Shown: positions 1-64,000 of the stretch, one piece after another
Numbering within the stretch: the first letter of the stretch is position 1
How the letters are laid out: every line of letters starts with the position of its first letter
Assembly (NCBI GenBank): GCA_043771175.1
Contig: JAYVHO010000006.1
Coordinates: forward strand, 9,800-73,799
Source of the DNA: a bacterium
Lineage (GTDB): Bacteria > Patescibacteriota > Minisyncoccia > Phycocordibacterales > UBA1006
Length of the DNA: 64,000 nucleotides
Reading direction: 5' to 3'
The notes under the pieces: generated by a model
Seen by the model: the letters and a program-made list of their open reading frames with translations, nothing else
Databases searched by the model: none
Told to the model about the DNA's origin: nothing
Position numbers and translations under genes: made by a program

Positions 1-3000
1 TTTCTTGAGCATTCGTAAGTGTTTGGAAATCAACATTTTGTATTGTCCACACTGAGTCATTTGCCGTAACGTCACCATTAGTTCCATCATCGTACAGTGG
101 ATACACTCCTCCATTACTTACAGATTCATTAAAGTATGTTCCGTTATTATCGGTATCAATCATCAAAGAGAAGTTTGATGCATTTGCGATATTAAATTGT
201 GAATCATTTACATCAATTTGAAGCGTTACGTTTCCAATATCACTTGATGGTTGTTGTACTTGCCAGCGCTTTCCAAGAATTTGATATCCGGTTGGTGCTT
301 GTCCCGTTACAAAGCTTGCTGATCCACCATTATCTGCCATCGTCATAAATGACTTATCAGTTGGAATAGTTCCACTGGTAGTTGAAAGCGTAATAATACC
401 TGTGTCTGCTTGTGAGCGTGACTTTGATTTCACCTGTGAAAGACCAGAAGCATCATCACGTCCAATTCCAAAGATGTCGTTAACATACGTAGCTTCTGTT
501 ACCAAACTATCACTACTCCACATCTTGGTGGTTGAGTCAGATGCAATATAGTCAGTAGGTACCGTTTGATCCATTACCAGTCCATATTTAAGTGCCAAAT
601 ATGACTCAATACGTTGGTTAATATCACCACTTGTGTTGTCACCTGCATAAACAATGATTTCTCCCATTTTTTGATCTGAGTATGCAAATTGTCCTCCTCC
701 AAGTCGTGTGTAGGCGTTCGTTGACGTCATTGGTGAGGCAACTGGGTAGGTAATCATTACCTTATTATCACGAAGTAGAGAAACTTCATCTGGCCCAGTG
801 GTCTTGTTATACATGTGCCACATGTGAGTAGATGGGAAGGTGGTTCCAGCATTGCCGAAGTTTACTGATTGTGCAGAAGTTCCATAAATATAATGATTTG
901 CACCACCTTGTGAAATTCCTCGGATTCCAAAGTATCCAGAACCATTCATTCCTGTTTGGTTCAACATTTCATTGTTTTCACCACTGCTATCAGCAGCAGA
1001 TACCATATAGAGGTGCAGGTCATTATAGGTGTCCGCGTTCAAAATTCCTCCAATTGAAGCTGGAACATCCATGTATTCGTTATTACCACCTACAAAGTCT
1101 ACTGCAGCGTTAAAGTTAATCGCTTGTGAAGACGTTGCGTTTTGGTAATCAGGTATATTGGCTGCAACAAGAGTTTTGTTGTTTCCAGAAAGGTCAAGCC
1201 ATCGTACTGCCTGGTTGGTTCCTTGTACTGCTGGTACGGTTGCTCCAGTATCAGAATACACTCCCGTATCAGCCTTATACCATGCTTTCATTCCTGTTGA
1301 ATATCCTCCTGGTGCTGGTGGAATATTTTGTGCTACGGTGAAGTATTGACCAGATGCAAGCGTAAGATTATTAATCGTATACACTTTATCACCTGCTGTT
1401 TGGTCACCATTGGTTCCATCATCAAACATTGGGATTACCGTTCCACCTGTTTCATCAGTGAAGTTAGCCGTAGCTGCTGCTTCATCATCTACTACAAGGT
1501 AAAGGATTCCGTTTGCTGATGAGATGGTTGGAATATCAGAAATATTACTGCTGTTGGTATTTTCAGTATTTATTGCAAGGGTTACCGTTCCTACGGTTCC
1601 TGTTTTTTCAAACTTCCAGTTACGTGTAATAACTTGTTTGCCTGTTGGTGCACCGGTAGTTGTCCATACGCGTGCATCAGCACCATTGCTGGCAATTGAA
1701 GCTCCAGAAAGATCCGCACTAAAGGTACTTGGGGTTGAAAGATTATTTCCGTTTCCAAGTGTCCAAATAGCAGTTGCATTTACTGATCGTGATTTAAGTT
1801 GTGAAAGATCTGCCGCATCATCGCGCGCAATTGCGGTAATACTCTGTGAATATGCATTATTAAGTGCGGTATATACTTTTGATGTTCCGTTTGAAAGAAC
1901 GTAATCATTTGCAAGGTAATTAGCAGCAAAATAAATATCTTGTGTCGGTTGTGTTCCTACACTAGTTAATAATGTACCGCCAGAATAGGTACTCGTTGAC
2001 TGGAACCTATTATAGAACGATCCTGTTGTCTGGCCAAATACCATGGTATATGCGGATCCAGATGTAACATTAAATGGCGTAGTAAGTTGAACGGTATATA
2101 CCGTACTGGCTGTAGTTGGTGCAGTAAATGCTTGAGTATATACAGGCGATGCAATACACGTTCCTGATGTAGCAGATGCTCCATTACATAGGTATAACGT
2201 TCCAGGTCCACTATTTTGGGTACCAGAACTATTGGTCTGCAAGGTGATAGAGCCTATTTGACCAGTCGCACTTGCGGTGAACGTCTGCCCCCACCCAACG
2301 GTTTGACCCGAACCACCGTTAGAATCATTCTGTAGGTTTTGATCGATACCTTTGTTTAACGTAATACCATATTTAATTGCGAGGTATGATTCAATTTTTT
2401 GTTGAGATGTACCAGATGATTGATCAGCACCATAGTAGATTGCTTCTGCAATACCTCCGTTATACCATCCATTACTTACTCCAAGGTATGATACGCCGTT
2501 GTTACCAGTAACCGCAGAGCCAGATGCACTACTAGTGAGTTCTGCACCGTTGCGTGCAATAGACATTCTATTTCCACCGGTGGTTTTAACCTGAGTTTTC
2601 CAGATATATGGAGTTAATGTGTTTGTACCAGCGTTTGCGTTGGTTGAATCCAGTGTTGTTCCAGCACTATTGGTAAGACGTGTAGTGGTATTACTTACTC
2701 CCAATCGGAAATTAAGTGCCGTACCGGTGTTTGCATGATTATAGATATCTTCATTACCAGAAAGATCTAAATTATTCACTACCACATATGCATACACGTC
2801 GTTATAGGTATTGGTTCCAAGGACTCCTCCTCGTGCCCCTGGTACCTGCATGGCATAACCATCACCTGATGCATACATTACTGGGTTAAAGTTAATAGCG
2901 GTATTGGTAGTAGTTGAAGGATTTGCGGCGGTAGTGGTACGGTATGTTGGCGCAGTGCTGTACATTTGCATCCACTTGTCATTTCCTGACATATCGTTCC

Positions 3001-6000
3001 AACGGTTCATACTATTTCCATCAACTGCTGGTGTTGTTCCGTTTACATCACTATATACACCTTTGTTTGCCTTATACCACGCCATGATTCCGGTTGAAAC
3101 CGCACCTGGAGTTGGTAAGGTATTTTGTGCAAAGGTAAATTTATTAGTGTCGTCCAGTGCAACATTTGAAAGTGAATAGATTCTGTCGTTTGCGGTGGTA
3201 TCACCGTTGATTCCATCATCATTCATTGCCAAGATTCCAGTACCCAATACTTCATCCGTCAAAAGTCCATCTTCATTACTATCAAAGATAGTATAAAGGG
3301 TATTATTAAGTGCCGTAACATCAGGAAGGTTGCGTGATCCTGTTCCTTGAGTATTTTCAAGGTTTACCGCAATGGTGTAATTATTTGCTGCGGTTCCAAT
3401 TTCTCGTGCACGCCATTCAATTACAGAAGACGCAGTTCCTGGACGCATATATCCAGATGGAATAGTAGCGCTTGAAGTCCAGGTTGTTGCAGATCCATTA
3501 TTGTCTCCAATAATAAGTGCATCATTATTAGCAAGAGTAGCTTTACTGATTCTTACAATTCCTCCATTTCCAAGAGTTGAAGTATTAGCAGTTGAAAGTG
3601 ATGACAATTGTTCAAGAGCTGAGGCATTATCTTTCATAATACCCGTTACATAATTGTGATATGTATCATAGCTCCAAATAGTGGTTCCACTTCCGTTTAC
3701 AAGATCAGGTTTAATATCTACATCAAAGTACAAATCTTGTGTTCCAAATCCTGCTTGGTTACCACCAAGATATACATCAGAGCTTTGAATACGGAGGAAT
3801 ACATTTGTTGGTGCAGTAATAAGGAATGTGTACTGTGTTCCCGCGATTACTTCATATGGTGTCGTAAGCGGAATGGTAAAGTTAGTGTTAAGAGCCGTAG
3901 GTATAGTGGTAAGTACTTGTGAATAGTGAGTTGCACTGATAGGACTTGCAATACAGGTAGCCATTGCCACCGCTCCGGTACAAATATGAAGTGTTCCACC
4001 AGCTGCATTTGCAGTTGCTCCTGTTTGAAGAGTAATATTATTAATTCCTCCCGTTACTGACGCAGTAATTACTTGTCCCACATTTGTTGATGCCGTGTTG
4101 GTGGCATTAAGACTCAGTTGATCCTCTCCTCCAATATAGGTTGTTCCATATTTTAGTGACAAGTACGTATCAACCTTTTGACGTTGAACAGAAGTTAATT
4201 CCCATGGATACAAAATGTGTTCTCCAACACGTCCTGTCCAGTCAGCGGTATCATAATTACTACCGTTAATACGCAATTCTAATTGATCATTTGTTTGCAT
4301 CGAAATATTTGTTGTCAAATATGCGGTTCGCTTTCCATTACCCCAAATTGAGTTTGTATTTGTGGTAGTTGCAGCTGAATCACCTCCACTGTAACTTGCA
4401 CCCATAGTAAATGGAGTGTTAGCAGATTGTTGCTCAATCGTACCAGGTGTTACTTCCATGTTATTAATTTGGTGATCACGAACACGAATTTCTCCCGCAG
4501 CGTTTTCTGTACCGTATGGGTATCGCGCGGTTGGTGTTACGTCATCTCCATAGGTAAAGAGGAATTGAGTAGCTGTAGGCGTAGCTGCAGTTACCGCAGA
4601 ATACAGAGTACGCGCAGCGTTCATCATTGGAAGCCCCCATGTATAAATAGTACGTGTAGATTCAAGGCTTGAAGATACATTTGTTCCAACCAAGAACTTA
4701 TCAGAATTATTATTAATAATTGGATTACCGTTAACAAGGTTTACCGAATCATTCTCATAGGTGTTTCCTCCATCAGTACGTCCTGCAGCGTTTATAATCG
4801 GTGATACAGAATCCCATCGTATAATATGTGTTCCATCGGTGGTGGTTGCTGCAGCTCCTGTAGTATCAGTAAACATCTTTGTTCCTGCTTTATACCACGC
4901 CGTTTGTGGTGCATATACACGGAGCAAATTATTAGGAATATTTATACAAGACCCAGAACAAGTTGAGGCGTTGTTCTTCCAGGTGAGGTTAAAGTCTCCT
5001 GTTCCACCACGGTTTGACCATTTCACCCGCACGTTTTTCCATCCTGTTGATGTTGGGGTATATACTCCTTCACTGTTTGCTGTTGCAACACCCGTGATAA
5101 TTGGTTGATCATCAATCCACAAACTAAACATGTCATTAGTAGTTCCCGTATAATTGAATACTTTTTGAGTAGTATCCGTCATATTCATTTGTCCATATAC
5201 TTCCATTGATCCTTCCTCATTTGAAAGTCCAATATTACTAATACTAGCATCATCAATATTTGCAAAGTCACTGGTATACCACATCATGTGAGGTACAGAA
5301 TACGGTGAATCCTTACCGATTGAGTTTTCATTATCAGTAGCTGATGTGTTTCCACTTGGGAATTCGTTATATGCTTCAACACGAAGTCCAGGCATATAGT
5401 CAGCCACTACTCCTCCTGGTGCTGATTGATAGGTAGCAACTGTAAAGTATGCATTGGTACTGAAGTTTACTTGTCCAAAATCAAGGTACAAGGTAGACAC
5501 ATCTGCTGCAGTTTTAAATTGTGGAATTGCAGTAGCAATCGCTGTTGAACCACTGTCAAATACACCGTCAGCATCGGTCAAAAGGGTGTATGTTTGTCCA
5601 GGAATCAAATCTATAGCACGTGCAGAAGATCCACCTATACGTACATATGGGTTAGTGGTAATAGTTCCCGTAGTTTTGGTTTTCCAAGTTCGTCCAATAC
5701 GAAGGTTTACTGACCCATGAGTAATTGGAGTATCAAAGAATCTTGATCCGTTATCATTACCCCACACAAGCCATGTCTTGTTGGCATTCATTTGTGTACG
5801 AGTAGGATCATTATTAGCGATGAAAAAGTGATTATCAAGTGCCATGGTTACAATATCATCATCGTTTACACCATGTGCAATCTTTCGGTTTAACCCTCCA
5901 GCATCATCTCGTCCAATTCCCGCAACATCGTTGTGATATGAAACGGCAACACCTCCAACAATAGTTGCTTGTTCAGCACCCACACTGTCTCCGGTATCAT

Positions 6001-9000
6001 CACCATCAGTGTGCCCATTCCAAACTGATGTGGTTCCATCAGAAAGAATATAATCTCCTTCTCCAAATCCTCCAGCAAAAAGGTCGTTATCATTAGATCC
6101 CGCTGCACCGTTTCCAGATGGATCAACATTTGAAAGTGTCATTCCATATTTAAGTGCAAGATATGATTGAATCTTAGTTTGTTCAAGGTCGGTTTGTCCA
6201 GAATTGTTTCCAACATAGAATACCATTTCTGCAATTCGTCCTTGGAAATATTGTGTACCTTCAGCCGCACCAATTTCAAAATCATCAGATGTTCCAGAAA
6301 TTGCGGTAGTATCATTTACATTTTTTCCTATTTCATCAGTACTATTTGAAATCATTACCTTACCATTCTTACGGATAAACTTACCCGTAGCGTTAGTTGT
6401 TTGAGTACCATATGTACTTATATACGGTCGCTGAAGAACATTTCCTGAATCATAGTAATTCACATACATACAGCCTGAAGATGCTGCATTTGAACATGTG
6501 GCATTACCTGAGAATAGATATTCTCTACCCGACACAATAGAATCAGCTTGATACTTTTTCCCACCTGAAAGACCTTGATGGAAAAGGGTTGATGATACTG
6601 TTGAATTTGTTTGTGAGACGATATATGTATAGGTATCCAAATTATCTGCTCCAAATGATTCCGCATTTGAAATAAGTCCAATTGGTCCGTCGCCATCCAT
6701 ATCTTGTAGTCGGTCATTAGAACCATCAAACAAAAGTGTTGGGTTGTAGTTATATGCACCCGCTGATGCTCCTGTATAAAGGTCTGGATATGCCGAAACG
6801 GTGCTCATTCCCATATCAATCTGGTTTCCAGACTGATCTTTCCAGTAATTAACATCCAAGAGAGAGTTCGAATCGTTATCAGATACTGTTGTGACATCTT
6901 GATCTGCCGCATACCATGCTCGTAGATTTCCGGATACTCCTCCTGGTGCCGCTGGAGTAATTTGCGCAAAGGTAAATTCAGTTGCAGTTGCAAGGTTGAT
7001 CTGTATGTTATAAATACCATCACCATTGGTCGTATCTCCATTAGTTCCATCGTCGTACATTGGTGCAAGATCTGTTGCATCCAAAAGATCATTGTCATTA
7101 TTTTGGTCATACAAGAAGTAAAGCTTTCCATCAGTTCCATTTACTTCAGAAATATTTGAATCGGTGTCAGTAGTGTCTACTGAAAGGTTAAGTGTAGTTA
7201 CTCCGTCTCCATTTTCTTGATAGAACCATTCACGTTGCCCCGCTGAAGTACCAATTCTTTGATATCCAGATGGTGCTGCAGTGGTTGTCCAACCGGTAGT
7301 AAATCCACTGTTTTTGTTAGAAATTGATACAAATTCAAGATCTGCAAGGTCCGCAGGTACGTTTGCCGCAATGGTTACAATACCATTTATTGATTGTTGT
7401 TTTGACTTTGTGGTCAAAAGGTCTGATCCAGTGTCTTTTCCAAATCCAGCAATGTCTTGATTGTAGGTACCTGCTACCGTTGTATCCCACATTTTGGTGG
7501 TTCCGTTTGATGCAAGATAATCTGGTGATGTCATTGAATACGTAAAGAAGAGGTCTCCGGCAAACACTGAAGAAGCAAAGGTTGCCGTTCCACCAGCATA
7601 TGCATTAGTATTTTGAGCAATCAAGTTAATATTGGTTCCTGATGTAGTAGAAAGTACAAATGTATACAAACTTGCTGCAGTTATAGGGAATGCTGTATTA
7701 AGAGGAATAGTAAATACCGTTGAAACTGCTGTTGGGATATTGGTAACGGATTGAGAATATGCAGGTGCAGCGGCACATGCAGATGCAAGTACTGCTCCGG
7801 CACAGATTGAAAGTGTTCCTGTTGCACCATTGGCAGTTGTTATACCTGTTTTAAGGGTTATTTCATTAATATAACCAGTAGATGGTGCAGTAATTTGTTG
7901 ACCTTGATCTGCAGCAATGGTCATATTTACGTTATTTAAAATCTGAGCATCACCTGGTTGTAACCATGTGGTTCCATATTTAAATGCCATGTAACTTCTT
8001 ATCTTTTTCACCTCAGTCACTGATGGTTCAACGTTATATGACATTATTTCAGCAATATTTCCATCCCATGTTTCAGTGTTTTCTGATCCAATCTTAGTAG
8101 GCCCTGCACCAAAGGTGTTATTAAATCCAGCAAGTGTTTCACTGATACCGTTTACACTGGCAGTAACTCCAACACCAACACCTGGTGTATTCCACTTAAA
8201 TCCAAGCATAAATGGTGTATTTGCTGCTGGCATTGGAATTGATGATGTTCGATTACTTGCACTGTTGTCATACCAAACGGGATCTGTATCATAGATTCCA
8301 AACATTGGATCATTGGTGTTTCCAGCACCTTGTTCAAAGAGTGATGTCCACGTACCAGTAAGGTTTGGTTTAGTTACCATTGAGAATATCCGTCCGTTTG
8401 TAACATTGCTCAATATTGATGTTGACCCAGCAAGTTGCAAGTTATCATCTACTGCATCAAAAGTAAGTGATGGTTGGAAGTTAATGGCATTTGCAGATGT
8501 TGATCCTGCAAATATTGGTCGTTGCCCAACGGTTGATTGACTCATATTGTTACTATTTCCAGAAAGGTCATTCCACTGTCGTACTGATTGACCATTGGTT
8601 GTAAGTGTTGAACCAGTATCAGAATATACTTTACTTCCTGCATTCACCCAAAGGTTAAGTCCTGTTGAAACTCCTCCTGGTGCTGCCGGAGTTTTTTGCC
8701 CAAAGGTAAATACTTCTGTGTTAACCAGTGTTACGGTTTGTGCAGTCCATACATTATCATTTGCACTTGTATCACCATTGGTTCCATCGTCATACATAAC
8801 CACAGGTGTTTCATCGGCAAATCCGTTTCCAGTTGCAGTAATATCGCCGAGAAGATATAACTTTCCATCTGGTCCCGTAATATTTGGTAAATCCAAGTCG
8901 GTGTCATTAGTATCTACTTCAATTTTAACTGTTCCAGGAGTACTCGTAACTTGTGTCTTCCATGATCGATTAAGTCGTTGATATCCAGTAGCAGTACCAA

Positions 9001-12000
9001 GTCCATCGTATGCACCGGTTGATATAAATGTCGAAGCGTCTTGTCCATTGTTTCCAACAATTAGGAAGTCTCCATCACCAAGGCTCGATGGTGTTCCAAT
9101 GGTTATCATACCATTCTTCATTTGTGACTTAGATTTTAATTGGAGAAGTCCTGAAGCATTATCTTGTGCAATAGCCGTAACTTCATTACTATAAAGTGCA
9201 TTTACCCCAATTGATACTAACGGAATATCATAATCATAAACAGCTGTTGTTGAGAGGTTTCCAACAAGCACCATGATAGATCCAGATGGGTTAAAAGCAA
9301 TTCCAGCCATTTGTCCGTCTTGTGTACCCACAGCGAATCGTGCAACTTGAATAGCAGTTGAAATATCAAATGCCGTGGTCAAAACATATTGATGAACGAA
9401 ATCATTGGTATACCCAACAATATACATTCGTGTTCCTGTGGCATCAAAAGCTAGTCCGTTAGTGTTTGAATCTTGATTACTAGCATCAAAAGTTATTCCA
9501 CTATTAACACCAGTACTGATATCATATGCTGTTGCTAAATTAAATTGATACACAAAGTCGTTACCACCTTGAAGCACAAATATTTTAGTTCCATCGTTAT
9601 TGAATGTCATTCCAACACTTGTAGTACTTGGAATGGTAAGACTCTTTGAACCAGATGCGGCATATGTTTGAGCGGTTGAAACATCAAATGCAGTCGTCAA
9701 AGTATATTGATATACAACCCCTACTGCTCCTGCTACATACATTTTGGTTCCATCATTACTAAAGGCAAGTGCAGTTGGAGTGGCTACTTCTGCATTTACG
9801 GTGAATTGTTTAGATGCATATACTGCTGTAGACACAACGTAAGGAGTAGAAAGTGTATATTGATATACTTTTCCAGAAGTTGTGGTTCCTGAAGTATACA
9901 TACATGACCCAAGTGAAGGACAGCCAGCAGTTGTTACGGTATTAAACCTCACATCACTCATTTGAGTATTTTCAGTATTGAGTGCCTTAGTATGTCCGCC
10001 AGTAAATGATGTAGCTGCAACAGATGTATCATTTCCATCCCATACTACAGCTCCTGTAGAACTGAGGTAATCTCCTTCTACTACGGTTTCAATTCCATTA
10101 GCACGATCAAATGGCAATAGTGTTGTACCATACTTCATCGCCAAGTATGATTCAACCTTGTATCGTTCAGTACCAGAAAGTTGTGCTGGGTAATGAATAA
10201 TTTCTGAAATATTTCCATTGAAGTTATGTCCACCAAAATCCGCATAATCTCCAACTTCATACAACCGTGTTGATACTCCAAGGTGCAAACGTTGAGTGTT
10301 TGTCCCAGTACCACGCTGAAGTCCGTATCCATAAGTAGTTTGAACGGTACTGTCAACTGCTCCAACAGGGTTAGTTACCGCAGCAGTTGTTCCTGTGAAC
10401 ATAAATGGAACATTTGATTGAATAACTCCCGTATAACTGTTTGCAGTATTACTGCTTGATTGCCCAATTTCAAGCTGACCAGAAGTTAGTTCTCGTCCAA
10501 AAGTAGTTGTACTTGTGTTGGTTGCTCCTGCTCCATTGTCATATCCATATGAATAGAACATTTCTGAAGAAGCTGTAACGGTTGGGTCCATTCCAACAAC
10601 AAAACTAGTATTCGCTCCTCCCATATATGCCAAACCGTTAGTCCATCCAAAGTAGTCATTTGCATCTTGGTTACCGTTGGTTGCATTGGTATTACGAGCA
10701 TTGGTAAAAATTCCTAGTGATGCACTTGTGACATTAAGTGATGGGTTAAAGTTTATACCTGAAGCTCCTGTCGCGCTGTTATAATTTGCTCCTGTACCAT
10801 CAACAAACGTAACTGCATCTACAAGATCATTATTAGGTACCAGTGCGCTGTTTTCCCAGGTGTTAACTTTATCGTTATCTACAGCAGGGTCAGCTTTTGT
10901 GGTCCAGTAATCGTCATATGCTCCAGCATCAGCCTTAAACCACATAGCCAGAGGTGCTTCTACACGGAAGTCATCACTGTCCAGTGCCGTTCGTGCAAAT
11001 GCACCAGTACCTGTTTTGGTCCATGATATACCAATTGAATCAGTCGTTGCATTTTCTTTGTGACGCAAACGGAATCTCATCAGTCCTGCGCTTGGTGTAG
11101 TAAGTGTCAGTGATGCTGATGTTGCGGTACTAACAGAACCAATATTTATAATTCGTTCAGTATCATCTAATAGTCCATCTGCGTTAATATCCACCCACAA
11201 TTGTGCAGCATCATCTACGTTTCCAGTAGCTGAACCAGCGTCCAAGGTAAAGGTATATCCAGTACCGGTGGTTGGAATTACAATGTATCCATTAAATTCT
11301 TCCGCATAGTTATCGTCCCATTGACCATTAGCAACACTTCCTAGATTTGTACCCTGAATATGATCAGCATAACTGGTCATAATAGGAGCAGCAAAACTTG
11401 TTCCTGTTCCTACGTTTTCAAGTGCAAGTGCATCATTAGCGTACCAGTTGGTTGGTGAAACAAATGAATCACTCCATGTGTTATCAATGTAAATTTGTGA
11501 ACGAACACCATTAATTACTTTACTGGTTACTCCTCCTGGTGCAATCATTTTAGTTGCAAGTGAGTAGAATTTAGCAGTAGTAAGAGTTACGCCAGCAAAG
11601 GTAACTAAACTAGTTGTTCCAGATGCTACAGCGGTTGCAGTTGCAAGTTCCGTAGGTGACGCCATATTAGCAGTTGCAGATTCAAGAATTACATATTGTT
11701 GTCCGTTCTTAAGACGCATTACGCTTGGATTACTGAACTGAATATTTACTGCTCTTGAAGCAAGTCCCGTCATCTTAACTTTCCATACACGATTCATGCG
11801 TGTGTTGGTATTAGTAGTCGTTACCGCAGTGTCAAAATATTGTGTACCACCATTGTGTCCCCACATAATAGCTTGTTTATTTGTTGCAAGTTGCGTAGGA
11901 CGTGCAACAGTATCACTGTTTGCAGCAGTAAAGTTATTATCAAGCGCAATAGACATTGTGTTGTCATTATTGATAGAACGCGCAATACGCTGATCGAGTG

Positions 12001-15000
12001 CAGAAATATCATCACGCACCAATCCTGCAACGTTATAATGGAACGCCGCATCAGCACCTGCGATTCCTCCGGTTAATGATCCATCCCATACGGTGGTGGT
12101 TCCATCAGAAAGAATATACTTTCCTTCATCAATGGAAGAAAGGGTATCTACATTTGAAAGTGTCTTTCCGTATTTAAGCGCCATGTATGATTCAATACGT
12201 TGTGTTTCTGCAGCAGTTTGTATAGATCCTTGCGCATAGGTAATTACTTCTCCAATGCGTCCAGTCATTGATGAAGTATTACTTGCAGTAGCACCAAGTA
12301 CCATTTGTGTCCCTGTTCCAGCAAATGACACCTGTGTTGCATCGAGTGAGTTCGTAAATACACGTCCATCTTTTTTAACACGTTGTCCAATAGTTCCATC
12401 ACCATCATTAGTAGTTGATCCAACTTCTGATGTTAAGTAATAAGTGTGATCGCTCATTCCAATATTCGCAGCAGAAACAATTACTTCATTGGTTGTTGCA
12501 TCTCCAAGACGTGAATAGTAGTTTGGTCCTGTTTGAAGAGCAATGGTTGCAAATCCGTCAGCAGAAAGAGTCGTATTTTCTGAAAGCAACCAGTCATTGG
12601 TTCCTTGTTCATCTGACATGTAGAAGAAGTACTTTGATGAGTTGGTATATGTTGTTCCTGTTCCCAAAATTCCGTTTGCATCGTAAAGGTTGTCTGATTC
12701 TGCAGCACAGGTATTATTACCAAATACAAAGTTAGTACTGGCGTTTACTCCACAAAATTGGAGTGTTTGTTGGTAGTTAGCATTAGCGTCAACTATCAAT
12801 CTTGGAATTCCTCCAGAAAGACCATCTGAGAAGTTATTTCCGTTTCCTGATTGATCTTTAATTAAAGCAACATCAGTTCCTGCAGTTGCAGCAGTGGTTC
12901 CAAGTGTGTCGGTATATACATCCTTGTCTGCACGTAGCCACAATTTAAGACCTGAAGCCACTCCTCCTGGAGCTTGTGCGTTATTTGGAAGTGCAATAGT
13001 AAAATAATCACCGTTTGCAAATGCAACACCAGAGAATGTTATAACAGTTCCAGAAACAGTTGGTGTGATTGGTGATATCGTGGCACCCGCTGCAAAGTTT
13101 GCATCAGCATCTATCAAAAGTCGAACTTGTGACATATCAGTTGCTCCAGCGTTGTGTGCAGCAAGATCAAGTGAAACATTCACCGTTCCAACATCTCCTA
13201 TTTTTTGAACTTGCCATTCACGGACAATTCGCCCATTCGTATACACAGGAAGACCAGCTGCCGGAAGTTCAGAATTTTGAACGCCAACTGCAGCACTGTC
13301 ACCTCCTACTGACAAGAATTCCATATCAGCAACCGTAGTGCTGTTTTGGTTTACTACTTCAATAATTGGTGAACCGGTCACAGATTGTGATGTTGTTTTA
13401 TATTTCAAAAGTCCAGAAACATCATCACGTCCAACTCCAGCAATACCAAGATTATGAGTTGAAGCACCTGATAGATCCTTATTCCACATCATTGTTGACC
13501 CATTAGATGCAAAGTATGTTGGAGAATTCGTTGTGTATTCAAAATATAAATCATTAGGTGACAATGATCCCGCTGCATTAAATGCAGTATTTCCTGTTCC
13601 TGGATAAATATCAGTTGAATTAGAGCGAAGTGCTACTGTCTTTCCAGCAGCCGTTGTATCTCCAAGAACCAAAGCATATGAAGTCCCAGCAGCAACAGTG
13701 TATGGTGTTGTTATAGAAATAGTAAATTTAGTACTTACAGGAACAACGCTGAGTAGTCCTGAAAGCCCAGCACCATACGTTACGGTTCCAACCGCTTGTG
13801 AATATGCAGGTGAAGCAATACATGCCGCAACATTTGTTGCATTTGGGTTTGAAACGATAGCACCAGTACAAATATAGAGATTAAGGTTTGATGAGTTGGC
13901 AGTCGCAGAACGTGTCATAAAACTCACATTAGTAATTGCAGCATTGGTTTTTGCCGTAAATACTTGTCCTACTGAGGTGCTTACCAGCGCATCTTGATTA
14001 TTAGTAAGTTGCAATTCTCCTCCCACTTGAGTAATTCCGTATTTAAATGCCAAATATGAGTTAATTTTATTTATTTCCGCTGCTGTATGTTGAGAGTTAT
14101 AAAATACCATTTCACCAACAGCACCATCAAAATTTTGTTCGCTGGTTGTATATGAACCAAAGTTCATCGCTGCAGTACTTGGTGTAATCGGACTATATGA
14201 AGCATTTTGTGCAACAGTTTTTCCATTTTGTTGAATTTGTTGTCCAATAAATGATCCTGTTGAATAATCAGCAGTATTGTAAAGATATGGTTGACCAAGC
14301 ACTGTACCAAGTGTCGTGTGTGGTACTGAAACAGTTGTACCGGAATCATGATATAACGTTGTGTTACTTAACGAAAGAATGAAATTTGTTCCTTGTCCTC
14401 CCCAAAGCCCTGAGTGAGAAACAGTACCTTGTGTTTCTTGTGAGGCAACGTTATATGTTTCCCAGTTTGAAAGTGTTGTTCCTGTTGGAAGCAAGTTAGT
14501 TGCAGTAGTTGTAAGTATATCGTTTTCTGCATCTTCAAAATCTACAACTGGGTTATAGTTAATCGCAAGTGTATTGGTTGCAGAGCGGAATTCTGGATTT
14601 GCTTGTTGTGTAGTCAAGTTGAACCCATTTCCTGATTGGTCTTTCCAAGAAGCCATAGAAGCTCCATCAGTTGCAACGGTAGTGTTTGCAGTTGTTGTAA
14701 ATGTCCCTGCGTCAGCCTTATACCATGCACGAAGTCCAGATGTTACTCCTCCTGGTGCGGTTCGAGGTAATACCATAGTAAAGTATTGTCCATCAACCAA
14801 TGACACACCAGTAAAACTTACACTGTTGTCAGTTGAATTATAAGTAGGTTCTCCTGAGGTTGGATATACCGTTTGTGTTCCACTGGCAAAGTTTCCATTA
14901 TCATCAACAACTAATCTAAATCCAGAAACATTTGCAGGAGAAATATTCATTGCATCCAAATCAAAAGTAAGCTTAAATGTTCCCATTGCAGGATCAACCG

Positions 15001-18000
15001 TAACTACATTGTTTACAATTGCATTTTTTTGGACTCTCCATTCACGCGATGTACGAGAGTTGGTAGCTGTTGGGATTCCGGTAGCTGGCATATCAGTTAC
15101 AACAATAGTTGCAGCTGGTGCGTTGGTTGATCCAACAAACATAAATTCTTTATCGTCAAGAAGTCCGGTGCTTTCTGCTTCTGTGGTAAGGAAAGAAACA
15201 GCTTCACCTTCTGCTTTTGATTTTGTATTGGTCAAAAGGAGTGCATTGTCTTTTGCAATTGCATGAACGTTATATACATAGTCATCACTTGCGGTTGTTG
15301 CAATATTTGCATCAACTACGTTTGATGTATTTGCGCTGATGTCAATTCCTTCTGAAGCATCAAACACAACTTGATTTCCTGATGAAACGTAATCACGTCC
15401 TCCGGTGCGGTATCCATCAACTGAAAAGTCCATATCAGTAGCGGCTGCAACCGTATCTTGGTTGATCATGGTTCCATTTGCGTAGTGGTTATTAGTAGTA
15501 TCACTATTAAGCACTAATGTTCCGCTTGCAGGTTTAACATGAATTACATAAGTGGTTCCAGCAGTTACCGCAAATCCAGCGTCAAATTGAACAGTAGCCG
15601 TAGTGTTAATTGATGGATTAGTTGGAAGGGTTGCTACTTTGTTTGTTTTTCCAACTCCAGGGTTTCCTGCAGTACATGTTGTAGCAGTTGCTGAAACTGA
15701 TGCATCACATAAATATACAGTTGCAGATGGTGCAGAGTTAGACGTTGATACTGTAAAACTTACTGAATTTACCGTTCCAGAATAATCAGCGGTAAAGGTT
15801 TGTCCAATAGAACCGGTATTTGTAGCTGATGTAGTAGTGTTATTGTATGCGTTACTTGCAAAGTTGGTTCCTTGCTGAGCAAGGGTAATACCATACTTAA
15901 TTGCCAAATATGATTCAATTCGTTCTCGATTTGATTGTGAAAGTTGCTCTTTATACACAATCATTTCTGAAATTGAACCAAGCCAAGTATCATTATTACC
16001 TCCAATATGAAAATTACTGGTGTTCATACTGGTCATATCCCACACGGTAGAAACAGAATTGAATCCGTTGGTTCGCATATTTACCGTTGAATCTGTTCCA
16101 CCATTCCAGTCCCATGACTGAAGCATTCCAGCACCCGGAACCATCATTGGATATCCATAGGTAGGGTTTGGAGTAGAAACATTTGAAAACATTGCAGGAC
16201 GTTCTGCTAATGTTCCAAGTATAAGAGTATCATTTCCAAGCTCTACAGCACTATCCCAACTAGATGTCGATGTGTCGTGTTTTCCAACAACAAAGAGTGA
16301 TCCAGCAGAAGTTGCGGTTGGAAATATTGTATTAGTACGATACAAAAGATCATCTCCGTCAAAATCAAGAGTTGGATGATAATTAACCGCTTCAGAAGTA
16401 GTTGCATCACGATATAGAGGTCTACTTGATAACGTAGGGTGTTGTACTGTATTTTCTAAAATTGAAGCATCTTTCCATGTATATACTGCTGATCCATTGG
16501 TTGTAGGTGTGGTTCCTCCGGCATCGGTATAGGTGTCTTTATCAGCTCTCCACCATCCAACAAGATTAGCATCAGGTACTTCAACAGGGTTATCGTTTGC
16601 AATTCCCCATGTTCGTCCTTCATTAAACACTTCAATTCCATCTGTATTAACAAAAGAAAGCCCTCCGATGGTGTAATACATTGGCGAAACATCTGGTGCA
16701 TCATAGGTGTATGAAATCGTAAGAATATCACCCGCTTGTGCAGCAACATCTTTAACGGTGATTACCTTTCCGTTATTTTCTGTTGAAATTTCTGTTGAAA
16801 GTGTTGTATCGTCAGCACTTACCTCTTCGGTGCCTGAGAAAATATTTTCAATAACATTTTGAATTTGCTCAATTACGGTTGGTGCTTCTACTGTTTCTGG
16901 TGCAACTTCAGGAAAAGTAACTTCACTACTAGCCACAGGAGCTTCTACGGTTGCAGGGGCAACTTCAGTTGAAGAAGTTGTTTCGGTAGTTACAGATGGA
17001 GCTTCAGGTGTAATAACTACGGTTTCTCCAGCTGGGATTTGTTCAATAATTGCAGGAAGGGTAACTTCTGGTGCTGTAGTTTCTGCAGGTGCTACCACTT
17101 CAGGAGTAGATGCACGAGAAATTACTGCAGTAACACCTTCTATGTCAAAATCAGCAGGTGCAAGCTCCTTAATAGAACCCGTAAAGTCTTCTCCAAAACG
17201 TACTGTCACGCTTGCTGGTGACTTACCGATAGGATACAGACGTGTTGCAATGATTCTTTCAATGGTTGCTTTTGCAGATTCTGCAACTACTACGGTTTTG
17301 GTAAGAGTTTTTGCTCCGCTTCCGTTATCAGTGGTAAGGTTAAAAATATAGGTACCTGATTGTCCAAAAATATAGTCATAGGTATAATCTGCAACCGTAT
17401 TGTTTGAGTCAAAGGTTACACATTTACCAGTATCAATAGGAGTAACGGTTTCAGTTGTTCCTGCAGGTGTAGTGATTGAAAGCGAATTAGTTGCTTCGCA
17501 CACTGGTGCTCCTGCATCATCAAGTACACCAATTGATATATTTCCCGTTTCACCTACCGTATAGGTATTTTGATCAAGGTTCATTGAAAGAACTCCCCAG
17601 GTAAAATCTTGTGAAAATGTTTCAACTTCGCCGGTAATAGGATTTAAAATTGATCCAGCAATGGTATAGGTACCAGGTGCTGCATCGCGAAGTGGAAACG
17701 CCATAATTACAGAACCTACTTCAAATGAAATATCTTCTGCTGGAATGGTGATGATTTGAGGTGCAGTAGTTGGTGCAACTGGTGCAGTTTCTCCATCTAC
17801 AGCTTCTGGAGCAACTTCTTTTTGAGTTGCTGTAAGGGTAATAAATTTACCAATGTCATTTGAGTCATTGATAAGGTCATCTGCTATTGCATTTACCTTT
17901 GCGGTATCGGTGCCAATGTCAGAGTAATCAGAAGGGTCAACTTCTGTGTTAGTGTTTAAAATATTTCCAATAGCACCAGAAATTCCAGAATTAGCTTCTG

Positions 18001-18694
18001 GGTTTGGGGTATTGATTTCTTTCTTGGTGGTAGTGATTCCAAGAATGGTTGCAAATGCTTCGGTGTCAGAAAGCTTGTCACCTTCATTTTTACCAACGAA
18101 GTCAAAATCTGCGATTTTTATTTTGATTTGGTTATCAGCAATTACTGATACTGGTTGTGGATTGATTACTGAATCAAGAATTGATACATCAGTGTTTTCT
18201 GGTGTAACTTCTGGCACAACAGGTGTGTCAGTTGGTGGTGTTGTAGGTGTAGTGGTGTCAGCAGGGACATTGGCGGGAATATCCAATGGTGGCGCATTCG
18301 GTTCTGAACCCGTGACCGACTGGTCTGCAGAAGTTTCTGTTACAGGATTAGTGGCAGGAACTACAACTTCTGAAGAAGAAGTATTGTCCGCAGGTGTTGC
18401 GTCAGGAGTGGTTGCAACCGCAGCAGGAGCCTCAGCAGATGGAACAGTCTCTATTGTTTGTGGTGCAGCATTTAATGTTGCATCTTGTCCGTTATCAACT
18501 GAAGAGGTGTCTGCAGATGGAGCAGCAGCTTCTTGTGCGTAAACTTCGACAACGGGTAAAAAAGAAGTAACCAAAAAACTTACCGCAAGTACGGTAGAAA
18601 GTACCTTGGTTAAGGTAGACGCAGAAGTAGTGGTAGTCTTTTTACCACGGATACTTTTGGTACTTGATTGAAAAACTTTAAAGAATGAATTCAT
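1..18694 (-). CDS. Giant secreted cell-surface protein (N-terminal >6,200 aa; 3' end beyond window): signal peptide, T/P/A/E-rich stalk, >=8 tandem modules with LamG/ConA-like lectin jelly-roll signature
   Basis: Hand translation of the minus strand from ATG at 18694..18692 gives MNSFFKVFQSSTKSIRGKKTTTTSASTLTKVLSTVLAVSFLVTSFLPVVEVYAQEAAAP... (N-terminal TM/signal, AQE cleavage-like site). An in-frame TAA lies 9 codons upstream of this ATG. Spot-checks of the frame (lines at 1, 5101, 9001, 12601) show no tta/cta/tca triplets in the codon phase. Recurrent module signature: ...TFAQKTPAAPGGVSTGL(K/R)AWYKAD.GVYSD... W.DQSGNGN... L.FDG.DD.L ... G.IAE.I.Y...LS..E..KIESYLA.KYG.TL, at least 8 times. 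The ORF track omits it because no stop codon falls in the window. Confidence 0.85.
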   Translation of the reverse strand, partial: MNSFFKVFQSSTKSIRGKKTTTTSASTLTKVLSTVLAVSFLVTSFLPVVEVYAQEAAAPSADTSSVDNGQDATLNAAPQTIETVPSAEAPAAVATTPDATPADNTSSSEVVVPATNPVTETSADQSVTGSEPNAPPLDIPANVPADTTTPTTPPTDTPVVPEVTPENTDVSILDSVINPQPVSVIADNQIKIKIADFDFVGKNEGDKLSDTEAFATILGITTTKKEINTPNPEANSGISGAIGNILNTNTEVDPSDYSDIGTDTAKVNAIADDLINDSNDIGKFITLTATQKEVAPEAVDGETAPVAPTTAPQIITIPAEDISFEVGSVIMAFPLRDAAPGTYTIAGSILNPITGEVETFSQDFTWGVLSMNLDQNTYTVGETGNISIGVLDDAGAPVCEATNSLSITTPAGTTETVTPIDTGKCVTFDSNNTVADYTYDYIFGQSGTYIFNLTTDNGSGAKTLTKTVVVAESAKATIERIIATRLYPIGKSPASVTVRFGEDFTGSIKELAPADFDIEGVTAVISRASTPEVVAPAETTAPEVTLPAIIEQIPAGETVVITPEAPSVTTETTSSTEVAPATVEAPVASSEVTFPEVAPETVEAPTVIEQIQNVIENIFSGTEEVSADDTTLSTEISTENNGKVITVKDVAAQAGDILTISYTYDAPDVSPMYYTIGGLSFVNTDGIEVFNEGRTWGIANDNPVEVPDANLVGWWRADKDTYTDAGGTTPTTNGSAVYTWKDASILENTVQHPTLSSRPLYRDATTSEAVNYHPTLDFDGDDLLYRTNTIFPTATSAGSLFVVGKHDTSTSSWDSAVELGNDTLILGTLAERPAMFSNVSTPNPTYGYPMMVPGAGMLQSWDWNGGTDSTVNMRTNGFNSVSTVWDMTSMNTSNFHIGGNNDTWLGSISEMIVYKEQLSQSNRERIESYLAIKYGITLAQQGTNFASNAYNNTTTSATNTGSIGQTFTADYSGTVNSVSFTVSTSNSAPSATVYLCDASVSATATTCTAGNPGVGKTNKVATLPTNPSINTTATVQFDAGFAVTAGTTYVIHVKPASGTLVLNSDTTNNHYANGTMINQDTVAAATDMDFSVDGYRTGGRDYVSSGNQVVFDASEGIDISANTSNVVDANIATTASDDYVYNVHAIAKDNALLLTNTKSKAEGEAVSFLTTEAESTGLLDDKEFMFVGSTNAPAATIVVTDMPATGIPTATNSRTSREWRVQKNAIVNNVVTVDPAMGTFKLTFDLDAMNISPANVSGFRLVVDDNGNFASGTQTVYPTSGEPTYNSTDNSVSFTGVSLVDGQYFTMVLPRTAPGGVTSGLRAWYKADAGTFTTTANTTVATDGASMASWKDQSGNGFNLTTQQANPEFRSATNTLAINYNPVVDFEDAENDILTTTATNLLPTGTTLSNWETYNVASQETQGTVSHSGLWGGQGTNFILSLSNTTLYHDSGTTVSVPHTTLGTVLGQPYLYNTADYSTGSFIGQQIQQNGKTVAQNASYSPITPSTAAMNFGSYTTSEQNFDGAVGEMVFYNSQHTAAEINKINSYLAFKYGITQVGGELQLTNNQDALVSTSVGQVFTAKTNAAITNVSFMTRSATANSSNLNLYICTGAIVSNPNATNVAACIASPAYSQAVGTVTYGAGLSGLLSVVPVSTKFTISITTPYTVAAGTSYALVLGDTTAAGKTVALRSNSTDIYPGTGNTAFNAAGSLSPNDLYFEYTTNSPTYFASNGSTMMWNKDLSGASTHNLGIAGVGRDDVSGLLKYKTTSQSVTGSPIIEVVNQNSTTVADMEFLSVGGDSAAVGVQNSELPAAGLPVYTNGRIVREWQVQKIGDVGTVNVSLDLAAHNAGATDMSQVRLLIDADANFAAGATISPITPTVSGTVITFSGVAFANGDYFTIALPNNAQAPGGVASGLKLWLRADKDVYTDTLGTTAATAGTDVALIKDQSGNGNNFSDGLSGGIPRLIVDANANYQQTLQFCGVNASTNFVFGNNTCAAESDNLYDANGILGTGTTYTNSSKYFFYMSDEQGTNDWLLSENTTLSADGFATIALQTGPNYYSRLGDATTNEVIVSAANIGMSDHTYYLTSEVGSTTNDGDGTIGQRVKKDGRVFTNSLDATQVSFAGTGTQMVLGATASNTSSMTGRIGEVITYAQGSIQTAAETQRIESYMALKYGKTLSNVDTLSSIDEGKYILSDGTTTVWDGSLTGGIAGADAAFHYNVAGLVRDDISALDQRIARSINNDNTMSIALDNNFTAANSDTVARPTQLATNKQAIMWGHNGGTQYFDTAVTTTNTNTRMNRVWKVKMTGLASRAVNIQFSNPSVMRLKNGQQYVILESATANMASPTELATATAVASGTTSLVTFAGVTLTTAKFYSLATKMIAPGGVTSKVINGVRSQIYIDNTWSDSFVSPTNWYANDALALENVGTGTSFAAPIMTSYADHIQGTNLGSVANGQWDDNYAEEFNGYIVIPTTGTGYTFTLDAGSATGNVDDAAQLWVDINADGLLDDTERIINIGSVSTATSASLTLTTPSAGLMRFRLRHKENATTDSIGISWTKTGTGAFARTALDSDDFRVEAPLAMWFKADAGAYDDYWTTKADPAVDNDKVNTWENSALVPNNDLVDAVTFVDGTGANYNSATGASGINFNPSLNVTSASLGIFTNARNTNATNGNQDANDYFGWTNGLAYMGGANTSFVVGMDPTVTASSEMFYSYGYDNGAGATNTSTTTFGRELTSGQLEIGQSSSNTANSYTGVIQSNVPFMFTGTTAAVTNPVGAVDSTVQTTYGYGLQRGTGTNTQRLHLGVSTRLYEVGDYADFGGHNFNGNISEIIHYPAQLSGTERYKVESYLAMKYGTTLLPFDRANGIETVVEGDYLSSTGAVVWDGNDTSVAATSFTGGHTKALNTENTQMSDVRFNTVTTAGCPSLGSCMYTSGTTTSGKVYQYTLSTPYVVSTAVYASKQFTVNAEVATPTALAFSNDGTKMYVAGAVGVVYQYTLTTAFDVSTAQTYAASGSKSLTIPSTTSVGMTFNNDGTKIFVLQGGNDFVYQFNLATAYDISTGVNSGITFDASNQDSNTNGLAFDATGTRMYIVGYTNDFVHQYVLTTAFDISTAIQVARFAVGTQDGQMAGIAFNPSGSIMVLVGNLSTTAVYDYDIPLVSIGVNALYSNEVTAIAQDNASGLLQLKSKSQMKNGMITIGTPSSLGDGDFLIVGNNGQDASTFISTGAYDGLGTATGYQRLNRSWKTQVTSTPGTVKIEVDTNDTDLDLPNITGPDGKLYLLGDITATGNGFADETPVVMYDDGTNGDTSANDNVWTAQTVTLVNTEVFTFGQKTPAAPGGVSTGLNLWVNAGSKVYSDTGSTLTTNGQSVRQWNDLSGNSNNMSQSTVGQRPIFAGSTSANAINFQPSLTFDAVDDNLQLAGSTSILSNVTNGRIFSMVTKPNLTGTWTSLFEQGAGNTNDPMFGIYDTDPVWYDNSASNRTSSIPMPAANTPFMLGFKWNTPGVGVGVTASVNGISETLAGFNNTFGAGPTKIGSENTETWDGNIAEIMSYNVEPSVTEVKKIRSYMAFKYGTTWLQPGDAQILNNVNMTIAADQGQQITAPSTGYINEITLKTGITTANGATGTLSICAGAVLASACAAAPAYSQSVTNIPTAVSTVFTIPLNTAFPITAASLYTFVLSTTSGTNINLIAQNTNAYAGGTATFASSVFAGDLFFTYSMTSPDYLASNGTTKMWDTTVAGTYNQDIAGFGKDTGSDLLTTKSKQQSINGIVTIAANVPADLADLEFVSISNKNSGFTTGWTTTAAPSGYQRIGTSAGQREWFYQENGDGVTTLNLSVDTTDTDSNISEVNGTDGKLYFLYDQNNDNDLLDATDLAPMYDDGTNGDTTNGDGIYNIQINLATATEFTFAQITPAAPGGVSGNLRAWYAADQDVTTVSDNDSNSLLDVNYWKDQSGNQIDMGMSTVSAYPDLYTGASAGAYNYNPTLLFDGSNDRLQDMDGDGPIGLISNAESFGADNLDTYTYIVSQTNSTVSSTLFHQGLSGGKKYQADSIVSGREYLFSGNATCSNAASSGCMYVNYYDSGNVLQRPYISTYGTQTTNATGKFIRKNGKVMISNSTDEIGKNVNDTTAISGTSDDFEIGAAEGTQYFQGRIAEMVFYVGNNSGQTDLEQTKIQSYLALKYGMTLSNVDPSGNGAAGSNDNDLFAGGFGEGDYILSDGTTSVWNGHTDGDDTGDSVGAEQATIVGGVAVSYHNDVAGIGRDDAGGLNRKIAHGVNDDDIVTMALDNHFFIANNDPTRTQMNANKTWLVWGNDNGSRFFDTPITHGSVNLRIGRTWKTKTTGTITTNPYVRIGGSSARAIDLIPGQTYTLLTDADGVFDSGSTAIATAIPQFKTAADVSTLYLDFGQVNFSTNAYFTVATYQSAPGGVVADYMPGLRVEAYNEFPSGNTSATDNENSIGKDSPYSVPHMMWYTSDFANIDDASISNIGLSNEEGSMEVYGQMNMTDTTQKVFNYTGTTNDMFSLWIDDQPIITGVATANSEGVYTPTSTGWKNVRVKWSNRGGTGDFNLTWKNNASTCSGSCINIPNNLLRVYAPQTAWYKAGTKMFTDTTGAAATTTDGTHIIRWDSVSPIINAAGRTDGGNTYENDSVNLVNGNPIINNNSDKFLVGTNVSSSLESTRTIYTWGLPMMNAARTLYSAVTAATPTATQFLFTYGDDVTPTARYPYGTENAAGEIRVRDHQINNMEVTPGTIEQQSANTPFTMGASYSGGDSAATTTNTNSIWGNGKRTAYLTTNISMQTNDQLELRINGSNYDTADWTGRVGEHILYPWELTSVQRQKVDTYLSLKYGTTYIGGEDQLSLNATNTASTNVGQVITASVTGGINNITLQTGATANAAGGTLHICTGAVAMATCIASPISATHYSQVLTTIPTALNTNFTIPLTTPYEVIAGTQYTFLITAPTNVFLRIQSSDVYLGGNQAGFGTQDLYFDVDIKPDLVNGSGTTIWSYDTYHNYVTGIMKDNASALEQLSSLSTANTSTLGNGGIVRISKATLANNDALIIGDNNGSATTWTSSATIPSGYMRPGTASSVIEWRAREIGTAANNYTIAVNLENTQGTGSRNLPDVTALNNTLYTIFDSNEDGLLTDEVLGTGILAMNDDGINGDTTANDRIYSLSNVALDDTNKFTFAQNTLPTPGAVSTGIMAWYKANKGVYSDVNGTTPAVDGNSMNRWNDMSGNDKWMQMYSTAPTYRTTTAANPSTTTNTAINFNPVMYASGDGYAMQVPGARGGVLGTNTYNDVYAYVVVNNLDLSGNEDIYNHANTGTALNFRLGVSNTTTRLTNSAGTTLDSTNANAGTNTLTPYIWKTQVKTTGGNRMSIARNGAELTSSASGSAVTGNNGVSYLGVSNGWYNGGIAEAIYYGADQSSGTSQQKIESYLAIKYGITLNKGIDQNLQNDSNGGSGQTVGWGQTFTASATGQIGSITLQTNSSGTQNSGPGTLYLCNGASATSGTCIASPVYTQAFTAPTTASTVYTVQLTTPFNVTSGSAYTMVFGQTTGSFYNRFQSTSTYSGGTLLTSVGTQPTQDIYFAANYLANDYVLSNGTSKVYTALNNAYSQSITAIARDDAADLSQLKSRSVNATAIWTLGNGNNLSTPSTFSADLSGASIASNGADARVWTTTGAPTGKQVITRNWKFEKTGTVGTVTLAINTENTNSSNISDIPTISSANGILYLVVDDEAAATANFTDETGGTVIPMFDDGTNGDQTAGDKVYTINNLTLASGQYFTVAQNIPPAPGGYSTGMKAWYKADTGVYSDTGATVPAVQGTNQAVRWLDLSGNNKTLVAANIPDYQNATSSQAINFNAAVDFVGGNNEYMDVPASIGGILNADTYNDLHLYMVSAADSSGENNEMLNQTGMNGSGYFGIRGISQGGANHYIYGTSAQSVNFGNAGTTFPSTHMWHMYNKTTGPDEVSLLRDNKVMITYPVASPMTSTNAYTRLGGGQFAYSDQKMGEIIVYAGDNTSGDINQRIESYLALKYGLVMDQTVPTDYIASDSTTKMWSSDSLVTEATYVNDIFGIGRDDASGLSQVKSKSRSQADTGIITLSTTSGTIPTDKSFMTMADNGGSASFVTGQAPTGYQILGKRWQVQQPSSDIGNVTLQIDVNDSQFNIANASNFSLMIDTDNNGTYFNESVSNGGVYPLYDDGTNGDVTANDSVWTIQNVDFQTLTNAQE

Positions 18695-19090
18695 AATAAT
18701 GTTGTTTTATAAAGTGATTTATAAATAGTTTAATAAATAATTACATCTACAACGATGTGCATATATTGTAACATTTTGAATACAATCTATTCATATAAAA
18801 TTCATAAATCACCATGTTGATAAGTGATATTTTTCAAATGATTTGCATTTTAAATTTTCTCTTTTATTACTCATTTGCATAAAATTTTTTAACAACATCT
18901 TGTCCGTTAGAAATAATTTATTTATCAGATTAACCGCTCTAACTAATTCTTTTTTGAAAAGCTTCATCCTAATTAGTTTTTGTTATCACCATGTTTTTGA
19001 ATACAAATTAATCACAATATACCAAGCTGGAACAAAACACTTTTATAGACAGTGCATAGGCGAGATTCATAAAAAATGCAGCTGACAAGC
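18695..19090 (-). promoter_or_regulatory. AT-rich upstream region of giant gene (probable promoter/5' leader)
   Basis: ~400 bp of very AT-rich non-coding sequence immediately 5' of the giant ORF start. No convincing ORF; the 18843..19085 '+' ORF is low-complexity AT-rich. Confidence 0.35.
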
Positions 19091-19191
19091 TAAGCATTTT
19101 TTATACTAATCGAGTCCGAGCCTAGGGCGGTAGACCCGCTGTCCATGAAAGTGTTTTGAGAAAGCGCAGGCTTAATTACGCATCAACATTT

Positions 19192-19219
19192 AAAAACACC
19201 ACATTGCTGTGGTGTTTTT
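19192..19219. terminator. Bidirectional rho-independent terminator hairpin
   Basis: AAAAACACCACA-ttgc-TGTGGTGTTTTT: perfect 12-bp stem flanked by an A-run and a T-run, just downstream of the 19267 minus-strand gene. Confidence 0.7.
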
Positions 19220-19266
19220 AAAAATCTGGATCCAGTTATATAACAGGATGACAGTCAATTATAATT

Positions 19267-19902
19267 TTATTTAAATACAAATACTGGTGTAAATTTCAAT
19301 GTATCTTTTGCGTCAGGCATTGCAAGTGAAGTTTTTGGATCAATATTTATCTCTCCAGAAACTTTAATGTTGTTTTCATTAACTTTTTCTACATACATTC
19401 CAGATGCCAATGAAACAGTTTTTCCTCCGGCATTAATGGTGTAAGAAATTGTAAATGCATCGTCAACAGTGTTTGGTAAAACCAAACTTGCTTTGAAATT
19501 TCCCTTAGAATCGCCGCTCAAGAATTTTTGAATGATTGATTTTACTGGAGTTCCCGTTGAGGTTAAATCATTGAGATTAAAATTAACATCAAATCCTTCG
19601 ATTCTTCCGGTAGCTAAAACTGAAAGATCACCATTCCCCATTGATATGGTTCCTGACTCTGTTCCGTATGACCAATCAATCTTTGAAGCAGATTTATCTA
19701 AACTAAGATTTCCTGATTTAAAGTTGTTACGTGGTGATGTTACCACCTCTTTTAATTCTTTCGATGATTCAATTTGCTCTTGAAGAGTTTGTGGCGTTAA
19801 TCCACCTTGCTTTTTAGTTACGATAAGAACGATAACAATGGCAAGGATAATAACTCCCAGAACAATTGCAATAATTTTTTTGTGTTGCTTTATTTTTTCC
19901 AT
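19267..19902 (-). CDS. Membrane-anchored hypothetical protein (N-terminal TM, extracytoplasmic beta-rich domain)
   Basis: ORF 19267..19992; likely true start MEKIKQHKKIIAIVLGVIILAIVIVLIV... at 19902, which avoids overlap with the upstream gene. Single N-terminal TM. Confidence 0.55.
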   Translation of the reverse strand: MEKIKQHKKIIAIVLGVIILAIVIVLIVTKKQGGLTPQTLQEQIESSKELKEVVTSPRNNFKSGNLSLDKSASKIDWSYGTESGTISMGNGDLSVLATGRIEGFDVNFNLNDLTSTGTPVKSIIQKFLSGDSKGNFKASLVLPNTVDDAFTISYTINAGGKTVSLASGMYVEKVNENNIKVSGEINIDPKTSLAMPDAKDTLKFTPVFVFK

Positions 19903-19909
19903 AAAAATA

Positions 19910-20581
19910 TTATACATTAGTTTTATAAATTTGTGCAAATGTTTTACCTTCACCAAAAATATTATATACCAAAGCTCCAACAATTCCCCCAATAACTGGT
20001 ACTAACATGTACACAATATTACTGTACAGACCTACTGCTAATGCAAAGTTTGGATTAATAAACCCAAGTGAACCAAACAGCGCAGAAACAATCATTGCAC
20101 CGTAGATGGTAAAAATAAATGGAATCATAGCATTGGTATCACTATTTTTTGTGTGTGCCAAATAGCTAGAAATTCCAAGCACCAAAATGAATCCTCCGAT
20201 AAATTCTGCAAGCCCTGATTCAAATGATAATTTTGCAAATCCAGTTATACCCTTAAGGCGTTCTGCGATTTTATCAATAATCAACCATGAGGTAAATCCC
20301 GCAAGTGCTGCTGCGGCAAATTCAATTGCTAAAAGTGCAGCACCAAGTCCAAGGCTTACTTTTTTAACAGCAATATTTGCAATGTTAATTACTGGGTGGC
20401 CAAAAGAAACAACATATTTTTTAAAGGCAAAATATAAAATTCCAAAGATAGTTGCTGATATGACATGAACAAATACCGAAGGAGCTCTAAATAATGCAAT
20501 AATGGTAATCAATGAAACAAGATATGCCATTAAAAACTCAACCGCATATTCTCTCCATGTTACTGATTTAACTGAAATCAT
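19910..20581 (-). CDS. MIP-family (aquaporin/glycerol facilitator-like) channel, first NPA box degenerate
   Basis: 223 aa, 6 predicted TM segments. ...SFGHPVINIANIAV... (resembles the AqpZ SGGHFNPAVTIG box but reads NIA). Second box INPNFALAVGL (NPA-like NPN) and C-terminal VPVIGGIVGALVYNIF resemble the AqpZ VPIVGGIIGGLIY tail. Confidence 0.55.
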   Translation of the reverse strand: MISVKSVTWREYAVEFLMAYLVSLITIIALFRAPSVFVHVISATIFGILYFAFKKYVVSFGHPVINIANIAVKKVSLGLGAALLAIEFAAAALAGFTSWLIIDKIAERLKGITGFAKLSFESGLAEFIGGFILVLGISSYLAHTKNSDTNAMIPFIFTIYGAMIVSALFGSLGFINPNFALAVGLYSNIVYMLVPVIGGIVGALVYNIFGEGKTFAQIYKTNV

Positions 20582-20705
20582 AATAATTTAATAATCTAAG
20601 ATTCACGAATTACTTGTAATACTGAAAGTATATCACCTATTTATTTTCACCTGCAAGATTTATGGGCAAATCTAGTAATTTCCCACACTACGGTGTTATA
20701 CTATT

Positions 20706-21470
20706 TTGTATATGAATAAAACAAAAAGCATTCTTACCACATTATTAAGTTTTATTAAGCGCATAAAAATTACCAAAAGTGTTGGAATTGCTATTGCAGC
20801 AACGGTTGTTTTATGTGCCATTATTATATGTATTATTGATTTTATTTCACCAAAAAACATTGTTGGAATTCAACAAAAAAAACACATTTATTTACTTGAC
20901 CCGTCAGCAAAATCACTTATGGAAAATGATTATGACCCAGCCACCTTTGTTCCACAGATTTTCACAGCACCTTCAAATCAAGCGGGAAAGACCGTAACGG
21001 TTAATTATTGGACTTCAGGTACTGATGAAAAGCTTGATAGTGCAATTATGGATAGTGTAGGCAACTATGCAAAATCACTTACAACCATTTCAGAAGATAC
21101 CGTATTTACCTCAGAAGTAAGAGCCTTTAAAGAATTAATCTTCCTTACCTTAACTTCACAAAATACTGCAATAGTTAAAACGCTTATTTTTGATGAAAAA
21201 GGTGAAGTAAATCCAGAAAAACTCCTCAGACCTGGATTTGAAGGAGTAGTAATTGATACCGTAAAAGGAAAGCTTTCAGCTGACTTTGGTGTTGACCTTA
21301 CAGTTGGTGATAAGCTTGCCAAAGATGCATTACGCGATAAAACATACCGAATTGCATCAAATGGGCTTATAGTTATTATGCCAACAGCACTTTTACCAGA
21401 AACATTACGAAATACTCCTTACTATGAAGTATTAGTACCAAACTCAATAATTTACGACTATCTCAACTAA
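20706..21470 (+). CDS. Membrane-anchored hypothetical protein
   Basis: 254 aa ORF, N-terminal TM (VGIAIAATVVLCAIIICIIDFI), rest predicted extracytoplasmic. No recognisable family. Confidence 0.5.
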   Translation: MYMNKTKSILTTLLSFIKRIKITKSVGIAIAATVVLCAIIICIIDFISPKNIVGIQQKKHIYLLDPSAKSLMENDYDPATFVPQIFTAPSNQAGKTVTVNYWTSGTDEKLDSAIMDSVGNYAKSLTTISEDTVFTSEVRAFKELIFLTLTSQNTAIVKTLIFDEKGEVNPEKLLRPGFEGVVIDTVKGKLSADFGVDLTVGDKLAKDALRDKTYRIASNGLIVIMPTALLPETLRNTPYYEVLVPNSIIYDYLN

Positions 21471-21488
21471 TTTATTTATCTGTCCATT

Positions 21489-21517
21489 AAAAACACCTTT
21501 TATACAAAGGTGTTTTT
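21489..21517. terminator. Rho-independent terminator (for 20706..21470)
   Basis: AAAAACACCTTT-tataca-AAGGTGTTTTT hairpin with flanking A and T runs. Confidence 0.7.
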
Positions 21518-21607
21518 ATATCGGACATATTATATTATGTATCATATTCTTTATCGGACATAAGTATTACTAATGGACATACATATATATGTATAACGGA
21601 CAAACAT
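21518..21607. repeat. Four direct repeats of (A/T)(T/A)(C/T)GGACA(T/A)A between convergent terminators (iteron-like)
   Basis: ATCGGACATA at 21520, ATCGGACATA at 21553, AATGGACATA at 21573, AACGGACAAA at 21596, plus inverted ATGGACA at 21481..21487. Spacings are 33, 20 and 23 bp. Confidence 0.45.
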
Positions 21608-21610
21608 AAC

Positions 21611-21635
21611 AAAAACCCCATCACGGGGTTTTTGT
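21611..21635. terminator. Rho-independent terminator (for 21640..22407 minus gene; bidirectional)
   Basis: AAAAACCCCATCACGGGGTTTTTGTT: GC stem with A-run and T-run. Confidence 0.7.
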
Positions 21636-21639
21636 TATG

Positions 21640-22407
21640 TTAGATATTAATACTCTCTTCTTCTATAAATATCTCTGTATTTCCACTTTCATCAGTTATT
21701 TCCACAATCTCTTGAACTATCACCTCTTGAGGTTTATTTATAACTATTTCTGACTTTACTATTTTTTTGGCAATCACAGCTTTCTTTACGGGAGTTTTTT
21801 TCTCTATCATTTTCTTTGCTGGTTTTTTGGGATCTTTTTGAATTTTTTCTTTTGCTGCCGCAGCTTTATCTTTAACTGCTTTTTTAGCGAGCTTTTCTTT
21901 TTCAATTAATCGTTTTGCCATTTCTTCTAGTTTTATGTCTTCGTTAATCTTGGTAATATCCTTTAAAATTTGATCTGCATGCTTTGCGGGATTTACCTTT
22001 GCATACACTTTAACAATCTTGCCTTTTGGATCAATTAAATATGAAATGCGAGTTAAAGAATGGGTTATCTTTTTACCATTATCCTTGGTAACCAAAGCGC
22101 CATAAGCCTCAGACATCTTTAGTTTTTCATCAGTCAGCACCGCAAATGGTAATTTATATTCTTTCACAAATTTTTTATGAGAATCCATATCGTCCAATGA
22201 AACACCTAAAACCACTACACCTGCTTTTTTAAGCTCTTTATTCACATCTCTCAAAGAACATGCCTCTGCCGTACACCCAGGCGTAAAGTCTTTTGGGTAG
22301 AAATAGAGCAGAACAAAAGAATCTTTGTAGTCGGAAAGTGAATGCTTAACCCCTTTATGGTCAAACAAACTAAAAGCTGGTGCCTTTTGCATAATCTCTA
22401 ATAACAT
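21640..22407 (-). CDS. bcp: Peroxiredoxin Bcp/PrxQ (AhpC/TSA family) fused to ~100-aa Lys/Ala/Glu-rich C-terminal tail
   Basis: N-terminal ~155 aa: ...FVLLYFYPKDFTPGCTAEACSLRD...KFVKEYKLPFAVLTDEK... (peroxidatic Cys in TPGCT; resolving Cys 5 residues later). C-terminal: KEKLAKKAVKDKAAAAKEKIQKDPKKPAKKMIEKKTPVKKAVIAKK... histone-H1-like low-complexity tail. Confidence 0.8.
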   Translation of the reverse strand: MLLEIMQKAPAFSLFDHKGVKHSLSDYKDSFVLLYFYPKDFTPGCTAEACSLRDVNKELKKAGVVVLGVSLDDMDSHKKFVKEYKLPFAVLTDEKLKMSEAYGALVTKDNGKKITHSLTRISYLIDPKGKIVKVYAKVNPAKHADQILKDITKINEDIKLEEMAKRLIEKEKLAKKAVKDKAAAAKEKIQKDPKKPAKKMIEKKTPVKKAVIAKKIVKSEIVINKPQEVIVQEIVEITDESGNTEIFIEEESINI

Positions 22408-22437
22408 AAAATATAGATTCTACTAGTATGTTATGTA

Positions 22438-23028
22438 TTATAAATTATTTTTAAGAGAAACACGAAGTCTATACAAAAATGGCATCATCACACCACTTAA
22501 CATCGTAATTGTTAAGAGAAACGCAAGAATGTGTGGTGATGGAATCTGGTCAAAAATCTTAAAAAATGAAATCAGCAAAACAGTACTGTGTGCAACCATC
22601 ATACCAACATAAGAAACATACATTGTTCTTGTTTTTGCTTCAATTTTTGATTCTTCTACTTTATGAGGCATACCCAAAAGTGACCGAAGGTCTCGTAGGA
22701 CAGGTAATGAATATGACACAATAAGCAGTGCATTCAATACTGAAACATACATCCATACTAAGAATGTTCTTGTTTCATAGAGAATATTAAGAAATTGCGG
22801 AAATAGAAAGAATAATAAAAGTGCTATTATTTGCAAAATATTAACGCCAATAAATACCGATGTGGATACTTTGTATTCTTGTGCAAATACATGAGGGATT
22901 CTCCCTGTATGAATAAACTCGAGCACAATAATACATTCCACTACCGCAGCAACAAAACCAAGCATGGCAGCAGCCATCATTACCCACCACAAAATATCAG
23001 CAAACATCATATGATCACAGTATAGCAT
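22438..23028 (-). CDS. Polytopic membrane protein, unknown function
   Basis: 196 aa, about 6 hydrophobic segments. No recognisable motif. Confidence 0.5.
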   Translation of the reverse strand: MLYCDHMMFADILWWVMMAAAMLGFVAAVVECIIVLEFIHTGRIPHVFAQEYKVSTSVFIGVNILQIIALLLFFLFPQFLNILYETRTFLVWMYVSVLNALLIVSYSLPVLRDLRSLLGMPHKVEESKIEAKTRTMYVSYVGMMVAHSTVLLISFFKIFDQIPSPHILAFLLTITMLSGVMMPFLYRLRVSLKNNL

Positions 23029-23031
23029 CTA

Positions 23032-23460
23032 CTACTTGTTTAAAATGACCGCAATAATATCTCTTTTATTTTGAGGAGTCACGCCGTACTGATTACTGTA
23101 ATTGTCACCTTTTTTAACCACAAGCATGATAAAAAAAGGAATACCAATATATGGTAAAAATGAAACCAATATAAACATCGGGTTTATATTCATATCTTTT
23201 AACCTTCTTACTCCCAGACCCACAGAAAATATTGCTTGTAAAAAATAAAGGGGAAACAGCGCCCACAGATTTCCTATACCAGAAAGTGTCTTTTGCATTT
23301 CTATGATGGTATATGGAATTTCAATGCGTACAACAAGCAGTAAATAAACAAGGGTAAAAGCCCCAAATATATATCCAATAAAAAGCATGCTTTTAAAATA
23401 CTGCATTCTATTGATTCTCCCGGTAAAAACCCGTGCCCACATGATGATAAATGAATTCAT
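23032..23460 (-). CDS. DUF805 (YhaH/YhaI-like) inner-membrane protein
   Basis: 142 aa; N-terminal ...ARVFTGRINRMQYF... matches the DUF805 'GRI.R..YW' signature, followed by 3-4 TM segments. Confidence 0.55.
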   Translation of the reverse strand: MNSFIIMWARVFTGRINRMQYFKSMLFIGYIFGAFTLVYLLLVVRIEIPYTIIEMQKTLSGIGNLWALFPLYFLQAIFSVGLGVRRLKDMNINPMFILVSFLPYIGIPFFIMLVVKKGDNYSNQYGVTPQNKRDIIAVILNK

Positions 23461-23484
23461 ATGATAAGTATACCAAAAACTTAT

Positions 23485-23724
23485 TTATTTTTGCCATCTT
23501 CTGTTCATCATATACCTGTCAACATCATGGAATTTTTGATAGGTTACTTGGTGTGATTTTTTAACCATATACCAAGCACCCTTTGCACTATTCGTAAACA
23601 CAAGTTTAAAAATAAATATAACGCCCTTATAAAGAAAAGGGATTATATGAGTTAGCAGTGCAAAAACTTCTTTATACAGTACTAAAATTGCCCCTATGAT
23701 TATATATAAATACATATCGTGCAA
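23485..23724 (-). CDS. Small membrane protein (79 aa)
   Basis: ORF with one hydrophobic helix (YLYIIIGAILVLY). Weak evidence only. Confidence 0.35.
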   Translation of the reverse strand: MHDMYLYIIIGAILVLYKEVFALLTHIIPFLYKGVIFIFKLVFTNSAKGAWYMVKKSHQVTYQKFHDVDRYMMNRRWQK

Positions 23725-23754
23725 ATATTATAACGCACATATTTAAGCAATCTT

Positions 23755-25965
23755 TTATTTCTTAAATGACACGGTGAATATAACCCCTAACTGACCTGGT
23801 AATTTATTTTCAAAAACTACGTCATGCCCCATAGCATCAGCAATTTGCTTTGACATATAAAGACCCAAACCATTTCCCGTATATGAATTTTTCACATTCG
23901 CTGCACGGTAGAACTTTTCAAAAATATGGTCTTTGTCTTCTGGTGGAATCCCTGGCCCATCATCTTTTACCATAAGTTTTACCTGATCTATATCATCGTT
24001 AATAATGATTTCTATAGTTCCACCTAAAGGAGAATACTTCACGGCGTTTGCAATAAGATTTTGTAATACCATTTTTAAGAGTTTTTCGTCAGTTTTAACC
24101 GTAACCTGATTATTATTTGAAACTTGAAGGAAAATCTTTTTTTCATTCATCATCGCTTTAAATTCTTGTAAAACATTATCTCTTACTGCTACCAAATTTG
24201 TTGGCATAATAATTGGCGTCAACACACCTAGCTCCAACTTTGAAACATTCAATAGCATATTAACCATATCAATCATACCTTGATTAGTTGTTTGAATCAG
24301 TGAAATCTGTTCTTTAACTTCAGGTTCTATTTGTTTACTCAACAGAGCTTCTGATGCCCAACGTATTGCTGTCATAGGGGTACGTAATTGATGTGACGCA
24401 AACATAAAGAATTCTCCTTTCTTTTTCTCTGTTTGAGCCTCTTCGGTAATATCAGTCATTAAAAGCACCGCACCTAAATACTCCCCGAGTGCAAATATCG
24501 GCGCACAAGAAAGAGCAATATTAATTGAAATCTGATTATTTTTACCATCCAAAACCAACGGATATTCTAAAGAATAGTAGGTATATTTATTTTGTGATGA
24601 TAACACTTTTTCAAAAGAAAACTCTACGTCATCAGTTTTTGAAATGCCAAAGACCTCTTTATATAGAGGATTTTCCATACCATTAAATAACTCATTAAAC
24701 TTTTTATTAGAACGAACCACCGCACCTTGCTTATCTATAACACACATAATGTCACCCAGTGATGAAATCAACGCATCATCATTTGCTTTTTGACGCAATA
24801 ATTGCTTGTTTAACACTTCAATTTTTGACAAAGTGCTGGTTAATTCTTGAGTTTTCTCGGCAACCTTATATTCCAACATTGAATAAGAAGAATACAGTGA
24901 TTCAGTCATTTTATTGAACATAGAAGCAATTCTCTGAAACTCAACAGTAGAAGATCCTTCAACCTGAATCTTAAAGTCGCCTTTTTCAATAGAACTAAGT
25001 CCTCCAATAATGGTATTAAGTGGTTTTATGAGTACTTTTCTAATAATCATGATTTCGTAAATAAAAATAGTAAGTAGCAAAGAAAGACATGTAAGTCCCA
25101 CTAAAAAATTGTTGGTAAATGATGTGAATAATGTTTTGGTATTAACCATTCCAATAACAAACCATGACGTTGAACCTATAGTATTCGAAGATGCCAGATA
25201 TTTGGTATCATCGTAGTTCAAATTAAAAATCTTACCTTTATTATTTTTGATTTTTGTTGACACCTCAAAACTTTTTAACGCTTCCTTTTCTGTTTTACTT
25301 AATATTTCTGATGACGCCAGAATATCTAAGGTAGAACTTGCCACGATAATATGTTCATTATTTGTTTGTTTAAGAGATGGAATAATCCCCCACAGTGATC
25401 CAGCATCAATATAGGCAATAGTAATATGAGCAATTTCACCATTTGTAGAAATTACCGGTGTTGCCAGCGTAATATATTCATATCCAATTTCTGACATAAT
25501 CGGGTCAACAATAATTGTTTTTTTTGTTTTAATTGCTTGTTCTGTAATAATACTTCGCAATTGATTAGCGTTGTCTGTATTGGTTTCAAATAATGAATTA
25601 TGTGCTTCGTATTGGACAGCACCCAAATTATCAACAAGTTCAATACCCAAGAATGAGCCTTGATTAATAAGAAATGACTTTGCGTAAGTATCACGCTCAT
25701 CTATTTTTGCTACACTTAAATAAGAACCAACAAAAGAAACCTGCTCTTCAATGTTGGTTATTTTTTCTGTCAAAAGTTCTGTTGTTTTATTTACGAGAAC
25801 AAAAGGAGTTTGTCTGATAACATCTCTATTTTGAATAAAAGAACGCAGAGTCAACACAAAAAGTACCACAATAACACAGGCTACTGAGAATAAAAACGGT
25901 AAACCCAACTGTCGTATTAAGGTGTTTTTAGGTGAATTATTGTTCATACAGATATTCTTTTTCAA
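23755..25965 (-). CDS. Sensor histidine kinase (TM - extracytoplasmic sensor - PAS - HisKA - HATPase_c)
   Basis: H-box FMFASHQLRTPMTAIRWASE. N/G boxes LQNLIANAVKYSPLGGTIEI...DDGPGIPPEDKDHIFEKFYR...GNGLGLYMSKQIADAMGHDVVFEN. N-terminal TM (LPFLFSVACVIVVLFVLTL) and a second TM around residue 300. Confidence 0.88.
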   Translation of the reverse strand: MKKNICMNNNSPKNTLIRQLGLPFLFSVACVIVVLFVLTLRSFIQNRDVIRQTPFVLVNKTTELLTEKITNIEEQVSFVGSYLSVAKIDERDTYAKSFLINQGSFLGIELVDNLGAVQYEAHNSLFETNTDNANQLRSIITEQAIKTKKTIIVDPIMSEIGYEYITLATPVISTNGEIAHITIAYIDAGSLWGIIPSLKQTNNEHIIVASSTLDILASSEILSKTEKEALKSFEVSTKIKNNKGKIFNLNYDDTKYLASSNTIGSTSWFVIGMVNTKTLFTSFTNNFLVGLTCLSLLLTIFIYEIMIIRKVLIKPLNTIIGGLSSIEKGDFKIQVEGSSTVEFQRIASMFNKMTESLYSSYSMLEYKVAEKTQELTSTLSKIEVLNKQLLRQKANDDALISSLGDIMCVIDKQGAVVRSNKKFNELFNGMENPLYKEVFGISKTDDVEFSFEKVLSSQNKYTYYSLEYPLVLDGKNNQISINIALSCAPIFALGEYLGAVLLMTDITEEAQTEKKKGEFFMFASHQLRTPMTAIRWASEALLSKQIEPEVKEQISLIQTTNQGMIDMVNMLLNVSKLELGVLTPIIMPTNLVAVRDNVLQEFKAMMNEKKIFLQVSNNNQVTVKTDEKLLKMVLQNLIANAVKYSPLGGTIEIIINDDIDQVKLMVKDDGPGIPPEDKDHIFEKFYRAANVKNSYTGNGLGLYMSKQIADAMGHDVVFENKLPGQLGVIFTVSFKK

Positions 25966-27151
25966 GATATTTTACTCCGCTGATTATTTTATAGACCATA
26001 ATTTTATTATTTCGCAGATCTCCAAACTCATTTATAGGAACTACTCCTGTTGCACCATTGAACATACGCAGTGATGACAAAGTACGCAAATAAGAACCTC
26101 GAGATGGCAAAGAAGTTTTAGAAAGGACCTCAAGCACTAACTGTGCACTATCATATCCTGCGTAGGCATATTTATCAGGATCATACCCATAGACATCGAT
26201 AAACGCATTATAAAAATCTGTTTTATATTCTTTTATCAAACTTGCATCTAAAAATGAAGACACTACATAGGTCGTTCCCTCAAATATTTTAGAAAATTCT
26301 ATAATTTCGTTTGTATCATCATAGGTTTGGTTAAATATTACTGATATATTTTGCTGTTTTTTAAAGGTTAGCAATTTATGAAAAATATCAGTTCCCAATG
26401 GTGAGCCAAACTCGGTTATTACTACTATTACATTATATTGTGATAATCCCATTTTTTGAACAAACTCAGCATCGGTAACCATATCAGCATCTAATAATTC
26501 GTTATTTTTTTGAGCTTGAAGATCAGAAGACCCATTACTTCGTATTATAAGTGTTTTTTTAGACGAAATACTCTCTGCAAATTCATATACACCACGAACA
26601 GACATATCAACACTCGGGGAAACTCGTGCCAATGATCTAAAATTTGTTGGATATAATAATCGAGGATACCCGTTTCTATACCCACTTTTTGTAACATATG
26701 ATGCACTGGCAATCGGCATAATATTAAATAAATACCCTTTATTAAGTTCTGGAATAACCACATCCGCTGCCCCTGCGGTTAACGGCCCAATATATGCAAC
26801 TACATTTTCATTCTCAGCAGACTGTTTTGCGGCGTTAATTTCTTTAGAAACCACAGGAATCCCCTCGGTATTGCCCGTATCAATGGACACTATTTCAACT
26901 CTTTTTCCATTAATCATAGTGTTTTGTCCGATAGAAAGCTCTACTCCGTCCGTTATTGACCGAGAGATTTCATTATTTATTGGCAAACCCACTACCACCT
27001 GCATAGTGGTTGATTTATTTTTGAAAGATTCTTTGCTGGTTAAATAGAATGTTAAAACACCTAAAAAGAGCGACGTTACAACACCACCATAAAAAAATAT
27101 TCGCAAAACGGTAGGGTTATTGTTGTTATTTTTGATAGGTACATCATCCAT
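25937..27151 (-). CDS. Membrane-anchored type-I periplasmic-binding-protein-fold ligand-binding protein (Leu/Ile/Val-binding-like), co-operonic with sensor kinase
   Basis: N-terminal TM, then ...GLPINNEISRSITDGVELSIGQN...VAYIGPLTAGAADVVIPELNKGYLFNIMPIASAS... typical of the ANF-receptor/LivK-like PBP fold. 29-nt overlap with the downstream kinase gene. Confidence 0.6.
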   Translation of the reverse strand: MDDVPIKNNNNNPTVLRIFFYGGVVTSLFLGVLTFYLTSKESFKNKSTTMQVVVGLPINNEISRSITDGVELSIGQNTMINGKRVEIVSIDTGNTEGIPVVSKEINAAKQSAENENVVAYIGPLTAGAADVVIPELNKGYLFNIMPIASASYVTKSGYRNGYPRLLYPTNFRSLARVSPSVDMSVRGVYEFAESISSKKTLIIRSNGSSDLQAQKNNELLDADMVTDAEFVQKMGLSQYNVIVVITEFGSPLGTDIFHKLLTFKKQQNISVIFNQTYDDTNEIIEFSKIFEGTTYVVSSFLDASLIKEYKTDFYNAFIDVYGYDPDKYAYAGYDSAQLVLEVLSKTSLPSRGSYLRTLSSLRMFNGATGVVPINEFGDLRNNKIMVYKIISGVKYLEKEYLYEQ

Positions 27152-27232
27152 TATCTTTAATTGTAATACATCATTATTTGATATTTTATATATAGTTGTG
27201 CAAGTTACGAACTACGTATTATAATATGTAAC

Positions 27233-27802
27233 ATGAACACAGAAAAAGCCTCTTCAGATGACTCATTCATGAGATTTATCTTTATTATTATGTTGGTGGC
27301 ACTACCACTTCGAATCTTTGTTTTTTGGCCGTTTGTCGTAAGTGGAGAATCAATGGTACCAACTTTTGAGGACAAACAATATCTTATCGTTGACAAGATA
27401 AGCTACAAACTTCATGACGTACAACGTGGTGATGTAGTGGTGTTTAAATATCCCAAAGATCCAACTCGCTATTTTATTAAACGTATCATTGGGCTTCCAA
27501 CAGAATCAGTTCTTGTTAAAAATGGCATAGTAACTATTTCATCAGCTGACAAAACCACCATAGCAACACTGTCAGAACCATATATTTCTGATACGACTAC
27601 CGGAACCACGGAACTTTCTTTAGGAGAAGATGAATATTTTGTAATGGGAGACAATCGTCCACAGAGTTCTGACTCTCGTGTATGGGGACCAGTAGAGAAA
27701 AATCTTATCATTGGAAAAACACTGTTTCGACTGTTGCCACTCAGTAGAGCTTCAGTATTTCCTGGTAAAACCATTTATCAAGATACAGAGCCAACCAATT
27801 AG
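27233..27802 (+). CDS. lepB: Signal peptidase I
   Basis: ...FVVSGESMVPTFEDKQYLIVDKISYK...RGDVVVFKYP...YFIKRIIGLPTESV...FVMGDNRPQSSDSRVWGPV... (S26 boxes B-E, catalytic Ser in SM and Lys in VKR). Confidence 0.9.
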   Translation: MNTEKASSDDSFMRFIFIIMLVALPLRIFVFWPFVVSGESMVPTFEDKQYLIVDKISYKLHDVQRGDVVVFKYPKDPTRYFIKRIIGLPTESVLVKNGIVTISSADKTTIATLSEPYISDTTTGTTELSLGEDEYFVMGDNRPQSSDSRVWGPVEKNLIIGKTLFRLLPLSRASVFPGKTIYQDTEPTN

Positions 27803-27819
27803 TATCATTTATTTACTGT

Positions 27820-29058
27820 ATGACCAGCAAGACAACCACTCCAAAAAAAACTTCAATTCCCCTTGCTTCAATAGCTAATGCTAAAAACAGGCTTATAGAA
27901 ACTCAAGCCATTCTTGAAAAAGCTCATGAAATAGCATTATTTTATGGTTTTGAAACAACTATCCTTCCCAGTATAGAACCAATGTCATTGTCTCGTGAAA
28001 AGCAATCAAATTATTCATTATCTCTTGGTAAACAAAAAGATTATCAATTCACCACTGACGCAACCCTTTCTCTACTTTCTATGAAAAGCGTTCTCATTGA
28101 GCCAAAAAATCCTCTGTATACCTTTTCTCTTTTGCCTAAAATTTCCATAGAAGACGGAACGATTGTTTCTTCTTTTGATATTCGATTTGATATCCACAAC
28201 TCTTCTAAACCAGTTTCTGACGCCATTATTATTGGTACAACCATGAAACTTCTGGAATCTCTTCAATTAAACAATATTAACTTACGTATTGGTACCGTGG
28301 GTGACAAAGATTCAAAAATTGCACATGAAAAAGAAATCAAATCATTCCTTAAAAAAAGTCTTTCAAAAATAGATCCAAAAGATAAAGACTTGTATAAGAT
28401 TTCCCCACTTTCAATTCTTTTTTCTGAACATGAAAAAACAAAAGAAATTTTAAAACATATCCCTGACACTATGAACACGCTTTCTCCTTCTGCAAAACAC
28501 TTCTTTAAAAACCTTATTGAATATCTTGAAGAAACCAAAATTGCGTATGAGTTTAATCCAACATACACGTTTGGTGACCCTTTGGTGTATCACACTATTT
28601 TTGAAGTAGTTCACAATGAAACAGGAAACGTTTTGGCACGTGGATACCGCTACGGAGAAGGACTTAAACAATATGGCATCGCCAAGGAAATTCCTTCTGT
28701 AGGGGTGCAAATTTGCATCGACACTATTCTCATGCAGCCAGACTGGGGAGAAATTCGTTCACGTATTGCACCATCTGCTAAATTCTATTTTATTCAATGT
28801 GGTATTGATGCAAAACTTAAAAGCTTACCAATTCTTGAAGAACTTCGCACCTCAAATATTTCCGTACTTCAGTCAATCACGGAAGATTCTCTTTCGAAAC
28901 AACTCGAAGCCGTAGAAGCCAATAAAATTCCTTATGTTTTGATCTTTGGTCAAAAAGAAGCAATAGATGGCACGGTATTGGTACGCACCATGAAAACCCG
29001 TTCACAGGTTGCAGTAAAAGTGAAAGATTTAGTTAAACTTTTAAAATCTTTGAAATAA
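27820..29058 (+). CDS. Histidyl-tRNA synthetase-like protein (class II aaRS fold + HGTP anticodon-binding domain); catalytic motif 2 appears degenerate
   Basis: Motif-1-like RLIETQAILEKAHEIALFYGFETTILPSIEP. Motif-3-like ARGYRYGEGL...PSVGVQICIDTIL (compare GGRYDGL...PAVGFA.GIERL). C-terminal NKIPYVLIFGQKEAIDGTVLVRTMKTRSQV = anticodon-binding domain. The expected motif-2 arginines (FRYERPQ.GR.R.F.Q) are absent (FSLLPKISIEDGTIVSSFDIRFD). Confidence 0.6.
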   Translation: MTSKTTTPKKTSIPLASIANAKNRLIETQAILEKAHEIALFYGFETTILPSIEPMSLSREKQSNYSLSLGKQKDYQFTTDATLSLLSMKSVLIEPKNPLYTFSLLPKISIEDGTIVSSFDIRFDIHNSSKPVSDAIIIGTTMKLLESLQLNNINLRIGTVGDKDSKIAHEKEIKSFLKKSLSKIDPKDKDLYKISPLSILFSEHEKTKEILKHIPDTMNTLSPSAKHFFKNLIEYLEETKIAYEFNPTYTFGDPLVYHTIFEVVHNETGNVLARGYRYGEGLKQYGIAKEIPSVGVQICIDTILMQPDWGEIRSRIAPSAKFYFIQCGIDAKLKSLPILEELRTSNISVLQSITEDSLSKQLEAVEANKIPYVLIFGQKEAIDGTVLVRTMKTRSQVAVKVKDLVKLLKSLK

Positions 29059-29080
29059 CATCCTATTATTATTGAAATAA

Positions 29081-29202
29081 AAAAACCCTCAATACACTTC
29101 TCTCCAAATTCCATCCGGACGCAAGCGCCCTACGCGCTTTGAAAGCCATTTAAGCGCTTCGGGTCGTCGGTGGAATTTTTCAAGAAGGTATTGAGGGTTT
29201 TT
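29081..29202 (+). ncRNA. ~120-nt extended imperfect hairpin element (terminator-like outer stem with A/T runs enclosing three further stem segments)
   Basis: Outer AAAAACCCTCAATAC(A)CTTCT ... AGAAGGTATTGAGGGTTTTT (~21 bp with one bulge). Inner CCAAATTCCA/TGGAATTT (8 bp). CCG(G)ACG/CGTCGG. Apical AAGCGC-cctac-GCGCTT. GC-rich core in an AT-rich intergenic region. Confidence 0.4.
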
Positions 29203-29796
29203 ATGATTGTGATCAAAAATAATATTTGCGTAATATTTAAAAATCAGTATAATTTTGGCATGATTTCACTCATCGAAGAATCTTCACCCATTTTGCATAC
29301 ATCAGCATCTGTAGTTTCAAAAGAAGAATTTGGAACACCTATGCTTGAGAAGGAAATATCTGACATGTTCAACCTTCTTGAAATTAAAAAAGACGGAGTA
29401 GCACTGGCAGCACCACAAGTTGGCATTGCCAAACAAATATTCATTATTACTCCTCATATATTCAGCCACCCAGATGCCCATGAACTAGTGTACATTAACC
29501 CTCAAATTACATCAGCTTCAAAAGACACCAGCATGATGGAAGAAGGTTGTCTTTCTGTTCCCTATGTTTTTGGAAAAACCAAACGCTCCATCATGGCAAC
29601 CGTTCGCGCACAGCGGCGTGATGGTACTATTTTTGAAAAACGTGGCACCGGATTACTTGCTCAAATTTTTCAGCATGAGATAGACCATCTTCATGGAATT
29701 CTTTTTAACAGCCATGCAGATAATCTCAAAAAACTCTCGGAACAAGAAATCGCTGATTTTGAAGCAGAAGATTATAAAATAACACCAATATATTAA
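29170..29796 (+). CDS. def: Peptide deformylase
   Basis: ...GVALAAPQVGIAKQIFII... EGCLSVPYVFGKT... QHEIDHLHGILF (the three PDF motifs). Probable true start MISLIEESSPILHTS at ~29260, because the 5' part of the ORF overlaps the hairpin element. Confidence 0.9.
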   Translation: MEFFKKVLRVFMIVIKNNICVIFKNQYNFGMISLIEESSPILHTSASVVSKEEFGTPMLEKEISDMFNLLEIKKDGVALAAPQVGIAKQIFIITPHIFSHPDAHELVYINPQITSASKDTSMMEEGCLSVPYVFGKTKRSIMATVRAQRRDGTIFEKRGTGLLAQIFQHEIDHLHGILFNSHADNLKKLSEQEIADFEAEDYKITPIY

Positions 29797-29797
29797 T

Positions 29798-30622
29798 ATG
29801 AATTCCCTCAAACTTATATTCTATGGAACCCCGCAACTATGTGTGCCATATTTGGATGCTCTTCACAGCGTTGGTTTTACCCCCAGCCTTATTATCACAG
29901 CGCCTGACAAACCAGTGGGCCGCAAACAAATTATTACCCCACCACCCGTAAAAGTGTGGGCTTTGGCTCATGATATTCCCTGTCTTCAACCAGAAAAACT
30001 CACACCAGAATTTATAGAATCAGTAAAAGCCATGGGTCCGTTTGATCTTTCAATCCTCATTGCATTTGGAAAGATTCTCAAGCAGCCGCTCATAGATTTA
30101 CCAGAACACGGAACCTTAAATGTTCATTATTCTTTACTTCCTCGTCACCGAGGTGCGTCTCCAACAGAAGCCACTATTTTATCAGGGGATGAAGAAGGCG
30201 GAGTAACCATTCAAAAAATGGTGTTTGAATTGGACGCTGGAGACATTATATCTGCGGCAAAAATCCCCCTAGATGGCACAGAATTTAAGCGTGATTTGTG
30301 GGATATTTTGTCAGAAATTGGATGTGAACTTTTAATTGACACCATTCCAGAGTATTTAAATAATGACATTACGTTATTGCCACAAGGTTCACATGGTATC
30401 ACCCACTGCACCAAAATAGAAAAAGATGATGGCTTGATTGATATTGAAAAAGATAATCATCTTGAAATATGGCGTAAATTCCGCGCCTATGACGGCTGGC
30501 CAGGAATCTTCTTTGTAAATACAGAAGGTAAACGAACAAACATCACACAAGCTTCTTTTGAAAATGATCTATTTATTATAGAAAAAGTAGTCGTTGAGGG
30601 TGAAACTGAAAAAGAATACTAA
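29798..30622 (+). CDS. fmt: Methionyl-tRNA formyltransferase
   Basis: IFYGTPQLCVPYLDAL...IITAPDKPVGRKQ...LNVHYSLLPRHRGASPTEATILSGDEEGGVTIQKMV... Start is 1 nt after the def stop (def-fmt operon). Confidence 0.9.
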   Translation: MNSLKLIFYGTPQLCVPYLDALHSVGFTPSLIITAPDKPVGRKQIITPPPVKVWALAHDIPCLQPEKLTPEFIESVKAMGPFDLSILIAFGKILKQPLIDLPEHGTLNVHYSLLPRHRGASPTEATILSGDEEGGVTIQKMVFELDAGDIISAAKIPLDGTEFKRDLWDILSEIGCELLIDTIPEYLNNDITLLPQGSHGITHCTKIEKDDGLIDIEKDNHLEIWRKFRAYDGWPGIFFVNTEGKRTNITQASFENDLFIIEKVVVEGETEKEY

Positions 30623-30623
30623 A

Positions 30624-30650
30624 TAAAAACCCACATTTCTGTGGGTTTTT
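30624..30650. terminator. Bidirectional rho-independent terminator
   Basis: AAAAACCCACA-tttc-TGTGGGTTTTT between convergent fmt and ppiB. Confidence 0.75.
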
Positions 30651-30660
30651 ATTATTAATA

Positions 30661-31302
30661 TTATTCTAAAATTTCAATTGAAGTTATTTCAACGGGATTA
30701 ACAGGCCTATCTGATCCTTGTGTTGCGGTGGTTGCAATAGCATATATCACATCCATTCCTTCTATAACTTTCCCAAATACGGTGTGTTTACCATCCAAAA
30801 AGGTATTATCGGCAACGTTGATAAAAAACTGACTTCCGTTGGTTCCTGGCCCTGCATTTGCCATAGAAATAGTTCCTACAACATTTGAAAGACCTTGTAC
30901 AAATTCATCTTCAAATTGATATCCAGGGCCACCTGTTCCCCACATTGATTGTTGAGAATCGTCTTTTGAAAGTGGATCTCCTCCTTGAATCATAAATCCT
31001 TTAATAACACGATGGAATTTAGTATTGGTGTAAAAACCATTTTTTACCAAATTAGTAAAATTTTGAACAGTCTTTGGCGTTTTATCTCCAAATAATTCAA
31101 GGGTAAATGTTCCATAATTAGTTGCAAATACTGCTTTAGTAATTTGTGCAACAGGAACCACCGGTGCTGGTGTTTCTTTTTGTTCTTCTGTGTTCATAGT
31201 TGTTTTTGTGGTGAGGTTATTTTTAATACCAATAAATATTCCTCCAAGTATCACAATAATTGAAAGAACGATGATAATCCATAAACCTTTGTTATCTGAC
31301 AT
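30661..31302 (-). CDS. ppiB: Peptidyl-prolyl cis-trans isomerase, cyclophilin type (membrane-anchored/secreted)
   Basis: ...FHRVIKGFMIQGGDPLS...GTISMANAGPGTNGSQFFINVADNTFLDGKHTVFGKVIEGMDVI... N-terminal TM anchor. Confidence 0.9.
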   Translation of the reverse strand: MSDNKGLWIIIVLSIIVILGGIFIGIKNNLTTKTTMNTEEQKETPAPVVPVAQITKAVFATNYGTFTLELFGDKTPKTVQNFTNLVKNGFYTNTKFHRVIKGFMIQGGDPLSKDDSQQSMWGTGGPGYQFEDEFVQGLSNVVGTISMANAGPGTNGSQFFINVADNTFLDGKHTVFGKVIEGMDVIYAIATTATQGSDRPVNPVEITSIEILE

Positions 31303-31560
31303 AATGGGCTAATTATAGCGTACTAGACTCTCGTTTGGCAATCAAATAACACTGTTGCGCGTATTGCGATATGCCACGTGGTTCGAAAAGAGGTTTTGCT
31401 CATTTTTTAATAAATTTTTGGAGGGGATTTTAAATACTTTTGAAACTTACTTTTTTAGGGTAACTGCATCATTATTTTTTCATAGTATTTAAGAACAAAA
31501 ACTCAAATACTTAACACATAAATTTACATTAGATAATTACTATGCTAGCATAAATTTATT

Positions 31561-32094
31561 ATGATTCGAATAGAAAAAGCAAGCCTAGAATTTATTCCTT
31601 CTATTTTTGACATCTATAAGAAGTCTTACTTCTCCACGTATCTCGATCAGGTAAAAGGTGCAGTAGCTGAGGATTTTGAAGAACTCTTCAGTGTTAAAAG
31701 TTTTGCAGGCTTTTCTAACTCTCTTGAAAAGAGGATATTTAATGATAATCCAAATGATATTACACTTTTTGTTTTTGATAAGCAAGCTCCAATTGGAATT
31801 TGTCGTGTAAGAATATTTTCAGATTATAACCAAATACAATCATTTTATCTTTTGCCTGAATATACAAATAAGGGGGTTGGAGGAAAAACAATGTCTTACA
31901 TAACCACATTTTTTAACAAAAACAACAAAACCATTGTTCAAGTTGCAAAAGAAAACTTTAGAGCTATAAAATTTTATGAAAAACATGGTTTTTCAAAAGC
32001 GAAAGAATCTCAAGAATATTCAAATGATTCACATACCTTACCTGTATCGAAAACTAAAATTACAGAAGTTGAACTAACTAAAAAACCAGAGTAA
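31561..32094 (+). CDS. GNAT family N-acetyltransferase
   Basis: 177 aa; ...ICRVRIFSDYNQIQSFYLLPEYTNKGVGGKTMSYI...AIKFYEKHGF (acetyl-CoA binding motif A: Q/R..G.G..L). Confidence 0.7.
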   Translation: MIRIEKASLEFIPSIFDIYKKSYFSTYLDQVKGAVAEDFEELFSVKSFAGFSNSLEKRIFNDNPNDITLFVFDKQAPIGICRVRIFSDYNQIQSFYLLPEYTNKGVGGKTMSYITTFFNKNNKTIVQVAKENFRAIKFYEKHGFSKAKESQEYSNDSHTLPVSKTKITEVELTKKPE

Positions 32095-32110
32095 TGCACT
32101 CTGGTTTTTT
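32086..32110 (+). terminator. Rho-independent terminator of GNAT gene
   Basis: CCAGAGT-aatgc-ACTCTGG-TTTTTT. Confidence 0.75.
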
Positions 32111-32136
32111 AAATAAATTCTTTTGTGTCAAAAGTC

Positions 32137-32697
32137 TTAAGCTGCACATGCCATTCTTGGTAAGGTATAGTCAATACTAAATATACCTGTTGATTCTTCT
32201 GTCGGTGCATCATAACGATCACAATTATGAAAACAAATGAGCTGATCTCTTGTTAGAGGCTTAAATGTCCATGGTTCAAAATGCAAGAAAACTTTGTCAT
32301 ATATCCTTCTTGTGTAGTCATATAAGACTTCAACCTGATCTCTTTCAATTTCGGTTTCAATTGGATGATGATGAAGGAATCTCCCAAATACATCAAAACA
32401 AAATTTATTATACTTTTGAGTACATAAGATGTGGGCGTGCCAAAAGGGATCAACTACATCTGAAACTGCATGCATGTTTTTTGAATCAATTAAAGCTATT
32501 GCCATATATTGCTTATATGCCTCAAAGCCATCATTGATGAATTCATCGTCCGTAGGTAACCCAACACCTTTTAGTAATTTTGGTACTACAGTCTTTTCAA
32601 TTGAAAAATCAGTAGCGTCAATCTCCATAAGCGCACCATGCAATTTACCTGAAATCAACCCCATGATTCCTGGGCGAATGTTCGAAATTATATTCAT
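32137..32697 (-). CDS. Hypothetical cytoplasmic protein (possibly DUF1399/GRDP-like; WHAHIL motif)
   Basis: 186-aa ORF; ...DPFWHAHILCTQKYNKFC... No confident family assignment. Confidence 0.5.
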   Translation of the reverse strand: MNIISNIRPGIMGLISGKLHGALMEIDATDFSIEKTVVPKLLKGVGLPTDDEFINDGFEAYKQYMAIALIDSKNMHAVSDVVDPFWHAHILCTQKYNKFCFDVFGRFLHHHPIETEIERDQVEVLYDYTRRIYDKVFLHFEPWTFKPLTRDQLICFHNCDRYDAPTEESTGIFSIDYTLPRMACAA

Positions 32698-32780
32698 TTT
32701 TTAAAATATTTAAATTAGATCTCATTATATGGGAAATTATGAAGTTTATCAAGTTTAGATAAAATATATTAATAGTATGA

Positions 32781-32885
32781 AAACCCGCCTTCACTAAACC
32801 TACTTCGCCAAGACTACGAGGGTCACGAGCTATGGCGGGCAAACAAAAAACCCTCATCGGGACTAAACGATAAGGGTTCTTTGTA
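32781..32885 (-). terminator. Tandem rho-independent terminators downstream of 32899..33501
   Basis: On the minus strand: AACCCTTATCGTTTAGTCCCGATGAGGGTTTTTTG, followed by GCCCGCC...GGCGGGTTTT. GC-rich stems in an AT-rich spacer. Confidence 0.55.
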
Positions 32886-32898
32886 TTAACAATATTGT

Positions 32899-33501
32899 CT
32901 ATGCTTTGAGAAGTTCAATTGATTGGTTTTCTATATTTCGCATTGTGCGAGTTACGATTGTAACATAGTCCGGTCGAATAGTAGGTGGGTTATAGGCATT
33001 GAGAATTTCAGTGACTGACTTGTCAGCGTAGTAAGATTCAGTTTTTGGATTATTTCCAGACAGGTTTTTTGCAACAATATCAATTCCATGTTCAAAAGAA
33101 CTAAAATTAATCTTACAAGAACCCCATCCTAATCCACTGAATGTTGCTTTCTTACATGCTTGTTTGAATCCAGTAGATTCAATCATAGCAATCGACGGAA
33201 CTAACCGCCAGTCAATATCATACTTGTCAGCATAAAATACGAATTCCTCCGCATAATCTGCCGCAGGTAATGAACGAGCATCAAAGAATGCTCGGATCTT
33301 CAAAACACGAGGATCTTCTTTTGGTTTTGATTTCTCAGGAGAAACTAAAACTTGAGAAGACACTATAGCTTCACCACCAATCATTGTCGTTTCGAGTACT
33401 TGTGCGCTAACTGATGCTGGAAAGAGGCCCATAGACATGACTCCAGCTATATTAAGTAGCACTACCGCAAAACGACGAACTTTATTTGTAAATAAATCCA
33501 T
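32899..33501 (-). CDS. Secreted hypothetical protein (signal peptide)
   Basis: 200 aa; N-terminal ...VVLLNIAGVMSMGLFPASVSAQV signal peptide. No recognised domain. Confidence 0.55.
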   Translation of the reverse strand: MDLFTNKVRRFAVVLLNIAGVMSMGLFPASVSAQVLETTMIGGEAIVSSQVLVSPEKSKPKEDPRVLKIRAFFDARSLPAADYAEEFVFYADKYDIDWRLVPSIAMIESTGFKQACKKATFSGLGWGSCKINFSSFEHGIDIVAKNLSGNNPKTESYYADKSVTEILNAYNPPTIRPDYVTIVTRTMRNIENQSIELLKA

Positions 33502-33669
33502 AAATGAGGATTTGTGCTCCCTCGTAACATTCCTTGGGTGGTAGAAGATTTTTATAAAAGCTTACGTTTTTACAAAAAACGCACCGTAAATTACTTTATC
33601 AGTACGTCTCTATAATAGCATATTTGGGACTAAAAGTCAAAGAATGCAATGATTTTAATCTTTTGTCAA

Positions 33670-34395
33670 CTAATCTTTTTTAAAAGTGTTTGCAATAGTT
33701 ATTCCAACCTCATCTTCAATAATAACATCCTTTACGGCACCAGGAATTGAAGCTGAAGCATAGTTAATATTAAACTTTGTTCTATTAAAGCTAAAGGTTC
33801 CGGTAATAGTTACCATTCCTGAATCATTTCTTACTACTACGGGGATTGAAATTTCTTGAGTCTTACCTTTAATGGTTAAATCACCTGTTAACAGTGCGGT
33901 ACCACCCACCAGCGCAGCAGAAGATGTCAGTACAAATGTTCCAGTCTTATAAGTTTCTACATTAAAGAAATCTTTTCCTTTTAAATCATTTTCAAGCTTT
34001 TCTTTTCCTTTGCCTAATTCAAGATCAAGTGCGGTAATAGTATCTAGCGCAAATTCCAGATCAGCTTTGAGGATAACTGCCCCATCTGTTTCAAAGGTTG
34101 CCTTTGAAATTTCTACCGTACCATTATGTCCACCTCCAACTCTCTTTTTGGCATTCCATCCAATTGTTTGACCTGGTGTAATGGTATATGTTCCCGCAGC
34201 AATATTTTCACCAGTATTTGTAGCTACATCATCTTTTATTTGAGTATCATCAATAGGGCCATTGCCACCCAAACTTGGTGTATCTTTTTTAAGCGTTAGT
34301 AAAACTCCTGCTATAACTATCGTTAAAATTACCGCAATTAATATTTTTGTCTTCATATGAATATTACTATACCATATTTGATATACTATTAACAT
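33670..34395 (-). CDS. YceI-like (polyisoprenoid-binding) family protein, membrane-anchored
   Basis: ...GHNGTVEISKATFETDGAVILKADLEFALDTITALD... LLTGDLTIKGKTQEISIPVVV... typical of YceI. Probable true start MKTKILIAVIL at 34356. Confidence 0.75.
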   Translation of the reverse strand: MLIVYQIWYSNIHMKTKILIAVILTIVIAGVLLTLKKDTPSLGGNGPIDDTQIKDDVATNTGENIAAGTYTITPGQTIGWNAKKRVGGGHNGTVEISKATFETDGAVILKADLEFALDTITALDLELGKGKEKLENDLKGKDFFNVETYKTGTFVLTSSAALVGGTALLTGDLTIKGKTQEISIPVVVRNDSGMVTITGTFSFNRTKFNINYASASIPGAVKDVIIEDEVGITIANTFKKD

Positions 34396-34695
34396 ATGAA
34401 ACCTTTTGTATTTAAAAGTCTTGTTGTAATAATTTCACTGGGTATATTCTTTTTTGTGTGGAAGATATTTTTTCAGAAAGAAAATACCGTTATTCCCGTG
34501 GTTCAACAGACCCCCGGCACCCAACCACTACTTGGTAAACCGGTAGAAATTCTTGATGCTCAAATTATTCAAGAAAATAGTTTCAATGATTCAAATTACA
34601 CTCCTTCTGAACATGATTTTAATGAGTCTCAAAAACCATCAAAAAAAGAAATAACCGACGAAGATCTTCCACTTACTACTCCTGAATTTAATTAA
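34396..34695 (+). CDS. Small secreted/membrane-anchored hypothetical protein
   Basis: 99-aa ORF with N-terminal hydrophobic segment, followed by the bidirectional terminator at 34695..34727. Confidence 0.4.
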   Translation: MKPFVFKSLVVIISLGIFFFVWKIFFQKENTVIPVVQQTPGTQPLLGKPVEILDAQIIQENSFNDSNYTPSEHDFNESQKPSKKEITDEDLPLTTPEFN

Positions 34696-34727
34696 AAAGA
34701 GGGGCACCTACGGCGCCCCTCTTTTTA
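34695..34727. terminator. Bidirectional rho-independent terminator
   Basis: AAAAGAGGGGC-acctacggc-GCCCCTCTTTTT. Confidence 0.75.
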
Positions 34728-34733
34728 ATAACC

Positions 34734-35528
34734 TTATTTAATTCTATACACAATAGTTACGGTAGCTGTTGTGGTTTCTGTTCCAATGTTAATTGGTGCA
34801 GAAGGTGCTGCTGACACACTGTCCATAGATGCCATTTCCGCCTTTGCATAGTACATCGGTTGAGGGTATCCACCATCACCATTTTCGCTGAATGAAACAA
34901 TCTTACCCAATCGTACATCAAGTGATTTTGCTAACTTTTTTGCGCTTTCGCGAGCCTGAGCAATTGCTTTTTCACGAGCTTCTGTTTTTTGTTTAATAGG
35001 ATCTTCTATTTTCATATCTGGTCCGTTTACTGAATATACTTTTGCAGCAGTAATGATTCCCATAAAATCAGAAGATTTTGCAAGATCACGAACTTTTATA
35101 GTTTCATTATGAAACACTTCATATCCCACTAATTTACTTTCTCCGGGTGGACAATTGTATTGTGTACATTTTGGTTGAGTATACTCATATTTTGGGTTCA
35201 CGGTGTGTGACTGTGTTTTGATGTCGTCATCCTTAATTCCCGCTGATTTTAAATCATTTGAAAGCTTTTCAATATCTGCCTTAATAACATCTTCTGCCTC
35301 TTTTGAAGTCTTACCTTCCCCGCGAAGTGAATACGTAATCACGGCAATATCAGGCTTGGTGTTAACTTCCGCATTTCCGGTAACGGTAATGGTGTTTTGA
35401 GCATCATTAACGGAACCTTGTTGCTTGGTAAAGGTGATTCCAGTAATAAGGATAATAATTGCGGCAATAGAAAGGAATACCCCTCCACTGGCAAAAAGAA
35501 ATTGTTTGTAGGTTTCTGTTTTGTTCAT
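34734..35528 (-). CDS. SIMPL domain (DUF541) protein, membrane-anchored
   Basis: ...ITVTGNAEVNTKPDIAVITYSL...IKADIEKLSNDLKSAGIKDDDIKTQSHTVNPKYEY... C-terminal ...REKAIAQARESAKKLAKSLDVRLGKIVSFSE... typical of SIMPL/26-kDa periplasmic immunogenic proteins. Confidence 0.7.
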   Translation of the reverse strand: MNKTETYKQFLFASGGVFLSIAAIIILITGITFTKQQGSVNDAQNTITVTGNAEVNTKPDIAVITYSLRGEGKTSKEAEDVIKADIEKLSNDLKSAGIKDDDIKTQSHTVNPKYEYTQPKCTQYNCPPGESKLVGYEVFHNETIKVRDLAKSSDFMGIITAAKVYSVNGPDMKIEDPIKQKTEAREKAIAQARESAKKLAKSLDVRLGKIVSFSENGDGGYPQPMYYAKAEMASMDSVSAAPSAPINIGTETTTATVTIVYRIK

Positions 35529-35534
35529 ATGTAC

Positions 35535-36935
35535 TTAGTATAACGTACGGGAATTATCATTATTACGCACCCATCGTATAATGTATTGTTTTACATCACT
35601 TTTTTTCTCTACCCCACTGCGTGCCATATATCGAACCAGTCCAAAAATAGGTCTTGTAAACCACGGACGATCATGTAGTCCCGCAATACTCCACAAACAT
35701 CCAACATAGCCATTTGGGTCTCGCCCATCAAATTCATAGGTATCGTTTAAATATATTGCAACTTTAAGAGCTTGTTCTGGTGTTTGCGTCCATTCTAGTA
35801 TTTTTTTTGCCCAATACATACGCATATAACCATGCATTTTCCCTGTTTGTATCATTTCGTTTTGACATGCGTTCCATAATTCATCATGAGTTTTTGCTTC
35901 TTCAAATTCCTTTTTGGTATAAATATATTCTCGAATATCAGTTCTATGATCATCTAATGTTTGAAGTGCCCATGGGGCAGCACCTTTTAATGAATCGTAA
36001 TTTTTATTATAGTAACAAAAATTATCAGAAAGTTCACGACGAACGATTAATTCTTCTAAAAATGAATCTTTACTGGTACCAATCATTTCACCAGCAACCA
36101 ATTCAAATATTTCTTGTGCGGCAATAACTCCATAATGTAAATAGGGAGAAAGCCCAGAAACACCTTGTTCGTTGGCGTTGTTACGAGTAGTATCATAGTT
36201 ATTATGACCAATAAGTTTTTTAAGTAGTGTATATGGTTCATTGATGTTATTTTTAGGGAACAATTCCAAAACCCCACCCTTTAAATCACCTATCACTATA
36301 GTATTAATAATGTTTTGAGTTTTAACCAATAAATCTTTACTAAAAAATTGTTTTTGAAATGATAATAATTCTTTATGATTTTTTTTATCATATTTTTTTA
36401 CAATATTCATATATTTATGAATCTTAGGGCGAATCGTGCGTGCAGCAAATTCCTGTTTGATACTCGTAACCCATACCGGAATAATATTATGAGTATCAAC
36501 TATTTCAAATCCATAATTTCCACCTTGGCATACTGACTCTTTCCATGCTCGTTGAGTTTTTAAAGGAGAAAAATCTGTTACCACATGACATACATGAAGC
36601 TTTTTAAAAAGAGAAATCATTTCAGTAATTGCATCCGACGAGACAAAAATTTTAAAACAAATATTTTTGTCTTCTGCTTGTTTTACCAAATCAGTTAAAA
36701 TTCCTTTTTTAAACCATTGTTGGCGTCCGCTGCCGCCCAAAAAATCTGGATCATAATTAAACCATACTTCACAAACTCTATTTTTCTGTTTTGCAATTTC
36801 AAGAGCTCGATCAAATGCGTGATTATAGGTAAAACGCATATCACGGTCCATCCAGTAAATAACAGGACCAGTATGTTCCATGTTTATAGTACGAATTATT
36901 TGAACTCTTGATTTTTCAATATCAATTTCTTCCAT
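35535..36935 (-). CDS. phr: Class II CPD photolyase (deoxyribodipyrimidine photo-lyase)
   Basis: ...GPVIYWMDRDMRF... and C-terminal ...QTGKMHGYMRMYWAKKILEWT...NGYVGCLWSIAGLHDRPW... (class II photolyase FAD-binding signature). Confidence 0.85.
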   Translation of the reverse strand: MEEIDIEKSRVQIIRTINMEHTGPVIYWMDRDMRFTYNHAFDRALEIAKQKNRVCEVWFNYDPDFLGGSGRQQWFKKGILTDLVKQAEDKNICFKIFVSSDAITEMISLFKKLHVCHVVTDFSPLKTQRAWKESVCQGGNYGFEIVDTHNIIPVWVTSIKQEFAARTIRPKIHKYMNIVKKYDKKNHKELLSFQKQFFSKDLLVKTQNIINTIVIGDLKGGVLELFPKNNINEPYTLLKKLIGHNNYDTTRNNANEQGVSGLSPYLHYGVIAAQEIFELVAGEMIGTSKDSFLEELIVRRELSDNFCYYNKNYDSLKGAAPWALQTLDDHRTDIREYIYTKKEFEEAKTHDELWNACQNEMIQTGKMHGYMRMYWAKKILEWTQTPEQALKVAIYLNDTYEFDGRDPNGYVGCLWSIAGLHDRPWFTRPIFGLVRYMARSGVEKKSDVKQYIIRWVRNNDNSRTLY

Positions 36936-36956
36936 TATTTGAGAATACCACAGAAT

Positions 36957-38183
36957 TTAATTTTCGTCTGGTGCTTTATCCAGAATAAGAGTTTTTAACA
37001 TTTCTTTTCCCTCATGATTTATTTTGATACTCATAGAAACTCCGATTTTTTTGCTTCTCACAATAGAAGAAAGAGTATTTTTGTCAGTTATTTTCTCTCC
37101 ATCTATTTCTAAAATAATGTCATTTTCAACAATCCCCGCTTTATTTGCAGGAGACCCAGGTATTACCGCCACTTCACCTGGCTGCCCACTACGCTGTACC
37201 AATACGCCATAATCATATTTTAAATTATTAGCTTTTTTGATAGTATCATCAATAGGAATATATCGTACTCCCAAAAATGGACGTACGACTTTTCCTGTTT
37301 TTGAAACAGAATCAACAATATCTTTTACCACATCAGATGGTACCGCAAACCCAATATTTTGTGAACCTTGTGCTACCGCAACATTTACCCCAATCACAAA
37401 CCCACCACTATCTAAAAGTGGTCCTCCAGAATTTCCTGAGTTAATAGCAGCATCTGTTTGAATAAGTTTGTCGAGTGATTCTGCATTACCCTGCATGTCT
37501 GATGCCGTGATACTGCGTGTTAAACCACTTACAATTCCTTTTGTTACCGAGTTTTTAAATTCACCCAGTGCATTACCAATAGCAATAACGTCTTGCCCCA
37601 GTTCAATAGTGCGTGAACTTCCAAACGCCAGAGGCACAAATGTATCAGATCCTTTATTCTTAATCTTAAGCACTGCAATATCCACCACAGGATCACCCCC
37701 CACCACTTCTACATCATATTTTTTACCATTGTTTAATACTGCAACATATGTGGCGTTCTTGTCAGCCACTACATGATTATTGGTAATTATCATTCCAGAA
37801 CTACTCACAAAAAAGCCACTTCCTCCACCTATTTCTTTTTCTTCTGTTCCATTTTGTACATATTGTGGAAACAGATTTCCAAATTGTCCAAACCCAAACA
37901 TTCCAAAAGGATCTTGTATGTTCATATTATTTTGCACACGCTCCAGTTTGGGAACTTCTTTTGAAATAATAATTGAAACCACGGATTCATTTGCTTTTTT
38001 TACAATAGCAACGGTATTTAATTCATTTTTTGAATAGTTTTTATTTGAAGAAATAATTTCAGGAGCAATACTGATTGAACGATAATCAATATATCTTGTA
38101 ATAATTGCGGTAGTAATAAGAGAAGAAAGCAGGGTTGAAACTGCCACGGTGATAATAAGTTTTCCTTGCTCGATGTCTTTCAT
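36957..38183 (-). CDS. htrA: HtrA/DegP-family trypsin-like serine protease with PDZ domain, membrane-anchored
   Basis: ...GGGSGFFVSSSGMIITNNHVV...DVEVVGGDPVVDIAVLKI...GNSGGPLLDSGGFVIGVNVAV... (His-Asp-Ser triad motifs) plus C-terminal PDZ (...PGSPANKAGIVENDIILEIDG...). Confidence 0.9.
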   Translation of the reverse strand: MKDIEQGKLIITVAVSTLLSSLITTAIITRYIDYRSISIAPEIISSNKNYSKNELNTVAIVKKANESVVSIIISKEVPKLERVQNNMNIQDPFGMFGFGQFGNLFPQYVQNGTEEKEIGGGSGFFVSSSGMIITNNHVVADKNATYVAVLNNGKKYDVEVVGGDPVVDIAVLKIKNKGSDTFVPLAFGSSRTIELGQDVIAIGNALGEFKNSVTKGIVSGLTRSITASDMQGNAESLDKLIQTDAAINSGNSGGPLLDSGGFVIGVNVAVAQGSQNIGFAVPSDVVKDIVDSVSKTGKVVRPFLGVRYIPIDDTIKKANNLKYDYGVLVQRSGQPGEVAVIPGSPANKAGIVENDIILEIDGEKITDKNTLSSIVRSKKIGVSMSIKINHEGKEMLKTLILDKAPDEN

Positions 38184-38283
38184 ATAAAATAGTATAACTA
38201 ATAATGTTTGTTATTTTATCTGAGGATTTATGAAAAAAATATGAATATTTAATACCATAGAGAAAAAACCAATTAATATACCC

Positions 38284-41022
38284 CTATTTCTTAAACCGTG
38301 AAAAAATCTCTGCTTCAACTTCTGCTCGTGGTGTTCCATATTTAAGTTGTGAAAGTTGTTTAAGTTTTTCAATTTGATCAAAATTACCCTCTTTCAAACG
38401 TAGAGTCTTAATATTAAATGCACGCTGTGGGACTCCACCAGAAAGCATAGAAATATACGCCGTTTGATTTTTCTGTTTGATAATATCCTCTTTGGTAAAC
38501 ACTGGTTCAAGACGTTTTTGAAGCTGTTCGGCATCGTCAGGATCTACTCTAAAAACAGCAATGGTTCCCACATTTCCAAATACCGCATTTTTAATATTGT
38601 CATCAAGCTGACGCAAGTATTGATGAGCCACATTTAAAGAAAGTCTATATTTACGAGCTTCTGACAAAATAGAAGCAATAGACGGTGTGGTAATATTTTG
38701 AAACTCATCTAAATATAAATAAAAATCTCTATGCTTGGTACCATGAGCTGCCCCCGCTCGCCCCAGTGCCGCCATTTGGATTTTATTCACCAGTAAAAGC
38801 CCAATTAAACTTGAATTAATTTCACCGAGTCGCCCTTTTGAAAGGTTAACCAATAAAATTTTTCCTTGATCCATAATTTCACGAATATTAATGGAAGATT
38901 TTTGTTGCAAAATTATGGGACGTAAAAACTCATTGGTAATAAACGGGTCAAAGAACCGTGACACATATGGCACAAAATTTTCCATCTTTTGATCACCGGT
39001 GGCTTTTTTGGCATTTTCAAAGAATTGATTAATAATAGGATTTTTACATTTTGAAAGTTTCATATTTCTGAATTCCTCATCACCTAATACGCGAGTGATT
39101 TCAAGAAGGGTGCTTCCTGACTGCGGATCTTCCATAACCAACATGGCAGAGTTTTTAAAATATTGTTCAAACGCAGGGCCGGCAGTTGCTTTTAGATCAA
39201 ATAATTTATTAAAAATAACCATCAGCTCATCTATCACTAATGTTTTTTGTTCAGGATACAGTGGATCATATTCCAACATATTTAAACCCATAGGGCGTTC
39301 AATATTTGCTGGGTCAAAATAAATAACGTCATCCATACGTTCTGGAGGAATCATAGAAAGTATAGATTGGATGTCGTTCCCGTGCGGATCAAAATATGCC
39401 ACTCCTTCTCCATTTTTAATATCTTGTTCAATCAGTGTCATCAGGGCTCCTGTTTTACCGGTACCAGTTTGCCCAATAGCATAAAAATGTCGTACTCGGT
39501 CTTCTTTGGGATAATGAATATTTGTTTCTTTTCCGCCATGAACATTAATTCCCAGGAGTATTCCTTCTTGCAGAAGCTCCAATGGTGCGGGTGCTGTTTT
39601 TGCTTCATTAAATTTAACTTCAGGCAAAAGATTTTGATTTAGTTGAGGAAAATGAAACAATGTAGCAAGCTCTTCTGTTCCTAAAATAAAATCCTCATTT
39701 CCCTTTGATTCTCTAAAAATAAATTGTGTGATAAATTCATCTAAATGTTTATCTTCAATACGTTTTGCAATATACGAATTTCCTGATGGATGTCTCATTT
39801 GCATAATAGACCCACCAATTTCAGTTATTAAAGAATCTGATTTTTGCTTGGTTTGACCGCAGACTATAATACCCACAGAAACTCTAAACAAATGATGAGA
39901 AAGTTTTTTCTGTAACAATGATTGACGCTCAGTATCATCATGACTTTTGGTTACTTCTTCTGTTTTTTCACTTCCCATAAATAATGATGTTAGTGCTTTG
40001 GTAACAACATGTTTTGAAGCCTCAGACACAGCATGTTTCATTTTTGAACCTTTCAATAAAAGCTTATTTACCTCTTCTAATTCTTTTCTGTCTTCTTTAT
40101 GTTCTTTTGAAAAGGTGATTTGAATGGTTGCACCTTCTTTATCTTTTTCAAGACGCGACAACATATTAACAATCACTTGCAGCGGGTCTGTCTCATAATC
40201 ATTATATGATGGCAAGGTGTATGCACTGTGTTCTTTTAACGTTACTTCTGCAGCACTTAAAAATCCTGATTCCATAAACATATTAGTGTCATCAAACAAT
40301 TCTTTAATTTGTATAGTGGGGAAAAATCCCACGATTGATTTTTCTACCGCAACTTTTTTATCTTTTGGTACCGCTATAAAAAAGACAATCTGTCCACGCG
40401 ATGGTAAAAAAGAGATTTCAAAACTAATACTTGTTTCATCATCCAGTATTGATGAAAATGAAGAATATATCTGCTCCATAGTTGCTGCCAAACTTTTATG
40501 ATTTATTTTTTCTCCCTGATGATCTGGCTGAATGGTAATTTCTAGAAGTGATTTGTGAGTTGGTTCAAAAAAACGTTTTTCAATAATTGGTTCTGCACCA
40601 TTTTGCTTTAAGTATGTTTGTACATACTGAACTAAAAACCTATGAAAATCATCTTCAATATGAGGATTGTGCAGTCCTTCAATTAAAGAAAGTGTCTTGG
40701 CAACACCATGCAACTGCATAAAAGAAAAAACAACCGCCATGTTTTCATCATGTGATTCTGGCGTTAATATTCTTCTTACTTCTTCAAAGAGTTGTTGATT
40801 TTGTTGTTCTGCAAGTGGTATTATTTCTGTCGCTTGTGGTGCCGTGGTCATTACGGTTTTTGAAACTTCTATTTGCTGCTTCATGGGAACTGCCGCAAAT
40901 TCAGGTTTTTTAAATGCTTCATGATTTCTATAATATTCAAGTTCTTGTTTGATATGGTCAGGAAGCTGTTCGTGTGACGGAGGGTTTGGTATAAAATTTT
41001 GTTTCATGGGAATACCATTCAT
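38284..41022 (-). CDS. P-loop NTPase of the VirD4/TraG/TrwB - HerA/FtsK superfamily (C-terminal ~450 aa) with ~450-aa N-terminal region of unknown function; no TM segments
   Basis: Walker A HFYAIGQTGTGKTGALMTL; ...AYFDPHGNDI...; Walker B-like RDFYLYLDEFQNITT; ...RKYRLSLNVAHQYLRQLDDNIKNAVFGNVGTIAVFRV... typical of type IV coupling-protein-like ATPases. Confidence 0.65.
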   Translation of the reverse strand: MNGIPMKQNFIPNPPSHEQLPDHIKQELEYYRNHEAFKKPEFAAVPMKQQIEVSKTVMTTAPQATEIIPLAEQQNQQLFEEVRRILTPESHDENMAVVFSFMQLHGVAKTLSLIEGLHNPHIEDDFHRFLVQYVQTYLKQNGAEPIIEKRFFEPTHKSLLEITIQPDHQGEKINHKSLAATMEQIYSSFSSILDDETSISFEISFLPSRGQIVFFIAVPKDKKVAVEKSIVGFFPTIQIKELFDDTNMFMESGFLSAAEVTLKEHSAYTLPSYNDYETDPLQVIVNMLSRLEKDKEGATIQITFSKEHKEDRKELEEVNKLLLKGSKMKHAVSEASKHVVTKALTSLFMGSEKTEEVTKSHDDTERQSLLQKKLSHHLFRVSVGIIVCGQTKQKSDSLITEIGGSIMQMRHPSGNSYIAKRIEDKHLDEFITQFIFRESKGNEDFILGTEELATLFHFPQLNQNLLPEVKFNEAKTAPAPLELLQEGILLGINVHGGKETNIHYPKEDRVRHFYAIGQTGTGKTGALMTLIEQDIKNGEGVAYFDPHGNDIQSILSMIPPERMDDVIYFDPANIERPMGLNMLEYDPLYPEQKTLVIDELMVIFNKLFDLKATAGPAFEQYFKNSAMLVMEDPQSGSTLLEITRVLGDEEFRNMKLSKCKNPIINQFFENAKKATGDQKMENFVPYVSRFFDPFITNEFLRPIILQQKSSINIREIMDQGKILLVNLSKGRLGEINSSLIGLLLVNKIQMAALGRAGAAHGTKHRDFYLYLDEFQNITTPSIASILSEARKYRLSLNVAHQYLRQLDDNIKNAVFGNVGTIAVFRVDPDDAEQLQKRLEPVFTKEDIIKQKNQTAYISMLSGGVPQRAFNIKTLRLKEGNFDQIEKLKQLSQLKYGTPRAEVEAEIFSRFKK

Positions 41023-41063
41023 GAGTCAAGTATATCATCACGCTATTTATTTTTTTCAAAAAA

Positions 41064-41088
41064 ATAAAACCACTTTCGTGGTTTTATT
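41064..41088. terminator. Bidirectional rho-independent terminator
   Basis: AAAACCAC-tttc-GTGGTTTT with flanking A and T runs, between the 38284 gene start region and the rpmB 3' end. Confidence 0.65.
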
Positions 41089-41335
41089 TAAAACTAATTA
41101 CTCCAGAATCCTTAAGGGCTGCAAGAGCTCCTTTTTTGGTGATAGTTCTTAGTCCCTTCGCAGAAACTAATAGTGTGATAGTTTCTCCTAATTCTGGGAT
41201 TAAGATAGTTTTTTTGTGGAGATTCGCAAATTTGCGTTTCATTCCCGTTGGGTTAAATTTAGTAGCACGAGTACGGTTAGAGTACCCTCCTCCCATAATA
41301 CTTGATTTTCCTGTGATTGCGCATTCTTTTGCCAT
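41084..41335 (-). CDS. rpmB: 50S ribosomal protein L28
   Basis: MAKECAITGKSSIMGGGYSNRTRATKFNPTGMKRKFANLHKKTILIPELGETITLLVSAKGLRTITKKG... matches the bacterial L28 pattern (MAK.C..TGK...G...SH.N..TKR.F.PNL). Confidence 0.85.
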   Translation of the reverse strand: MAKECAITGKSSIMGGGYSNRTRATKFNPTGMKRKFANLHKKTILIPELGETITLLVSAKGLRTITKKGALAALKDSGVISFK

Positions 41336-41361
41336 AGTGTTACTAAAATACCATATAAATA

Positions 41362-42606
41362 TTAATTATGCAAATATCTTTCCAAGTATAATCTGCGAGA
41401 CCGCACATAACTCATCCATGCAAGTAACACCACAACACCCGCTGCAATCATAGGTAAATTAGGATTTATCCCTGCAATCACTCCTGCGATGATGGGTGGA
41501 AAGATGTTTGCCAAAGAATTCAGCGACTGTTCTATTCCCAAAACTTCACCTTGTATACCCTTTTGCGCTGCATTTGAGAGCATTGCTTTAATATTTGGCA
41601 TACTCATTCCAATACCCACTGAAATAAATGGCACTAACATAAGAATATGCCATAACTCAGTCGAAGAGGACATCACAATAAGTACCAAACCAAGAAGTAG
41701 CAGTGTTGAAAATGGGATATTGTATATTTTCCATTTCTTAGGAAGCAGCCGTACCACCACTCCTTGAACAAGTACAATACATACCCCTACAAAGGCAAAA
41801 ACGTACCCTATGCTACTTTGTGATAAAGAAAGCCTGTCTATGGCAAATACTTGGAAAAACTGTGTGTAAAAGGTAAATCCTGACATGAATAAAAAGGTAG
41901 TGACATACAGAGAACGAACGGCGGTATTAGAAAATACGGCTTTTAAACTTGCTTTAAAATTAAGTTCTGGAAGGAGCGTTTTGGTGGGTTTGTGGTGCAA
42001 TGTTTCTGATATATATTTTTCTACAAACCACACATTTAACACCGCAAGAAGTGACGCAACGATAAACGGAAGTGCTGGCCCAAACCATGGAACCAAGGTG
42101 CTATCAGATAATACCCCTCCAAGTGCTGGCCCAAGTACCAACCCAAGTCCAATCCCTACTCCTACGATTCCAAAGTTTTTTACCTTATCTTCAGGGCTAC
42201 TTACATCAGCGATGATTGACTGAACTACGGAAATATTTCCTGCAGTAACTCCGTCAATTGCCCGCGATGCAAAGATCATAGGAATGTTTCGCATCATTAC
42301 TCCTACCGCAAACATAATATGACCTAAAAATGTACCAACCAATGAGAATATGAGTGCCTTTTTTCTCCCTACTTTATCTGACCAACGGCCAATTAACGGT
42401 GCACCAAATAACTGCATCAGTGGATACAGTGCTACAATACAACCCAATAAAAATGTTCTCATCTTAAAAGAAATATCTGTTCCAAATAATCCAAAAGAGT
42501 GATCAATGAAAAGTGGTGTGATTACGGGTATGGCAATAGTGAGTCCTAGTAAATCTAAAAACACTACAAAAAATATCGTAAAAAGTGTTTTATTGCTTGG
42601 CTTCAT
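41362..42606 (-). CDS. MFS transporter (drug:H+ antiporter-like, 12 TM)
   Basis: ...LFGAPLIGRWSDKVGRKKALIFSL... (MFS motif A G..SD+.GR+). 12 hydrophobic segments. Confidence 0.85.
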   Translation of the reverse strand: MKPSNKTLFTIFFVVFLDLLGLTIAIPVITPLFIDHSFGLFGTDISFKMRTFLLGCIVALYPLMQLFGAPLIGRWSDKVGRKKALIFSLVGTFLGHIMFAVGVMMRNIPMIFASRAIDGVTAGNISVVQSIIADVSSPEDKVKNFGIVGVGIGLGLVLGPALGGVLSDSTLVPWFGPALPFIVASLLAVLNVWFVEKYISETLHHKPTKTLLPELNFKASLKAVFSNTAVRSLYVTTFLFMSGFTFYTQFFQVFAIDRLSLSQSSIGYVFAFVGVCIVLVQGVVVRLLPKKWKIYNIPFSTLLLLGLVLIVMSSSTELWHILMLVPFISVGIGMSMPNIKAMLSNAAQKGIQGEVLGIEQSLNSLANIFPPIIAGVIAGINPNLPMIAAGVVVLLAWMSYVRSRRLYLERYLHN

Positions 42607-42632
42607 AAAATAATTATATCGTAGATTTCAAA

Positions 42633-43040
42633 CTATTTCTTACATTTAGAACAAATACCAAAAAATTCACAACTGTGTCCTAAAATTTCTTTATAACCTC
42701 TTACTTTCTGAATAGATGCCAAAATCTTTTCTAATTTTTCATCATAAAAATGACTTACGGTTCCACACCCTTTGCAGGTAATATGATAATTCTGCTTTCC
42801 ATCTTCCTTAAATTCAAAATATGAAGCACCATGCAAAAAGTCAGATTTTTGAACTAATCCGCAATGCACAAATTCATCTAAATTTCTATAGATCGTAACT
42901 TTATCCATAAACTTTTTAAGTTTCTTGAAAATCATTTCAATAGTTACGGGCTTACTACTGTAATATAAAAACTCAAACAATTTTAATCGTTTTTCTGTGG
43001 CACGTAATTCGTGATGTTGCAAAATCTCCGCAAAATCCAT
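42633..43040 (-). CDS. fur: Fur-family metalloregulator (Fur/Zur/PerR)
   Basis: ...LRATEKRLKLFEFL...IYRNLDEFVHCGLV... C-terminal HITCKGCG...CEFFGICSKC (two CxxC metal sites). Confidence 0.85.
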   Translation of the reverse strand: MDFAEILQHHELRATEKRLKLFEFLYYSSKPVTIEMIFKKLKKFMDKVTIYRNLDEFVHCGLVQKSDFLHGASYFEFKEDGKQNYHITCKGCGTVSHFYDEKLEKILASIQKVRGYKEILGHSCEFFGICSKCKK

Positions 43041-43042
43041 AA

Positions 43043-44305
43043 TTATTTTATAAAAGACATTACATCCTCAATTGCTATGATTTTGGTTTCTTTTAGTGAT
43101 CGGCTTGTGTGTTCTACTCCACCGGCTGCGATTGATTTTTGACTCACCACCATTCTGTGCGGCATACCCATCAAATCTGCGTCGTTAAGTTTTGAACCAG
43201 TAGAAACATCTGTCCTATCATCAACAATATAAGTAACTGCATTATTTTCAAGAGTTTCCGTAAGTTCTTTTGTCATTTTTATAACCTCTTCATCATTGCC
43301 CAATACGCAAATATGAACTTTATATGGCGCAATCTGAATTGGCCAAACAAGTCCTTTTTCATCTGAAAGAGTTTCTGCAATAATTCCCATCACGCGCCCT
43401 GGACCAATTCCATAGGAACCCATAATAACAGGTTTTTTTGTTCCATCTTCTGCAGTATATAAAAGTTCAAATGCATCAGAAAATTTAGTTCCCAGTGAAA
43501 AAATATTTCCTGACTCTGATGTTTTATATTCAATCAATGTGTCCTTATTAAGCCCCAACATTTCAATAACTTCTGAATTATTTACTTCTTCATTGATAGC
43601 AATTTTTTTAATAGGATCATAATAGACAATATCTTCTCCGGCATCTGTAATTGTTTGAAATTCATGAGAAAACCTTGAGAAACTCCCTCCGGAAGCAAAG
43701 GTAAGAAGCGTTGATTCCCCAATACCTAATCTATTAAAAATAGTTATATATGCTTGTTTTGCTTTTTCATAAAAAGTTTCATGCTCTTCTACTGTTGAAC
43801 AAAAAGAATACAGGTCTTTCATGATAAATTCTCGACAACGCATAATTCCAGATTTTGCACGAGTTTCATTTCTAAACTTTGTTTGAAATTGATATACAGA
43901 AAATGGTAAGTCACGATATGAAGATATGTATTGTTTCAGCATTTGAGTAATTGGTTCTTCGTGGGTAAAAGAAAGCCCCATTTGTGTGCCTGATTTTAAG
44001 TTGGTTTTAAACCATACGTCTACCACCTCATCATTAAATCGCCCAGTTGTTTCCCATGTTTCTTTGGTTTGCAGTGCTGTCATAGAAAGCTCTTGCGCAC
44101 CCAAATTGTTCATCTCTTCTCTAATGATTTCAATAATATTATTCATCACTTTTAATCCAAGAGGTAAATATGCATAAACTCCCGCAGCTTCTTTTGAAAT
44201 ATATCCACCACGGATTAATAGTTGTGCATTTTTTGAAACTTCATCAGAAGGTGCTTCTTTTTTTGTTTTAGTAAACAGATGTTTCATTGATGTGCCGTAT
44301 TTCAT
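43043..44305 (-). CDS. proS: Prolyl-tRNA synthetase, short form without INS editing domain
   Basis: Class II motif 2 ...FRNETRAKSGIMRCREFIMKDLYSF... Motif 3 ...GSYGIGPGRVMGII... C-terminal anticodon-binding ...YKVHICVLGNDEEVIKMTKEL... Confidence 0.88.
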   Translation of the reverse strand: MKYGTSMKHLFTKTKKEAPSDEVSKNAQLLIRGGYISKEAAGVYAYLPLGLKVMNNIIEIIREEMNNLGAQELSMTALQTKETWETTGRFNDEVVDVWFKTNLKSGTQMGLSFTHEEPITQMLKQYISSYRDLPFSVYQFQTKFRNETRAKSGIMRCREFIMKDLYSFCSTVEEHETFYEKAKQAYITIFNRLGIGESTLLTFASGGSFSRFSHEFQTITDAGEDIVYYDPIKKIAINEEVNNSEVIEMLGLNKDTLIEYKTSESGNIFSLGTKFSDAFELLYTAEDGTKKPVIMGSYGIGPGRVMGIIAETLSDEKGLVWPIQIAPYKVHICVLGNDEEVIKMTKELTETLENNAVTYIVDDRTDVSTGSKLNDADLMGMPHRMVVSQKSIAAGGVEHTSRSLKETKIIAIEDVMSFIK

Positions 44306-44337
44306 AGTTACTCAACTATAGCAAAATTTACCATATT

Positions 44338-44892
44338 ATGCCACTGATTTGCATGTTGAAAGACTATTTTATTTACACCAGAAGACTTGCACAAATTTAC
44401 TATTGTAGTACACTGAAACTCGTTTCCTTAAAAATGGTTCCTAACAAACAATTTAAACCCGTTAAAAAAATGAACATTCAAACAGTCCCCGCCCCCATGG
44501 TCAGTTTAAGTGAAATGCATTTTTCATCTTCGTTTTTCAAGGCACTATTTATGGCTCTTACTCAACCAAAAGAACATCACGTTCTTGATAGGCGAAGAGT
44601 TGAGTCGGTACGTAGTTTTTACGAACCAGCAGATGTGGCTCATGTCACCAATTTACGATCCTCTCTTATTGATAAGTTTGGAACAACGACCAAGGTATCG
44701 TCTCAAGAAGTTTTTGATTTTTTAAAAAAAGAATCAACATCAACATTTCTCAAAAAATCATTTTTGTGGCTCACAAAATTGATTTCTGCTTTCCGAAAAA
44801 AATTTATCAAGTTCCAAATATACTTGATTAAATTTTTTACCACCATTAGCATTAAACAAATGCTGCACGTAAAAAAACTAAGAGTTGAATAA
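44338..44892 (+). CDS. Hypothetical protein (start uncertain)
   Basis: 184-aa ORF, no recognisable motif, followed by a strong terminator. True start may be an internal Met (MVPNKQF / MNIQTV). Confidence 0.4.
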   Translation: MPLICMLKDYFIYTRRLAQIYYCSTLKLVSLKMVPNKQFKPVKKMNIQTVPAPMVSLSEMHFSSSFFKALFMALTQPKEHHVLDRRRVESVRSFYEPADVAHVTNLRSSLIDKFGTTTKVSSQEVFDFLKKESTSTFLKKSFLWLTKLISAFRKKFIKFQIYLIKFFTTISIKQMLHVKKLRVE

Positions 44893-44906
44893 TTCTTAGT
44901 TTCAAA

Positions 44907-44938
44907 TAAAAAACCTCAGAAATTTCTGAGGTTTTTTT
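44907..44938. terminator. Bidirectional rho-independent terminator
   Basis: AAAAAACCTCAGAAATTTCTGAGGTTTTTTT: perfect 9-bp palindrome stem with flanking A and T runs. Confidence 0.8.
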
Positions 44939-44948
44939 ACTACATTTT

Positions 44949-46232
44949 TTAATCTTGTTTTTTGGCAAGAAGTTTTCCTAAAAAGGATTCTTCTTTGTCA
45001 TATTTTTTAAAACCATGATCTTCCATGACATTCAAAATATGCTCTTGATATTTTTCATCAGTTGCATACCCTGCTTTTGCAATGGCTTTAAGGAAATCTT
45101 CACCTTCAGTTTCTCTGAAAGCTTTTCGGTATCTGCGATTTATTCGTAAAAATACAGAAAATGCTGAAAATGACTCATCCATATTAGAATATATTCTAAA
45201 ATGATCCCATTTTGAGTTGTCGTGAATATTTACACAACACCCATTAGTTTCAATATTTCTGTTGTTATTGCGTTTTGCCATTTTTATGTGCTTCCAACAT
45301 TTTATGTTGAAATTATTATGGTAAGCAGCACCAACTCCTTTTCTACCCTGAGAAGTTTCTTGTGTCCATAAGGTTAAAAAAACACTTGGTGGAATTCTTC
45401 CATGAAGACCATCTGCATATTTTTTTGCCAACTCAATACCTTCTTCTAATCTTTCGTTAGTATTTGCGGTAATTTGTTTTTTTACAGAAACTTCCTTTTT
45501 TGGTTTTGTAGGGGAAGCAATAACAACGATATCTTCATCATCATTATTATCATCTTCAAATTCTTTCCAAACTTGTCTTGCAATTTTGGTATAAAATTCC
45601 AAACGCTTTGGAAAGTTTTCAATACTCATTTGGCAAAAAGTGCCATTAAGCATAGCTTCACCATTTCCGTCATTTTGAAGATTTTTAAGGTTGTGATAAA
45701 TAATCCCCATGATAATTTTTGCTTCAACCTCAGAATCAAATACATAAAAACTTTCTTCTTCTGGTGTTATTTGAACTTTATACCTTTTCAGTAGAGATGA
45801 GTCTTCCATCATGTTTTTTTTCATAAATTCATATGAAATATTAAAATGATTTAAACCATTAACTGTCTGATATGACGTACCACCATTACTTGCTGCCATT
45901 TTCAGAGCGACAAAGTAAATTGGTGTCATACTGGTATCCTTGCCAAATAATGCCAATTTCATGAAATTTTCTTTAATGACTTTTTTCAAAAAAGAAATAT
46001 TCATGGTTTCTTTGGAGTCTTTTGAACCCCAATATACTTTGGTATTAAATGGAATATATTTTCTTCCATCTTCACCAGTTTTTATGCCAGCAAATTGGCT
46101 TTTTTCAAGATAATCCTGAGTCCAGCGTTGACGGTAAAATTCTTGCTGAATTGGTCTGTGAGTCGGCTTATTGCTGCACTCAGCAAAGGAAACCGAAAGA
46201 AACGTAATCAAGATTGTGCAAAATTTTTTCAT
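44949..46232 (-). CDS. Secreted protein with C-terminal GH73 glucosaminidase (FlgJ/LytD-type peptidoglycan hydrolase) domain
   Basis: Signal peptide MKKFCTILITFLSVSFA. C-terminal ...LAKKYADGLHGRIPPSVFLTLWTQETSQGRKG...FRIYSNMDESFSAFSVFLR...AKAGYATDEKYQEHIL (glucosaminidase 'E...YATDP.Y' signature). Confidence 0.65.
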   Translation of the reverse strand: MKKFCTILITFLSVSFAECSNKPTHRPIQQEFYRQRWTQDYLEKSQFAGIKTGEDGRKYIPFNTKVYWGSKDSKETMNISFLKKVIKENFMKLALFGKDTSMTPIYFVALKMAASNGGTSYQTVNGLNHFNISYEFMKKNMMEDSSLLKRYKVQITPEEESFYVFDSEVEAKIIMGIIYHNLKNLQNDGNGEAMLNGTFCQMSIENFPKRLEFYTKIARQVWKEFEDDNNDDEDIVVIASPTKPKKEVSVKKQITANTNERLEEGIELAKKYADGLHGRIPPSVFLTLWTQETSQGRKGVGAAYHNNFNIKCWKHIKMAKRNNNRNIETNGCCVNIHDNSKWDHFRIYSNMDESFSAFSVFLRINRRYRKAFRETEGEDFLKAIAKAGYATDEKYQEHILNVMEDHGFKKYDKEESFLGKLLAKKQD

Positions 46233-46351
46233 CTTTTTAAGTTTTTTGCTTCAACATATAGAGAATATACGTGAGCAGTTAGTAAATAGTTTTCTAATAC
46301 ATAATATACTATTTTACAAAAATGTCAATATGTACAGTATTTAAATACATG

Positions 46352-47023
46352 TTAATCGCCAATGGTTCTTGAAATAAGAGCATGAAAAATATTAATGAAA
46401 ATAAGGGTCATAAACGAAAACACCAAGACAAATCCCCACTCGGTAATTACTAAATGCTGATCCAGTAGTGTTCTTACCGAATCTGCAATTTTTGACGGTT
46501 CCAGAACATCCCAACTGTTAAGGCGTGAAAAACGCCCAAAATATACCCCAATCCCCACCAATAATGAAATAATAATGTTAAATAACCACCACATATGGAG
46601 TTTTTGGAAAGAAAATAGTTGCGGACGAACTAATTCAATAGAATATACACCAGCAAGTAAAGAAATAGTTGCAGAAAGGTATAATGTTAAGTTTTTAAGC
46701 CAAAATAATACTCCTGGACCTTCTCCTAGGTGAATAAAGTCCGTGACAATGTAGAACGCATTAGGGAGAAAGAAAATCCATACTGACAAGGAAATAAGCC
46801 ACAGAGGATAACCCACAATTGCAGTCTCTTTAATACTTCTTCCAAACAATGCCGCAAGAAGTGGAATCCACGCCAATAATATATTTTTATGAAGGAGGCC
46901 TAATGAATGAGGAGTAATGGTGGTCAATGACGCCAAAAACATTGAAAATGCGGCACCTAGTAAAAGATATAAGAAAAATTTAGGATTAATGGTGACACGC
47001 TTTAAAGTCTCGTAATATGACAT
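46352..47023 (-). CDS. DUF1361 family membrane protein
   Basis: 223 aa, 5-6 TM; ...FFLPNAFYIVTDFIHLGEG... (DUF1361 LPNAPY..TD..H signature). Confidence 0.6.
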   Translation of the reverse strand: MSYYETLKRVTINPKFFLYLLLGAAFSMFLASLTTITPHSLGLLHKNILLAWIPLLAALFGRSIKETAIVGYPLWLISLSVWIFFLPNAFYIVTDFIHLGEGPGVLFWLKNLTLYLSATISLLAGVYSIELVRPQLFSFQKLHMWWLFNIIISLLVGIGVYFGRFSRLNSWDVLEPSKIADSVRTLLDQHLVITEWGFVLVFSFMTLIFINIFHALISRTIGD

Positions 47024-47043
47024 ATTAATAGTATTATACTCTC

Positions 47044-47481
47044 TTAGTTTTGTTTGTTTTTAAGTTCTTGCAACATGGCTATAATTTTATTGAGTTTTTC
47101 GTCTTCAATTCTCGTTAAATCAATTTGGATTGATTCAATTTCTTCTTTTGCTTTTTTATTTACCATATAATCTTCAAGTGCCTGAACACGATCTCGGTCT
47201 TCTTGACGATTTTGAGCCATCATAATAATTGGTGCTGCGTACGCTGCTTGGGTAGAAAATAACAGATTCAAAAGAATAAATGGATACGGATCCCAATGGT
47301 ATATAAATCCAATAATATTTAAAATCATCCAAATAATAACAATCACTGTTTGAATAATAATAAACTTCCACGACCCCATACCACCCGCAACAATATCTGA
47401 TATGATTTCTCCTCTTGTTCTGGTGTCAGAATGTTTTCTATGCCATGTACGTGGTGCTACATTTTCTTCATGTTGTTTCAT
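47044..47481 (-). CDS. DUF1003 family membrane protein
   Basis: ...HWDPYPFILLNLLFSTQAAYAAPIIMMAQNRQEDRDR... (conserved DUF1003 core), 2 TM. Confidence 0.7.
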   Translation of the reverse strand: MKQHEENVAPRTWHRKHSDTRTRGEIISDIVAGGMGSWKFIIIQTVIVIIWMILNIIGFIYHWDPYPFILLNLLFSTQAAYAAPIIMMAQNRQEDRDRVQALEDYMVNKKAKEEIESIQIDLTRIEDEKLNKIIAMLQELKNKQN

Positions 47482-47540
47482 ATGTAAGTAAGTATACTTC
47501 CTTGGTGGTGCATTTCAAAGAATCACCCATCAATCCACAC

Positions 47541-47568
47541 AAAAACACTCCTTTTAAGAGTGTTTTTG
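47541..47568. terminator. Rho-independent terminator hairpin
   Basis: AAAAACACTC-cttttaa-GAGTGTTTTTG. Confidence 0.65.
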
Positions 47569-47575
47569 TGTATGT

Positions 47576-47650
47576 TGGGTGACTAGAGGGAATCGAACCC
47601 TCGCTAGGGGCACCACAAACCCCTGTGCTAACCGTTACACCATAGCCACC
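47576..47650 (-). tRNA. tRNA-His (anticodon GTG) with encoded G-1
   Basis: Minus-strand GGTGGCTATGGTGTAACGGTTAGCACAGGGGTTTGTGGTGCCCCTAGCGAGGGTTCGATTCCCTCTAGTCACCCA. 8-bp acceptor including G-1:C73 (His-specific). Anticodon loop TTGTGGT. T-loop GGTTCGATTCC. Confidence 0.8.
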
Positions 47651-47665
47651 AGCTGGTAAAATATA

Positions 47666-50053
47666 CTATATTTTTGGCATTGCGTCAAAATTATTATTTT
47701 GGGTTTTACACTGCAATGCATACTGCTCTTCTGGTGATACTATATTTTGCACTTTTGAAGACTCATTACTAATACAATATAAATTATTTGCTTGACTTAC
47801 CGACTGAACAACAATTCGGTACTCTTTATCGTTATCCTCACAAACTAAAGAATCACTCATATTTTTCGTATCACTTATCACCAGTTTAATACCTGGGTCG
47901 CTATCACATGCCCCTTCATACGTTTTCTTTTCTTTATTATGAGATTTTAGAAGTCCTAATAATTTAGTAAGATTTGTTTTTATTTGGTTATCTAAATCAA
48001 TCTGGCGATTTCTGGTAAATGCACCAATTACGTCTACCACCAACTCACCTGGATTTTCTGCGGATAATGTTTCTAGTTTATCAACTGTTTCATTTACCCT
48101 ATTGCTTATGATTCCTTCATTTTCACCCAAACTACCAAATAATTGATAAAGAATTTCATCATTTTCTGGTATTGGTGTACCTGGTTCAGCAATAACAGCA
48201 CCGGTTCCTTGCAGGCGAGATGACACCACATACTGCATATTTCCTTCCAACTTAATTAAATCTCCCAGCGCCTGAGAACCCGTTAATGAAAGATGATATC
48301 CCAATGTTATGGGATCTTTTGTTTCTTTATCTATCCCAACATCAACTTTTGAAATTTTTTGATTAAATAATAAATCAGTAAATCCTTTGGTAAGGCTGGG
48401 GTTAAACTGAGATCCAAATATTTCATCAACCCAATTGCCAAAATTAAATTTACTCACTGAAGTATTTAGAACATCATCATACACAAATTGAAGCCGCTGT
48501 GCGTTTGCATCGCTTTTAGCAACATTTACTAGATCTTTTTGCTTATCAAACTGACGAAGTATTTTTTTGAAGAGAAGTGGTGCTGACTCTCCAGAAAATG
48601 ATGCCATTTTTACTGAATCATATTGAAGCTCATCAAGATGTCGAGGATCTATCATAAACCATATATTTGAAGGAGCACCTTCTATTCCTCTGGTTTGTCC
48701 CAACGATTGACCATCAACTCTTCTTATATAAATAACGGGATCTATAACTATCATTTCAAAAGGAATAGTAGTTTTTCCAATTGAAAGCTCACCCTTTGAA
48801 CGTTCATGGTACGTTGAGCCAAATTTTATTAAATCACGTTCTGCGCTATATGATATTTTTTCTTCATCTTTAAGTTCTTGAATAGGAACGCCCAACAACA
48901 TTGAAAATGATTCTTTTAAGGGAGTTTTAAGCGTCAATGTTCCAGTGAATTTTGTTTTTAAGGTAAGCCCTGGATATTTTGAAAATAACTTTGAATAGGC
49001 AACATCGTGTAAGATTTCTTTATCTTTTTTATTTAAAAATGAAAGCTTATTAATAACTTCACTTGCCAACCCTTTTTGAGATTGAATGAATAAGTATCCA
49101 GCCGCAGCAAGAAAAATAATAAACAAAAAGAACGTAATCATTTTTTGGTTTCGTGAACGCGTTGGATCTATTGTATTTACTAGTGGTTGTGGACTAGGAA
49201 TAGGTACGGCAAATACTGGCATTGGTGCAGAATATGATTGTGGTTGAGAAGTAGCTACCTGTGCAGGTGTTTGATATGCCGGCATGATGGGCATACTTTG
49301 ATTAAATGGAGAACTATTCACTACTGCTGATTGTTCAATTGGTACCACTTGTTCTTGTAATGATACAGGAAGTGGCTGTAGAATTTGCTGATTCATGCTT
49401 TCTGCAGATATGGGTGCGTGCTGCTGAAAAGGATTTGCATTGTCAGAAATACCCATATCAACAAACTGTGCAACAGGTTCTACAACAGGAGTCATATCAT
49501 ATGCCGATTGAGGTTGAACATACCCCGGTTTATTTTGAGCAGAAAGTTGTGCAAGCGACACGGCAAAGGTTGGGTGGTCTTGTGTTGATTGGTTTACTAC
49601 CGGTAACGTAACGGAAATTGGAGGTTTTTGTAGCATTGGCTCATAAGAAAGAGGTGTCAAAGTTGATAATGATGCAAGAACAGGAGTTTGAATAGGTACT
49701 ACTGGTGCTGGTGCTGACATTTGAAATTCAGGCGTGAATGTTGTTTCAAAAGGTTTCGTATCTATTGATTCTTCTCCTATAATGATTTGTTGCTCTGGTT
49801 CCAACTCCCCAGAAACAGTAGGTATATTTTGTACTGGTGACACCATTTCAGAAAATGGATTTTTATCAATTACCAGTATTGAGTTTTTTACACCACCATC
49901 TATTTCTCTGATGGCATCATCAAAGTCAGATTTATCCCATCCACCAATTACGTTTAACGCTCTGAATATTTCATCGTCATTAATTCCCTCTTCTCTTTGA
50001 TTTTGTATGAAGTCTATTACTGCTTGATCAACCATATCAGTTTTATTATACAC
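47666..50053 (-). CDS. Large single-pass membrane protein: small cytoplasmic N-domain, ~240-aa Pro/Gln-rich linker, TM, ~470-aa extracytoplasmic domain; function unknown
   Basis: 795-aa ORF; TM ITFFLFIIFLAAAGYLFI at ~aa 305. Linker rich in P/Q/V. No catalytic motif recognised. Confidence 0.6.
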   Translation of the reverse strand: MYNKTDMVDQAVIDFIQNQREEGINDDEIFRALNVIGGWDKSDFDDAIREIDGGVKNSILVIDKNPFSEMVSPVQNIPTVSGELEPEQQIIIGEESIDTKPFETTFTPEFQMSAPAPVVPIQTPVLASLSTLTPLSYEPMLQKPPISVTLPVVNQSTQDHPTFAVSLAQLSAQNKPGYVQPQSAYDMTPVVEPVAQFVDMGISDNANPFQQHAPISAESMNQQILQPLPVSLQEQVVPIEQSAVVNSSPFNQSMPIMPAYQTPAQVATSQPQSYSAPMPVFAVPIPSPQPLVNTIDPTRSRNQKMITFFLFIIFLAAAGYLFIQSQKGLASEVINKLSFLNKKDKEILHDVAYSKLFSKYPGLTLKTKFTGTLTLKTPLKESFSMLLGVPIQELKDEEKISYSAERDLIKFGSTYHERSKGELSIGKTTIPFEMIVIDPVIYIRRVDGQSLGQTRGIEGAPSNIWFMIDPRHLDELQYDSVKMASFSGESAPLLFKKILRQFDKQKDLVNVAKSDANAQRLQFVYDDVLNTSVSKFNFGNWVDEIFGSQFNPSLTKGFTDLLFNQKISKVDVGIDKETKDPITLGYHLSLTGSQALGDLIKLEGNMQYVVSSRLQGTGAVIAEPGTPIPENDEILYQLFGSLGENEGIISNRVNETVDKLETLSAENPGELVVDVIGAFTRNRQIDLDNQIKTNLTKLLGLLKSHNKEKKTYEGACDSDPGIKLVISDTKNMSDSLVCEDNDKEYRIVVQSVSQANNLYCISNESSKVQNIVSPEEQYALQCKTQNNNFDAMPKI

Positions 50054-50065
50054 TAATTATTTTTA

Positions 50066-50458
50066 CTATTCTGTAGTAACTCCATCAAAATGCTCTTCTA
50101 TCATAGCATCAGCTTTTGTAGGATGAATAATTCCATCTTTATGATGTGGCCCTGCATATATAGTGTATAACTTCATAGTCTTATCTCCGGTATTTATTAC
50201 ATTATGTTGAGTTCCTCGTGGCACAATAAAAGCAGAATCATCTTCAATATCATAAGTTTCTTCACCAATCATAAATTTACCTTTCCCTTCTTCTACTCTG
50301 AAAAATTGATCCACATCTTCATGAGTTTCAAGTCCAATATCTTCATGAGGTAAAAGACTCATCACCACCAGCTGCATCCCCTGTGTTGTATATAAAATTT
50401 TTCTAAAGTTATTATTTTCTTCTGTTATGTCTTCTATATTTGATATAAATCCTTTCAT
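50066..50458 (-). CDS. Cupin-domain protein
   Basis: 130 aa; ...FFRVEEGKGKFMIGEETYDIEDDSAFIVPRGTQHNVINTGDKTMKLYTIYAGPHH... (cupin 2 barrel motifs G(X)5HXH-like / G.....P.G...H..N). Confidence 0.6.
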   Translation of the reverse strand: MKGFISNIEDITEENNNFRKILYTTQGMQLVVMSLLPHEDIGLETHEDVDQFFRVEEGKGKFMIGEETYDIEDDSAFIVPRGTQHNVINTGDKTMKLYTIYAGPHHKDGIIHPTKADAMIEEHFDGVTTE

Positions 50459-50531
50459 ATAATTTGTGAGTATTACGAATATGTCATAAGTATATCACTA
50501 TAAAAAAACACCCTCGAAAGGATATTTTTTG

Positions 50532-50616
50532 TGCCCAAGAGAGGACTTGAACCTCCATGCCCGTTACAGGCGTTACCACCTCAAGGTAGTGCGTCTACCA
50601 GTTTCGCCACCTGGGC
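50532..50616 (-). tRNA. tRNA-Leu (anticodon GAG), long variable arm
   Basis: Minus-strand GCCCAGGTGGCGAAACTGGTAGACGCACTACCTTGAGGTGGTAACGCCTGTAACGGGCATGGAGGTTCAAGTCCTCTCTTGGGCA. Anticodon loop TTGAGGT. Class II variable arm. CCA not encoded. Confidence 0.8.
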
Positions 50617-50723
50617 ATTGTGAGGCTACCTTGCGGCACTCCTCATATGAACAGTATACAAAATTTAGAGAAAAATGCAAAAAAAATCACCCACATTTCT
50701 GTGAGTGATTTTTTATTTAAGAA

Positions 50724-51383
50724 TTATTCTTCCTTTTTTTCTTCAGGAGTTTCTTCTGAGGCTTCGGCTGTTTCAATAACAACTTCTTCAACAGGAACTT
50801 CAACTATTTCTGCTGGAATTTCTTCTACAGTAGGAGTTTCAACAACTTCTGGAATTTCTTCCGCTGGTGTTACTTCTTCAACAACTGGCATTGAAACTTC
50901 TTCTTGGGCTTCAATTACTGGAGTTTCTTCGATAACTTCTTCTATTTCTGGAAGCTTATCTTCTTCAATAACTAAATCTTTTGAAGTTGAGAAAAATTGA
51001 ACCAAACTTCTGATCTTTCTGCGAATATCTCGAGATACACGTGTTCGGATATAGTAAAGCTTAGATCGTCCTGCATTTGAACGGCGAATTACTTCAATAA
51101 GTTCAATGTTTGGAGAATAAAGTGGGAATACACGTTCAACACCAAATCCGTTAGAAACTTTGCGAACCGTAAAGGTTGCTCCGGCTTCTCGTCCGTGTTT
51201 TCTGGCAAGTACCAATCCTTCAAACATCTGGATACGGAATTTATCTTTTCCTTGTTTATCTTTACCTTCTTTAATTTTAACGTGTACACGTACAGTATCT
51301 CCTGATTTCATATCAAGATTTTGACGAGCACGAAACGCTGGCGCGATGTGCATGAGTTGGTTTTCGAGTGTCTTGGTGTTCAT
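50724..51383 (-). CDS. rplS: 50S ribosomal protein L19 with ~100-aa acidic E/V/P-rich C-terminal extension
   Basis: ...[15 protein letters not shown]...[64 protein letters not shown]... then ...[72 protein letters not shown]. Confidence 0.88.
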
Positions 51384-51429
51384 AAAAGTGTGGTTACTAT
51401 ATCATAGTGATATGTTTTTTGCAAGAAAA

Positions 51430-52203
51430 TTACAGCGCCTCATCTTTGATGTTTTTTAATGCGAATATAAAGTCTTCTGGCAGCGGTGCCTCAAATTCAT
51501 ATGGCTTTTCATCATAGGTAAATGACAAAGTGTGGGCATGCAAAGCAACTCGTTTAAATCCAAGAGAAAATGCTCCGCTTTCTTCTTTTGCTAGGGCTCC
51601 TGAATATTGAGTATCTGCTACTACTGGGTGATTAAGTGCCTTCATATGAACACGAATTTGATGAGTTCTTCCTGTTAATAATTGAAGGGTAAGATACGTG
51701 ATTTTCTCTTCTCCCCAAGGACTTATAGCATATCCCTTTTTTAGTACATTATATCTGGTTTTTGCTTCACGAAGGAGGCCACGCGCTCCGCGCGTGGCAG
51801 ACCAATTCTTAAACTGGCTGGCACTGCGCCCAATAGGACGGTCAATCAAGCCTCTTTCAGCAGATAAATGACCATATACAAAGGCTTTATAGTGTTTAGC
51901 GATGGTATGGTTTTGAAAATGATCCTTAAAAATCTCATACGCCTTTTGATTTTTTGCCCAAATTAATATTCCTGATGTTTCCCCATCCAATCTATGTACC
52001 ACCCCGCTTCTTTCAATAGGGATTTTTACTCCGTTAATTTCTACGGTAGATTCTTCACCAACCCCTTGTACTTCTGGATATTTTTCTAATAAATAATCAC
52101 AGAGTGATTTTTCCGTACTTCTACCATCACCGTGCACTAAAATACCCGATGGTTTATTAACCACCAAAAAGTCATCACATTCAAAAATAGTTTCTATATT
52201 CAT
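51430..52203 (-). CDS. rluA: RluA-family pseudouridine synthase
   Basis: ...VVHRLDGETSGILIWAKN... (catalytic Asp in HRLD) ...TGRTHQIRVHM... Confidence 0.85.
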   Translation of the reverse strand: MNIETIFECDDFLVVNKPSGILVHGDGRSTEKSLCDYLLEKYPEVQGVGEESTVEINGVKIPIERSGVVHRLDGETSGILIWAKNQKAYEIFKDHFQNHTIAKHYKAFVYGHLSAERGLIDRPIGRSASQFKNWSATRGARGLLREAKTRYNVLKKGYAISPWGEEKITYLTLQLLTGRTHQIRVHMKALNHPVVADTQYSGALAKEESGAFSLGFKRVALHAHTLSFTYDEKPYEFEAPLPEDFIFALKNIKDEAL

Positions 52204-52343
52204 ACCATGCAGTATAGCGATGATTCCCCTCTTGTCAAAGATAAATCAATGGGATATACTCTTTGAACAAAGAGGGTGACATGTTTTAAAACCAACAGAC
52301 ACTTATTTTAAGGATATCTGTTGTGTCATAACCTCTTTTTTAC

Positions 52344-52419
52344 GGGCGATTAGCTCAGTTGGTAGAGCAACTCGTTTACACCGAGAAGGTCAGAGGTTCG
52401 AGTCCTCTATCGCCCACCA
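52344..52419 (+). tRNA. tRNA-Val (anticodon TAC), CCA encoded
   Basis: GGGCGATTAGCTCAGTTGGTAGAGCAACTCGTTTACACCGAGAAGGTCAGAGGTTCGAGTCCTCTATCGCCCACCA. Anticodon loop TTTACAC. Confidence 0.9.
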
Positions 52420-52523
52420 AGAAAAACCATACAGCAATGTACGGTTTTTCTTATGTCTTGAAAAAATAGCAAAATATTGTATACTGCATCCACTTAGAAG
52501 GCGGGCAATGCTTGCAGTTTCAT

Positions 52524-52595
52524 GCTCTTGTAGTTCAATGGATAGAATAGGGGACTTCTAAGCCTTTGATCATGGTTCGATTCCATGCGAGAGCA
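52524..52595 (+). tRNA. tRNA-Arg (anticodon TCT); closing pair of anticodon stem is A31-G39 mismatch
   Basis: GCTCTTGTAGTTCAATGGATAGAATAGGGGACTTCTAAGCCTTTGATCATGGTTCGATTCCATGCGAGAGCA. Loop CTTCTAA is identical to E. coli argU. Alternative fold gives a 9-nt loop. Confidence 0.75.
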
Positions 52596-52800
52596 CTATT
52601 TAAAGAAAAACCTCAATATATCATTGAGGTTTTTCTTATGGAATATATTATTTACCGAACAAATAAAAAATAGATAATTAATGCGAGAATAATTCCACCA
52701 CCAAGAAGCTTGGTGATAACATACGTTCCTAAAAATTTTAACATAAAGATAATATATTAATGATAATTACAGAAACCGAGCGACACTTTATTATACAATG

Positions 52801-53379
52801 TTATTTAAAAAGTGTACCAGCAAAAAAAATAAGACCAATAATAACAACAACTGCAATGCTAATATATGTAATTTTTTTCATTGATTTTTCTGCAATTGCC
52901 TGTCCATACTGCTCACCGATATAGGCAAATAAAAACATACGCGCTCCCTTACCAATCGCAAACGCAATTGTGTAAGGAAATAGTGCAAACTTTAAAAATC
53001 CAGAACCAAAGGTAAATAGCTTATCGGGCACGGGTGTAAACGCCGCGAGCGCAATAGCAAGTAATCCATATTTATTATAAATAGATGAAACTTGGTCAAG
53101 CAAACCAGAACCGTTATCTCCTAAAATAAACCCAGAAAACTGTGCGTAAAAAAAGTATCCAATTCCATATGCAACTAAAGCCCCAACAGTAGCACCAATG
53201 GTAGCAACGGTTCCTACGCGTACCCAGGTGTATTTTTTCTGCGCAACAAGTGGCACAATAAAAACATCCGGTGGAATTGGAAAGAAAATAGATTCAATAC
53301 ACGCAATAAATCCAATCCACCACAAAGCATAAGGAGAATTTGTAACATATAAAATCCACTGTTTTGTTTTTTTCATCAT
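52801..53379 (-). CDS. DedA/YqaA-type (VTT/SNARE-associated domain) membrane protein
   Basis: 192 aa, 4-5 TM; ...IESIFFPIPPDVFIVPL... ...AFTPVPDKLFTFGSGFLK... typical of the YqaA/DedA family. Confidence 0.65.
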   Translation of the reverse strand: MMKKTKQWILYVTNSPYALWWIGFIACIESIFFPIPPDVFIVPLVAQKKYTWVRVGTVATIGATVGALVAYGIGYFFYAQFSGFILGDNGSGLLDQVSSIYNKYGLLAIALAAFTPVPDKLFTFGSGFLKFALFPYTIAFAIGKGARMFLFAYIGEQYGQAIAEKSMKKITYISIAVVVIIGLIFFAGTLFK

Positions 53380-53382
53380 ATG

Positions 53383-53736
53383 CTAATAAACAGGAGCCCC
53401 TTCTTCAACGCCACCAACTTCTGGTACTAAAAATGAAAACGTGTCTCCATTACTACCACCCACCGCCACCAACATCCCTTGTGATTCAATACCCATAATC
53501 ATGCGAGGTTCCAAATTAAGTAAGTAAAGAACTTTTTTACCTACAATTTCTGATTTATCAATATATGGACGAATTCCAGAAACAATCACACGGGTTCCTA
53601 TTTCACCAAAAGAGACCGTACATTTATATAATTTTTCTGATTTTTCAACTTCATCAACTTGAATAATTGTCCCAACTCTAATATCAACTTTTTTCCATTC
53701 ATCAAAGGTTATTATTTCCATATTCTCATTATACAT
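53383..53736 (-). CDS. csaA: tRNA-binding domain protein (CsaA/Trbp111/Myf-domain)
   Basis: ...FDEWKKVDIRVGTIIQVDEVEKSEKLYKCTVSFGE...GIRPYIDKSEIVGKKVLYLLNLEPRMIMGIESQGMLVAVG... (OB-fold tRNA-binding domain signature). Confidence 0.75.
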   Translation of the reverse strand: MYNENMEIITFDEWKKVDIRVGTIIQVDEVEKSEKLYKCTVSFGEIGTRVIVSGIRPYIDKSEIVGKKVLYLLNLEPRMIMGIESQGMLVAVGGSNGDTFSFLVPEVGGVEEGAPVY

Positions 53737-54163
53737 TCTTTTTGTTTTTTGCTAAATATCTTTCCAAAATAAGCATCGCAGCTGTATCGTCAATGTGCTC
53801 ATCAAATGATTTTCTTTTTTTTGCCACCACTCCACGTTTCATTCCTTCATTATATGTAAAGAGCTTTCTTGATTCCATAGACGTAAACGACTCATCTTGC
53901 AAGGTTGTGGCAACTTCTCTAAAATTACTTCTTACCAGTTCCCTTACTTCAAATACTAATTTCATAATGTCGTTATCTTCCCCTTCGTATAATGAATGTC
54001 CCAAAACTATCACACGAGGTTGATATTCCGTAATAAATTTTTCAAGTGTTTTTTGCAAATTTTTAGTTTCAAAAATTCCTTTTGGAAATGCCATTGATTC
54101 TGATTCATCAGTAATAGCAATTCCTGATTTATATTTTCCAATATCAAGTGCAATAAGTGTCAT
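53729..54163 (-). CDS. ruvX: Holliday-junction resolvase-like RuvX/YqgF
   Basis: MTLIALDIGKYKSGIAITDES...PRVIVLGHSLYEGEDNDIMKLVFE...FDEHIDDTAAMLILERYL (YqgF motifs: LG.D.G..R.G.A; IVVG.P; D.SAA.IL). Confidence 0.8.
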   Translation of the reverse strand: MTLIALDIGKYKSGIAITDESESMAFPKGIFETKNLQKTLEKFITEYQPRVIVLGHSLYEGEDNDIMKLVFEVRELVRSNFREVATTLQDESFTSMESRKLFTYNEGMKRGVVAKKRKSFDEHIDDTAAMLILERYLAKNKKNV

Positions 54164-54287
54164 GGGTTAGTTATATCACACCTGGTAATAAATAACAGCC
54201 TCATACTATAAAAGATAGTATACTGTATATAGATGGTAATCAGTCTTTATCATCATACTTAGTACGATTAATATATCTTATAACTAT

Positions 54288-54536
54288 ATGGAACCACGAG
54301 AAACCAATACCACCACAAAAATTGAAGTTAACCCTAACACTACCACCTACACTACGCTTGCAGTAGTGCTTGGAATTGTTGCTGTTATTGGTATTTGTTA
54401 CGCTGTTTTTGGAAGAAACAACAATAGTCAAAACATGATGAATGAAACACCTATAATGGAAACTACTCCAGAAATGCCCGCAGAACCAACGATGATGCCT
54501 GATTCCACTACATCAATTGATATTAAAACACAATAA
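54288..54536 (+). CDS. Small single-TM membrane protein, Thr/Pro/Met-rich
   Basis: 82 aa; TM LAVVLGIVAVIGICYAVF. Low complexity; weak call. Confidence 0.4.
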   Translation: MEPRETNTTTKIEVNPNTTTYTTLAVVLGIVAVIGICYAVFGRNNNSQNMMNETPIMETTPEMPAEPTMMPDSTTSIDIKTQ

Positions 54537-54661
54537 ATATCTTTATGTTATGCATAGTAAAAACCCAACATGTTGGGTTTTTACTATGATCTAATGCCAT
54601 AGTACTCACATGAAAATAGTCTATATCTGTTTTTACTACAAATAACTAATGGTATAACTTC

Positions 54662-55123
54662 ATGAAAAACTCATATATAAAATTCATACTGATTGCTATT
54701 ACTAATTACCCACAATTATTTATGGAATCATCATTATTAAACATTTTTAAAAAAACAACATATGCAGTAATTTGTGCAGTTACCGTAAATCTTTTTTTTA
54801 TATTCATCGTAAAACTTTTTATACATACACCACCAACATTTAGTCCCTTTTTTTATAGTTTTATTGCACTGTATACGGCTTTGGGTGTAATGGGAGCAGG
54901 TTTAGTGTATTTGATTATAAAAAAATTAACACCAAACTATCATAAAATATTTACCTGGGTTTCTATTGTAGCGCTTATGCTGTCACTTATTCCTGATATA
55001 GCAATGTATATGAATCCAGAGCCCGATGATGTTGGTGTCACAATTCCCATAGTTATCATACTGATGCTTACCCATATATTTGCTGCTTTTATTGCAGTAA
55101 AAACATTAACTTCTAAAGAATAA
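54662..55123 (+). CDS. Polytopic membrane protein (4 TM), unknown function
   Basis: 153-aa ORF, four clear hydrophobic helices. Confidence 0.5.
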   Translation: MKNSYIKFILIAITNYPQLFMESSLLNIFKKTTYAVICAVTVNLFFIFIVKLFIHTPPTFSPFFYSFIALYTALGVMGAGLVYLIIKKLTPNYHKIFTWVSIVALMLSLIPDIAMYMNPEPDDVGVTIPIVIILMLTHIFAAFIAVKTLTSKE

Positions 55124-55127
55124 TTAT

Positions 55128-55907
55128 ATGAAAAATCAATCAATAGGTCACCAACTATTAAATAAAGTTCCCGAGGTCACATTGTGGTTTTGGATCATTA
55201 AAATCCTCTGTACAACGGTTGGAGAAACCGCAGCAGACTTTCTCAACACAAACCTCAATCTTGGTTTGACTGGAACATCACTCATTATGGGTGTACTTCT
55301 CATTATTGTTCTTATTTACCAATTTAAGACAAAGAAATATACACCAAGTATTTACTGGCTTTCTGTTGTATTTATTAGTATTGTCGGAACACTTATAACA
55401 GATAATCTAACTGATAACTTTGGAATATCACTTGTGTTAACAACTATCGTTTTTAGTGTCGCTCTTATTGCAACTTTTATTGCTTGGTATAAAAAAGAAG
55501 GAACGCTATCTATTCACTCAATTTTCACACAAAAAAGAGAATTATTCTATTGGTTAACTATCCTCTTTACGTTTGCTCTTGGTACAGCATCAGGAGACTT
55601 GCTGGCAGAAACGCTTAGTGTTGGTTATTTACTCTCAGCAATCATATTTGCAGGCGGAATAGCTCTGACATATGTGGCATATAAGAAGTTTAACCTCAAC
55701 CCAATACTTGCTTTCTGGATTGCATACATCCTCACCCGACCGCTCGGTGCATCTATTGGAGATTATGTATCCCAAAATCAAACAAGTGGTGGTTTAGGGT
55801 TAGGAACAGTTATTACCAGTGCTCTATTTCTCACAGCAATTCTCTCTACGGTAATATATCTATCAGTTACAAAAAAAGATGCGATCACTTCTGAAATGAA
55901 CACGTAA
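55128..55907 (+). CDS. Polytopic membrane protein (6-7 TM), unknown function
   Basis: 259-aa ORF, 4 nt after the previous ORF; likely co-transcribed. Confidence 0.5.
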   Translation: MKNQSIGHQLLNKVPEVTLWFWIIKILCTTVGETAADFLNTNLNLGLTGTSLIMGVLLIIVLIYQFKTKKYTPSIYWLSVVFISIVGTLITDNLTDNFGISLVLTTIVFSVALIATFIAWYKKEGTLSIHSIFTQKRELFYWLTILFTFALGTASGDLLAETLSVGYLLSAIIFAGGIALTYVAYKKFNLNPILAFWIAYILTRPLGASIGDYVSQNQTSGGLGLGTVITSALFLTAILSTVIYLSVTKKDAITSEMNT

Positions 55908-55996
55908 GTTTCAACAAATAGTGGTATTAATAATTTTTTAGAATTCTAAATTTATGAATATCCAAGAAATAAACATCTCGTAATATCACAACTCTG

Positions 55997-56083
55997 CGGA
56001 GGAGGTGAGATTCGAACTCACGGACCGGTTCCCCAGTCTCCTGTTTTCAAGACAGGTGCAATCGACCACTCTGCCACTCCTCC
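55997..56083 (-). tRNA. tRNA-Ser (anticodon TGA), long variable arm
   Basis: Minus-strand GGAGGAGTGGCAGAGTGGTCGATTGCACCTGTCTTGAAAACAGGAGACTGGGGAACCGGTCCGTGAGTTCGAATCTCACCTCCTCCG. Anticodon loop CTTGAAA. Confidence 0.85.
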
Positions 56084-56152
56084 GTATTTGTGTAATTATC
56101 CATTCGATTGACGTACAAATTACATGATACACTATAACAAATATTATCACTT

Positions 56153-56626
56153 ATGCAACACGAGACTATTTATCTACAATACCAAACGGAAGAGTTCACC
56201 TATATTGAAAGTCCTAAAGAATGGTTCATTGGTTTGGGTGCTATTACCGTAGCTGGAGTGGTTCTTTCTTTGGTATTAGACAACCCACTCTTTGCAATAA
56301 TCTGTGTGTTGGTTGGTGGATTGTTTGCGTACTTTTCTCAAAAAAAACCAGCTATGGTAACTATTTCAATTTCTGACAAAGGAATTCGTTGTGGCGAAGA
56401 AGCATTCCCTTATGGAAAAATTGATCATTTCTGGATGATCACCACATCACACGGCATTCATCACTTACTCCTTAAAACTCCTCTTGAGTTTGATCATATT
56501 GGAATTGTTCCTATTGCGCCAGAAATAGACCCTGAAGAAATTGCGCATATATTATCTGATTATTTACCTATGGAAGAGATAAAAGAATCAGCAGTAACTA
56601 TTTTTTTAGAGAGATTAGGATATTGA
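56153..56626 (+). CDS. Membrane protein with N-terminal TM hairpin and cytoplasmic domain (bacterial PH/DUF304-like topology)
   Basis: 157 aa; TMs GLGAITVAGVVLSLVL / LFAIICVLVGGLFAYF, then a ~100-aa soluble domain. Family assignment is tentative. Confidence 0.45.
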   Translation: MQHETIYLQYQTEEFTYIESPKEWFIGLGAITVAGVVLSLVLDNPLFAIICVLVGGLFAYFSQKKPAMVTISISDKGIRCGEEAFPYGKIDHFWMITTSHGIHHLLLKTPLEFDHIGIVPIAPEIDPEEIAHILSDYLPMEEIKESAVTIFLERLGY

Positions 56627-56669
56627 TTCTTTGTTGAAAAAAATCAAACATGTGGTATAGTAACGGCAC

Positions 56670-56741
56670 GCTTTTGTAGTTCAATGGATAGAACGTAGGT
56701 TTGCGGTACCTATGATCCAGGTTCGATTCCTGGCAAGAGCA
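56670..56741 (+). tRNA. tRNA-Arg-like (anticodon read as GCG)
   Basis: GCTTTTGTAGTTCAATGGATAGAACGTAGGTTTGCGGTACCTATGATCCAGGTTCGATTCCTGGCAAGAGCA. D-arm identical to the other two Arg tRNAs. Anticodon loop TTGCGGT (positions 34-36 GCG). Confidence 0.7.
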
Positions 56742-56777
56742 CATAAAAAAACACCATTTCTGGTGTTTTTTGTTTGC

Positions 56778-57044
56778 TTATTTTGCAGTAGTTGCAATTT
56801 TCTTAGCAAGTCGTGACTTCTTTCTTGCAGCTGCCTTTTTGTTGATAATTCCTTTTTTAGCGGCTTTATCAATGGTTTGGAATGCTTTTGGAAGTTTTGT
56901 TATTGCAGTTGCAGTATCAGTCTTTTTTACAAGATCTTTTACTTCTTTAACTGCTTCACGCATAGCACGTCTGCGATTATCATTCAATTGTCTTCGCTTT
57001 ATTGCTTGTCGAGCTCTTTTTTTTCCTGAATCAAGAATTGGCAT
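56778..57044 (-). CDS. rpsT: 30S ribosomal protein S20
   Basis: MPILDSGKKRARQAIKRRQLNDNRRRAMREAVKEV...KAAKKGIINKKAAARKKSRLAKKI (S20 pattern). Confidence 0.85.
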   Translation of the reverse strand: MPILDSGKKRARQAIKRRQLNDNRRRAMREAVKEVKDLVKKTDTATAITKLPKAFQTIDKAAKKGIINKKAAARKKSRLAKKIATTAK

Positions 57045-57209
57045 AGTGTAATAAATTAAAATAGTTCTATTGGTTCATAATGTAGCTACATTATAAATGT
57101 CCTGAGACAGACTACTTATAACACGTCTAACCTGACCATAGTACGCTATTTTGGTTTCATTGTAAAGGTTTTTATATACTCACCGGCGTGGACTTGATAT
57201 ACTATTTCC

Positions 57210-57797
57210 ATGATAGATAGAATTTCAGGTATGGTGGTTGATTCAGACTTTACGGCAAAAATTTGTATAGAAACACCGTCGGGGATTACATATGGAGTTT
57301 CTACCACTAAAGAAATCACCACCGTGACCATTCCTTCAAATATTTATGTATATATTCACGAGGTAATCAAAGAAGATGCTCATGATTTATATGGCTTTAC
57401 GGCCCCATTTGAACGCAGTGTGTTTAAAAAATTATTGAGTGTTTCTGGGCTTGGTCCAAAATCTGCACTTTCCATACTTTCCAATCTTGGAATCTCTGGA
57501 CTCTTTAATGCACTGATTTCAAAAGATGCCACGTCGCTGGCTAAAACTCCAGGGATTGGTAAAAAGACCGCAGAAAAAACCATTATAGAGCTATTCTCGT
57601 TTGCGCAAGACCACCAAGACGTTATTACTGACGAGGTTAAAAATCCTCTCTACCACGAGGCCTTTGAAGCACTGGTTTCACTGGGTTATGATGACCATTT
57701 GGTAAAAGATGTTCTTTCAAAACTTGATTTTAATACCAATGCCACACTTTCAACGGTTATTCGTGAAGGAATTAAAAACCTTTCACATAAGAAATAA
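57210..57797 (+). CDS. ruvA: Holliday junction DNA helicase RuvA
   Basis: MIDRISGMVVDSDFTAKICIETPSGITYGV...FKKLLSVSGLGPKSALSILSNLGISGLFNALISKDATSLAKTPGIGKKTAEKTIIEL (two HhH motifs). Confidence 0.88.
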   Translation: MIDRISGMVVDSDFTAKICIETPSGITYGVSTTKEITTVTIPSNIYVYIHEVIKEDAHDLYGFTAPFERSVFKKLLSVSGLGPKSALSILSNLGISGLFNALISKDATSLAKTPGIGKKTAEKTIIELFSFAQDHQDVITDEVKNPLYHEAFEALVSLGYDDHLVKDVLSKLDFNTNATLSTVIREGIKNLSHKK

Positions 57798-57818
57798 ATA
57801 TACATCACCCCCCCGTCA

Positions 57819-57862
57819 CTGCGCCGCTAGCGCAGTCCAGCTGGATCCCGCCGTGGCGGGAT
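57819..57862 (+). other. Cluster of three GC-rich palindromes downstream of ruvA (no U-tract)
   Basis: CTGCGC-cgcta-GCGCAG (57819..57835); TCCAGCTGGA (57836..57845); ATCCCGC-cgtg-GCGGGAT (57845..57862). GC-rich hairpins in an AT-rich spacer; function unclear (terminator or structured RNA or REP-like). Confidence 0.4.
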
Positions 57863-57910
57863 GACGAACAAGAATGATTTTCTTATATTTTCTGCTATGC
57901 TTCTCATATT

Positions 57911-57982
57911 GCCCCTGTAGTTCAATGGATAGAATAGGTCCGTCCTAAGGATTTGATGGTGGTTCGATTCCACCCATGGGCA
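57911..57982 (+). tRNA. tRNA-Arg (anticodon CCT); one C-U mismatch in acceptor stem (5:68)
   Basis: GCCCCTGTAGTTCAATGGATAGAATAGGTCCGTCCTAAGGATTTGATGGTGGTTCGATTCCACCCATGGGCA. Anticodon loop GTCCTAA. Confidence 0.7.
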
Positions 57983-58077
57983 CAAGATATCGCCATTTAA
58001 ACCGCGAATAAAACGTTCTTCTTCACACCCGTTTGGGAGTTTAGGATTTACATCAAATTCTTTGGTGTATCCATTAT

Positions 58078-58437
58078 CTATAAATTAAATTCTGCTTCCA
58101 AACTTTTAATAAAGTTTTCAATAGAAACTAAATCAGTCATAAAATAAGTTAATAAACTTTTGCCAGTATATCCTGCTCCAATTCTTAGAACAACCTTATA
58201 GTGTCCCAGATTGTCTAATTTAATGAGATTAAAGTATTGATCAGAATCATAATCATTAAACTCAAATATTTTTAGATTTAATTTTGAGCTTAATTCATCT
58301 TTATAAAAATTGAAGTTTGATTTACCGCTAAATTGAGAATTTTCTATTTGCCAAACACATTCAATGTTTCTATCATATAACTTAAATTCTGAAAAAATAA
58401 TTGATGAATCAAGACCATTTAATTTAATATTACTCAT
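58078..58437 (-). CDS. Immunity-like small cytoplasmic protein (paralog of 59654..60016 and 58963..59427); starts 4 nt after orphan CT stop
   Basis: 119 aa; ...FEFNDYDSDQYFNLIKLDNLGHYKV... aligns with FIESNESDYNNFKLIIGPDLVIQ of the 120-aa protein. No signal peptide or TM. Confidence 0.6.
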   Translation of the reverse strand: MSNIKLNGLDSSIIFSEFKLYDRNIECVWQIENSQFSGKSNFNFYKDELSSKLNLKIFEFNDYDSDQYFNLIKLDNLGHYKVVLRIGAGYTGKSLLTYFMTDLVSIENFIKSLEAEFNL

Positions 58438-58441
58438 AGGT

Positions 58442-58810
58442 TTATTTTATTAATCCAATAAATTTAAAATCATCGACCGCTTTAAAATTTCCAAATTCAT
58501 CAAGTAGTGCATTAAAATGGATTTCAATTTTAATACCGTCTGAAAGCTCTTTACTATAAGCAAATTTATTCCAGCCTAGCCAACGAGTATCTGTTAGTGT
58601 TGGCATTTTCAGTTTTATACCAAGACCTTTCGGATTTGCAAGAATTTCTTTCATTACTAATTCCTCTTGGAGCGTATTAGCAACATTTCGACCCGTCGAT
58701 CCTAAGCCTAATGGTTTAAGTGGTATTTGTGTAGCTATTGAAACCTCTTTTAGAGTATTATTTACGATCGCCTTTACCTCACTATTCCTTCACTTGCTGC
58801 TTTTATTAAA
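58442..58810 (-). pseudogene. Orphan effector C-terminal cassette: 116-bp pre-toxin homology (58695..58810) + 1-nt frameshift + intact 70-aa variable CT ORF (58442..58654) ending DDFKFIGLIK
   Basis: Upstream in-frame extension reads RNSEVKAIVNNTLKEVSIATQIPLKPLGLGSTGRNV...MKEILANPKGLG... The effector reads GNSEVKAIVNNTLKEVSIVTQIPLKPLGLGSTATQKTW... Frame broken by deletion (attacc to attcc) at ~58787 giving a TGA at 58790..58792. CT is ~50% identical to the effector CT (TDTRWLGWNKFAYSKELSDGIKIEIHFNALLDEFGNFKAVDDFKF vs NDSRWLGWSKLSYSRKVIDRGVEYLVEIHFNAKKINGTITLVDDFKF). Confidence 0.75.
58695..58810. repeat. Copy B of the 116-bp repeat, upstream of orphan CT ORF
   Basis: See copy A. Homology decays on both sides (58685-58694 unrelated; downstream of 58810 only patchy similarity, e.g. 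aggtcaagtg). Confidence 0.9.
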
Positions 58811-58962
58811 GACAGGTCAAGTGTTGTATATTGAGTTATCTGATGAGTATGATAATCAAGGAGAATAATTGAAGTAAAAGAGGTGAGGAAGCTATGAGTT
58901 TATTCTTTAATTAAGCGTATCTTAAAAACTCGCAAGAGTGAGTTTCTATGCTTTGATTTCTG

Positions 58963-59427
58963 TTATGGTTGGATATTTTCTTTCAAAACAGTCCACGGGT
59001 TTTCTCCACGTGCTTTTTTTGTTTTTATAACATAGTCATAAAATTTTTTAAAGTCGCCTTCTTGTCCTATAATATCGTTTAGCATTTGTTGTGGATCATT
59101 TTCAAATAATTCACGAGGGCCTATAATTAATTTTATTTCTGGCCAAGGTCTAGTTGGCTCTATTATTATCCAGTTTTCTGGAATTGAATTATCTATTATT
59201 TCAAAATAAATAGAAAACTCCGTAAAACCATTTTCGTCGGCATACGAAATACTACCTAAATCAAAAGATTTTTCACTATGCTTAAATGGTTTTGAAACGA
59301 CAATAAACCAAACTTCTTTAATTTCTCCTATTTTAATACGCTCATTTGTTCTTTGTAAATCCTTATTACCTATGTATATAAGTGCTTCCGACTCAGTAAT
59401 TTCATTTCTAATTGCTTTAATTTTCAT
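58963..59427 (-). CDS. Immunity-like protein paralog (154 aa)
   Basis: ...IPENWIIIEPTRPWPEIKLIIGPRELFENDP... shares the KLIIGP motif region with the 120-aa protein. Starts 3 nt after the stop of a 28-codon CT remnant. Own terminator AAACTC..GAGTTTTT at ~58928..58955 (minus strand). Confidence 0.6.
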   Translation of the reverse strand: MKIKAIRNEITESEALIYIGNKDLQRTNERIKIGEIKEVWFIVVSKPFKHSEKSFDLGSISYADENGFTEFSIYFEIIDNSIPENWIIIEPTRPWPEIKLIIGPRELFENDPQQMLNDIIGQEGDFKKFYDYVIKTKKARGENPWTVLKENIQP

Positions 59428-59430
59428 AAA

Positions 59431-59520
59431 TTATTGGGTTATATTCTCAAGGAATTTAAAATCATCAATGGTGAAATAGCAAACAACCACGCTTTCAGCG
59501 AGATCACCATACACTTTTTA
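59431..59520 (-). pseudogene. Remnant of a third effector C-terminal cassette (28 codons ending ...VCYFTIDDFKFLENITQ*)
   Basis: Minus-strand translation: K V Y G D L A E S V V V C Y F T I D D F K F L E N I T Q stop. It shares the terminal (V/I)DDFKF motif and the 'stop + 3-4 nt + ATG' junction seen at the two other CT/immunity junctions. Confidence 0.5.
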
Positions 59521-59653
59521 AGTTTTTCTTTATTTGCTTGATTCATATTATTAATTTTGATTATAAACTTGATTAACTAATTCTGACCAAAAAGGTATAT
59601 ACTCGGCATTTTTTAATAATTCATAGTTAATTTTTCCTGGTTGTTAATGTAGA

Positions 59654-60016
59654 CTATGATTTTTCATCATACACATTTTCTAATAATTTGTTATTTAAAT
59701 GCTGACCCGCTATTGTATCTTTTTGAACAATTTCATAAAGATTGCCTTTCTGTATAACCAAATCAGGACCAATAATCAATTTAAAATTATTATAATCACT
59801 CTCATTGCTCTCAATAAATCTAATTTTCCAATCTTTGTTTAATTCATTGTTAATAAATACTAGATACTTTAAATCCAAACAAATAATTGATTTATCAATT
59901 ATAACACCAAAAGTAAACTCACCACTAGTAAGAAGATACAGAAATGCAACATCAAAAACCATTTCACTATCTTTCTGTGAATAATCAATATTTGTATTTT
60001 TTAGTTTAACTTTCAT
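59654..60016 (-). CDS. Putative cognate immunity protein of the effector (120 aa), starts 4 nt after effector stop
   Basis: MKVKLKNTNIDYSQKDSEMVFDVAFLYLLTSGEFTF...FIESNESDYNNFKLIIGPDLVIQKGNLYEIV... Cytoplasmic. Paralogous to 58078..58437 and 58963..59427. Confidence 0.6.
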   Translation of the reverse strand: MKVKLKNTNIDYSQKDSEMVFDVAFLYLLTSGEFTFGVIIDKSIICLDLKYLVFINNELNKDWKIRFIESNESDYNNFKLIIGPDLVIQKGNLYEIVQKDTIAGQHLNNKLLENVYDEKS

Positions 60017-60020
60017 ATAT

Positions 60021-62888
60021 TTATTTTACTATAAATTTAAAATCATCTACTAAGGTTATAGTTCCATTAATTTTTTTTGCATTAAAATGAATTTCGACCA
60101 AGTACTCAACACCTCTATCAATAACTTTTCTTGAATAGGATAATTTACTCCAGCCTAGCCACCTTGAATCATTTAATGAAGTAATTATAGTTGCGCTATT
60201 TAGATTAGGATTTGAAAGTATTTCATCCATAGCTAATTTTTCAGCAACATTCTTCGCCTCAATATAAGATTCATTAGTTTTTAGTGCTATTGACCACGTT
60301 TTTTGGGTTGCTGTCGATCCTAAGCCTAATGGTTTAAGTGGTATTTGTGTAACTATTGAAACCTCTTTTAGAGTATTATTTACGATCGCCTTTACCTCAC
60401 TATTACCTTCACTTGCTGCTTTTATTAAATTATCGGCATTAGACCCAAATTTAGCCATAGTAGCTGCTTTGAATAAAGAAAGGTCAAGTGCAGTAAGGGC
60501 AATATTTGGATATCTCATGACATACGCATCAATCCATTCTTTGTCTGTCGCAGGTACACCAAATACATTAGATCCAGTATATGCTATTTTGATTTGATTT
60601 ACTGATACCACAGTACCTATTGCTCCAAGAGTCCCAAGAGAATAAGTCACCGCAGCAGGACATCCCACCCCGGCCGAATAAAAACATATAGCCGCTGACC
60701 CCCCTACAAGTATAACCGTTGCTCCTGCCATTGTTACTATACTTCCGATACTGGTGAATTCTGCCTTTGTCTCTGCTTTTGATTGAGATAACTGCGTACG
60801 GAAATCAGAAACAGCAAGATCTTCTGAAATTTTGTCGAATGCTCGGGCAAGGGAAATTTCAGAATCAATAAGGGATTGAGTTTCACTTGTATTCGTATAT
60901 GTTATAGTCGTAAACCCAAAACGAGCCTTTTCCGTGTCGATAGCCATCTTTGCTGTTTTTATTACAGCGTCTTGTATTTCAGCACTTTTTAATTTACTAA
61001 TTTTATAGGTGAGTGTGTTTATTGTTATTTGATTATTGGTTTTATACGTAGATAATACGTTTGTCTTTGCAGTTATTTGAGATTTAATGCTTGAAATATC
61101 AGTAGTAAGTGTGGCCAATAATGACTTAAGTCTTTGTATTTCTGTATCTCCAAATGCTTTTAGTTTCTGTGCTTTAGCAAAATCTGCAGAGGCATTTGAT
61201 ACTTCTGCTTTTGCGTCTGTTTTTTGATTATTAAGTGAATTTATTTGCGATTGATAAGAATTTATTTGGTTGTTCCAATAGGTAACATTGGATTTGGCAG
61301 TAGATGCTTGATTAGTGAAACTTATATATGAATTGTAATAATTATTTGATATAGCAGTATATCCTTTTTTATTTTTGTAGGTATTGTAATTATTTAAGGC
61401 CGCTGATGCTTGAGCGGTATATGAATTTGCTTGATTGGTATATGTTGCTACATTATTATTTGCTGAACTAATTGATTTACTGATATTAGCAATTTGAGAA
61501 TCCAGACTCGATAATTTTGCGTTCAGATTTGCAGATAGCTTTGAAACCGTTGCGGATGATGCAGTTACTTGTGATCCAACCGCACCTAATGAGTAAGTAA
61601 CTCCATTTTGAATGAATGATCCACTATTAATTTTATTGTTTAAATCTGTTGCAGACGCTTGTTTGGTAGCAAGAGAAGAATTTAAAACAGAAAGATCAGA
61701 ATTATATGCCGTTATTTTTGTATTAATTGCATCTAATTGAGATTTGTACGTAGCAATACTAGAAAGAGATCCACCACCTTCTGTAAGCAAGGCTTGCAAA
61801 TTAGAAATGGCTTGTATATACAAAGATTGATTTCTGGCTATTTCATTAAGACTTTTTAAGATATCAACAGTACCGACAGCACCTTGGTTATCTTTGTCTG
61901 TTTTTGCGGTTACATCAACGATACTATCAAGTGTTTTTTCTTGAGTAAGTGCTAGTGGAGTCTTCAAACCATTTCCCAATTTTGTATAACACGCCGCTCG
62001 TGCAGTATTACGTGTTGTCAGTGTTGTTATTTTCATTGCTGATGCAATACATACTTTAAAAGCATTAACTATATTTTGAGTTGAAGCATCAGATCCATCT
62101 ACGGAAATTGCTGCAATGTATACAGGAACATACTTCCCCCATATGGTCATTGCTTCTTCGTCTGATATATCAAAACCTTGTGGGTTTGTATCAGAAACCA
62201 CGAGTGCAGAGCCTGTATATATATGTTCAAAATCTTTTACGGAATATTTAATATTTCCCGCTTCTGTATCTGATAGTTCAACAATTCCTTTCACAGAATT
62301 ATATTCGCGAATTACTGAAAAGTGTCCTCCGACTTCTTTTTTTTCATCGTGAATTAATACGGGGTCACTAGTTTCACTTATATATGAAAGGATTTCGTTC
62401 GAGTTCCATTTTTTTAAGAAAACTTTTTGTGAAGTAAGTTGTGAAGCAGCTTGTTTAAGAGCAAATAAATTTGTTCCTTTTTCACTATTGAGATTTTCTG
62501 ATGCGATAAGGGCAAGTACTTCACTTTCAGAAATATCATCACCCAATTGTGTAAGCAGGGTTGCCAACGATGCCGGACCGCAATAATAGTCTTTTGATTG
62601 TCGTACAACGGCAGTAAAATCTTTTTTTGAATCATTTTCCGCTGTGTCGTCTCCAAGATCAAGATCTGCGTCGTCTTCTTCAGGTTCGGTTTCTAGCACC
62701 TGTGTGTCTGGTGCTGTTGATTCCGTTAATACCGTTGGTGGAATTACTGATGTTGATAATTCTTCGGCATGTACCATGAATGGCATACCAACCATCGCAA
62801 TTAATTGTAAAAATGCAAGGGATTTTGTAGTATATAATTTCATATGATGATATAAAATAAATTTATAATGATAATATATACCTCCCAA
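60021..62888 (-). CDS. Secreted polymorphic-toxin-like effector: signal peptide - acidic linker - papain-like C39-type peptidase domain - ~370-aa coiled coil (N/S/Q/T-rich) - glycine-zipper hydrophobic segment - conserved pre-toxin region - variable C-terminal domain (…DDFKFIVK)
   Basis: Probable start MKLYTTKSLAFLQLIAMVGMPFMVHA/EE at 62843. C39-like: ...VVRQSKDYYCGPASLATLLTQLG... (Gln/Cys) ...EVGGHFSVIREYN... (His). Coiled coil: ...LSSLDSQIANISKSISSANNNVATYTNQANSYTAQASAALNNYNTYKNKK... Hydrophobic: SIGSIVTMAGATVILVGGSAAICFYSAGVGCPAAVTYSLGTLGAIGTVVSV. Pre-toxin: SEVKAIVNNTLKEVSIVTQIPLKPLGLGST, duplicated at 58695..58810. Confidence 0.8.
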   Translation of the reverse strand: MGGIYYHYKFILYHHMKLYTTKSLAFLQLIAMVGMPFMVHAEELSTSVIPPTVLTESTAPDTQVLETEPEEDDADLDLGDDTAENDSKKDFTAVVRQSKDYYCGPASLATLLTQLGDDISESEVLALIASENLNSEKGTNLFALKQAASQLTSQKVFLKKWNSNEILSYISETSDPVLIHDEKKEVGGHFSVIREYNSVKGIVELSDTEAGNIKYSVKDFEHIYTGSALVVSDTNPQGFDISDEEAMTIWGKYVPVYIAAISVDGSDASTQNIVNAFKVCIASAMKITTLTTRNTARAACYTKLGNGLKTPLALTQEKTLDSIVDVTAKTDKDNQGAVGTVDILKSLNEIARNQSLYIQAISNLQALLTEGGGSLSSIATYKSQLDAINTKITAYNSDLSVLNSSLATKQASATDLNNKINSGSFIQNGVTYSLGAVGSQVTASSATVSKLSANLNAKLSSLDSQIANISKSISSANNNVATYTNQANSYTAQASAALNNYNTYKNKKGYTAISNNYYNSYISFTNQASTAKSNVTYWNNQINSYQSQINSLNNQKTDAKAEVSNASADFAKAQKLKAFGDTEIQRLKSLLATLTTDISSIKSQITAKTNVLSTYKTNNQITINTLTYKISKLKSAEIQDAVIKTAKMAIDTEKARFGFTTITYTNTSETQSLIDSEISLARAFDKISEDLAVSDFRTQLSQSKAETKAEFTSIGSIVTMAGATVILVGGSAAICFYSAGVGCPAAVTYSLGTLGAIGTVVSVNQIKIAYTGSNVFGVPATDKEWIDAYVMRYPNIALTALDLSLFKAATMAKFGSNADNLIKAASEGNSEVKAIVNNTLKEVSIVTQIPLKPLGLGSTATQKTWSIALKTNESYIEAKNVAEKLAMDEILSNPNLNSATIITSLNDSRWLGWSKLSYSRKVIDRGVEYLVEIHFNAKKINGTITLVDDFKFIVK
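60313..60429. repeat. Copy A of 116/117-bp near-identical repeat (pre-toxin recombination anchor), inside effector gene
   Basis: gtcgatcctaagcctaatggtttaagtggtatttgtgtaActattgaaacctcttttagagtattatttacgatcgcctttacctcactattAccttcacttgctgcttttattaaa versus 58695..58810: 1 substitution + 1 single-base indel. Confidence 0.9.
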
Positions 62889-63085
62889 AAGATCTATACT
62901 ATGTCTTTAAACCAAAAATAAGGACGACAAAACCAGTAGAATGGTCTCGTCGTCCTTATTGTAAGATGTATGAAGTCTATCAGAGTCAAAAGCAGAGTCA
63001 ATGAGTGTATTTTATACAAGGCGTTGTTAAAAAACTAATATACACAAAACCCCTCTCGCAATTACGCGATTGGGGTTTTATTGTG

Positions 63086-63158
63086 TGTCCTCAGAAGGGA
63101 TCGAACCTTCGACCGTCGGCTTAAAAGGCCGCTGCTCTACCAGCTGAGCTATAAGGAC
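63086..63158 (-). tRNA. tRNA-Lys (anticodon TTT)
   Basis: Minus-strand GTCCTTATAGCTCAGCTGGTAGAGCAGCGGCCTTTTAAGCCGACGGTCGAAGGTTCGATCCCTTCTGAGGACA. Anticodon loop CTTTTAA. Confidence 0.85.
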
Positions 63159-63196
63159 ATTGACTAACGTCGAACAATACTATACAACATTTATAT

Positions 63197-63679
63197 ATGA
63201 ATTTCAACCCCCACGGCCCCATTGTTGTTTTTGACAATTTGCGTAGTGTGTACAATACCGCATCTTTATACCGCACTATGGATTGTTTGGGAATTTTTAC
63301 CGCGTGTATTATTGGAACAACCCCAACACCAACTGATAGATATAACAGATATCGCAGTGATTTTTCAAAAGTTGCACTGGGGGCACAAATATCCGTGCAA
63401 ACATATTATTTTGCAACAATTACTGAATTTCTTGAAGCAATTAAACCTTTTAACTATTCTCTTGTTTGTGTTGAGCAATCAGAAAAATCTATTGATTATA
63501 AATCATTTCATCCGCCTCAAAACTGCGCTGTTGTTCTGGGTGCAGAAGTTGTGGGAGTTTCAAAAGAATTTCTTGATATATGTAATACAGTTTTGGAATT
63601 GCCTCAAAAGGGAGAAAAAGAATCTTTAAATGTTTCTATTGCAGGGGCGATTGTTTTGTACCGGCTCTTTGATATATAA
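63197..63679 (+). CDS. SpoU/TrmH-family RNA 2'-O-methyltransferase
   Basis: ...VVFDNLRSVYNTASLYRTMDCLGI... ...AVVLGAEVVGVSKEFLDICNTVLELPQKGEKESLNVSIAGAIVLYRLF (SPOUT motifs). Confidence 0.75.
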   Translation: MNFNPHGPIVVFDNLRSVYNTASLYRTMDCLGIFTACIIGTTPTPTDRYNRYRSDFSKVALGAQISVQTYYFATITEFLEAIKPFNYSLVCVEQSEKSIDYKSFHPPQNCAVVLGAEVVGVSKEFLDICNTVLELPQKGEKESLNVSIAGAIVLYRLFDI

Positions 63680-64000
63680 TGAATGCATTATGGCAGACAA
63701 AGCACCAGAAAACCCATTATTTGCAGGACTCTTATTTGTGTGGAAATTACTGGTATTTATTGTACTTTCTATCGTAGTAGTTCCTGCTATGGCTATTATG
63801 GTTACCCTTCATCCAACATGGGAAAAAACGTTAAAAGAGTATTTTCATTTAGGTTATTAAATTATTCGTTTGAATTTTAAAATTCATATTCAGATATCCA
63901 CAACAAATTATTCAAAACAAATCTGCTATACTCTTTAGGAAGCAAGTTTAGATAAAGAATAACAATGGCAATGTTTATGCCTTATATTATTTGATTCTTT

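Follow-up and report, generated by a model that had tools for sequence, protein, structure and literature searches.

The window, i.e., the whole stretch of 64,000 nucleotides that was analysed, opens with a single minus-strand reading frame that starts at ATG 18694, reaches the edge of the window (2..18694) and comprises 6,231 codons. The translation contained no stop codon, and the chance of such a stop-free run was about 1e-205 at the base composition of the window. The start is well defined by an in-frame stop that precedes ATG 18694 by 5 codons; the ORF is complete at its 5' end, and its 3' end lies past the window edge. The original prediction of an incomplete giant protein of more than 6,200 aa, with no in-frame stop on the minus strand within 1..18694, was thus borne out, and the gene had been missing from the ORF list solely because ORFs that overrun the end are not listed there.

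The gene is real and its codon usage is like that of its neighbours: GC3 was 0.241 in the giant ORF and 0.247 in the neighbouring genes, and the synonymous codon choice was likewise similar. Because both measures matched those of the neighbouring genes, recent horizontal acquisition was ruled out. The encoded protein is rich in Thr, Ser, Gly, Ala and Asn and very low in Cys (0.3%). The named relatives of ProRS all belonged to Minisyncoccia, Paceibacterota or Patescibacteria, and on this sequence evidence the organism is a CPR bacterium of the Patescibacteria (Paceibacteria/Minisyncoccia-like), as had been proposed. A signal peptidase I gene is present in the window, and no neighbour that would link the giant gene to a pathway was found among the window genes. 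The possibility that the gene is a DGR-diversified target was also rejected, as the scanned window ORFs (the smaller ones only in part) included neither a reverse transcriptase nor any other component of a DGR.

Predicted export signal and N-terminal linkers

The sole strongly hydrophobic segment of the protein, detected in the 19-aa windows at aa 28-35, spans aa 28-53 and is followed by VYA/QE. Together with a K/R-rich n-region it forms a putative signal peptide or signal-anchor at the N-terminus (aa 1-53; 18536..18694, minus strand), and the predicted cleavage at VYA/QE fits the -3/-1 rule of signal peptidase I. This agrees with the signal peptide of the original prediction, and the protein is probably exported by the Sec pathway.

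The N-terminus had also been described as a stalk of about 600 aa rich in T/P/A/E. Such stretches exist in the first 700 aa, but they are broken by folded regions into three linkers (aa 67-174, 282-325 and 518-611). The first low-complexity linker covers approximately aa 55-180 (18155..18532, minus strand), with windows of at least 60% T/P/A/E at aa 67-174, and the second long one, delimited by composition windows, corresponds to aa 518-611 (16862..17143, minus strand). A predicted folded region at aa 273-523 (17126..17878, minus strand) showed 42% identity over 272 aa (BLASTP) to P0188, a CPR-type relative described below, and contained a weak, sub-threshold match to the Ig-like BIg21/PKD domains at aa 381-474 (BIg21, E 8e-4).

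The module array and its domains

The remainder of the chain consists of nine strongly diverged modules of about 600-700 aa each, which were recognized by profile and motif evidence. The family profile, built in part from the protein's own units, matched every module strongly and over its full length (profile positions 1-431 for module 1 and 1-421 of 431 for module 9). The motif xSYLAxKYG occurred nine times, at aa 927, 1545, 2168, 2848, 3566, 4176, 4842, 5435 and 6030, with a spacing of 593-718 aa; under strict patterns, W.D.SGN was present five times and G.I.E.I in eight of the nine modules. Thus, the repeated modules of about 650 aa and the motifs quoted for them were reproduced. The L(Y/S/H)(L/I)C.GA Cys motif was also found, four times under the strict pattern and once as the variant VYLCDAS at aa 993; the segments carrying it had been assigned to each module, whereas the Cys-containing sandwich is present in five of the nine. 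Conserved positions are limited to the module edges (PGGV...W and the G.I.E.I.Y...ESYLAxKYG framework), and the cores are 21-36% identical.

A module contains a LamG-like A unit and a DUF8202-like C domain and, in five cases, a B sandwich. The complete A + B + C arrangement was assigned to module 1 (aa 702-1317; 14744..16591, with KYG at aa 927) and module 2 (aa 1313-1912; 12959..14758), and, with a choice-of-anchor X segment in addition, to module 5 (aa 3338-3920; 6935..8683), module 7 (aa 4592-5199; 3098..4921) and module 8 (aa 5195-5798; 1301..3112), the last of which was used for structure prediction. Modules 3 (aa 1908-2389; 11528..12973) and 6 (aa 3916-4429; 5408..6949) consist of A and C without B. 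The A and C parts of module 4 (aa 2577-3342; 8669..10966) were matched by the profile at aa 2577-2900 and 3142-3342, respectively, and are parted by a propeller-like insert. Module 9 (aa 5794-6231; 2..1315), with A, C and choice-of-anchor X, is interrupted by the edge of the window in the last stretch of its C domain. All modules lie on the minus strand, as do the inserts described below.

The AF2 model of the A unit (pLDDT 83.8, pTM 0.87) gave 219 matches at E<=1e-3 when compared with the PDB by Foldseek (E about 1e-7 for lectin domains). Lectin-type domains led the list, and the top 50 were all ConA-like, with TM about 0.5-0.6 and 9-16% identity, at which the module cores are too divergent from solved lectins for confident residue alignment. 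The matches included the lectin domain of trans-sialidase, the Hc-N of BoNT/TeNT and the lectin module of S. sanguinis PilC, as well as domain 4 of AbnA, a phage tailspike and pentraxin. Judged from this model, the core of the repeat adopts a jelly-roll fold of the ConA/LamG type. Sequence searches were less direct. Pfam gave essentially no matches on 3,000-aa pieces of the protein and sub-threshold matches to LamG, DUF4082 and propeller families on shorter ones. The best direct match to Laminin_G_3 (PF13385) was obtained for module 2 (20.3 bits, E 6.6e-4, model positions 3-151 of 151), below the Pfam gathering threshold of 27.6, and no direct Pfam match to Laminin_G_3 was found in the other eight A units. 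Among 20 aligned A units, which combined the protein's own units with those of homologues, four reached Laminin_G_3 (best E 7.9e-9), and precomputed matches to Laminin_G_3 and Pentaxin are recorded for the relative P0188. The A-unit sequence profile retrieved only chance-level LolA matches (E about 0.1) from PDB sequences, and searches of the same sequences with a single module or with the propeller-like and PA14-like segments gave no useful match. The LamG/ConA expectation was therefore upheld by the fold model and by the intermediate sequences, but not by a direct Laminin_G_3 match above threshold.

The C domain is matched to DUF8202 through its PF26628-annotated homologues: the annotation was present on all 13 homologues of module 8 (best E 4e-32), and a 121-aa gene annotated with DUF8202 alone aligned with the N-terminal half of this domain (GIGRDD...KSRS...RTWRVQE). 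The B sandwich resembles DUF4082 (PF13313) weakly. Two of the five B domains matched it, with best scores of 23.2 and 19.3 bits against a gathering threshold of 28.4 (E 7.5e-5 for module 1, sub-threshold), and no match was found in the remaining three. The predicted model of B+C was of moderate confidence (pLDDT 72, pTM 0.58) and retrieved nothing from the PDB at E<=1e-3 by Foldseek. The choice-of-anchor X domain (NF041940) was detected at 98.8 bits (E 1e-28; curated cutoff 25 bits) in five stretches, namely the segments of the form YDDGTNGD...W/Y T that lie at aa 3301, 3880, 5158, 5757 and 6201. A more specific identity for the module than the LamG/ConA lectin originally given is LamG-like plus DUF8202 (PF26628) plus choice-of-anchor X.

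Three further domains appear to be inserted in the array. A GEVED or PA14/GLEYA-like beta-domain at aa 2385-2585 (10940..11542) met the threshold of GEVED (PF20009) marginally (24.5 bits, E 5e-5, against a cutoff of 24.4), with a weak GLEYA/PA14-type co-match (GLEYA E 5.6e-3). The propeller-like insert of module 4 (aa 2890-3160; 9215..10027) contains 4-5 repeats of about 50 aa, seen also at the DNA level as a repeat family (D5) with a spacing of 153-162 nt, and its match to SGL, an SMP-30/gluconolactonase-like propeller, was sub-threshold (E 4.4e-5, 23.6 bits against 26.3). A second, weakly assigned PA14-like region at aa 4425-4592 (4919..5422) was proposed from its position and its resemblance to the first insert, and had no match in Pfam or other databases. 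No catalytic family was detected by Pfam or NCBIfam in the 6,231 aa.

The LamG-DUF8202 family and its CPR-type members

An exhaustive profile search with the LamG-DUF8202 module yielded 67,462 cluster representatives. Most of them are T9SS cargo of Bacteroidota, and the maxima reached were 11 modules and 6.8 kaa. Such modules had been regarded as a hallmark of episymbiotic CPR bacteria, and this view is not compatible with a very large family in which Bacteroidota T9SS cargo predominates. Moreover, as the family is found mainly in free-living Bacteroidota, membership does not point to a function peculiar to episymbionts. No papers mentioning DUF8202 were found in the literature search. By its sequence relationships, the giant protein is unusually large but not unprecedented, and it belongs to a widespread, functionally uncharacterised family.

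The Bacteroidota proteins, many of them metagenomic, have 1.4-6.8 kaa; an example is WP_430393688.1 of Chryseobacterium profundimaris (3,927 aa). They have in common with the window protein the PGGV linker, the LamG-like unit ending in ESYLAxKYG and a DUF8202 with GIGRDD...KSKS...RxWkV. Their module is repeated 2-11 times and is 27-33% identical to the window protein over whole modules. In contrast, the B sandwich and the YDDGTNGD segment of choice-of-anchor X are absent from most of them, and their C-terminus is a Por_Secre_tail or type-B T9SS domain. No T9SS sorting domain was found in the available 6,231 aa, the C-terminus lying beyond the window edge, and a T9SS is not expected in CPR bacteria.

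The CPR-type relatives comprise P0223 and P0284, encoded on JGI contig Ga0558126_00510 (locus L001), P0188 on an ENA contig (locus L081), and a 2,755-aa protein of a Ca. Saccharibacteria MAG (L007); for L001 and L081, the CPR origin was inferred from architecture and gene context. Like the window protein, these relatives have LamG-DUF8202 modules ending in a YDDGTNGD choice-of-anchor X segment. P0284 shares the B-type Cys sandwich, and P0188 the signal-anchor, an acidic or low-complexity spacer and the N-terminal domain. If the consecutive genes into which L001 and L081 are broken are each one gene, these giant loci would encode about 11 kaa and no fewer than 8 kaa. None of the CPR-type relatives is an orthologue-level match, since their identity to the window protein is just 30-47%. 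In L007 and P0284, 1-3 modules are followed by beta-helix-like repeats, Calx-beta and a C-terminal PG_binding_1 (27.8 and 49.1 bits, respectively; cutoff 23), whereas the window protein has at least nine modules. A close relative of the last module was found neither in the GTDB species representatives nor in the JGI metagenomes that were scanned.

A candidate adhesin and the alternatives

Taken jointly, these observations make it reasonably likely that this genuine CPR gene encodes a giant Sec-exported surface protein acting as a multivalent glycan- or surface-binding adhesin. An N-terminal signal peptide or signal-anchor and flexible Thr/Pro/Ala/Glu-rich spacers would precede at least nine tandem diverged modules, each consisting of a predicted ConA/LamG-type lectin jelly-roll and a DUF8202 beta-sandwich, with CBM-like, PA14/GEVED-like and propeller-like extra domains scattered along the chain. 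Such a long fibre could attach the small cell to the envelope of a partner or host cell or to polysaccharide, probably by sticking to sugars on other cells, and its sequence-diverse modules might supply different or additive binding specificities. By analogy with the CPR-type relatives, the C-terminus beyond the window may carry PG_binding_1, which would anchor the fibre in the wall of the cell that produces it. Surface display agrees with the relatives being surface cargo, the Bacteroidota versions having T9SS tails and the CPR-type versions PG_binding_1 ends; the multivalent glycan binding of an adhesin is what we infer from the domains. Host attachment is plausible in the light of published work, in which ConA-like lectins and giant surface proteins have been proposed as attachment factors in Patescibacteria (PMC12911398, PMC8080830, PMC11809585).

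It is unlikely, although in keeping with the Thr/Ser/Gly/Ala/Asn-rich, Cys-poor composition and the long spacers, that the protein forms a structural coat or fibril (S-layer-like or a fibrous glycocalyx) in which the lectin folds serve as self-assembly or wall-binding units and not as partner receptors. The giant proteins of Vampirococcus have been tied to its fibrous cell surface (PMC8080830), and the CPR-type relatives would bind their own peptidoglycan through the predicted PG_binding_1. However, nine diverged modules with conserved frameworks resemble diversified binding units more than a repetitive scaffold, and accessory PA14/GEVED-like and CBM-like domains are typical of ligand binding. 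Polysaccharide scavenging, with modules tethering environmental or host polysaccharide and catalysis located in the unseen C-terminus or performed by the ConA-like units as glucanases, is very unlikely. The ConA-like superfamily does include glucanases, glycoside hydrolases and esterases that bear CBMs are among the structural neighbours, and the T9SS cargo to which the Bacteroidota relatives belong is a class rich in glycan-degrading enzymes. Against this stand the lack of any catalytic family noted above and the position of the invariant residues, which belong to the framework strands and the terminal helix and not to a GH16-type ExDxxE motif; in addition, the full-length L007 and P0284 proteins are without a hydrolase and have only beta-helix-like repeats, Calx-beta and PG_binding_1.

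A contact-dependent effector or toxin carrier, whose lectin array would be the receptor-binding part and whose toxic or lytic domain would reside in the C-terminus beyond the window edge, is highly improbable: the resemblance of the A-unit fold to the receptor-binding Hc-N of clostridial neurotoxins and to phage tailspikes reflects the generic ConA-like fold at 9-16% identity, and those CPR-type relatives whose C-terminus is complete have wall-binding domains there and not toxins. The idea of a mis-assembled repeat or a dead gene is effectively refuted. The protein is missing from a collection of 5.8 billion protein sequences in which the products of its neighbours are present, and the related L001 and L081 loci are split; however, the frame is free of stops, the codon usage is native, and every module matches the family profile strongly over its full length. 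The intragenic DNA repeats are short motif-coding stretches alone, 60-84% identical, which implies that the modules arose by duplication long ago, have since diverged and are no artefact of assembly; with modules that are 21-36% identical at the protein level, collapse of repeats during assembly is excluded.

As an extension of the favoured adhesin reading, a CPR lineage might have taken the LamG-DUF8202 module typical of Bacteroidota T9SS cargo, re-anchored it by Sec export and, as in the CPR-type relatives, peptidoglycan binding, and expanded it to a combinatorial host-recognition array of at least nine strongly diverged copies, a scenario that we regard as doubtful. If it were true, each module would read a different surface glycan, and the gene would be a main determinant of the hosts to which the cell can attach. 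How ultra-small CPR bacteria recognize and hold partner cells is largely unexplained, with giant surface proteins as the leading candidates. The gene described here places one of them in a domain family that is defined, very large and completely uncharacterised (LamG + DUF8202 + choice-of-anchor X), which is common to Bacteroidota and CPR-type organisms and is anchored differently in the CPR-type relatives. Its lectin-like (about 250 aa) and DUF8202 (about 200 aa) domains are tractable units for glycan-binding work.

Other giant surface proteins are known from CPR bacteria. Patescibacterium danicum has FhaB-domain exoproteins of more than 5,000 aa and Vampirococcus lugosii membrane proteins of up to 4,163 aa, and host-attachment roles have been proposed for both (PMC11809585, PMC8080830). 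The window protein resembles them as a giant (>4-5 kaa) predicted surface protein of a reduced CPR genome without full-length homologues, but their domains are FhaB/DUF2341 and WD40/TPR/PKD, respectively, in contrast to LamG-DUF8202. No Haemagglutination or FhaB repeat domains were found by Pfam or NCBIfam in any segment of the 6,231 aa. Another parallel is offered by the SPEARE proteins of Nanohaloarchaeota (DPANN), which are giant surface proteins with LamG domains, made by an obligate symbiont of ultra-small size. These are archaeal, however, and have protease, adhesion and restriction-endonuclease domains as their defining features; no such serine protease, adhesion or restriction-endonuclease domain was detected by Pfam or NCBIfam in the available 6,231 aa. 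The protein does not represent a new kind of system, and comparable or larger loci exist elsewhere.

The giant gene and its genomic setting

Translation of the reverse complement of window 1-18694 from the ATG at 18694 yielded 6,231 codons without a stop, so the minus-strand frame is open to the window edge, as the original prediction had stated. Given that 7.3% of codons are expected to be stops at the base composition of the window, an open run of this length has a probability of about 1e-205. The start of this giant gene is fixed by an in-frame stop five codons upstream of the ATG, and the gene is absent from the mechanical ORF list because that list leaves out frames extending beyond the sequence. 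The window edge falls at the extreme end of the ninth C domain of the protein, which implies that the protein extends past it. In the 570-bp upstream region (window 18695-19266) no Shine-Dalgarno sequence was evident before the ATG, and promoter-like sites were not in excess (4 found vs 4.2 expected in shuffled sequence). A 198-aa GTG ORF at 17946-18542 (+), antisense within the stretch of the giant gene that encodes T/P/A/E-rich sequence, is almost certainly spurious.

The giant gene is native to this genome. The G+C content of its region is 0.40 vs 0.34, the excess coming entirely from codon position 2 because the protein is rich in Thr, Ala, Gly and Ser (13.5% Thr). Its GC3 is 0.241 vs 0.247 in 15 other genes, and the synonymous codon preferences are alike. 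The intragenic DNA repeats are only short motif-coding stretches of 60-84% identity, and therefore the protein repeats are old and diverged rather than an assembly artefact.

The window also encodes HisRS, a short ProRS, a photolyase, HtrA, an MFS transporter, a VirD4/TraD-like protein, peptide deformylase, a formyltransferase, L19 and eight tRNAs. None of the ProRS relatives exceeds 67% identity, and all named ones are from Minisyncoccia, Paceibacterota/Pacebacteria or Patescibacteria, which places the window in a CPR (Patescibacteria) bacterium. This ProRS (43043-44305, -) has only 420 aa and aligned to the bacterial model as two non-contiguous segments, indicating that the editing insertion is missing. 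The 912-aa VirD4/TraD-like protein (38284-41022, -) resembled coupling proteins only weakly (E 5e-11 to 1e-8), with scores far under family cutoffs, and may be part of a system for type IV secretion or DNA uptake. A 955-aa ORF (60021-62888, -) combines an N-terminal Peptidase_C39 with a long SMC/Rad50-like coiled coil, an unusual pairing, and a 795-aa ORF (47666-50053, -) had no match in Pfam or NCBIfam. An 86-nt ARAGORN tRNA at 50531-50616 (-), with a two-base 'anticodon' (tg), no assigned identity and Rfam support of 44.9 bits, may be an atypical tRNA, for instance one with a long variable arm. The giant gene itself is adjoined by small membrane proteins without family matches and an AhpC/TSA peroxiredoxin; nothing among its neighbours points to a dedicated secretion, sortase or DGR system.

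Architecture of the encoded protein

Counted from ATG 18694, residues 1-53 comprise a Lys/Arg-rich n-region and the only strongly hydrophobic segment of the protein (aa 28-53), followed by VYA|QE. This arrangement is consistent with either a Sec signal peptide carrying a site for signal peptidase I or a signal-anchor that stays uncleaved; the cleavage predicted earlier at VYA/QE appears compatible with signal peptidase I, whose gene lies in the window at 27233-27802, and the protein is probably Sec-exported. The extended stalk of ~600 aa described originally is not a single stalk, as the ~650 aa after the signal consist of T/P/A/E-rich linkers (aa 67-174, 282-325 and 518-611) alternating with folded regions, one of which weakly matches an Ig-like BIg21/PKD domain.

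Beyond this region lie nine modules, at aa 702-1317, 1313-1912, 1908-2389, 2577-3342, 3338-3920, 3916-4429, 4592-5199, 5195-5798 and 5794-6231, coordinates obtained with a profile built in part on these very units. Each can be described in terms of units A, B and C. Unit A (~250 aa), a LamG-like jelly-roll, starts with (A/T)PGG(V) and ends with G.I.E.I.Y...ESYLAxKYG. Unit B, a Cys beta-sandwich of ~140-155 aa with the Cys pair LYxCxGA...C.A.P.YSQ, is present in five of the nine modules and weakly resembles DUF4082 (23.2 bits vs cutoff 28.4). Unit C (~190-235 aa; motifs GIGRDD...L.Q.KSKS and RxW(k/r)(v/t)(q/e)) is assigned by homology to DUF8202 (PF26628), which is carried by all 13 homologues of module 8; the product of a 121-aa gene annotated solely as DUF8202 is equivalent to the N-terminal half of the C domain. 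In five of nine modules unit C terminates in a (Y/F/N)DDG(T/I)NGD...(W/Y)(T/S/N) segment, and this short C-terminal segment is choice-of-anchor X (NCBIfam NF041940; 98.8 bits, five copies), a motif that by itself occurs in many phyla. Of two similarly positioned inserts, that at aa 2385-2585 matched GEVED marginally (24.5 bits vs cutoff 24.4) and a GLEYA/PA14-type domain weakly, and that at aa 4425-4592 had no database match. A third, within module 4 (aa 2890-3160), contains four or five ~50-aa repeats with a sub-threshold match to an SMP-30/gluconolactonase-type propeller.

The LamG/ConA-like nature of the modules held at the level of fold and superfamily but not as a direct Pfam assignment: unit A of the window protein scored at best 20.3 bits against Laminin_G_3 (threshold 27.6), yet aligned end-to-end on the model. 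In an alignment of the nine A units with eleven from database homologues, 4 of the 20 members matched Laminin_G_3 (best E 7.9e-9). The AlphaFold2 model of the module-8 A unit was confident (pLDDT 83.8, pTM 0.87) and gave 219 Foldseek matches in the PDB at E<=1e-3. The named top matches were ConA-like folds without exception; high-ranking ones included a cyanophage tailspike, the lectin domain of trypanosomal (trans-)sialidases, the Hc-N jelly-roll of botulinum/tetanus toxins and NTNH, domain 4 of the AbnA arabinanase, the lectin module of the S. sanguinis PilC minor pilin and a pentraxin.

Relatives and their anchors

The giant protein was not found in a collection of 5.8 billion sequences, in which the proteins of its neighbours are present on a 124,588-bp contig. 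An exhaustive search of 1.84 billion cluster representatives with a whole-module profile returned 67,462 matches at E<=1e-3, the weakest of which probably include generic LamG proteins, 34,443 at E<=1e-10 and 6,620 at E<=1e-30. The best 150 have 3-11 modules and 1.4-6.8 kaa. Whole-module identity of relatives to the giant protein is 27-33%, none being close. The single top match bearing an organism name is from Chryseobacterium, and the majority of Bacteroidota versions end in T9SS sorting domains, a pattern confirmed by genome loci with T9SS tails. The LamG-DUF8202 module is thus abundant in Bacteroidota and not specific to CPR.

A smaller set of CPR-type relatives resembles the giant protein more specifically. 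At one locus (ENA ERZ25072490 ctg192994, L081:10001-30305), three consecutive LamG-DUF8202 genes (3,434, 989 and >=3,571 aa, the last reaching the contig end) sit beside TsaD, MiaB-like and SpoIID genes. The first product, P0188, bears the N-terminal domain of the giant protein (42% identity over 272 aa) and shares its signal-anchor and low-complexity spacer. A JGI contig (L001:1-29767; Ga0558126_00510, positions 160919-192429) bears an uninterrupted row of seven genes on one strand (2,794, 121, 996, 59, 126, 685 and 6,588 aa), almost all of them with DUF8202. P0223 (2,794 aa) and P0284 (6,588 aa) are separated within the conserved SYLAxKYG motif, so this locus may represent a single gene of about 11,000 aa disrupted by frameshifting. 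We infer that both loci are of CPR origin. P0284 shares the YDDGTNGD ending with a 2,755-aa protein of a Ca. Saccharibacteria MAG (CAZMGK010000015.1, L007:3009-11276), and both have C-terminal PG_binding_1 domains above the threshold of 23 (49.1 and 27.8 bits, respectively), preceded by beta-helix-like and Calx-beta repeats. PG_binding_1 thus occupies the place of the T9SS tails of Bacteroidota relatives, and the two groups clearly exemplify a common module whose anchor has been swapped.

Possible function and known counterparts

The giant protein is real and built of lectin-type and CBM-type beta-sandwich domains, and members of its family carry surface-sorting or wall-binding signals. Its most likely role is that of a long surface fibre that would bind glycans or other envelope components multivalently, and its own anchor may, by analogy with the CPR-type relatives, be a C-terminal PG_binding_1 domain. 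The framework at the module edges is conserved and the module cores are only 21-36% identical, which suggests diversified binding specificities.

ConA-like lectins and giant surface proteins have been proposed as attachment factors of Patescibacteria (PMC12911398, PMC8080830, PMC11809585). The rival readings are that the protein is a structural coat, a polysaccharide-scavenging protein or a toxin carrier, or that the giant gene is an artefact; only the last is effectively excluded. A further specification of the surface fibre, in which the re-anchored and expanded LamG-DUF8202 module set would serve as a combinatorial host-recognition array, we regard as rather unlikely. A giant surface protein is expected for CPR bacteria, and no new mechanism is implied.

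The giant surface proteins already known in Patescibacteria carry other domains (FhaB/DUF2341, WD40/PKD), and the 6,231 aa of the window protein lack the defining features of FhaB exoproteins as well as those of the archaeal SPEARE proteins. The closest known kind is represented by the multi-module LamG-DUF8202 surface proteins, abundant in Bacteroidota and present in a few CPR-type genomes. The giant protein, with no fewer than nine modules and 6,231 aa, ranks near the top of the family size range and adds a very large new representative to this known but uncharacterised kind.

Follow-up and report, generated by a model that had tools for sequence, protein, structure and literature searches.

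We found that two toxin domains at one locus of a tiny, uncultured CPR (Patescibacteria) bacterium, CT1 at the 3' end of a full-length polymorphic toxin gene and CT2 in a 5'-truncated orphan module downstream of it, begin to diverge exactly at a nearly identical direct repeat. The locus (Table 1) is bounded by two tRNA genes and lies within the window, i.e. the whole 64 000-nt stretch of DNA that was analyzed. The anatomy of the locus, its family relationships, the reproducible sequence and the return of this layout in related loci are shown here; toxicity, protection by the immunity genes, the succession of events and later switching are inferred. Taken as a whole, we consider it likely that two toxin/immunity cassettes have the repeat as their common 5' boundary. 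The expressed gene would encode a Sec-secreted carrier (C39 cysteine peptidase, coiled-coil stalk and hydrophobic segment) ending in CT1, which would be neutralized in the producer by the product of the immediately downstream gene. With the arrival of new cassettes the older ones would have moved further downstream, presumably through homologous recombination in the carrier/linker region and an illegitimate join at the opposite end. Of these older cassettes, the middle one now lacks nearly all of its toxin but has an intact immunity gene, and the distal one retains the repeat (39 codons, covering linker and toxin N-terminus) together with an intact CT2 and an immunity gene of its own.

Table 1. 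Features of the toxin/immunity locus (positions refer to the window)
Feature	Position	Strand	Remarks
tRNA-Lys(TTT)	63085-63158	-	boundary of the locus
Polymorphic toxin gene	60021..62843	-	940 aa plus stop; true start ATG 62843
Predicted Sec signal peptide MKLYTTKSLAFLQLIAMVGMPFMVHA	62769..62843	-	hydrophobic residues 9-28 (Kyte-Doolittle), then VHA/EE
Peptidase C39 domain	62187..62609	-	PF03412, E = 4e-15, 56 bits versus cut-off 22
Hydrophobic Gly/Ala-rich segment	60660..60761	-	between coiled coil and toxin; Kyte-Doolittle 19-residue window peak 2.0
Main repeat copy	60313..60429	-	117 nt; linker plus first 10 toxin-domain residues
CT1 toxin domain	60024..60341	-	PLKPLGLGST...DDFKFIVK
imm1, putative CT1 immunity gene	59654..60016	-	120 aa; starts 4 nt past toxin stop
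Third-toxin remnant	59431..59517	-	last 28 codons (KVYGDLAESVVVCYFTIDDFKFLENITQ and stop); terminal (I/V)DDFKF motif
orf154, intact orphan immunity gene	58963..59427	-	154 aa; family A by pairwise BLASTP
Weak 5' extension of orphan fragment	58811..58846	-	TTLDLSL...; 48-nt deletion offset relative to main gene
Orphan repeat copy	58695..58810	-	116 nt; 1-nt deletion between 58786 and 58787, Ala for Val at 58734
CT2 orphan toxin domain	58445..58723	-	frame intact, every family-invariant residue present; stop 58442-58444
Internal ORF (P0036)	58442..58654	-	70 aa; called by gene finders
imm2, putative CT2 immunity gene	58078..58437	-	119 aa, family B; starts 4 nt past CT2 stop
tRNA-Arg(CCT)	57911..57983	+	3'-side boundary of the locus

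Extent and reality of the direct repeat

A repeat search, MAFFT and Smith-Waterman alignment agree on the two copies listed in Table 1, which are 98.3% identical over 117 columns in blastn (E = 1e-53). An earlier note on this DNA had described a 116-bp direct repeat of ~98% identity with one substitution and one single-base deletion, and the self-comparison of the window that it suggested recovers the same pair. On the plus strand the sole substitution is a G at 58734 versus an A at 60352 (codon GCT for Ala versus GTT for Val). The sole indel is base 60405 of the main copy, on the coding strand a T that completes the Gly codon GGT; it is missing from the orphan in a context (GAAGG-AATAG) that is neither a homopolymer nor a slippery run. 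These two differences split the repeat into blocks of exact identity of 39, 52 and 24 nt. The repeat encodes NLIKAASEG(N)SEVKAIVNNTLKEVSI(V/A)TQIPLKPLGLGST; it had been correctly placed directly before the divergence of the CTs, but the peptide quoted for it was 8-9 codons short at the 5' end. The term 'pre-toxin' fits the linker part and not the last 10 codons of the repeat, which already belong to the toxin domain because the profile of the toxin family (147 unrelated members) begins at kLKPLGLGSTGR, a motif also carried by Rhs-borne versions. At both edges the identity drops abruptly from 98% to about 50-69%. On the 3' side CT1 and CT2 are homologous (52% amino acid identity over 75 aligned positions, with 18 extra residues in CT1), and on the 5' side ~36 nt align weakly with positions 60478-60520 across the 48-nt offset, with a local score of 13 compared to 9.2 +/- 1.3 for shuffled sequences (8 of 500 shuffles reach the observed score). 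The earlier description of the flanks as unrelated or quickly decaying is roughly right, but has to be amended for these two relationships.

The repeat is not an assembly artefact. Short-read metagenome assemblies do break at this site, and the Logan contigs L002 and L012 start and end inside the repeat, but at least three further assemblies, from other samples, carry the identical sequence with the deletion included: the orphan copy is 100% identical to the window in contigs L002 (Logan SRR23617300), L014 (ERZ28573545) and L015 (ERZ27315199). Moreover, both copies are spanned by the 121.7-kb contig L001, an exact match to the window and probably its source, for which the assembly used k = 141 and thus exceeded the repeat in length. 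We regard it as extremely improbable that the repeat or its single-base deletion stems from assembly or sequencing, an objection the earlier note had raised itself; repeat and frameshift are shared by independent assemblies.

The carrier protein and its toxin

The true start codon of the full-length gene is ATG 62843 and not TTG 62888, the start given by the ORF finder; in L001, too, the gene is called with 940 aa. Behind a Sec signal peptide predicted from the sequence, the protein carries the C39 domain and a coiled coil of roughly 400 aa, followed by the hydrophobic segment, which may be a membrane or translocation element. In an alignment of 22 sequences the C39 residues Q83, C89, H175 and D193 are invariant; in an alignment of 35 sequences this still holds for H175 and D193, and at least 90% of the sequences keep Q83 and C89. 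The domain resembles the C39 bacteriocin-processing peptidases of the ComA/LagD type in passing the Pfam gathering score and in its conserved Gln, Cys, His and Asp, the spacing of which we take to be ComA-like. Unlike in those peptidases, it is not fused to an ABC transporter but is located N-terminally, behind the signal peptide, in a 940-aa protein that is probably secreted. Zhang et al. 2012 (PMC3482391) describe C39-like domains only as toxin heads ('Tox-PL-C39') and never as N-terminal carrier parts, and we found no published description of such a carrier protein. The 35 carrier homologues range from 541 to 1096 aa, with Peptidase_C39 found in all 34 that were scanned. Their C-termini vary and comprise known toxin modules (Colicin_D, Ribonuclease, RNAse_A_bac of the CdiA type, CDI_toxin_EC869_like and PT-TG), in agreement with the earlier reading, in which a polymorphic-toxin gene precedes an orphan toxin/immunity module truncated at its 5' end.

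The C-terminal toxin of the 940-aa protein comprises roughly 90 aa; this domain, CT1, has a predicted RelE/ParE-like fold and is probably an RNase. BECR-fold RNase toxins include the 'Tox-RelE' of polymorphic toxins (Zhang et al. 2012, PMC3482391). Among the Pfam and NCBIfam models no RelE/ParE/HigB profile matches the CT, and its motifs PLGxGSTGR, D-x-RW-x-W-x-K, E-I-H and DDFKF differ from the catalytic set of RelE in the RelE/ParE superfamily of BECR-fold RNases. At E <= 1e-3 the CT family matches 1125 protein clusters; in nearly all of the best 150 of these the match stops no more than about 20 residues short of the C-terminus, and members are found on RHS, PT-HINT and DUF6443 proteins. 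Judged by these matches, the CT is a widespread terminal toxin domain.

Immunity genes and a third, almost erased module

Between the two modules lies a third one that the earlier reading had passed over, consisting of the 28-codon toxin tail and an intact 154-aa immunity paralogue. Standing alone, the remnant matches only 7 residues of the toxin HMM (E = 0.49); its (I/V)DDFKF motif ends 3 nt before the ATG of orf154, a toxin-immunity spacing as tight as in the other two modules (4 nt). We compared orf154 with genes located directly after toxins of the same family in unrelated genomes, and BLASTP returned L005 13115-13486 (E = 1.5e-7), L025 457-879 (E = 1.5e-4) and L027 584-1009 (E = 0.002). 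The imm1 product is weakly related to orf154 (E = 0.003 to 0.02) and can be aligned with immunity family A. By sequence similarity orf154 can be placed, and imm1 less clearly so, in a family whose members directly follow toxins of this type in unrelated genomes. The only detectable relative of imm2 is L029 3605-3982 (31% identity over 74 aa, E = 7e-7), which occupies the same position after toxin P0019; otherwise imm2 is an ORFan, unrelated to family A. All three immunity ORFs are intact; of the two orphan toxins, one retains no more than 28 codons and one has a frameshift in its 5' part. Both imm1 and imm2 have a TAAAAT box, the end of which lies 6 nt ahead of the ATG.

Expression of the orphan toxin

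The orphan is frameshifted essentially as the earlier note had stated: its upstream frame reaches a TAA four codons past the deletion (...SEGIVR, stop), and the toxin frame is closed by a TGA two codons before NSEVK. However, no usable ATG, GTG or TTG exists upstream of Met-58654 in either orphan frame, so that, contrary to what had been proposed, it is not the frameshift that silences the orphan; a start codon is absent even if the deletion is ignored. The 70-aa internal ORF is most likely just the truncated toxin frame. We consider it very improbable that the orphan is expressed as it stands, either from this ORF as a small intracellular toxin fragment or by ribosomes shifting frame past the deletion. 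The ORF is predicted by gene callers, its Met is a conserved residue of the toxin domain and the ATG is preceded, at a distance of 7 nt, by an SD-like AAGAGGA, but only one other of the 40 starts examined in the window has a Shine-Dalgarno motif. A TATAAT-like box is instead found 4-12 nt before the ATG in about half of the genes, including imm1 and imm2, and is absent upstream of ATG 58654. The product would also lack the first ~20 of 89 profile positions, among them five columns that are invariant in the 7-sequence toxin alignment (G26, G28, S29, E54 and L56), as well as a signal peptide or carrier. For these reasons initiation at this ATG, from which the earlier note had held the orphan CT to be expressible, is unlikely. 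Frameshifting is opposed by the position of the deletion outside homopolymer and slippery runs and by the missing upstream start. As it stands, CT2 is silent: it lacks both a start codon and an export domain and carries a -1 frameshift. Since the immunity genes have promoter-like boxes of their own and CT2 is silent, the array probably now serves mainly as a store of immunity genes plus one archived toxin.

Prospects of recombination

The 116-nt block is a possible remaining substrate for RecA-type recombination between direct repeats. An in-frame fusion of carrier and CT2 needs a crossover within the 92 nt 3' of the indel, where the exact blocks, at 52 and 39 nt, offer RecA little length for efficient recombination. 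Such a crossover would delete 1618 bp and create an in-frame carrier-CT2 gene followed by imm2. Recombination between the copies might even regularly yield carrier-CT2 subpopulations, with the orphan as a functional alternative weapon, which we regard as possible but doubtful. It would agree with a CT2 that is intact across 93 codons with all family-invariant residues, with an in-frame product from crossovers across 92 of 116 nt, with RuvA and RuvX being encoded nearby and with the experimental precedent in Salmonella Rhs (PMC3967940). The 98% block between diverged homologous flanks likewise suggests that a recent recombination or gene conversion was limited to the block; the near-identity could reflect recent gene conversion rather than the displacement event itself. 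On the other hand, homology is confined to 116 nt and no exact block exceeds 52 nt; the frameshift in the anchor and the erasure of the middle toxin also suggest that selection on the toxin parts of the orphans is relaxed. The predicted deletion would also remove orf154 and imm1, the latter exposing the cell to CT1 from its siblings, a loss-of-immunity caveat that is discussed for such deletions (PMC3967940). The swapping of cassettes at identical anchors, as claimed earlier, is documented elsewhere (PMC3967940, PMC4287609), but here every retrieved contig carrying imm1, imm2 or orf154 is colinear with the window, and none of them shows CT2 and the 119-aa gene in place of CT1 and the 120-aa gene, the population variant that the earlier note had proposed to look for. 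A search for proteins with the orphan junction and CT2 gave no full-length chimera, which is a weak negative because the same database also fails to return the window's own toxin.

Comparison with known systems and origin of the locus

The arrangement is of a known kind, that of CdiA, Rhs and MafB orphans, while the lineage (CPR) and the carrier are new. As in the orphan rhs-CT/rhsI and cdiA-CT/cdiI pairs of Enterobacteria, a 5'-truncated toxin fragment and an immunity gene lie downstream of the main pair, and the fragment retains a conserved stretch beside the variable toxin and lacks translation-initiation and export signals (PMC3967940). Salmonella rhs-main and the rhs orphan have 522 bp in common at 95% identity, compared to 116 nt at 98% here, and through recombination between such stretches the orphan toxin can become joined to the main gene (Koskiniemi et al. 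2014, PMC3967940). Unlike in those systems, the host is a CPR bacterium, no recombinant was found among the retrieved contigs, and the carrier is unrelated, without RHS/YD repeats, DPxGL motif, TPS or FHA domains or CdiB. The maf islands of Neisseria similarly combine a Sec-dependent toxin with strings of mafB-CT cassettes, each with an immunity gene; some of these have no initiation codon and are deemed silent, and it was proposed that recombination brings them into the expressed gene (Jamet et al. 2015, PMC4287609). In contrast to MafB, the carrier found here has a C39 peptidase and a coiled coil, no MafB N-terminal domain and no mafA partner. In the T6SS of Vibrio cholerae, incoming effector-immunity modules displace the old effector and its immunity gene stays, resulting in arrays of intact orphan immunity genes beside decayed effector remnants, for which homology-facilitated illegitimate recombination was proposed as the route (Kirchberger et al. 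2017, PMC5361080). The middle module fits this displacement model, although there is no T6SS here and the distal orphan keeps a complete toxin domain.

A local tandem duplication of the gene's 3' end with its immunity gene, followed by diversifying selection with the junction kept by protein constraint, could account for the homology of CT1 and CT2 and for the head-to-tail order of the modules. We consider this improbable, as imm1 is unrelated to imm2 and the two have separate relatives in other genomes, identity changes abruptly at both repeat edges, and the two modules are separated by a third one that is built differently. Synonymous sites within the block are conserved too, beyond what protein constraint explains, and duplication has been argued against as a source of arrays of mixed immunity types (PMC5361080). 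Displacement of cassettes is the reading we prefer. The main-plus-orphan layout recurs in the family loci L010, L024 and L005, with a shared stretch in L010 of 250 nt at 92% that ends 375 nt before the stop. The cassettes have a GC content of 24-32%, compared to about 35% for the genome, and this higher AT content fits the expectation for exchanged DNA.

The direct repeat and the boundary of the toxin domain

The two repeat copies, one within the full-length toxin gene (main copy) and one at the 5' edge of the orphan toxin module with CT2 (orphan copy), were aligned by blastn with 98.3% identity over 117 columns (E = 1e-53); their positions are listed in the table below. The substitution at 58734/60352 changes the codon GTT (Val) of the main copy to GCT (Ala) in the orphan, and the main-copy base 60405 is absent from the orphan between 58786 and 58787, so that exact blocks of 39, 52 and 24 nt are left. 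All genes of the toxin locus lie on the minus strand, and the peptide encoded by the repeat is NLIKAASEG(N)SEVKAIVNNTLKEVSI(V/A)TQIPLKPLGLGST. In the orphan the deletion leads to a TAA four codons on in the upstream frame, while in the frame of the orphan toxin a closing TGA stands two codons upstream of NSEVK. The repeat with a 1-nt frameshift in its orphan copy, as described in the earlier note, is real: the orphan copy including its deletion is 100% identical in three contigs of other assemblies (L002, L014 and L015), and both copies are spanned by contig L001 (121.7 kb, identical to the window), which was assembled with k = 141, more than the length of the repeat. There is no slippery run at the deletion site. 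When the DNA of the repeat flanks was aligned globally with lenient gap settings, the identities came out inflated; we discarded them and used protein identity and local scores instead.

Positions of the main features of the toxin locus, and the main-plus-orphan layout in three further loci of the carrier family
Feature	Position	Strand	Remark
Full-length toxin gene	60021-62843	minus	940 aa, start ATG 62843
CT1	60024-60341	minus	toxin domain of the full-length gene
Repeat, main copy	60313-60429		in the full-length toxin gene
imm1	59654-60016	minus	starts 4 nt past the toxin stop codon
orf154	58963-59427	minus	intact, between the two toxin modules
Repeat, orphan copy	58695-58810		5' edge of the orphan toxin module
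CT2	58445-58723	minus	orphan toxin domain
imm2	58078-58437	minus	intact; starts 4 nt past the CT2 stop codon
tRNA-Arg(CCT)	57911-57983		flanks the toxin locus
tRNA-Lys(TTT)	63085-63158		flanks the toxin locus
L010			main-plus-orphan layout; 250 nt, 92% identity
L024			main-plus-orphan layout; 39-nt exact match and protein-level similarity
L005			main-plus-orphan layout; orphan RNase-Sa-like toxin

CT1, the toxin domain of the full-length gene, and CT2 are homologous (52% identity over 75 aligned residues, with an 18-residue insertion in CT1). Neither of them matched a Pfam family at E <= 1, an NCBIfam model or a PDB sequence. A RelE-like fold is predicted for this type of toxin domain; no sequence-profile match to a RelE, ParE, HigB or YoeB family was obtained for CT1 or CT2. 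When 1.84 billion representative proteins were searched with a profile, 1,125 clusters were obtained at E <= 1e-3, and among the best 150 of these the match nearly always ended no more than about 20 residues from the C-terminus. The domain was also found on unrelated N-terminal architectures, namely RHS, PT-HINT and DUF6443 proteins. An HMM built from 147 of the matches starts at kLKPLGLGSTGR. The toxin domain therefore begins inside the 116-nt repeat and takes up its final 10 codons, and the carrier-side linker is confined to the 5' two-thirds. The previous reading of the repeat as a pre-toxin junction was right in kind, but it had placed the domain boundary wrongly.

A family of C39 peptidase carriers

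The 940-aa protein begins with a hydrophobic, signal-like segment and carries a Peptidase_C39 domain (56 bits, cut-off 22), a long coiled-coil region that appears as many weak coiled-coil matches, and a single strongly hydrophobic Gly/Ala-rich segment followed by a C-terminal domain of ~100 residues. The Gln, Cys, His and Asp of the C39 domain are conserved or invariant among the homologues: H175 is invariant, and C89 is invariant in a 22-sequence alignment and conserved to at least 90% in a 35-sequence alignment. By domain score and by the conserved Cys and His the protein thus carries a Peptidase C39 domain, but it differs from typical members, which are fused to an ABC transporter and process double-glycine leaders; an ABC-transporter domain is absent from the protein and from the called genes of the 18-kb locus around it on L001. 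Pfam and NCBIfam gave no matches to a TPS domain, FHA repeats, a VENN motif, RHS/YD repeats or DPxGL on the 940-aa protein, which is accordingly without the hallmark domains of CdiA/CdiB (T5SS) and Rhs/YD toxins.

A homologue search revealed 35 carriers of 541-1096 aa. The C39 domain was present in all of the 34 homologues scanned, and the coiled coil is also common to the closer ones. The C-termini of these 34 proteins are mutually unrelated and include PT-TG, Colicin_D, Ribonuclease, CdiA-type RNAse_A_bac and CDI_toxin_EC869_like domains. A common C39 N-terminus combined with unrelated toxin C-termini is what defines a family of polymorphic toxins (PMC3482391), and both features described for polymorphic toxins by Zhang et al. 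2012, a common N-terminus with varied C-termini and a toxin domain on several architectures, are found here. As far as can be judged from the loci and one named protein, the sources are mostly metagenome-assembled genomes (MAGs) of Patescibacteria (CPR), that is Roizmanbacteria, Nomurabacteria, Paceibacteria, Peribacteria and Gracilibacteria, and one locus was binned as Pseudobdellovibrionaceae. We found no specific description of the carrier family in CPR in the literature; a single genome paper, on Microgenomates, includes a secreted C39 peptidase but describes it just as a peptidase, and the public annotation of the carrier is merely 'C39 peptidase' or 'double-glycine peptidase'. L030 (ERZ27315211 k141_5805970, 86 kb), another contig from the sample that yielded the contig of the window, bears a second gene of the carrier family. 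Its product P0002 is 57% identical with a different C-terminus, and it comes either from a second locus or from a related organism.

These observations led us to a tentative proposal, to which we would give slightly less than an even chance: the carriers may form an undescribed, mainly CPR class of polymorphic toxins, composed of a signal peptide, an active C39 protease for release or processing, a long coiled-coil stalk, a hydrophobic segment and an exchangeable toxin, in which linker/toxin anchors of ~40-250 nt would let epibionts with tiny genomes shuffle cassettes, and of which the toxin and two immunity families would be new.

Putative immunity genes and an erased third module

The small genes directly downstream of the toxins are putative cognate immunity genes, judged by their position and recurrence. 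None of imm1, imm2 and orf154 gave anything significant in sequence searches of Pfam, NCBIfam and PDB. Relatives of orf154 are two paralogues (E = 1.5e-7 and 0.006) located after P0005, a toxin protein from a MAG of the Paceibacteria, and the genes directly after P0039 and P0038. The latter two proteins, encoded on short contigs, seem to be copies of the toxin domain that either stand alone or are fragmentary. Together with imm1, which is a weak member (E = 0.003-0.02), orf154 and its relatives constitute family A. By hhalign imm2 is unrelated to family A (probability 0.9%), and a homologue search started from imm2 returned imm2 alone; its sole homologue is the gene in the same position after P0019 on locus L029 (E = 7e-7), P0019 being another C39 carrier with the same toxin type as CT1 and CT2. 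Families A (orf154, imm1) and B (imm2) therefore both recur after the same toxin type in other genomes. At L005 (JBBQKQ010000004, Paceibacteria MAG; 12693-14393) P0005 with the same CT type is followed by the two paralogous family-A genes. Behind this pair lies the fragment of an orphan RNase-Sa-like toxin (13603-13956), accompanied by a 143-aa gene of its own.

A third module, consisting of a toxin stump and orf154, was overlooked by the earlier note. At 3 nt ahead of the orf154 start ends a 28-codon open frame (...TIDDFKFLENITQ*) that bears the terminal motif of the toxin family, and from its sequence we take this frame to be the stump of a third toxin. An HMM search of 59428-59653 recovered no more than the 7-residue DDFKF tail; the remainder of the third toxin is gone or unrecognisable. 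The order of the locus is hence main toxin with imm1, erased toxin with intact orf154, and orphan CT2 with imm2. The whole locus comprises ~5.1 kb between the genes for tRNA-Arg(CCT) and tRNA-Lys(TTT). The cassettes exceed the remainder of the genome in AT content, and nowhere in the window is this content higher than in the cassette part (28.5% GC at 58001-60000).

State of the orphan toxin

CT2 is intact and has kept every invariant residue. Upstream of the orphan block similarity to the main gene is weak and extends over at most ~36 nt, with an offset of 48 nt, and the orphan fragment has neither a signal peptide nor a promoter-like box. Silence of the orphan had been ascribed to the frameshift, which does not hold: there is no ATG, GTG or TTG before Met-58654 in either orphan frame, so that the orphan would be untranslatable even without the frameshift. 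Expression from the internal ATG at 58654, the way out suggested previously, is unlikely as well. Gene finders do call a 70-aa ORF (P0036) from this codon, but of the 89 profile positions its product would lack ~20, among them five columns that are invariant in a 7-sequence alignment. Within 19000-64000 of the window a Shine-Dalgarno motif was found ahead of 2 of 40 starts, one of the two being ATG 58654, and a TATAAT-like box, with its end at a distance of 4-12 nt from the ATG, precedes 18 of 35 genes compared to 7.4% of background ATGs; such a box is present for imm1 and imm2 and absent for ATG 58654. Given the missing profile positions and the translation signals of the window, we regard it as unlikely that the 70-aa ORF is a gene.

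Possible recombination and relation to known systems

The repeat locus is an additional case of a well-known arrangement, and the earlier interpretation was right in kind. Its layout matches that of Rhs and CdiA orphan modules and of silent mafB-CT cassettes. As in the orphan CT/immunity modules of Rhs and CDI systems, a downstream fragment combines part of the conserved region with a different CT, is without signals for translation initiation or export, and comes with an immunity gene of its own (imm2). A fusion of the orphan CT to the full-length gene in other strains, which is known for such modules, was in contrast not found here, where the lineage is thinly covered. The layout also agrees with the displacement model proposed for the V. 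cholerae immunity arrays, and the main-plus-orphan layout was observed in three further loci of the carrier family (see table). Most likely, cassettes would have been installed one after another and the older ones displaced downstream, during which the immunity genes would have been retained while the toxin parts decayed.

In the block the identity is 98%, whereas the homologous sequence on either side is far more diverged, and protein constraint cannot account for this identity, since synonymous sites are conserved as well. This indicates either a recent event of recombination or gene conversion confined to the block, or a block that the donor and recipient alleles already had in common. A crossover between the two copies would produce a 1,618-bp deletion with loss of imm1 and orf154, and an in-frame recombinant would result only from a crossover inside the 92 nt 3' of the indel. 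No carrier-CT2 chimera or other recombinant was found in the collections searched, which is a weak negative considering the very thin public coverage of the lineage, and a search of JGI metagenome contigs for the junction peptide QIPLKPLGLGST with free wobble positions gave 0 matches in a collection from which the lineage is absent. Active cassette switching at the repeat is hypothetical. Exact-protein look-ups of imm1, imm2 and orf154 returned 4-5 contigs each, 100% identical to and colinear with the window; no exact-protein record was found for P0036 and P0001. On L014 (ERZ28573545 scaffold_482581, 1.3 kb) nt 1-114 are unrelated to the window and joined at 59790 inside imm1. We considered a structural variant for this join and set the idea aside, the stretch having no match elsewhere in the window; the join is probably a chimeric scaffold end, and a strain-level breakpoint is conceivable.

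For polymorphic-toxin loci such a repeat is textbook knowledge and brings no new principle; its context is more valuable. We consider the by-products more interesting than the repeat: a CPR carrier family that is undescribed, and a toxin family without a name together with its two families of immunity genes. Judged by this context, CPR bacteria with reduced genomes would maintain a toxin arsenal based on contact or secretion, with cassettes in reserve and a stock of immunity genes. In addition, the locus provides clean boundaries for three things that have no database models: the widespread toxin domain, the two immunity families and the carrier family. Testing these families would lead to a better annotation of many metagenomic genomes.

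Other features of the window

At 2-18706 on the minus strand the window contains a stop-free frame of 6,235 codons that runs off the window start. It has a signal-like N-terminus at about 18690 and a GC content of 40-41%, compared to about 34% in the rest of the window, and is probably the gene of a giant surface protein. The stop codons of 42 ORFs are TGA in 1, TAA in 30 and TAG in 11 cases, although as a trinucleotide TGA occurs in the DNA at twice the frequency of TAG. We considered UGA as a sense codon and dismissed it, since under table 11 long ORFs, the 6,235-codon frame among them, are free of interruptions. The rare Shine-Dalgarno motifs together with the frequent TATAAT-like boxes suggest that leaderless mRNAs may be widespread in the window; we found no paper describing them in Patescibacteria. 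Finally, an 86-nt tRNA-like gene is located at 50531-50616 on the minus strand, for which ARAGORN reported an irregular anticodon 'tg' and left the amino acid undetermined; it scores 44.9 bits as a tRNA (Rfam), the weakest of eight tRNAs.

Follow-up and report, generated by a model that had tools for sequence, protein, structure and literature searches.

A probable 3' relic of a displaced toxin domain beside an orphan immunity gene in a polymorphic toxin array

The 64-kb stretch of DNA analysed here (the window) contains a polymorphic toxin gene followed on the minus strand by a series of small genes. Directly upstream of one of these, an intact gene of 154 codons, lies a very short reading frame that carries the pentapeptide DDFKF close to its stop codon, as do the two recognisable toxin C-terminal domains (CTs) of the same locus. 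The question is what this short frame is and why it has kept that terminus. The first-pass annotation had called it a third, almost completely eroded CT, and had suggested that the last ~15 codons of every CT share a motif, (T/A)(L/V/I)(V/D)DDFKF, that may serve as a 3' recombination or translational-coupling element. The order on the minus strand is the main toxin gene with CT1, I120, a 181-nt spacer, the CT3 relic, I154, the orphan CT2 and I119, after which comes a tRNA-Arg gene on the opposite strand:

60021..62888, minus strand: main polymorphic toxin gene, 955 aa (first TTG) or 940 aa (ATG 62843, public assembly calls).
About 60326..60024, minus strand: CT1 toxin domain, located after the GLGST junction and ending LVDDFKFIVK-stop (98.5 bits with the toxin-family HMM).
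59654..60016, minus strand: I120, the CT1 immunity gene, 120 aa, its ATG 4 nt beyond the CT1 stop (60020..60017).
59473..59653, minus strand: spacer between I120 and the relic, with no detectable toxin homology.
59431..59472, minus strand: probable CT3 relic, codons T-I-D-D-F-K-F-L-E-N-I-T-Q and TAA, with DDFKF at 59466..59452.
58963..59427, minus strand: I154, orphan immunity gene, an intact 154-codon ORF.
58442..58830, minus strand: orphan CT2 module, a complete DDFKF-family toxin domain ending AVDDFKFIGLIK-stop (114.7 bits with the toxin HMM; repeat families D1, D9 and D6).
58078..58437, minus strand: I119, the CT2 immunity gene, 119 aa, its ATG 4 nt beyond the CT2 stop (58441..58438).
57911..57983, plus strand: tRNA-Arg(CCT), found by ARAGORN and by Rfam RF00005 (54.4 bits), which bounds the cassette array.

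The main toxin gene encodes an N-terminal Peptidase_C39 domain (Pfam PF03412, 4.4e-15, aa 94-234), followed by coiled-coil and hydrophobic helices. The orphan CT2 begins with ~135 nt of homology to this gene, in which 58695..58810 matches 60313..60429 (117 nt at 98%), and the DNA identity between the two stops exactly at the GLGST junction. A 1-nt deletion in this 5' homology block breaks the frame of CT2. Cassette exchange by recombination is possible at this locus, as the near-identity of this block shows. An ENA metagenome contig has the same sequence as the window.

The minus strand of 59517..59434 reads KVYGDLAESVVVCYFTIDDFKFLENITQ; a stop (TAA at 59433..59431), 3 nt (ttt at 59430..59428) and the ATG of I154 at 59427 follow. 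The DDFKF terminus and the stop-3nt-ATG arrangement described by the first-pass annotation were thus borne out by translation, and the 4-nt junctions that it gave for the two other CTs are as stated, so that the stop-to-ATG gaps in the window are 4 nt for CT1/I120, 3 nt for the relic and I154, and 4 nt for CT2/I119. An in-frame TAA at 59520..59518 closes the frame upstream and limits the relic ORF to at most 28 codons; the translation of 59652..59428 ends with a stop, KVYGDLAESVVVCYFTIDDFKFLENITQ, a second stop and F. The relic and I154 are in the same reading frame. The part that is recognisable as toxin-derived comprises only ~13 codons, TIDDFKFLENITQ (59472..59434), and nothing else of a third toxin CT can be recognised. 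It was identified by translation, by pattern count, by the HMM alignment tIDDFKFl and by membership in the 19-nt repeat family D4. The relic ends like the members of the toxin family, with [VI]DDFKF, 0-8 further residues and a stop (TIDDFKFLENITQ-stop). With the toxin-family HMM the whole of 59517..59434 scored 6.5 bits and ranked third of 2430 six-frame segments, and in a three-frame test tIDDFKFl alone was aligned, at 3.5 bits.

Might the match at 59452..59466 be a chance similarity in AT-rich DNA? The relic taken alone is not significant by the family HMM (E=1.3), and the string DDFKFLEN was met 52 times, by chance, in 241 million records of JGI metagenomes. In the window, however, the DDFKF-coding degenerate pattern GAYGAYTTYAARTTY has three matches on both strands (60047..60033, 59466..59452 and 58474..58460), against a chance expectation of 0.01 from dinucleotide shuffles, and none of 100 shuffles gave three matches. 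The six-frame translation contains the pentapeptide at these three sites and at no other. Each of them is at the end of a toxin CT, 3-6 codons before a stop, with a small gene 3-4 nt beyond that stop. The first-pass annotation had allowed that such coding sequence might turn up by chance away from small genes; none does in the window. Moreover, the match in question is on the right strand and in the right frame, 6 codons from the stop and, within a toxin array, immediately before a gene of the cognate immunity family. Chance similarity is effectively refuted.

What the motif represents can be judged from its relatives. A profile search seeded with CT1, CT2 and one relative found 82 database proteins that share the layout GLGSTGR..NLxEQLAMKEIxSNP..DxRWxGWxK..IH[YF]..(A)[VI]DDFKF, 0-8 residues, stop. 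A genome scan by pattern and tblastn, with one genome per species, gave 63 loci, mostly in Bacteroidota and also in Pseudomonadota, Actinomycetota and Acidobacteriota (Pseudomonas, Achromobacter, Photorhabdus and Microbacterium are among the genera named). The carriers include Rhs-repeat and filamentous-haemagglutinin (CdiA-like) proteins; since the domain is found at the end of these carriers, it is regarded as a genuine polymorphic-toxin CT. Single family members are labelled in their source as MafB or filamentous hemagglutinin, or with a PT-HINT Pfam domain. The domain has a size of ~95 aa. In an alignment of 42 sequences P49, W65, W68, K70, H89, D103, D104 and F105 are invariant, and the junction residues G10, G12, S13, T14 and G15 are nearly so; GLGST(GR) precedes the domain in CT1, in CT2 and in the database family. 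An AF2 model (mean pLDDT 77.9, core 86-92) shows a single helix and four strands, the last of which (98-109) contains DDFKF.

No model of Pfam or NCBIfam matches the domain, and no sequence relative was found in the PDB. A Foldseek search of the PDB with the model gave nothing significant (best E=0.03, TM 0.35), so that the model has no significant structural match to a solved toxin, including known toxin folds such as the BECR-type RNases. Tox-REHH/STox_30 was considered, but no evidence of identity emerged: by its description it is a histidine-rich HNH-like DNase defined by Arg, Glu, His, His, and only one His is invariant in the DDFKF domain. The literature, searched for "DDFKF", yielded one unrelated paper only.

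The three CTs of the window have in common [VI]DDFKF, that is, 6 codons; at the DNA level this is 14 nt of exact identity, and 19 nt at 89-95% identity. Compared in this way, the CT 3' ends share these 6 codons and not the ~15 given by the first-pass annotation. That DDFKF seems "conserved" from one CT to the next follows from its place in the toxin fold, of which it forms the invariant last beta-strand. Its five codons occur as 18 distinct 15-mers among 64 copies, and since the codons vary synonymously across the family, conservation acts on the protein and not on the DNA. DDFKF is thus the near-invariant C-terminal signature of a polymorphic-toxin domain that lacks a Pfam/NCBIfam model, not a locus-specific element.

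This bears on the proposal that CT cassettes are exchangeable between two borders, the 5' pre-toxin homology and, as a 3' recombination site, the DDFKF-coding core GATGATTTTAAATT. The core is the only sequence common to all three CT 3' ends, and the 5' block is indeed present at the orphan CT2. However, 14 nt is short for homologous recombination, and conservation that tolerates synonymous change is what is expected of a protein feature. A crossover at the end of the toxin would also join the new toxin to the old immunity gene, which should be self-poisoning, and a crossover at DDFKF would leave no relic, yet a relic is seen. In addition, the same motif is found on Rhs and CdiA-type carriers of unrelated phyla. 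Because the motif is short and protein-conserved, and a crossover there would mispair toxin and immunity gene, we regard a recombination site as very improbable.

The spacing between the stop and the next ATG is likewise generic. Of 64 toxin ends, 61 have an ORF of 90 codons or more whose start falls -4 to +18 nt from the toxin stop, and for 48 of them this start falls within -4 to +4 nt, which makes the tight stop-ATG junction a trait of the family. The reading as a recombination or coupling element is not supported and is replaced: the conserved C-terminal strand of the toxin family and generic operon spacing explain the same features more simply.

The proteins encoded downstream of family toxins cluster as one family, into which I120 and I154 were drawn. 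A profile of 58 immunity sequences from other genomes, with the window sequences left out, was compared with 347 window ORFs: I120 ranked first (19.2 bits) and I154 second (14.4 bits), and the next, unrelated ORF scored 3.5 bits. None of 1000 residue shuffles matched the profile score of I120 or I154. In hhalign I154 was matched to the immunity family with P=1.2e-4 and a probability of 55%, its core YFEIIDNSIPENW...KLIIGPRELFEN being aligned to LFEvIDnklPsnW...ilGYpeL of the family, and phmmer with I154 found matches to 8 downstream genes of other loci. I154 has the core motif LFEvIDnxlPxnW...(I/V)xGYxEL, reading YFEIIDNSIPENWIIIEPTRPWPEIKLIIGPRELFEN, and the position after a toxin. Although the scores are weak in absolute terms, position and motif together make it likely that I154 belongs to the immunity family of DDFKF toxins.

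I119 falls into a separate, distantly WapI-like immunity family, where it groups with the genes downstream of toxins in loci L005 and L024. By phmmer it matched the gene after the CT2-like toxin in L005 with 4.4e-17, and its cluster-mate in L024 scored 28.4 bits against Pfam PF24716 (WapI; cutoff 27); I119 itself had no Pfam match at E<=1. Because I119 groups apart from I120 and I154, one toxin family is served by at least two unrelated immunity families. The system thereby resembles WapA/WapI of Bacillus subtilis, in that the second immunity family (I119, L005, L024) has a member above the PF24716 cutoff. It differs in that I119 has no Pfam match and that I154 and I120 come from an unrelated immunity family. 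The DDFKF pattern scan recovered no Bacillus loci, and thus gives no evidence that the toxin is WapA-CT-like.

Has the body of CT3 decayed in place, or has it been cut away? In frameshift-tolerant alignments of 59653..59470 to 6 family toxins, between 31 and 83 of 200 shuffles reached the observed score. A collinear PSSM test of three conserved blocks gave the same picture, with 292 of 1000 shuffles reaching the observed value, whereas the positive control, CT2, scored 83 bits. Taken block by block, the best score in the spacer was -9.1 bits for NLxEQLAMKEIxSNP (reached by 111 of 1000 shuffles), -12.5 bits for DxRWxGWxK, block B (744 of 1000), and 1.2 bits for IH[YF], block C (287 of 1000). 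Nor was 5' homology to the main gene found in 59473..59653.

Several vestiges seen by eye were rejected. NNQEKLTMN, FWSEL and KVYGD..VVVCYF were at chance level in both the frameshift-tolerant and the block-PSSM tests, as was a 16/18-nt match to the EKLAMD codons of CT1 (EKLTMN, 59636..59619, repeat D19). VVVCYF as a vestige of IH[YF] has Cys at the position of the invariant His and lies 2 codons before the Ile of IDDFKF, which leaves 4 codons between this Cys and the first Asp. Among the family tails listed, those with the shortest loops have His and Asp 11 codons apart.

Because no residual toxin signal was found in the 184 nt upstream (59653..59470), CT3 is to be called truncated and not eroded in place. 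Of the "almost completely eroded" CT of the first-pass annotation, the 3' end remnant is retained and the erosion is given up. DDFKF would have been spared by a breakpoint that fell a few codons before it. The perfect preservation of the relic's 15 nt could also reflect some other constraint.

Another reading is that selection keeps the relic for cis signals of I154 expression, either an internal promoter or 5' end within the 3' terminus of the toxin, or a mini-ORF (GTG 59514, 27 codons) for termination-reinitiation at the I154 ATG 3 nt further on. The genome offers some grounds for this idea. Shine-Dalgarno sequences are nearly absent (3 of 40 genes), and -10-like boxes crowd 6-9 nt upstream of starts in 18 of 50 genes against ~2 expected. 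At CT1/I120 and CT2/I119, TAAAAT is located exactly 6 nt before the ATG and is built from the last codons of the toxin and its stop. I154 cannot be coupled directly to I120, because 226 nt separate it from the I120 stop. It is conceivable, though doubtful, that in this SD-poor genome with starts of leaderless type the extreme 3' end of a toxin gene doubles as an expression signal of the immunity gene, as a -10 box or a reinitiation platform. If so, displacements would survive only when the terminus is left in place, and the relic would be a functional minimum and not neutral debris.

The relic itself fits this idea poorly. I154 has no canonical box at 6-9 nt; it has only a TATAAC at a distance of 12 nt, in which the decisive last position is C. 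The region contains 24 promoter-like sites, which equals the 24.5 expected from shuffles, and the one sigma-70-like site in the spacer (59589..59560, TGGTCA-18-TATAAT) is not above chance. The spacer matches no Rfam family, and its RNA fold z-score of +1.09 is nothing unusual. The 3-nt spacing fits the geometry of coupling, but the frame is open for 28 codons only and has no ATG, GTG 59514 being the sole start candidate. Translation of the mini-ORF is hypothetical, and the DDFKF codons themselves would be unneeded for such signals. We therefore consider retention by selection for such signals unlikely.

The first-pass annotation had proposed a search for full-length versions of CT3, and this search came back empty in the databases covered: among the 82 matches of the profile search, which included the relic's own words, there was neither a full-length CT3 nor a CT3-like tail. 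None of the 52 DDFKFLEN matches in the JGI metagenomes was significant against the toxin profile. L106 and L072, with DDFKFLEN a few codons before a stop, were considered as CT3 candidates and rejected, both being antisense within other genes. The pre-toxin scaffold alignment (A3) found no relatives in the metagenome scan. For I154, a word-indexed search of 5.8 billion clusters and an exhaustive single-sequence phmmer search of 1.84 billion representatives returned I154 itself only. Because the databases searched hold no full-length CT3 and no close relative of I154, the CT3-I154 pair cannot be reconstructed. Four public contigs carry I154, and wherever they overlap the window the identity is 100%; since all four agree with it, no strain variation documents the event. 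The first 114 nt of contig L003 are unrelated to the window, and this contig is probably a chimeric scaffold.

Comparable remnants are found elsewhere. In four other loci longer, 5'-truncated relics of DDFKF toxins were found, each with an immunity-family gene 2-18 nt beyond it:

L045, Pedobacter: relic covering HMM positions 61-117.
L060, Terriglobales: relic covering HMM positions 46-117.
L063, Saprospiraceae: relic covering HMM positions 61-118.
L066, Prevotellaceae: relic covering HMM positions 76-117.

The lengths of these relics are graded, from 42 to 72 codons. The Rhs array of L063 repeats the order of the window: its main gene carries a different CT and is followed by the immunity gene of that CT, after which come a truncated DDFKF relic with an immunity gene and then an orphan that is homologous at its 5' end to the main gene. 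That such relics recur in four loci and that I154 matches the immunity family support the first-pass reading of a third toxin CT that lost its body, kept its immunity gene and records cassette turnover.

A similar displacement is known from the T6SS of Vibrio cholerae. Kirchberger et al. (2017, PMC5361080) describe how an incoming effector-immunity module displaces the old effector and the old immunity gene moves downstream; in one array described there in detail, the 3' end of the old effector was also shifted back, and homology-facilitated illegitimate recombination is the mechanism that they propose. The likeness is that the effector is displaced and the immunity gene, together with the effector 3' end, is retained, as would have happened in the window. 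The secretion context, the toxin family and the phylum are different, however, and no population data order the events here. In the window, moreover, the three cassettes are all of a single toxin family.

Poole et al. in 2011 reportedly described orphan CT/immunity modules of CdiA and Rhs loci. The same pattern is seen in such modules of Rhs and CdiA loci as reported by Koskiniemi et al. (2014, PMC3967940), whom Kirchberger et al. cite. Like those loci, the window has a large carrier, a variable C-terminal toxin after a conserved junction (GLGST here), an adjoining immunity gene and downstream orphan toxin/immunity pairs. The CT is bounded by the junction, an immunity gene adjoins each CT, and CT2 keeps 5' homology that would permit a recombinational swap. 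In contrast, the carrier is neither Rhs nor CdiA and has an N-terminal Peptidase_C39 domain and coiled coils. CT3 also departs from such orphan modules, having lost the 5' homology and nearly the whole toxin, so that it can be neither reactivated nor reused.

Polymorphic toxin CT domain families, with Pfam Ntox/Tox models, are said to have been catalogued by Zhang et al. in 2012. The DDFKF domain resembles catalogued families in being a small C-terminal domain on Rhs or filamentous-haemagglutinin carriers with a small immunity gene next to it. It differs from them in that none of the Pfam and NCBIfam models, with which it was compared, matches it.

Taken together, the locus is a polymorphic toxin array with cassette turnover, which the relic confirms. 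We judge, with a probability of roughly 80%, that 59472..59431 is what remains, without function, of the 3' end of a third toxin CT of the same DDFKF family as CT1 and CT2, whose body was displaced and whose immunity gene, I154, was orphaned. In such a history CT3-I154 would at the start have been a complete toxin-immunity pair. The CT1-I120 cassette may then have entered, anchored in the conserved pre-toxin homology, with an illegitimate join a few codons before DDFKF at its other end; or else the body of an orphan CT3 module may have been lost in a later deletion. The cognate I154 would have been kept intact, as a 154-codon ORF in 36% G+C DNA. Orphaned in this way, it would shield the cell against relatives in which CT3 is still in use. 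This protective role is inferred, as are the sequence of the steps and the kind of recombination involved.

The second of these routes deserves separate mention. According to it, CT3-I154 formerly stood as an orphan module comparable to CT2-I119, complete with 5' homology and toxin domain, and an internal deletion, unconnected with the entry of CT1-I120, later shortened it. The neighbouring CT2 shows that complete orphan modules exist at the locus, relic lengths in other genomes are graded, and an orphan toxin domain expressed without secretion would be a liability, which should favour its deletion. No flanking direct repeats mark a deletion at CT3, however, and the outcome is indistinguishable from that of truncation at displacement. 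We consider such a later deletion possible, well short of probable, and it is a variant of the displaced-toxin explanation and not its contradiction.

In conclusion, the relic with its orphan immunity gene is an ordinary displaced-toxin relic, a well-known by-product of toxin swapping, and it points to no new principle. I154 is an orphan immunity gene whose toxin is present in no public dataset searched. As a by-product of this analysis, a widespread unannotated toxin domain (GLGSTGR...DDFKF-end) and its main immunity family were defined. The domain is carried by Rhs and CdiA-type proteins and, in this organism, by an unusual C39-peptidase-bearing protein. It occurs in at least four phyla and is now open to annotation and testing.

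The main polymorphic toxin of the array carries a Peptidase_C39 domain near its N-terminus, and its carrier is not of the Rhs, CdiA or LXG type. By eye, a hydrophobic segment at the N-terminus resembles a signal peptide, and the Peptidase_C39 domain apparently has the Cys motif (YYCGPASLATLL) as well as the His motif (GGHFSVI). The pre-toxin scaffold of this protein was also found in L005, a database locus from a higher-GC organism.

62843..62140, minus strand: N-terminal region of the main toxin, aa ~1-234

The toxin domains with the C-terminal DDFKF signature are paired with two unrelated immunity families. The main family takes in I120, the immunity gene behind the toxin domain CT1 that ends the main gene, and I154, the orphan immunity gene behind the truncated relic. 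I119, which follows the orphan toxin domain CT2, belongs to a WapI-like family.

58078..58437 (window): I119, WapI-like family
L005:768-1145: WapI-like family
L024: WapI-like family

At both intact toxin-immunity junctions, the last toxin codons and the TAA stop form the hexamer TAAAAT, which is located exactly 6 nt before the ATG of the immunity gene. This is the favoured -10 position in the source genome. The junction of I154 has no TAAAAT at 6 nt.

60017..60028, minus strand: TAAAAT junction of CT1 and I120
58438..58449, minus strand: TAAAAT junction of CT2 and I119

Shine-Dalgarno motifs are nearly absent from the genome, as judged over the whole window, with a motif in only 3 of 40 long genes. 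TANNNT -10-like boxes cluster 6-9 nt 5' of the start codons, in 18 of 50 window genes versus about 2 expected (examples of these boxes or of the Shine-Dalgarno scarcity are at window positions 27233, 50035, 47023, 31302 and 35528). Because Shine-Dalgarno motifs are scarce and the boxes precede the starts at this distance, the sequence suggests that leaderless mRNAs are widespread in the source genome. The window also holds a 6231-codon ORF with its ATG at 18694 on the minus strand, and at 50531..50616 on the same strand ARAGORN reported a tRNA-like gene whose two-base anticodon it left undetermined.

Two arrays in other genomes carry DDFKF toxin sequence.

L063:105-7614: Saprospiraceae Rhs array
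L040:4825-9005: toxin with an immunity-gene array

The gene order of the Saprospiraceae array is the same as that in the window. Its main gene, which bears a different C-terminal domain, and the immunity gene of that domain are followed by a 5'-truncated DDFKF relic of 61 aa with a 129-aa immunity gene, and then by an orphan that repeats pre-toxin sequence of the main gene. In L040, three paralogous immunity genes lie behind a DDFKF toxin of 484 aa. Between the first and second of them are two small ORFs on the minus strand, which resemble a Fic/Doc-type toxin-antitoxin pair. An ORF of ruvA-like appearance lies after these immunity genes; the window array is likewise adjacent to ruvA (57210..57797), though with the orientation reversed.

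In four further loci (L044, L048, L062 and L068), DDFKF toxin domains are broken by single frameshifts or stops just 5' of the motif and are otherwise full length. They are distinct from the truncated relics, and represent either pseudogenes of recent origin or errors of assembly. In the ENA scaffold L003, nucleotides 1-114 have no match to the window and the remainder is 100% identical. The assembly was probably joined chimerically here, at a point within I120.

The 5' part of CT2 is homologous to the main gene, in a 92-nt block (99% identical) and a 24-nt block (100% identical) with a 1-nt deletion between them.

58695..58830 versus 60313..60497: CT2 5' homology to the main gene, by repeat comparison

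An in-frame fusion of the main gene to CT2 would arise only from crossovers inside the 92-nt block. Such a fusion would remove CT1, I120 and I154.
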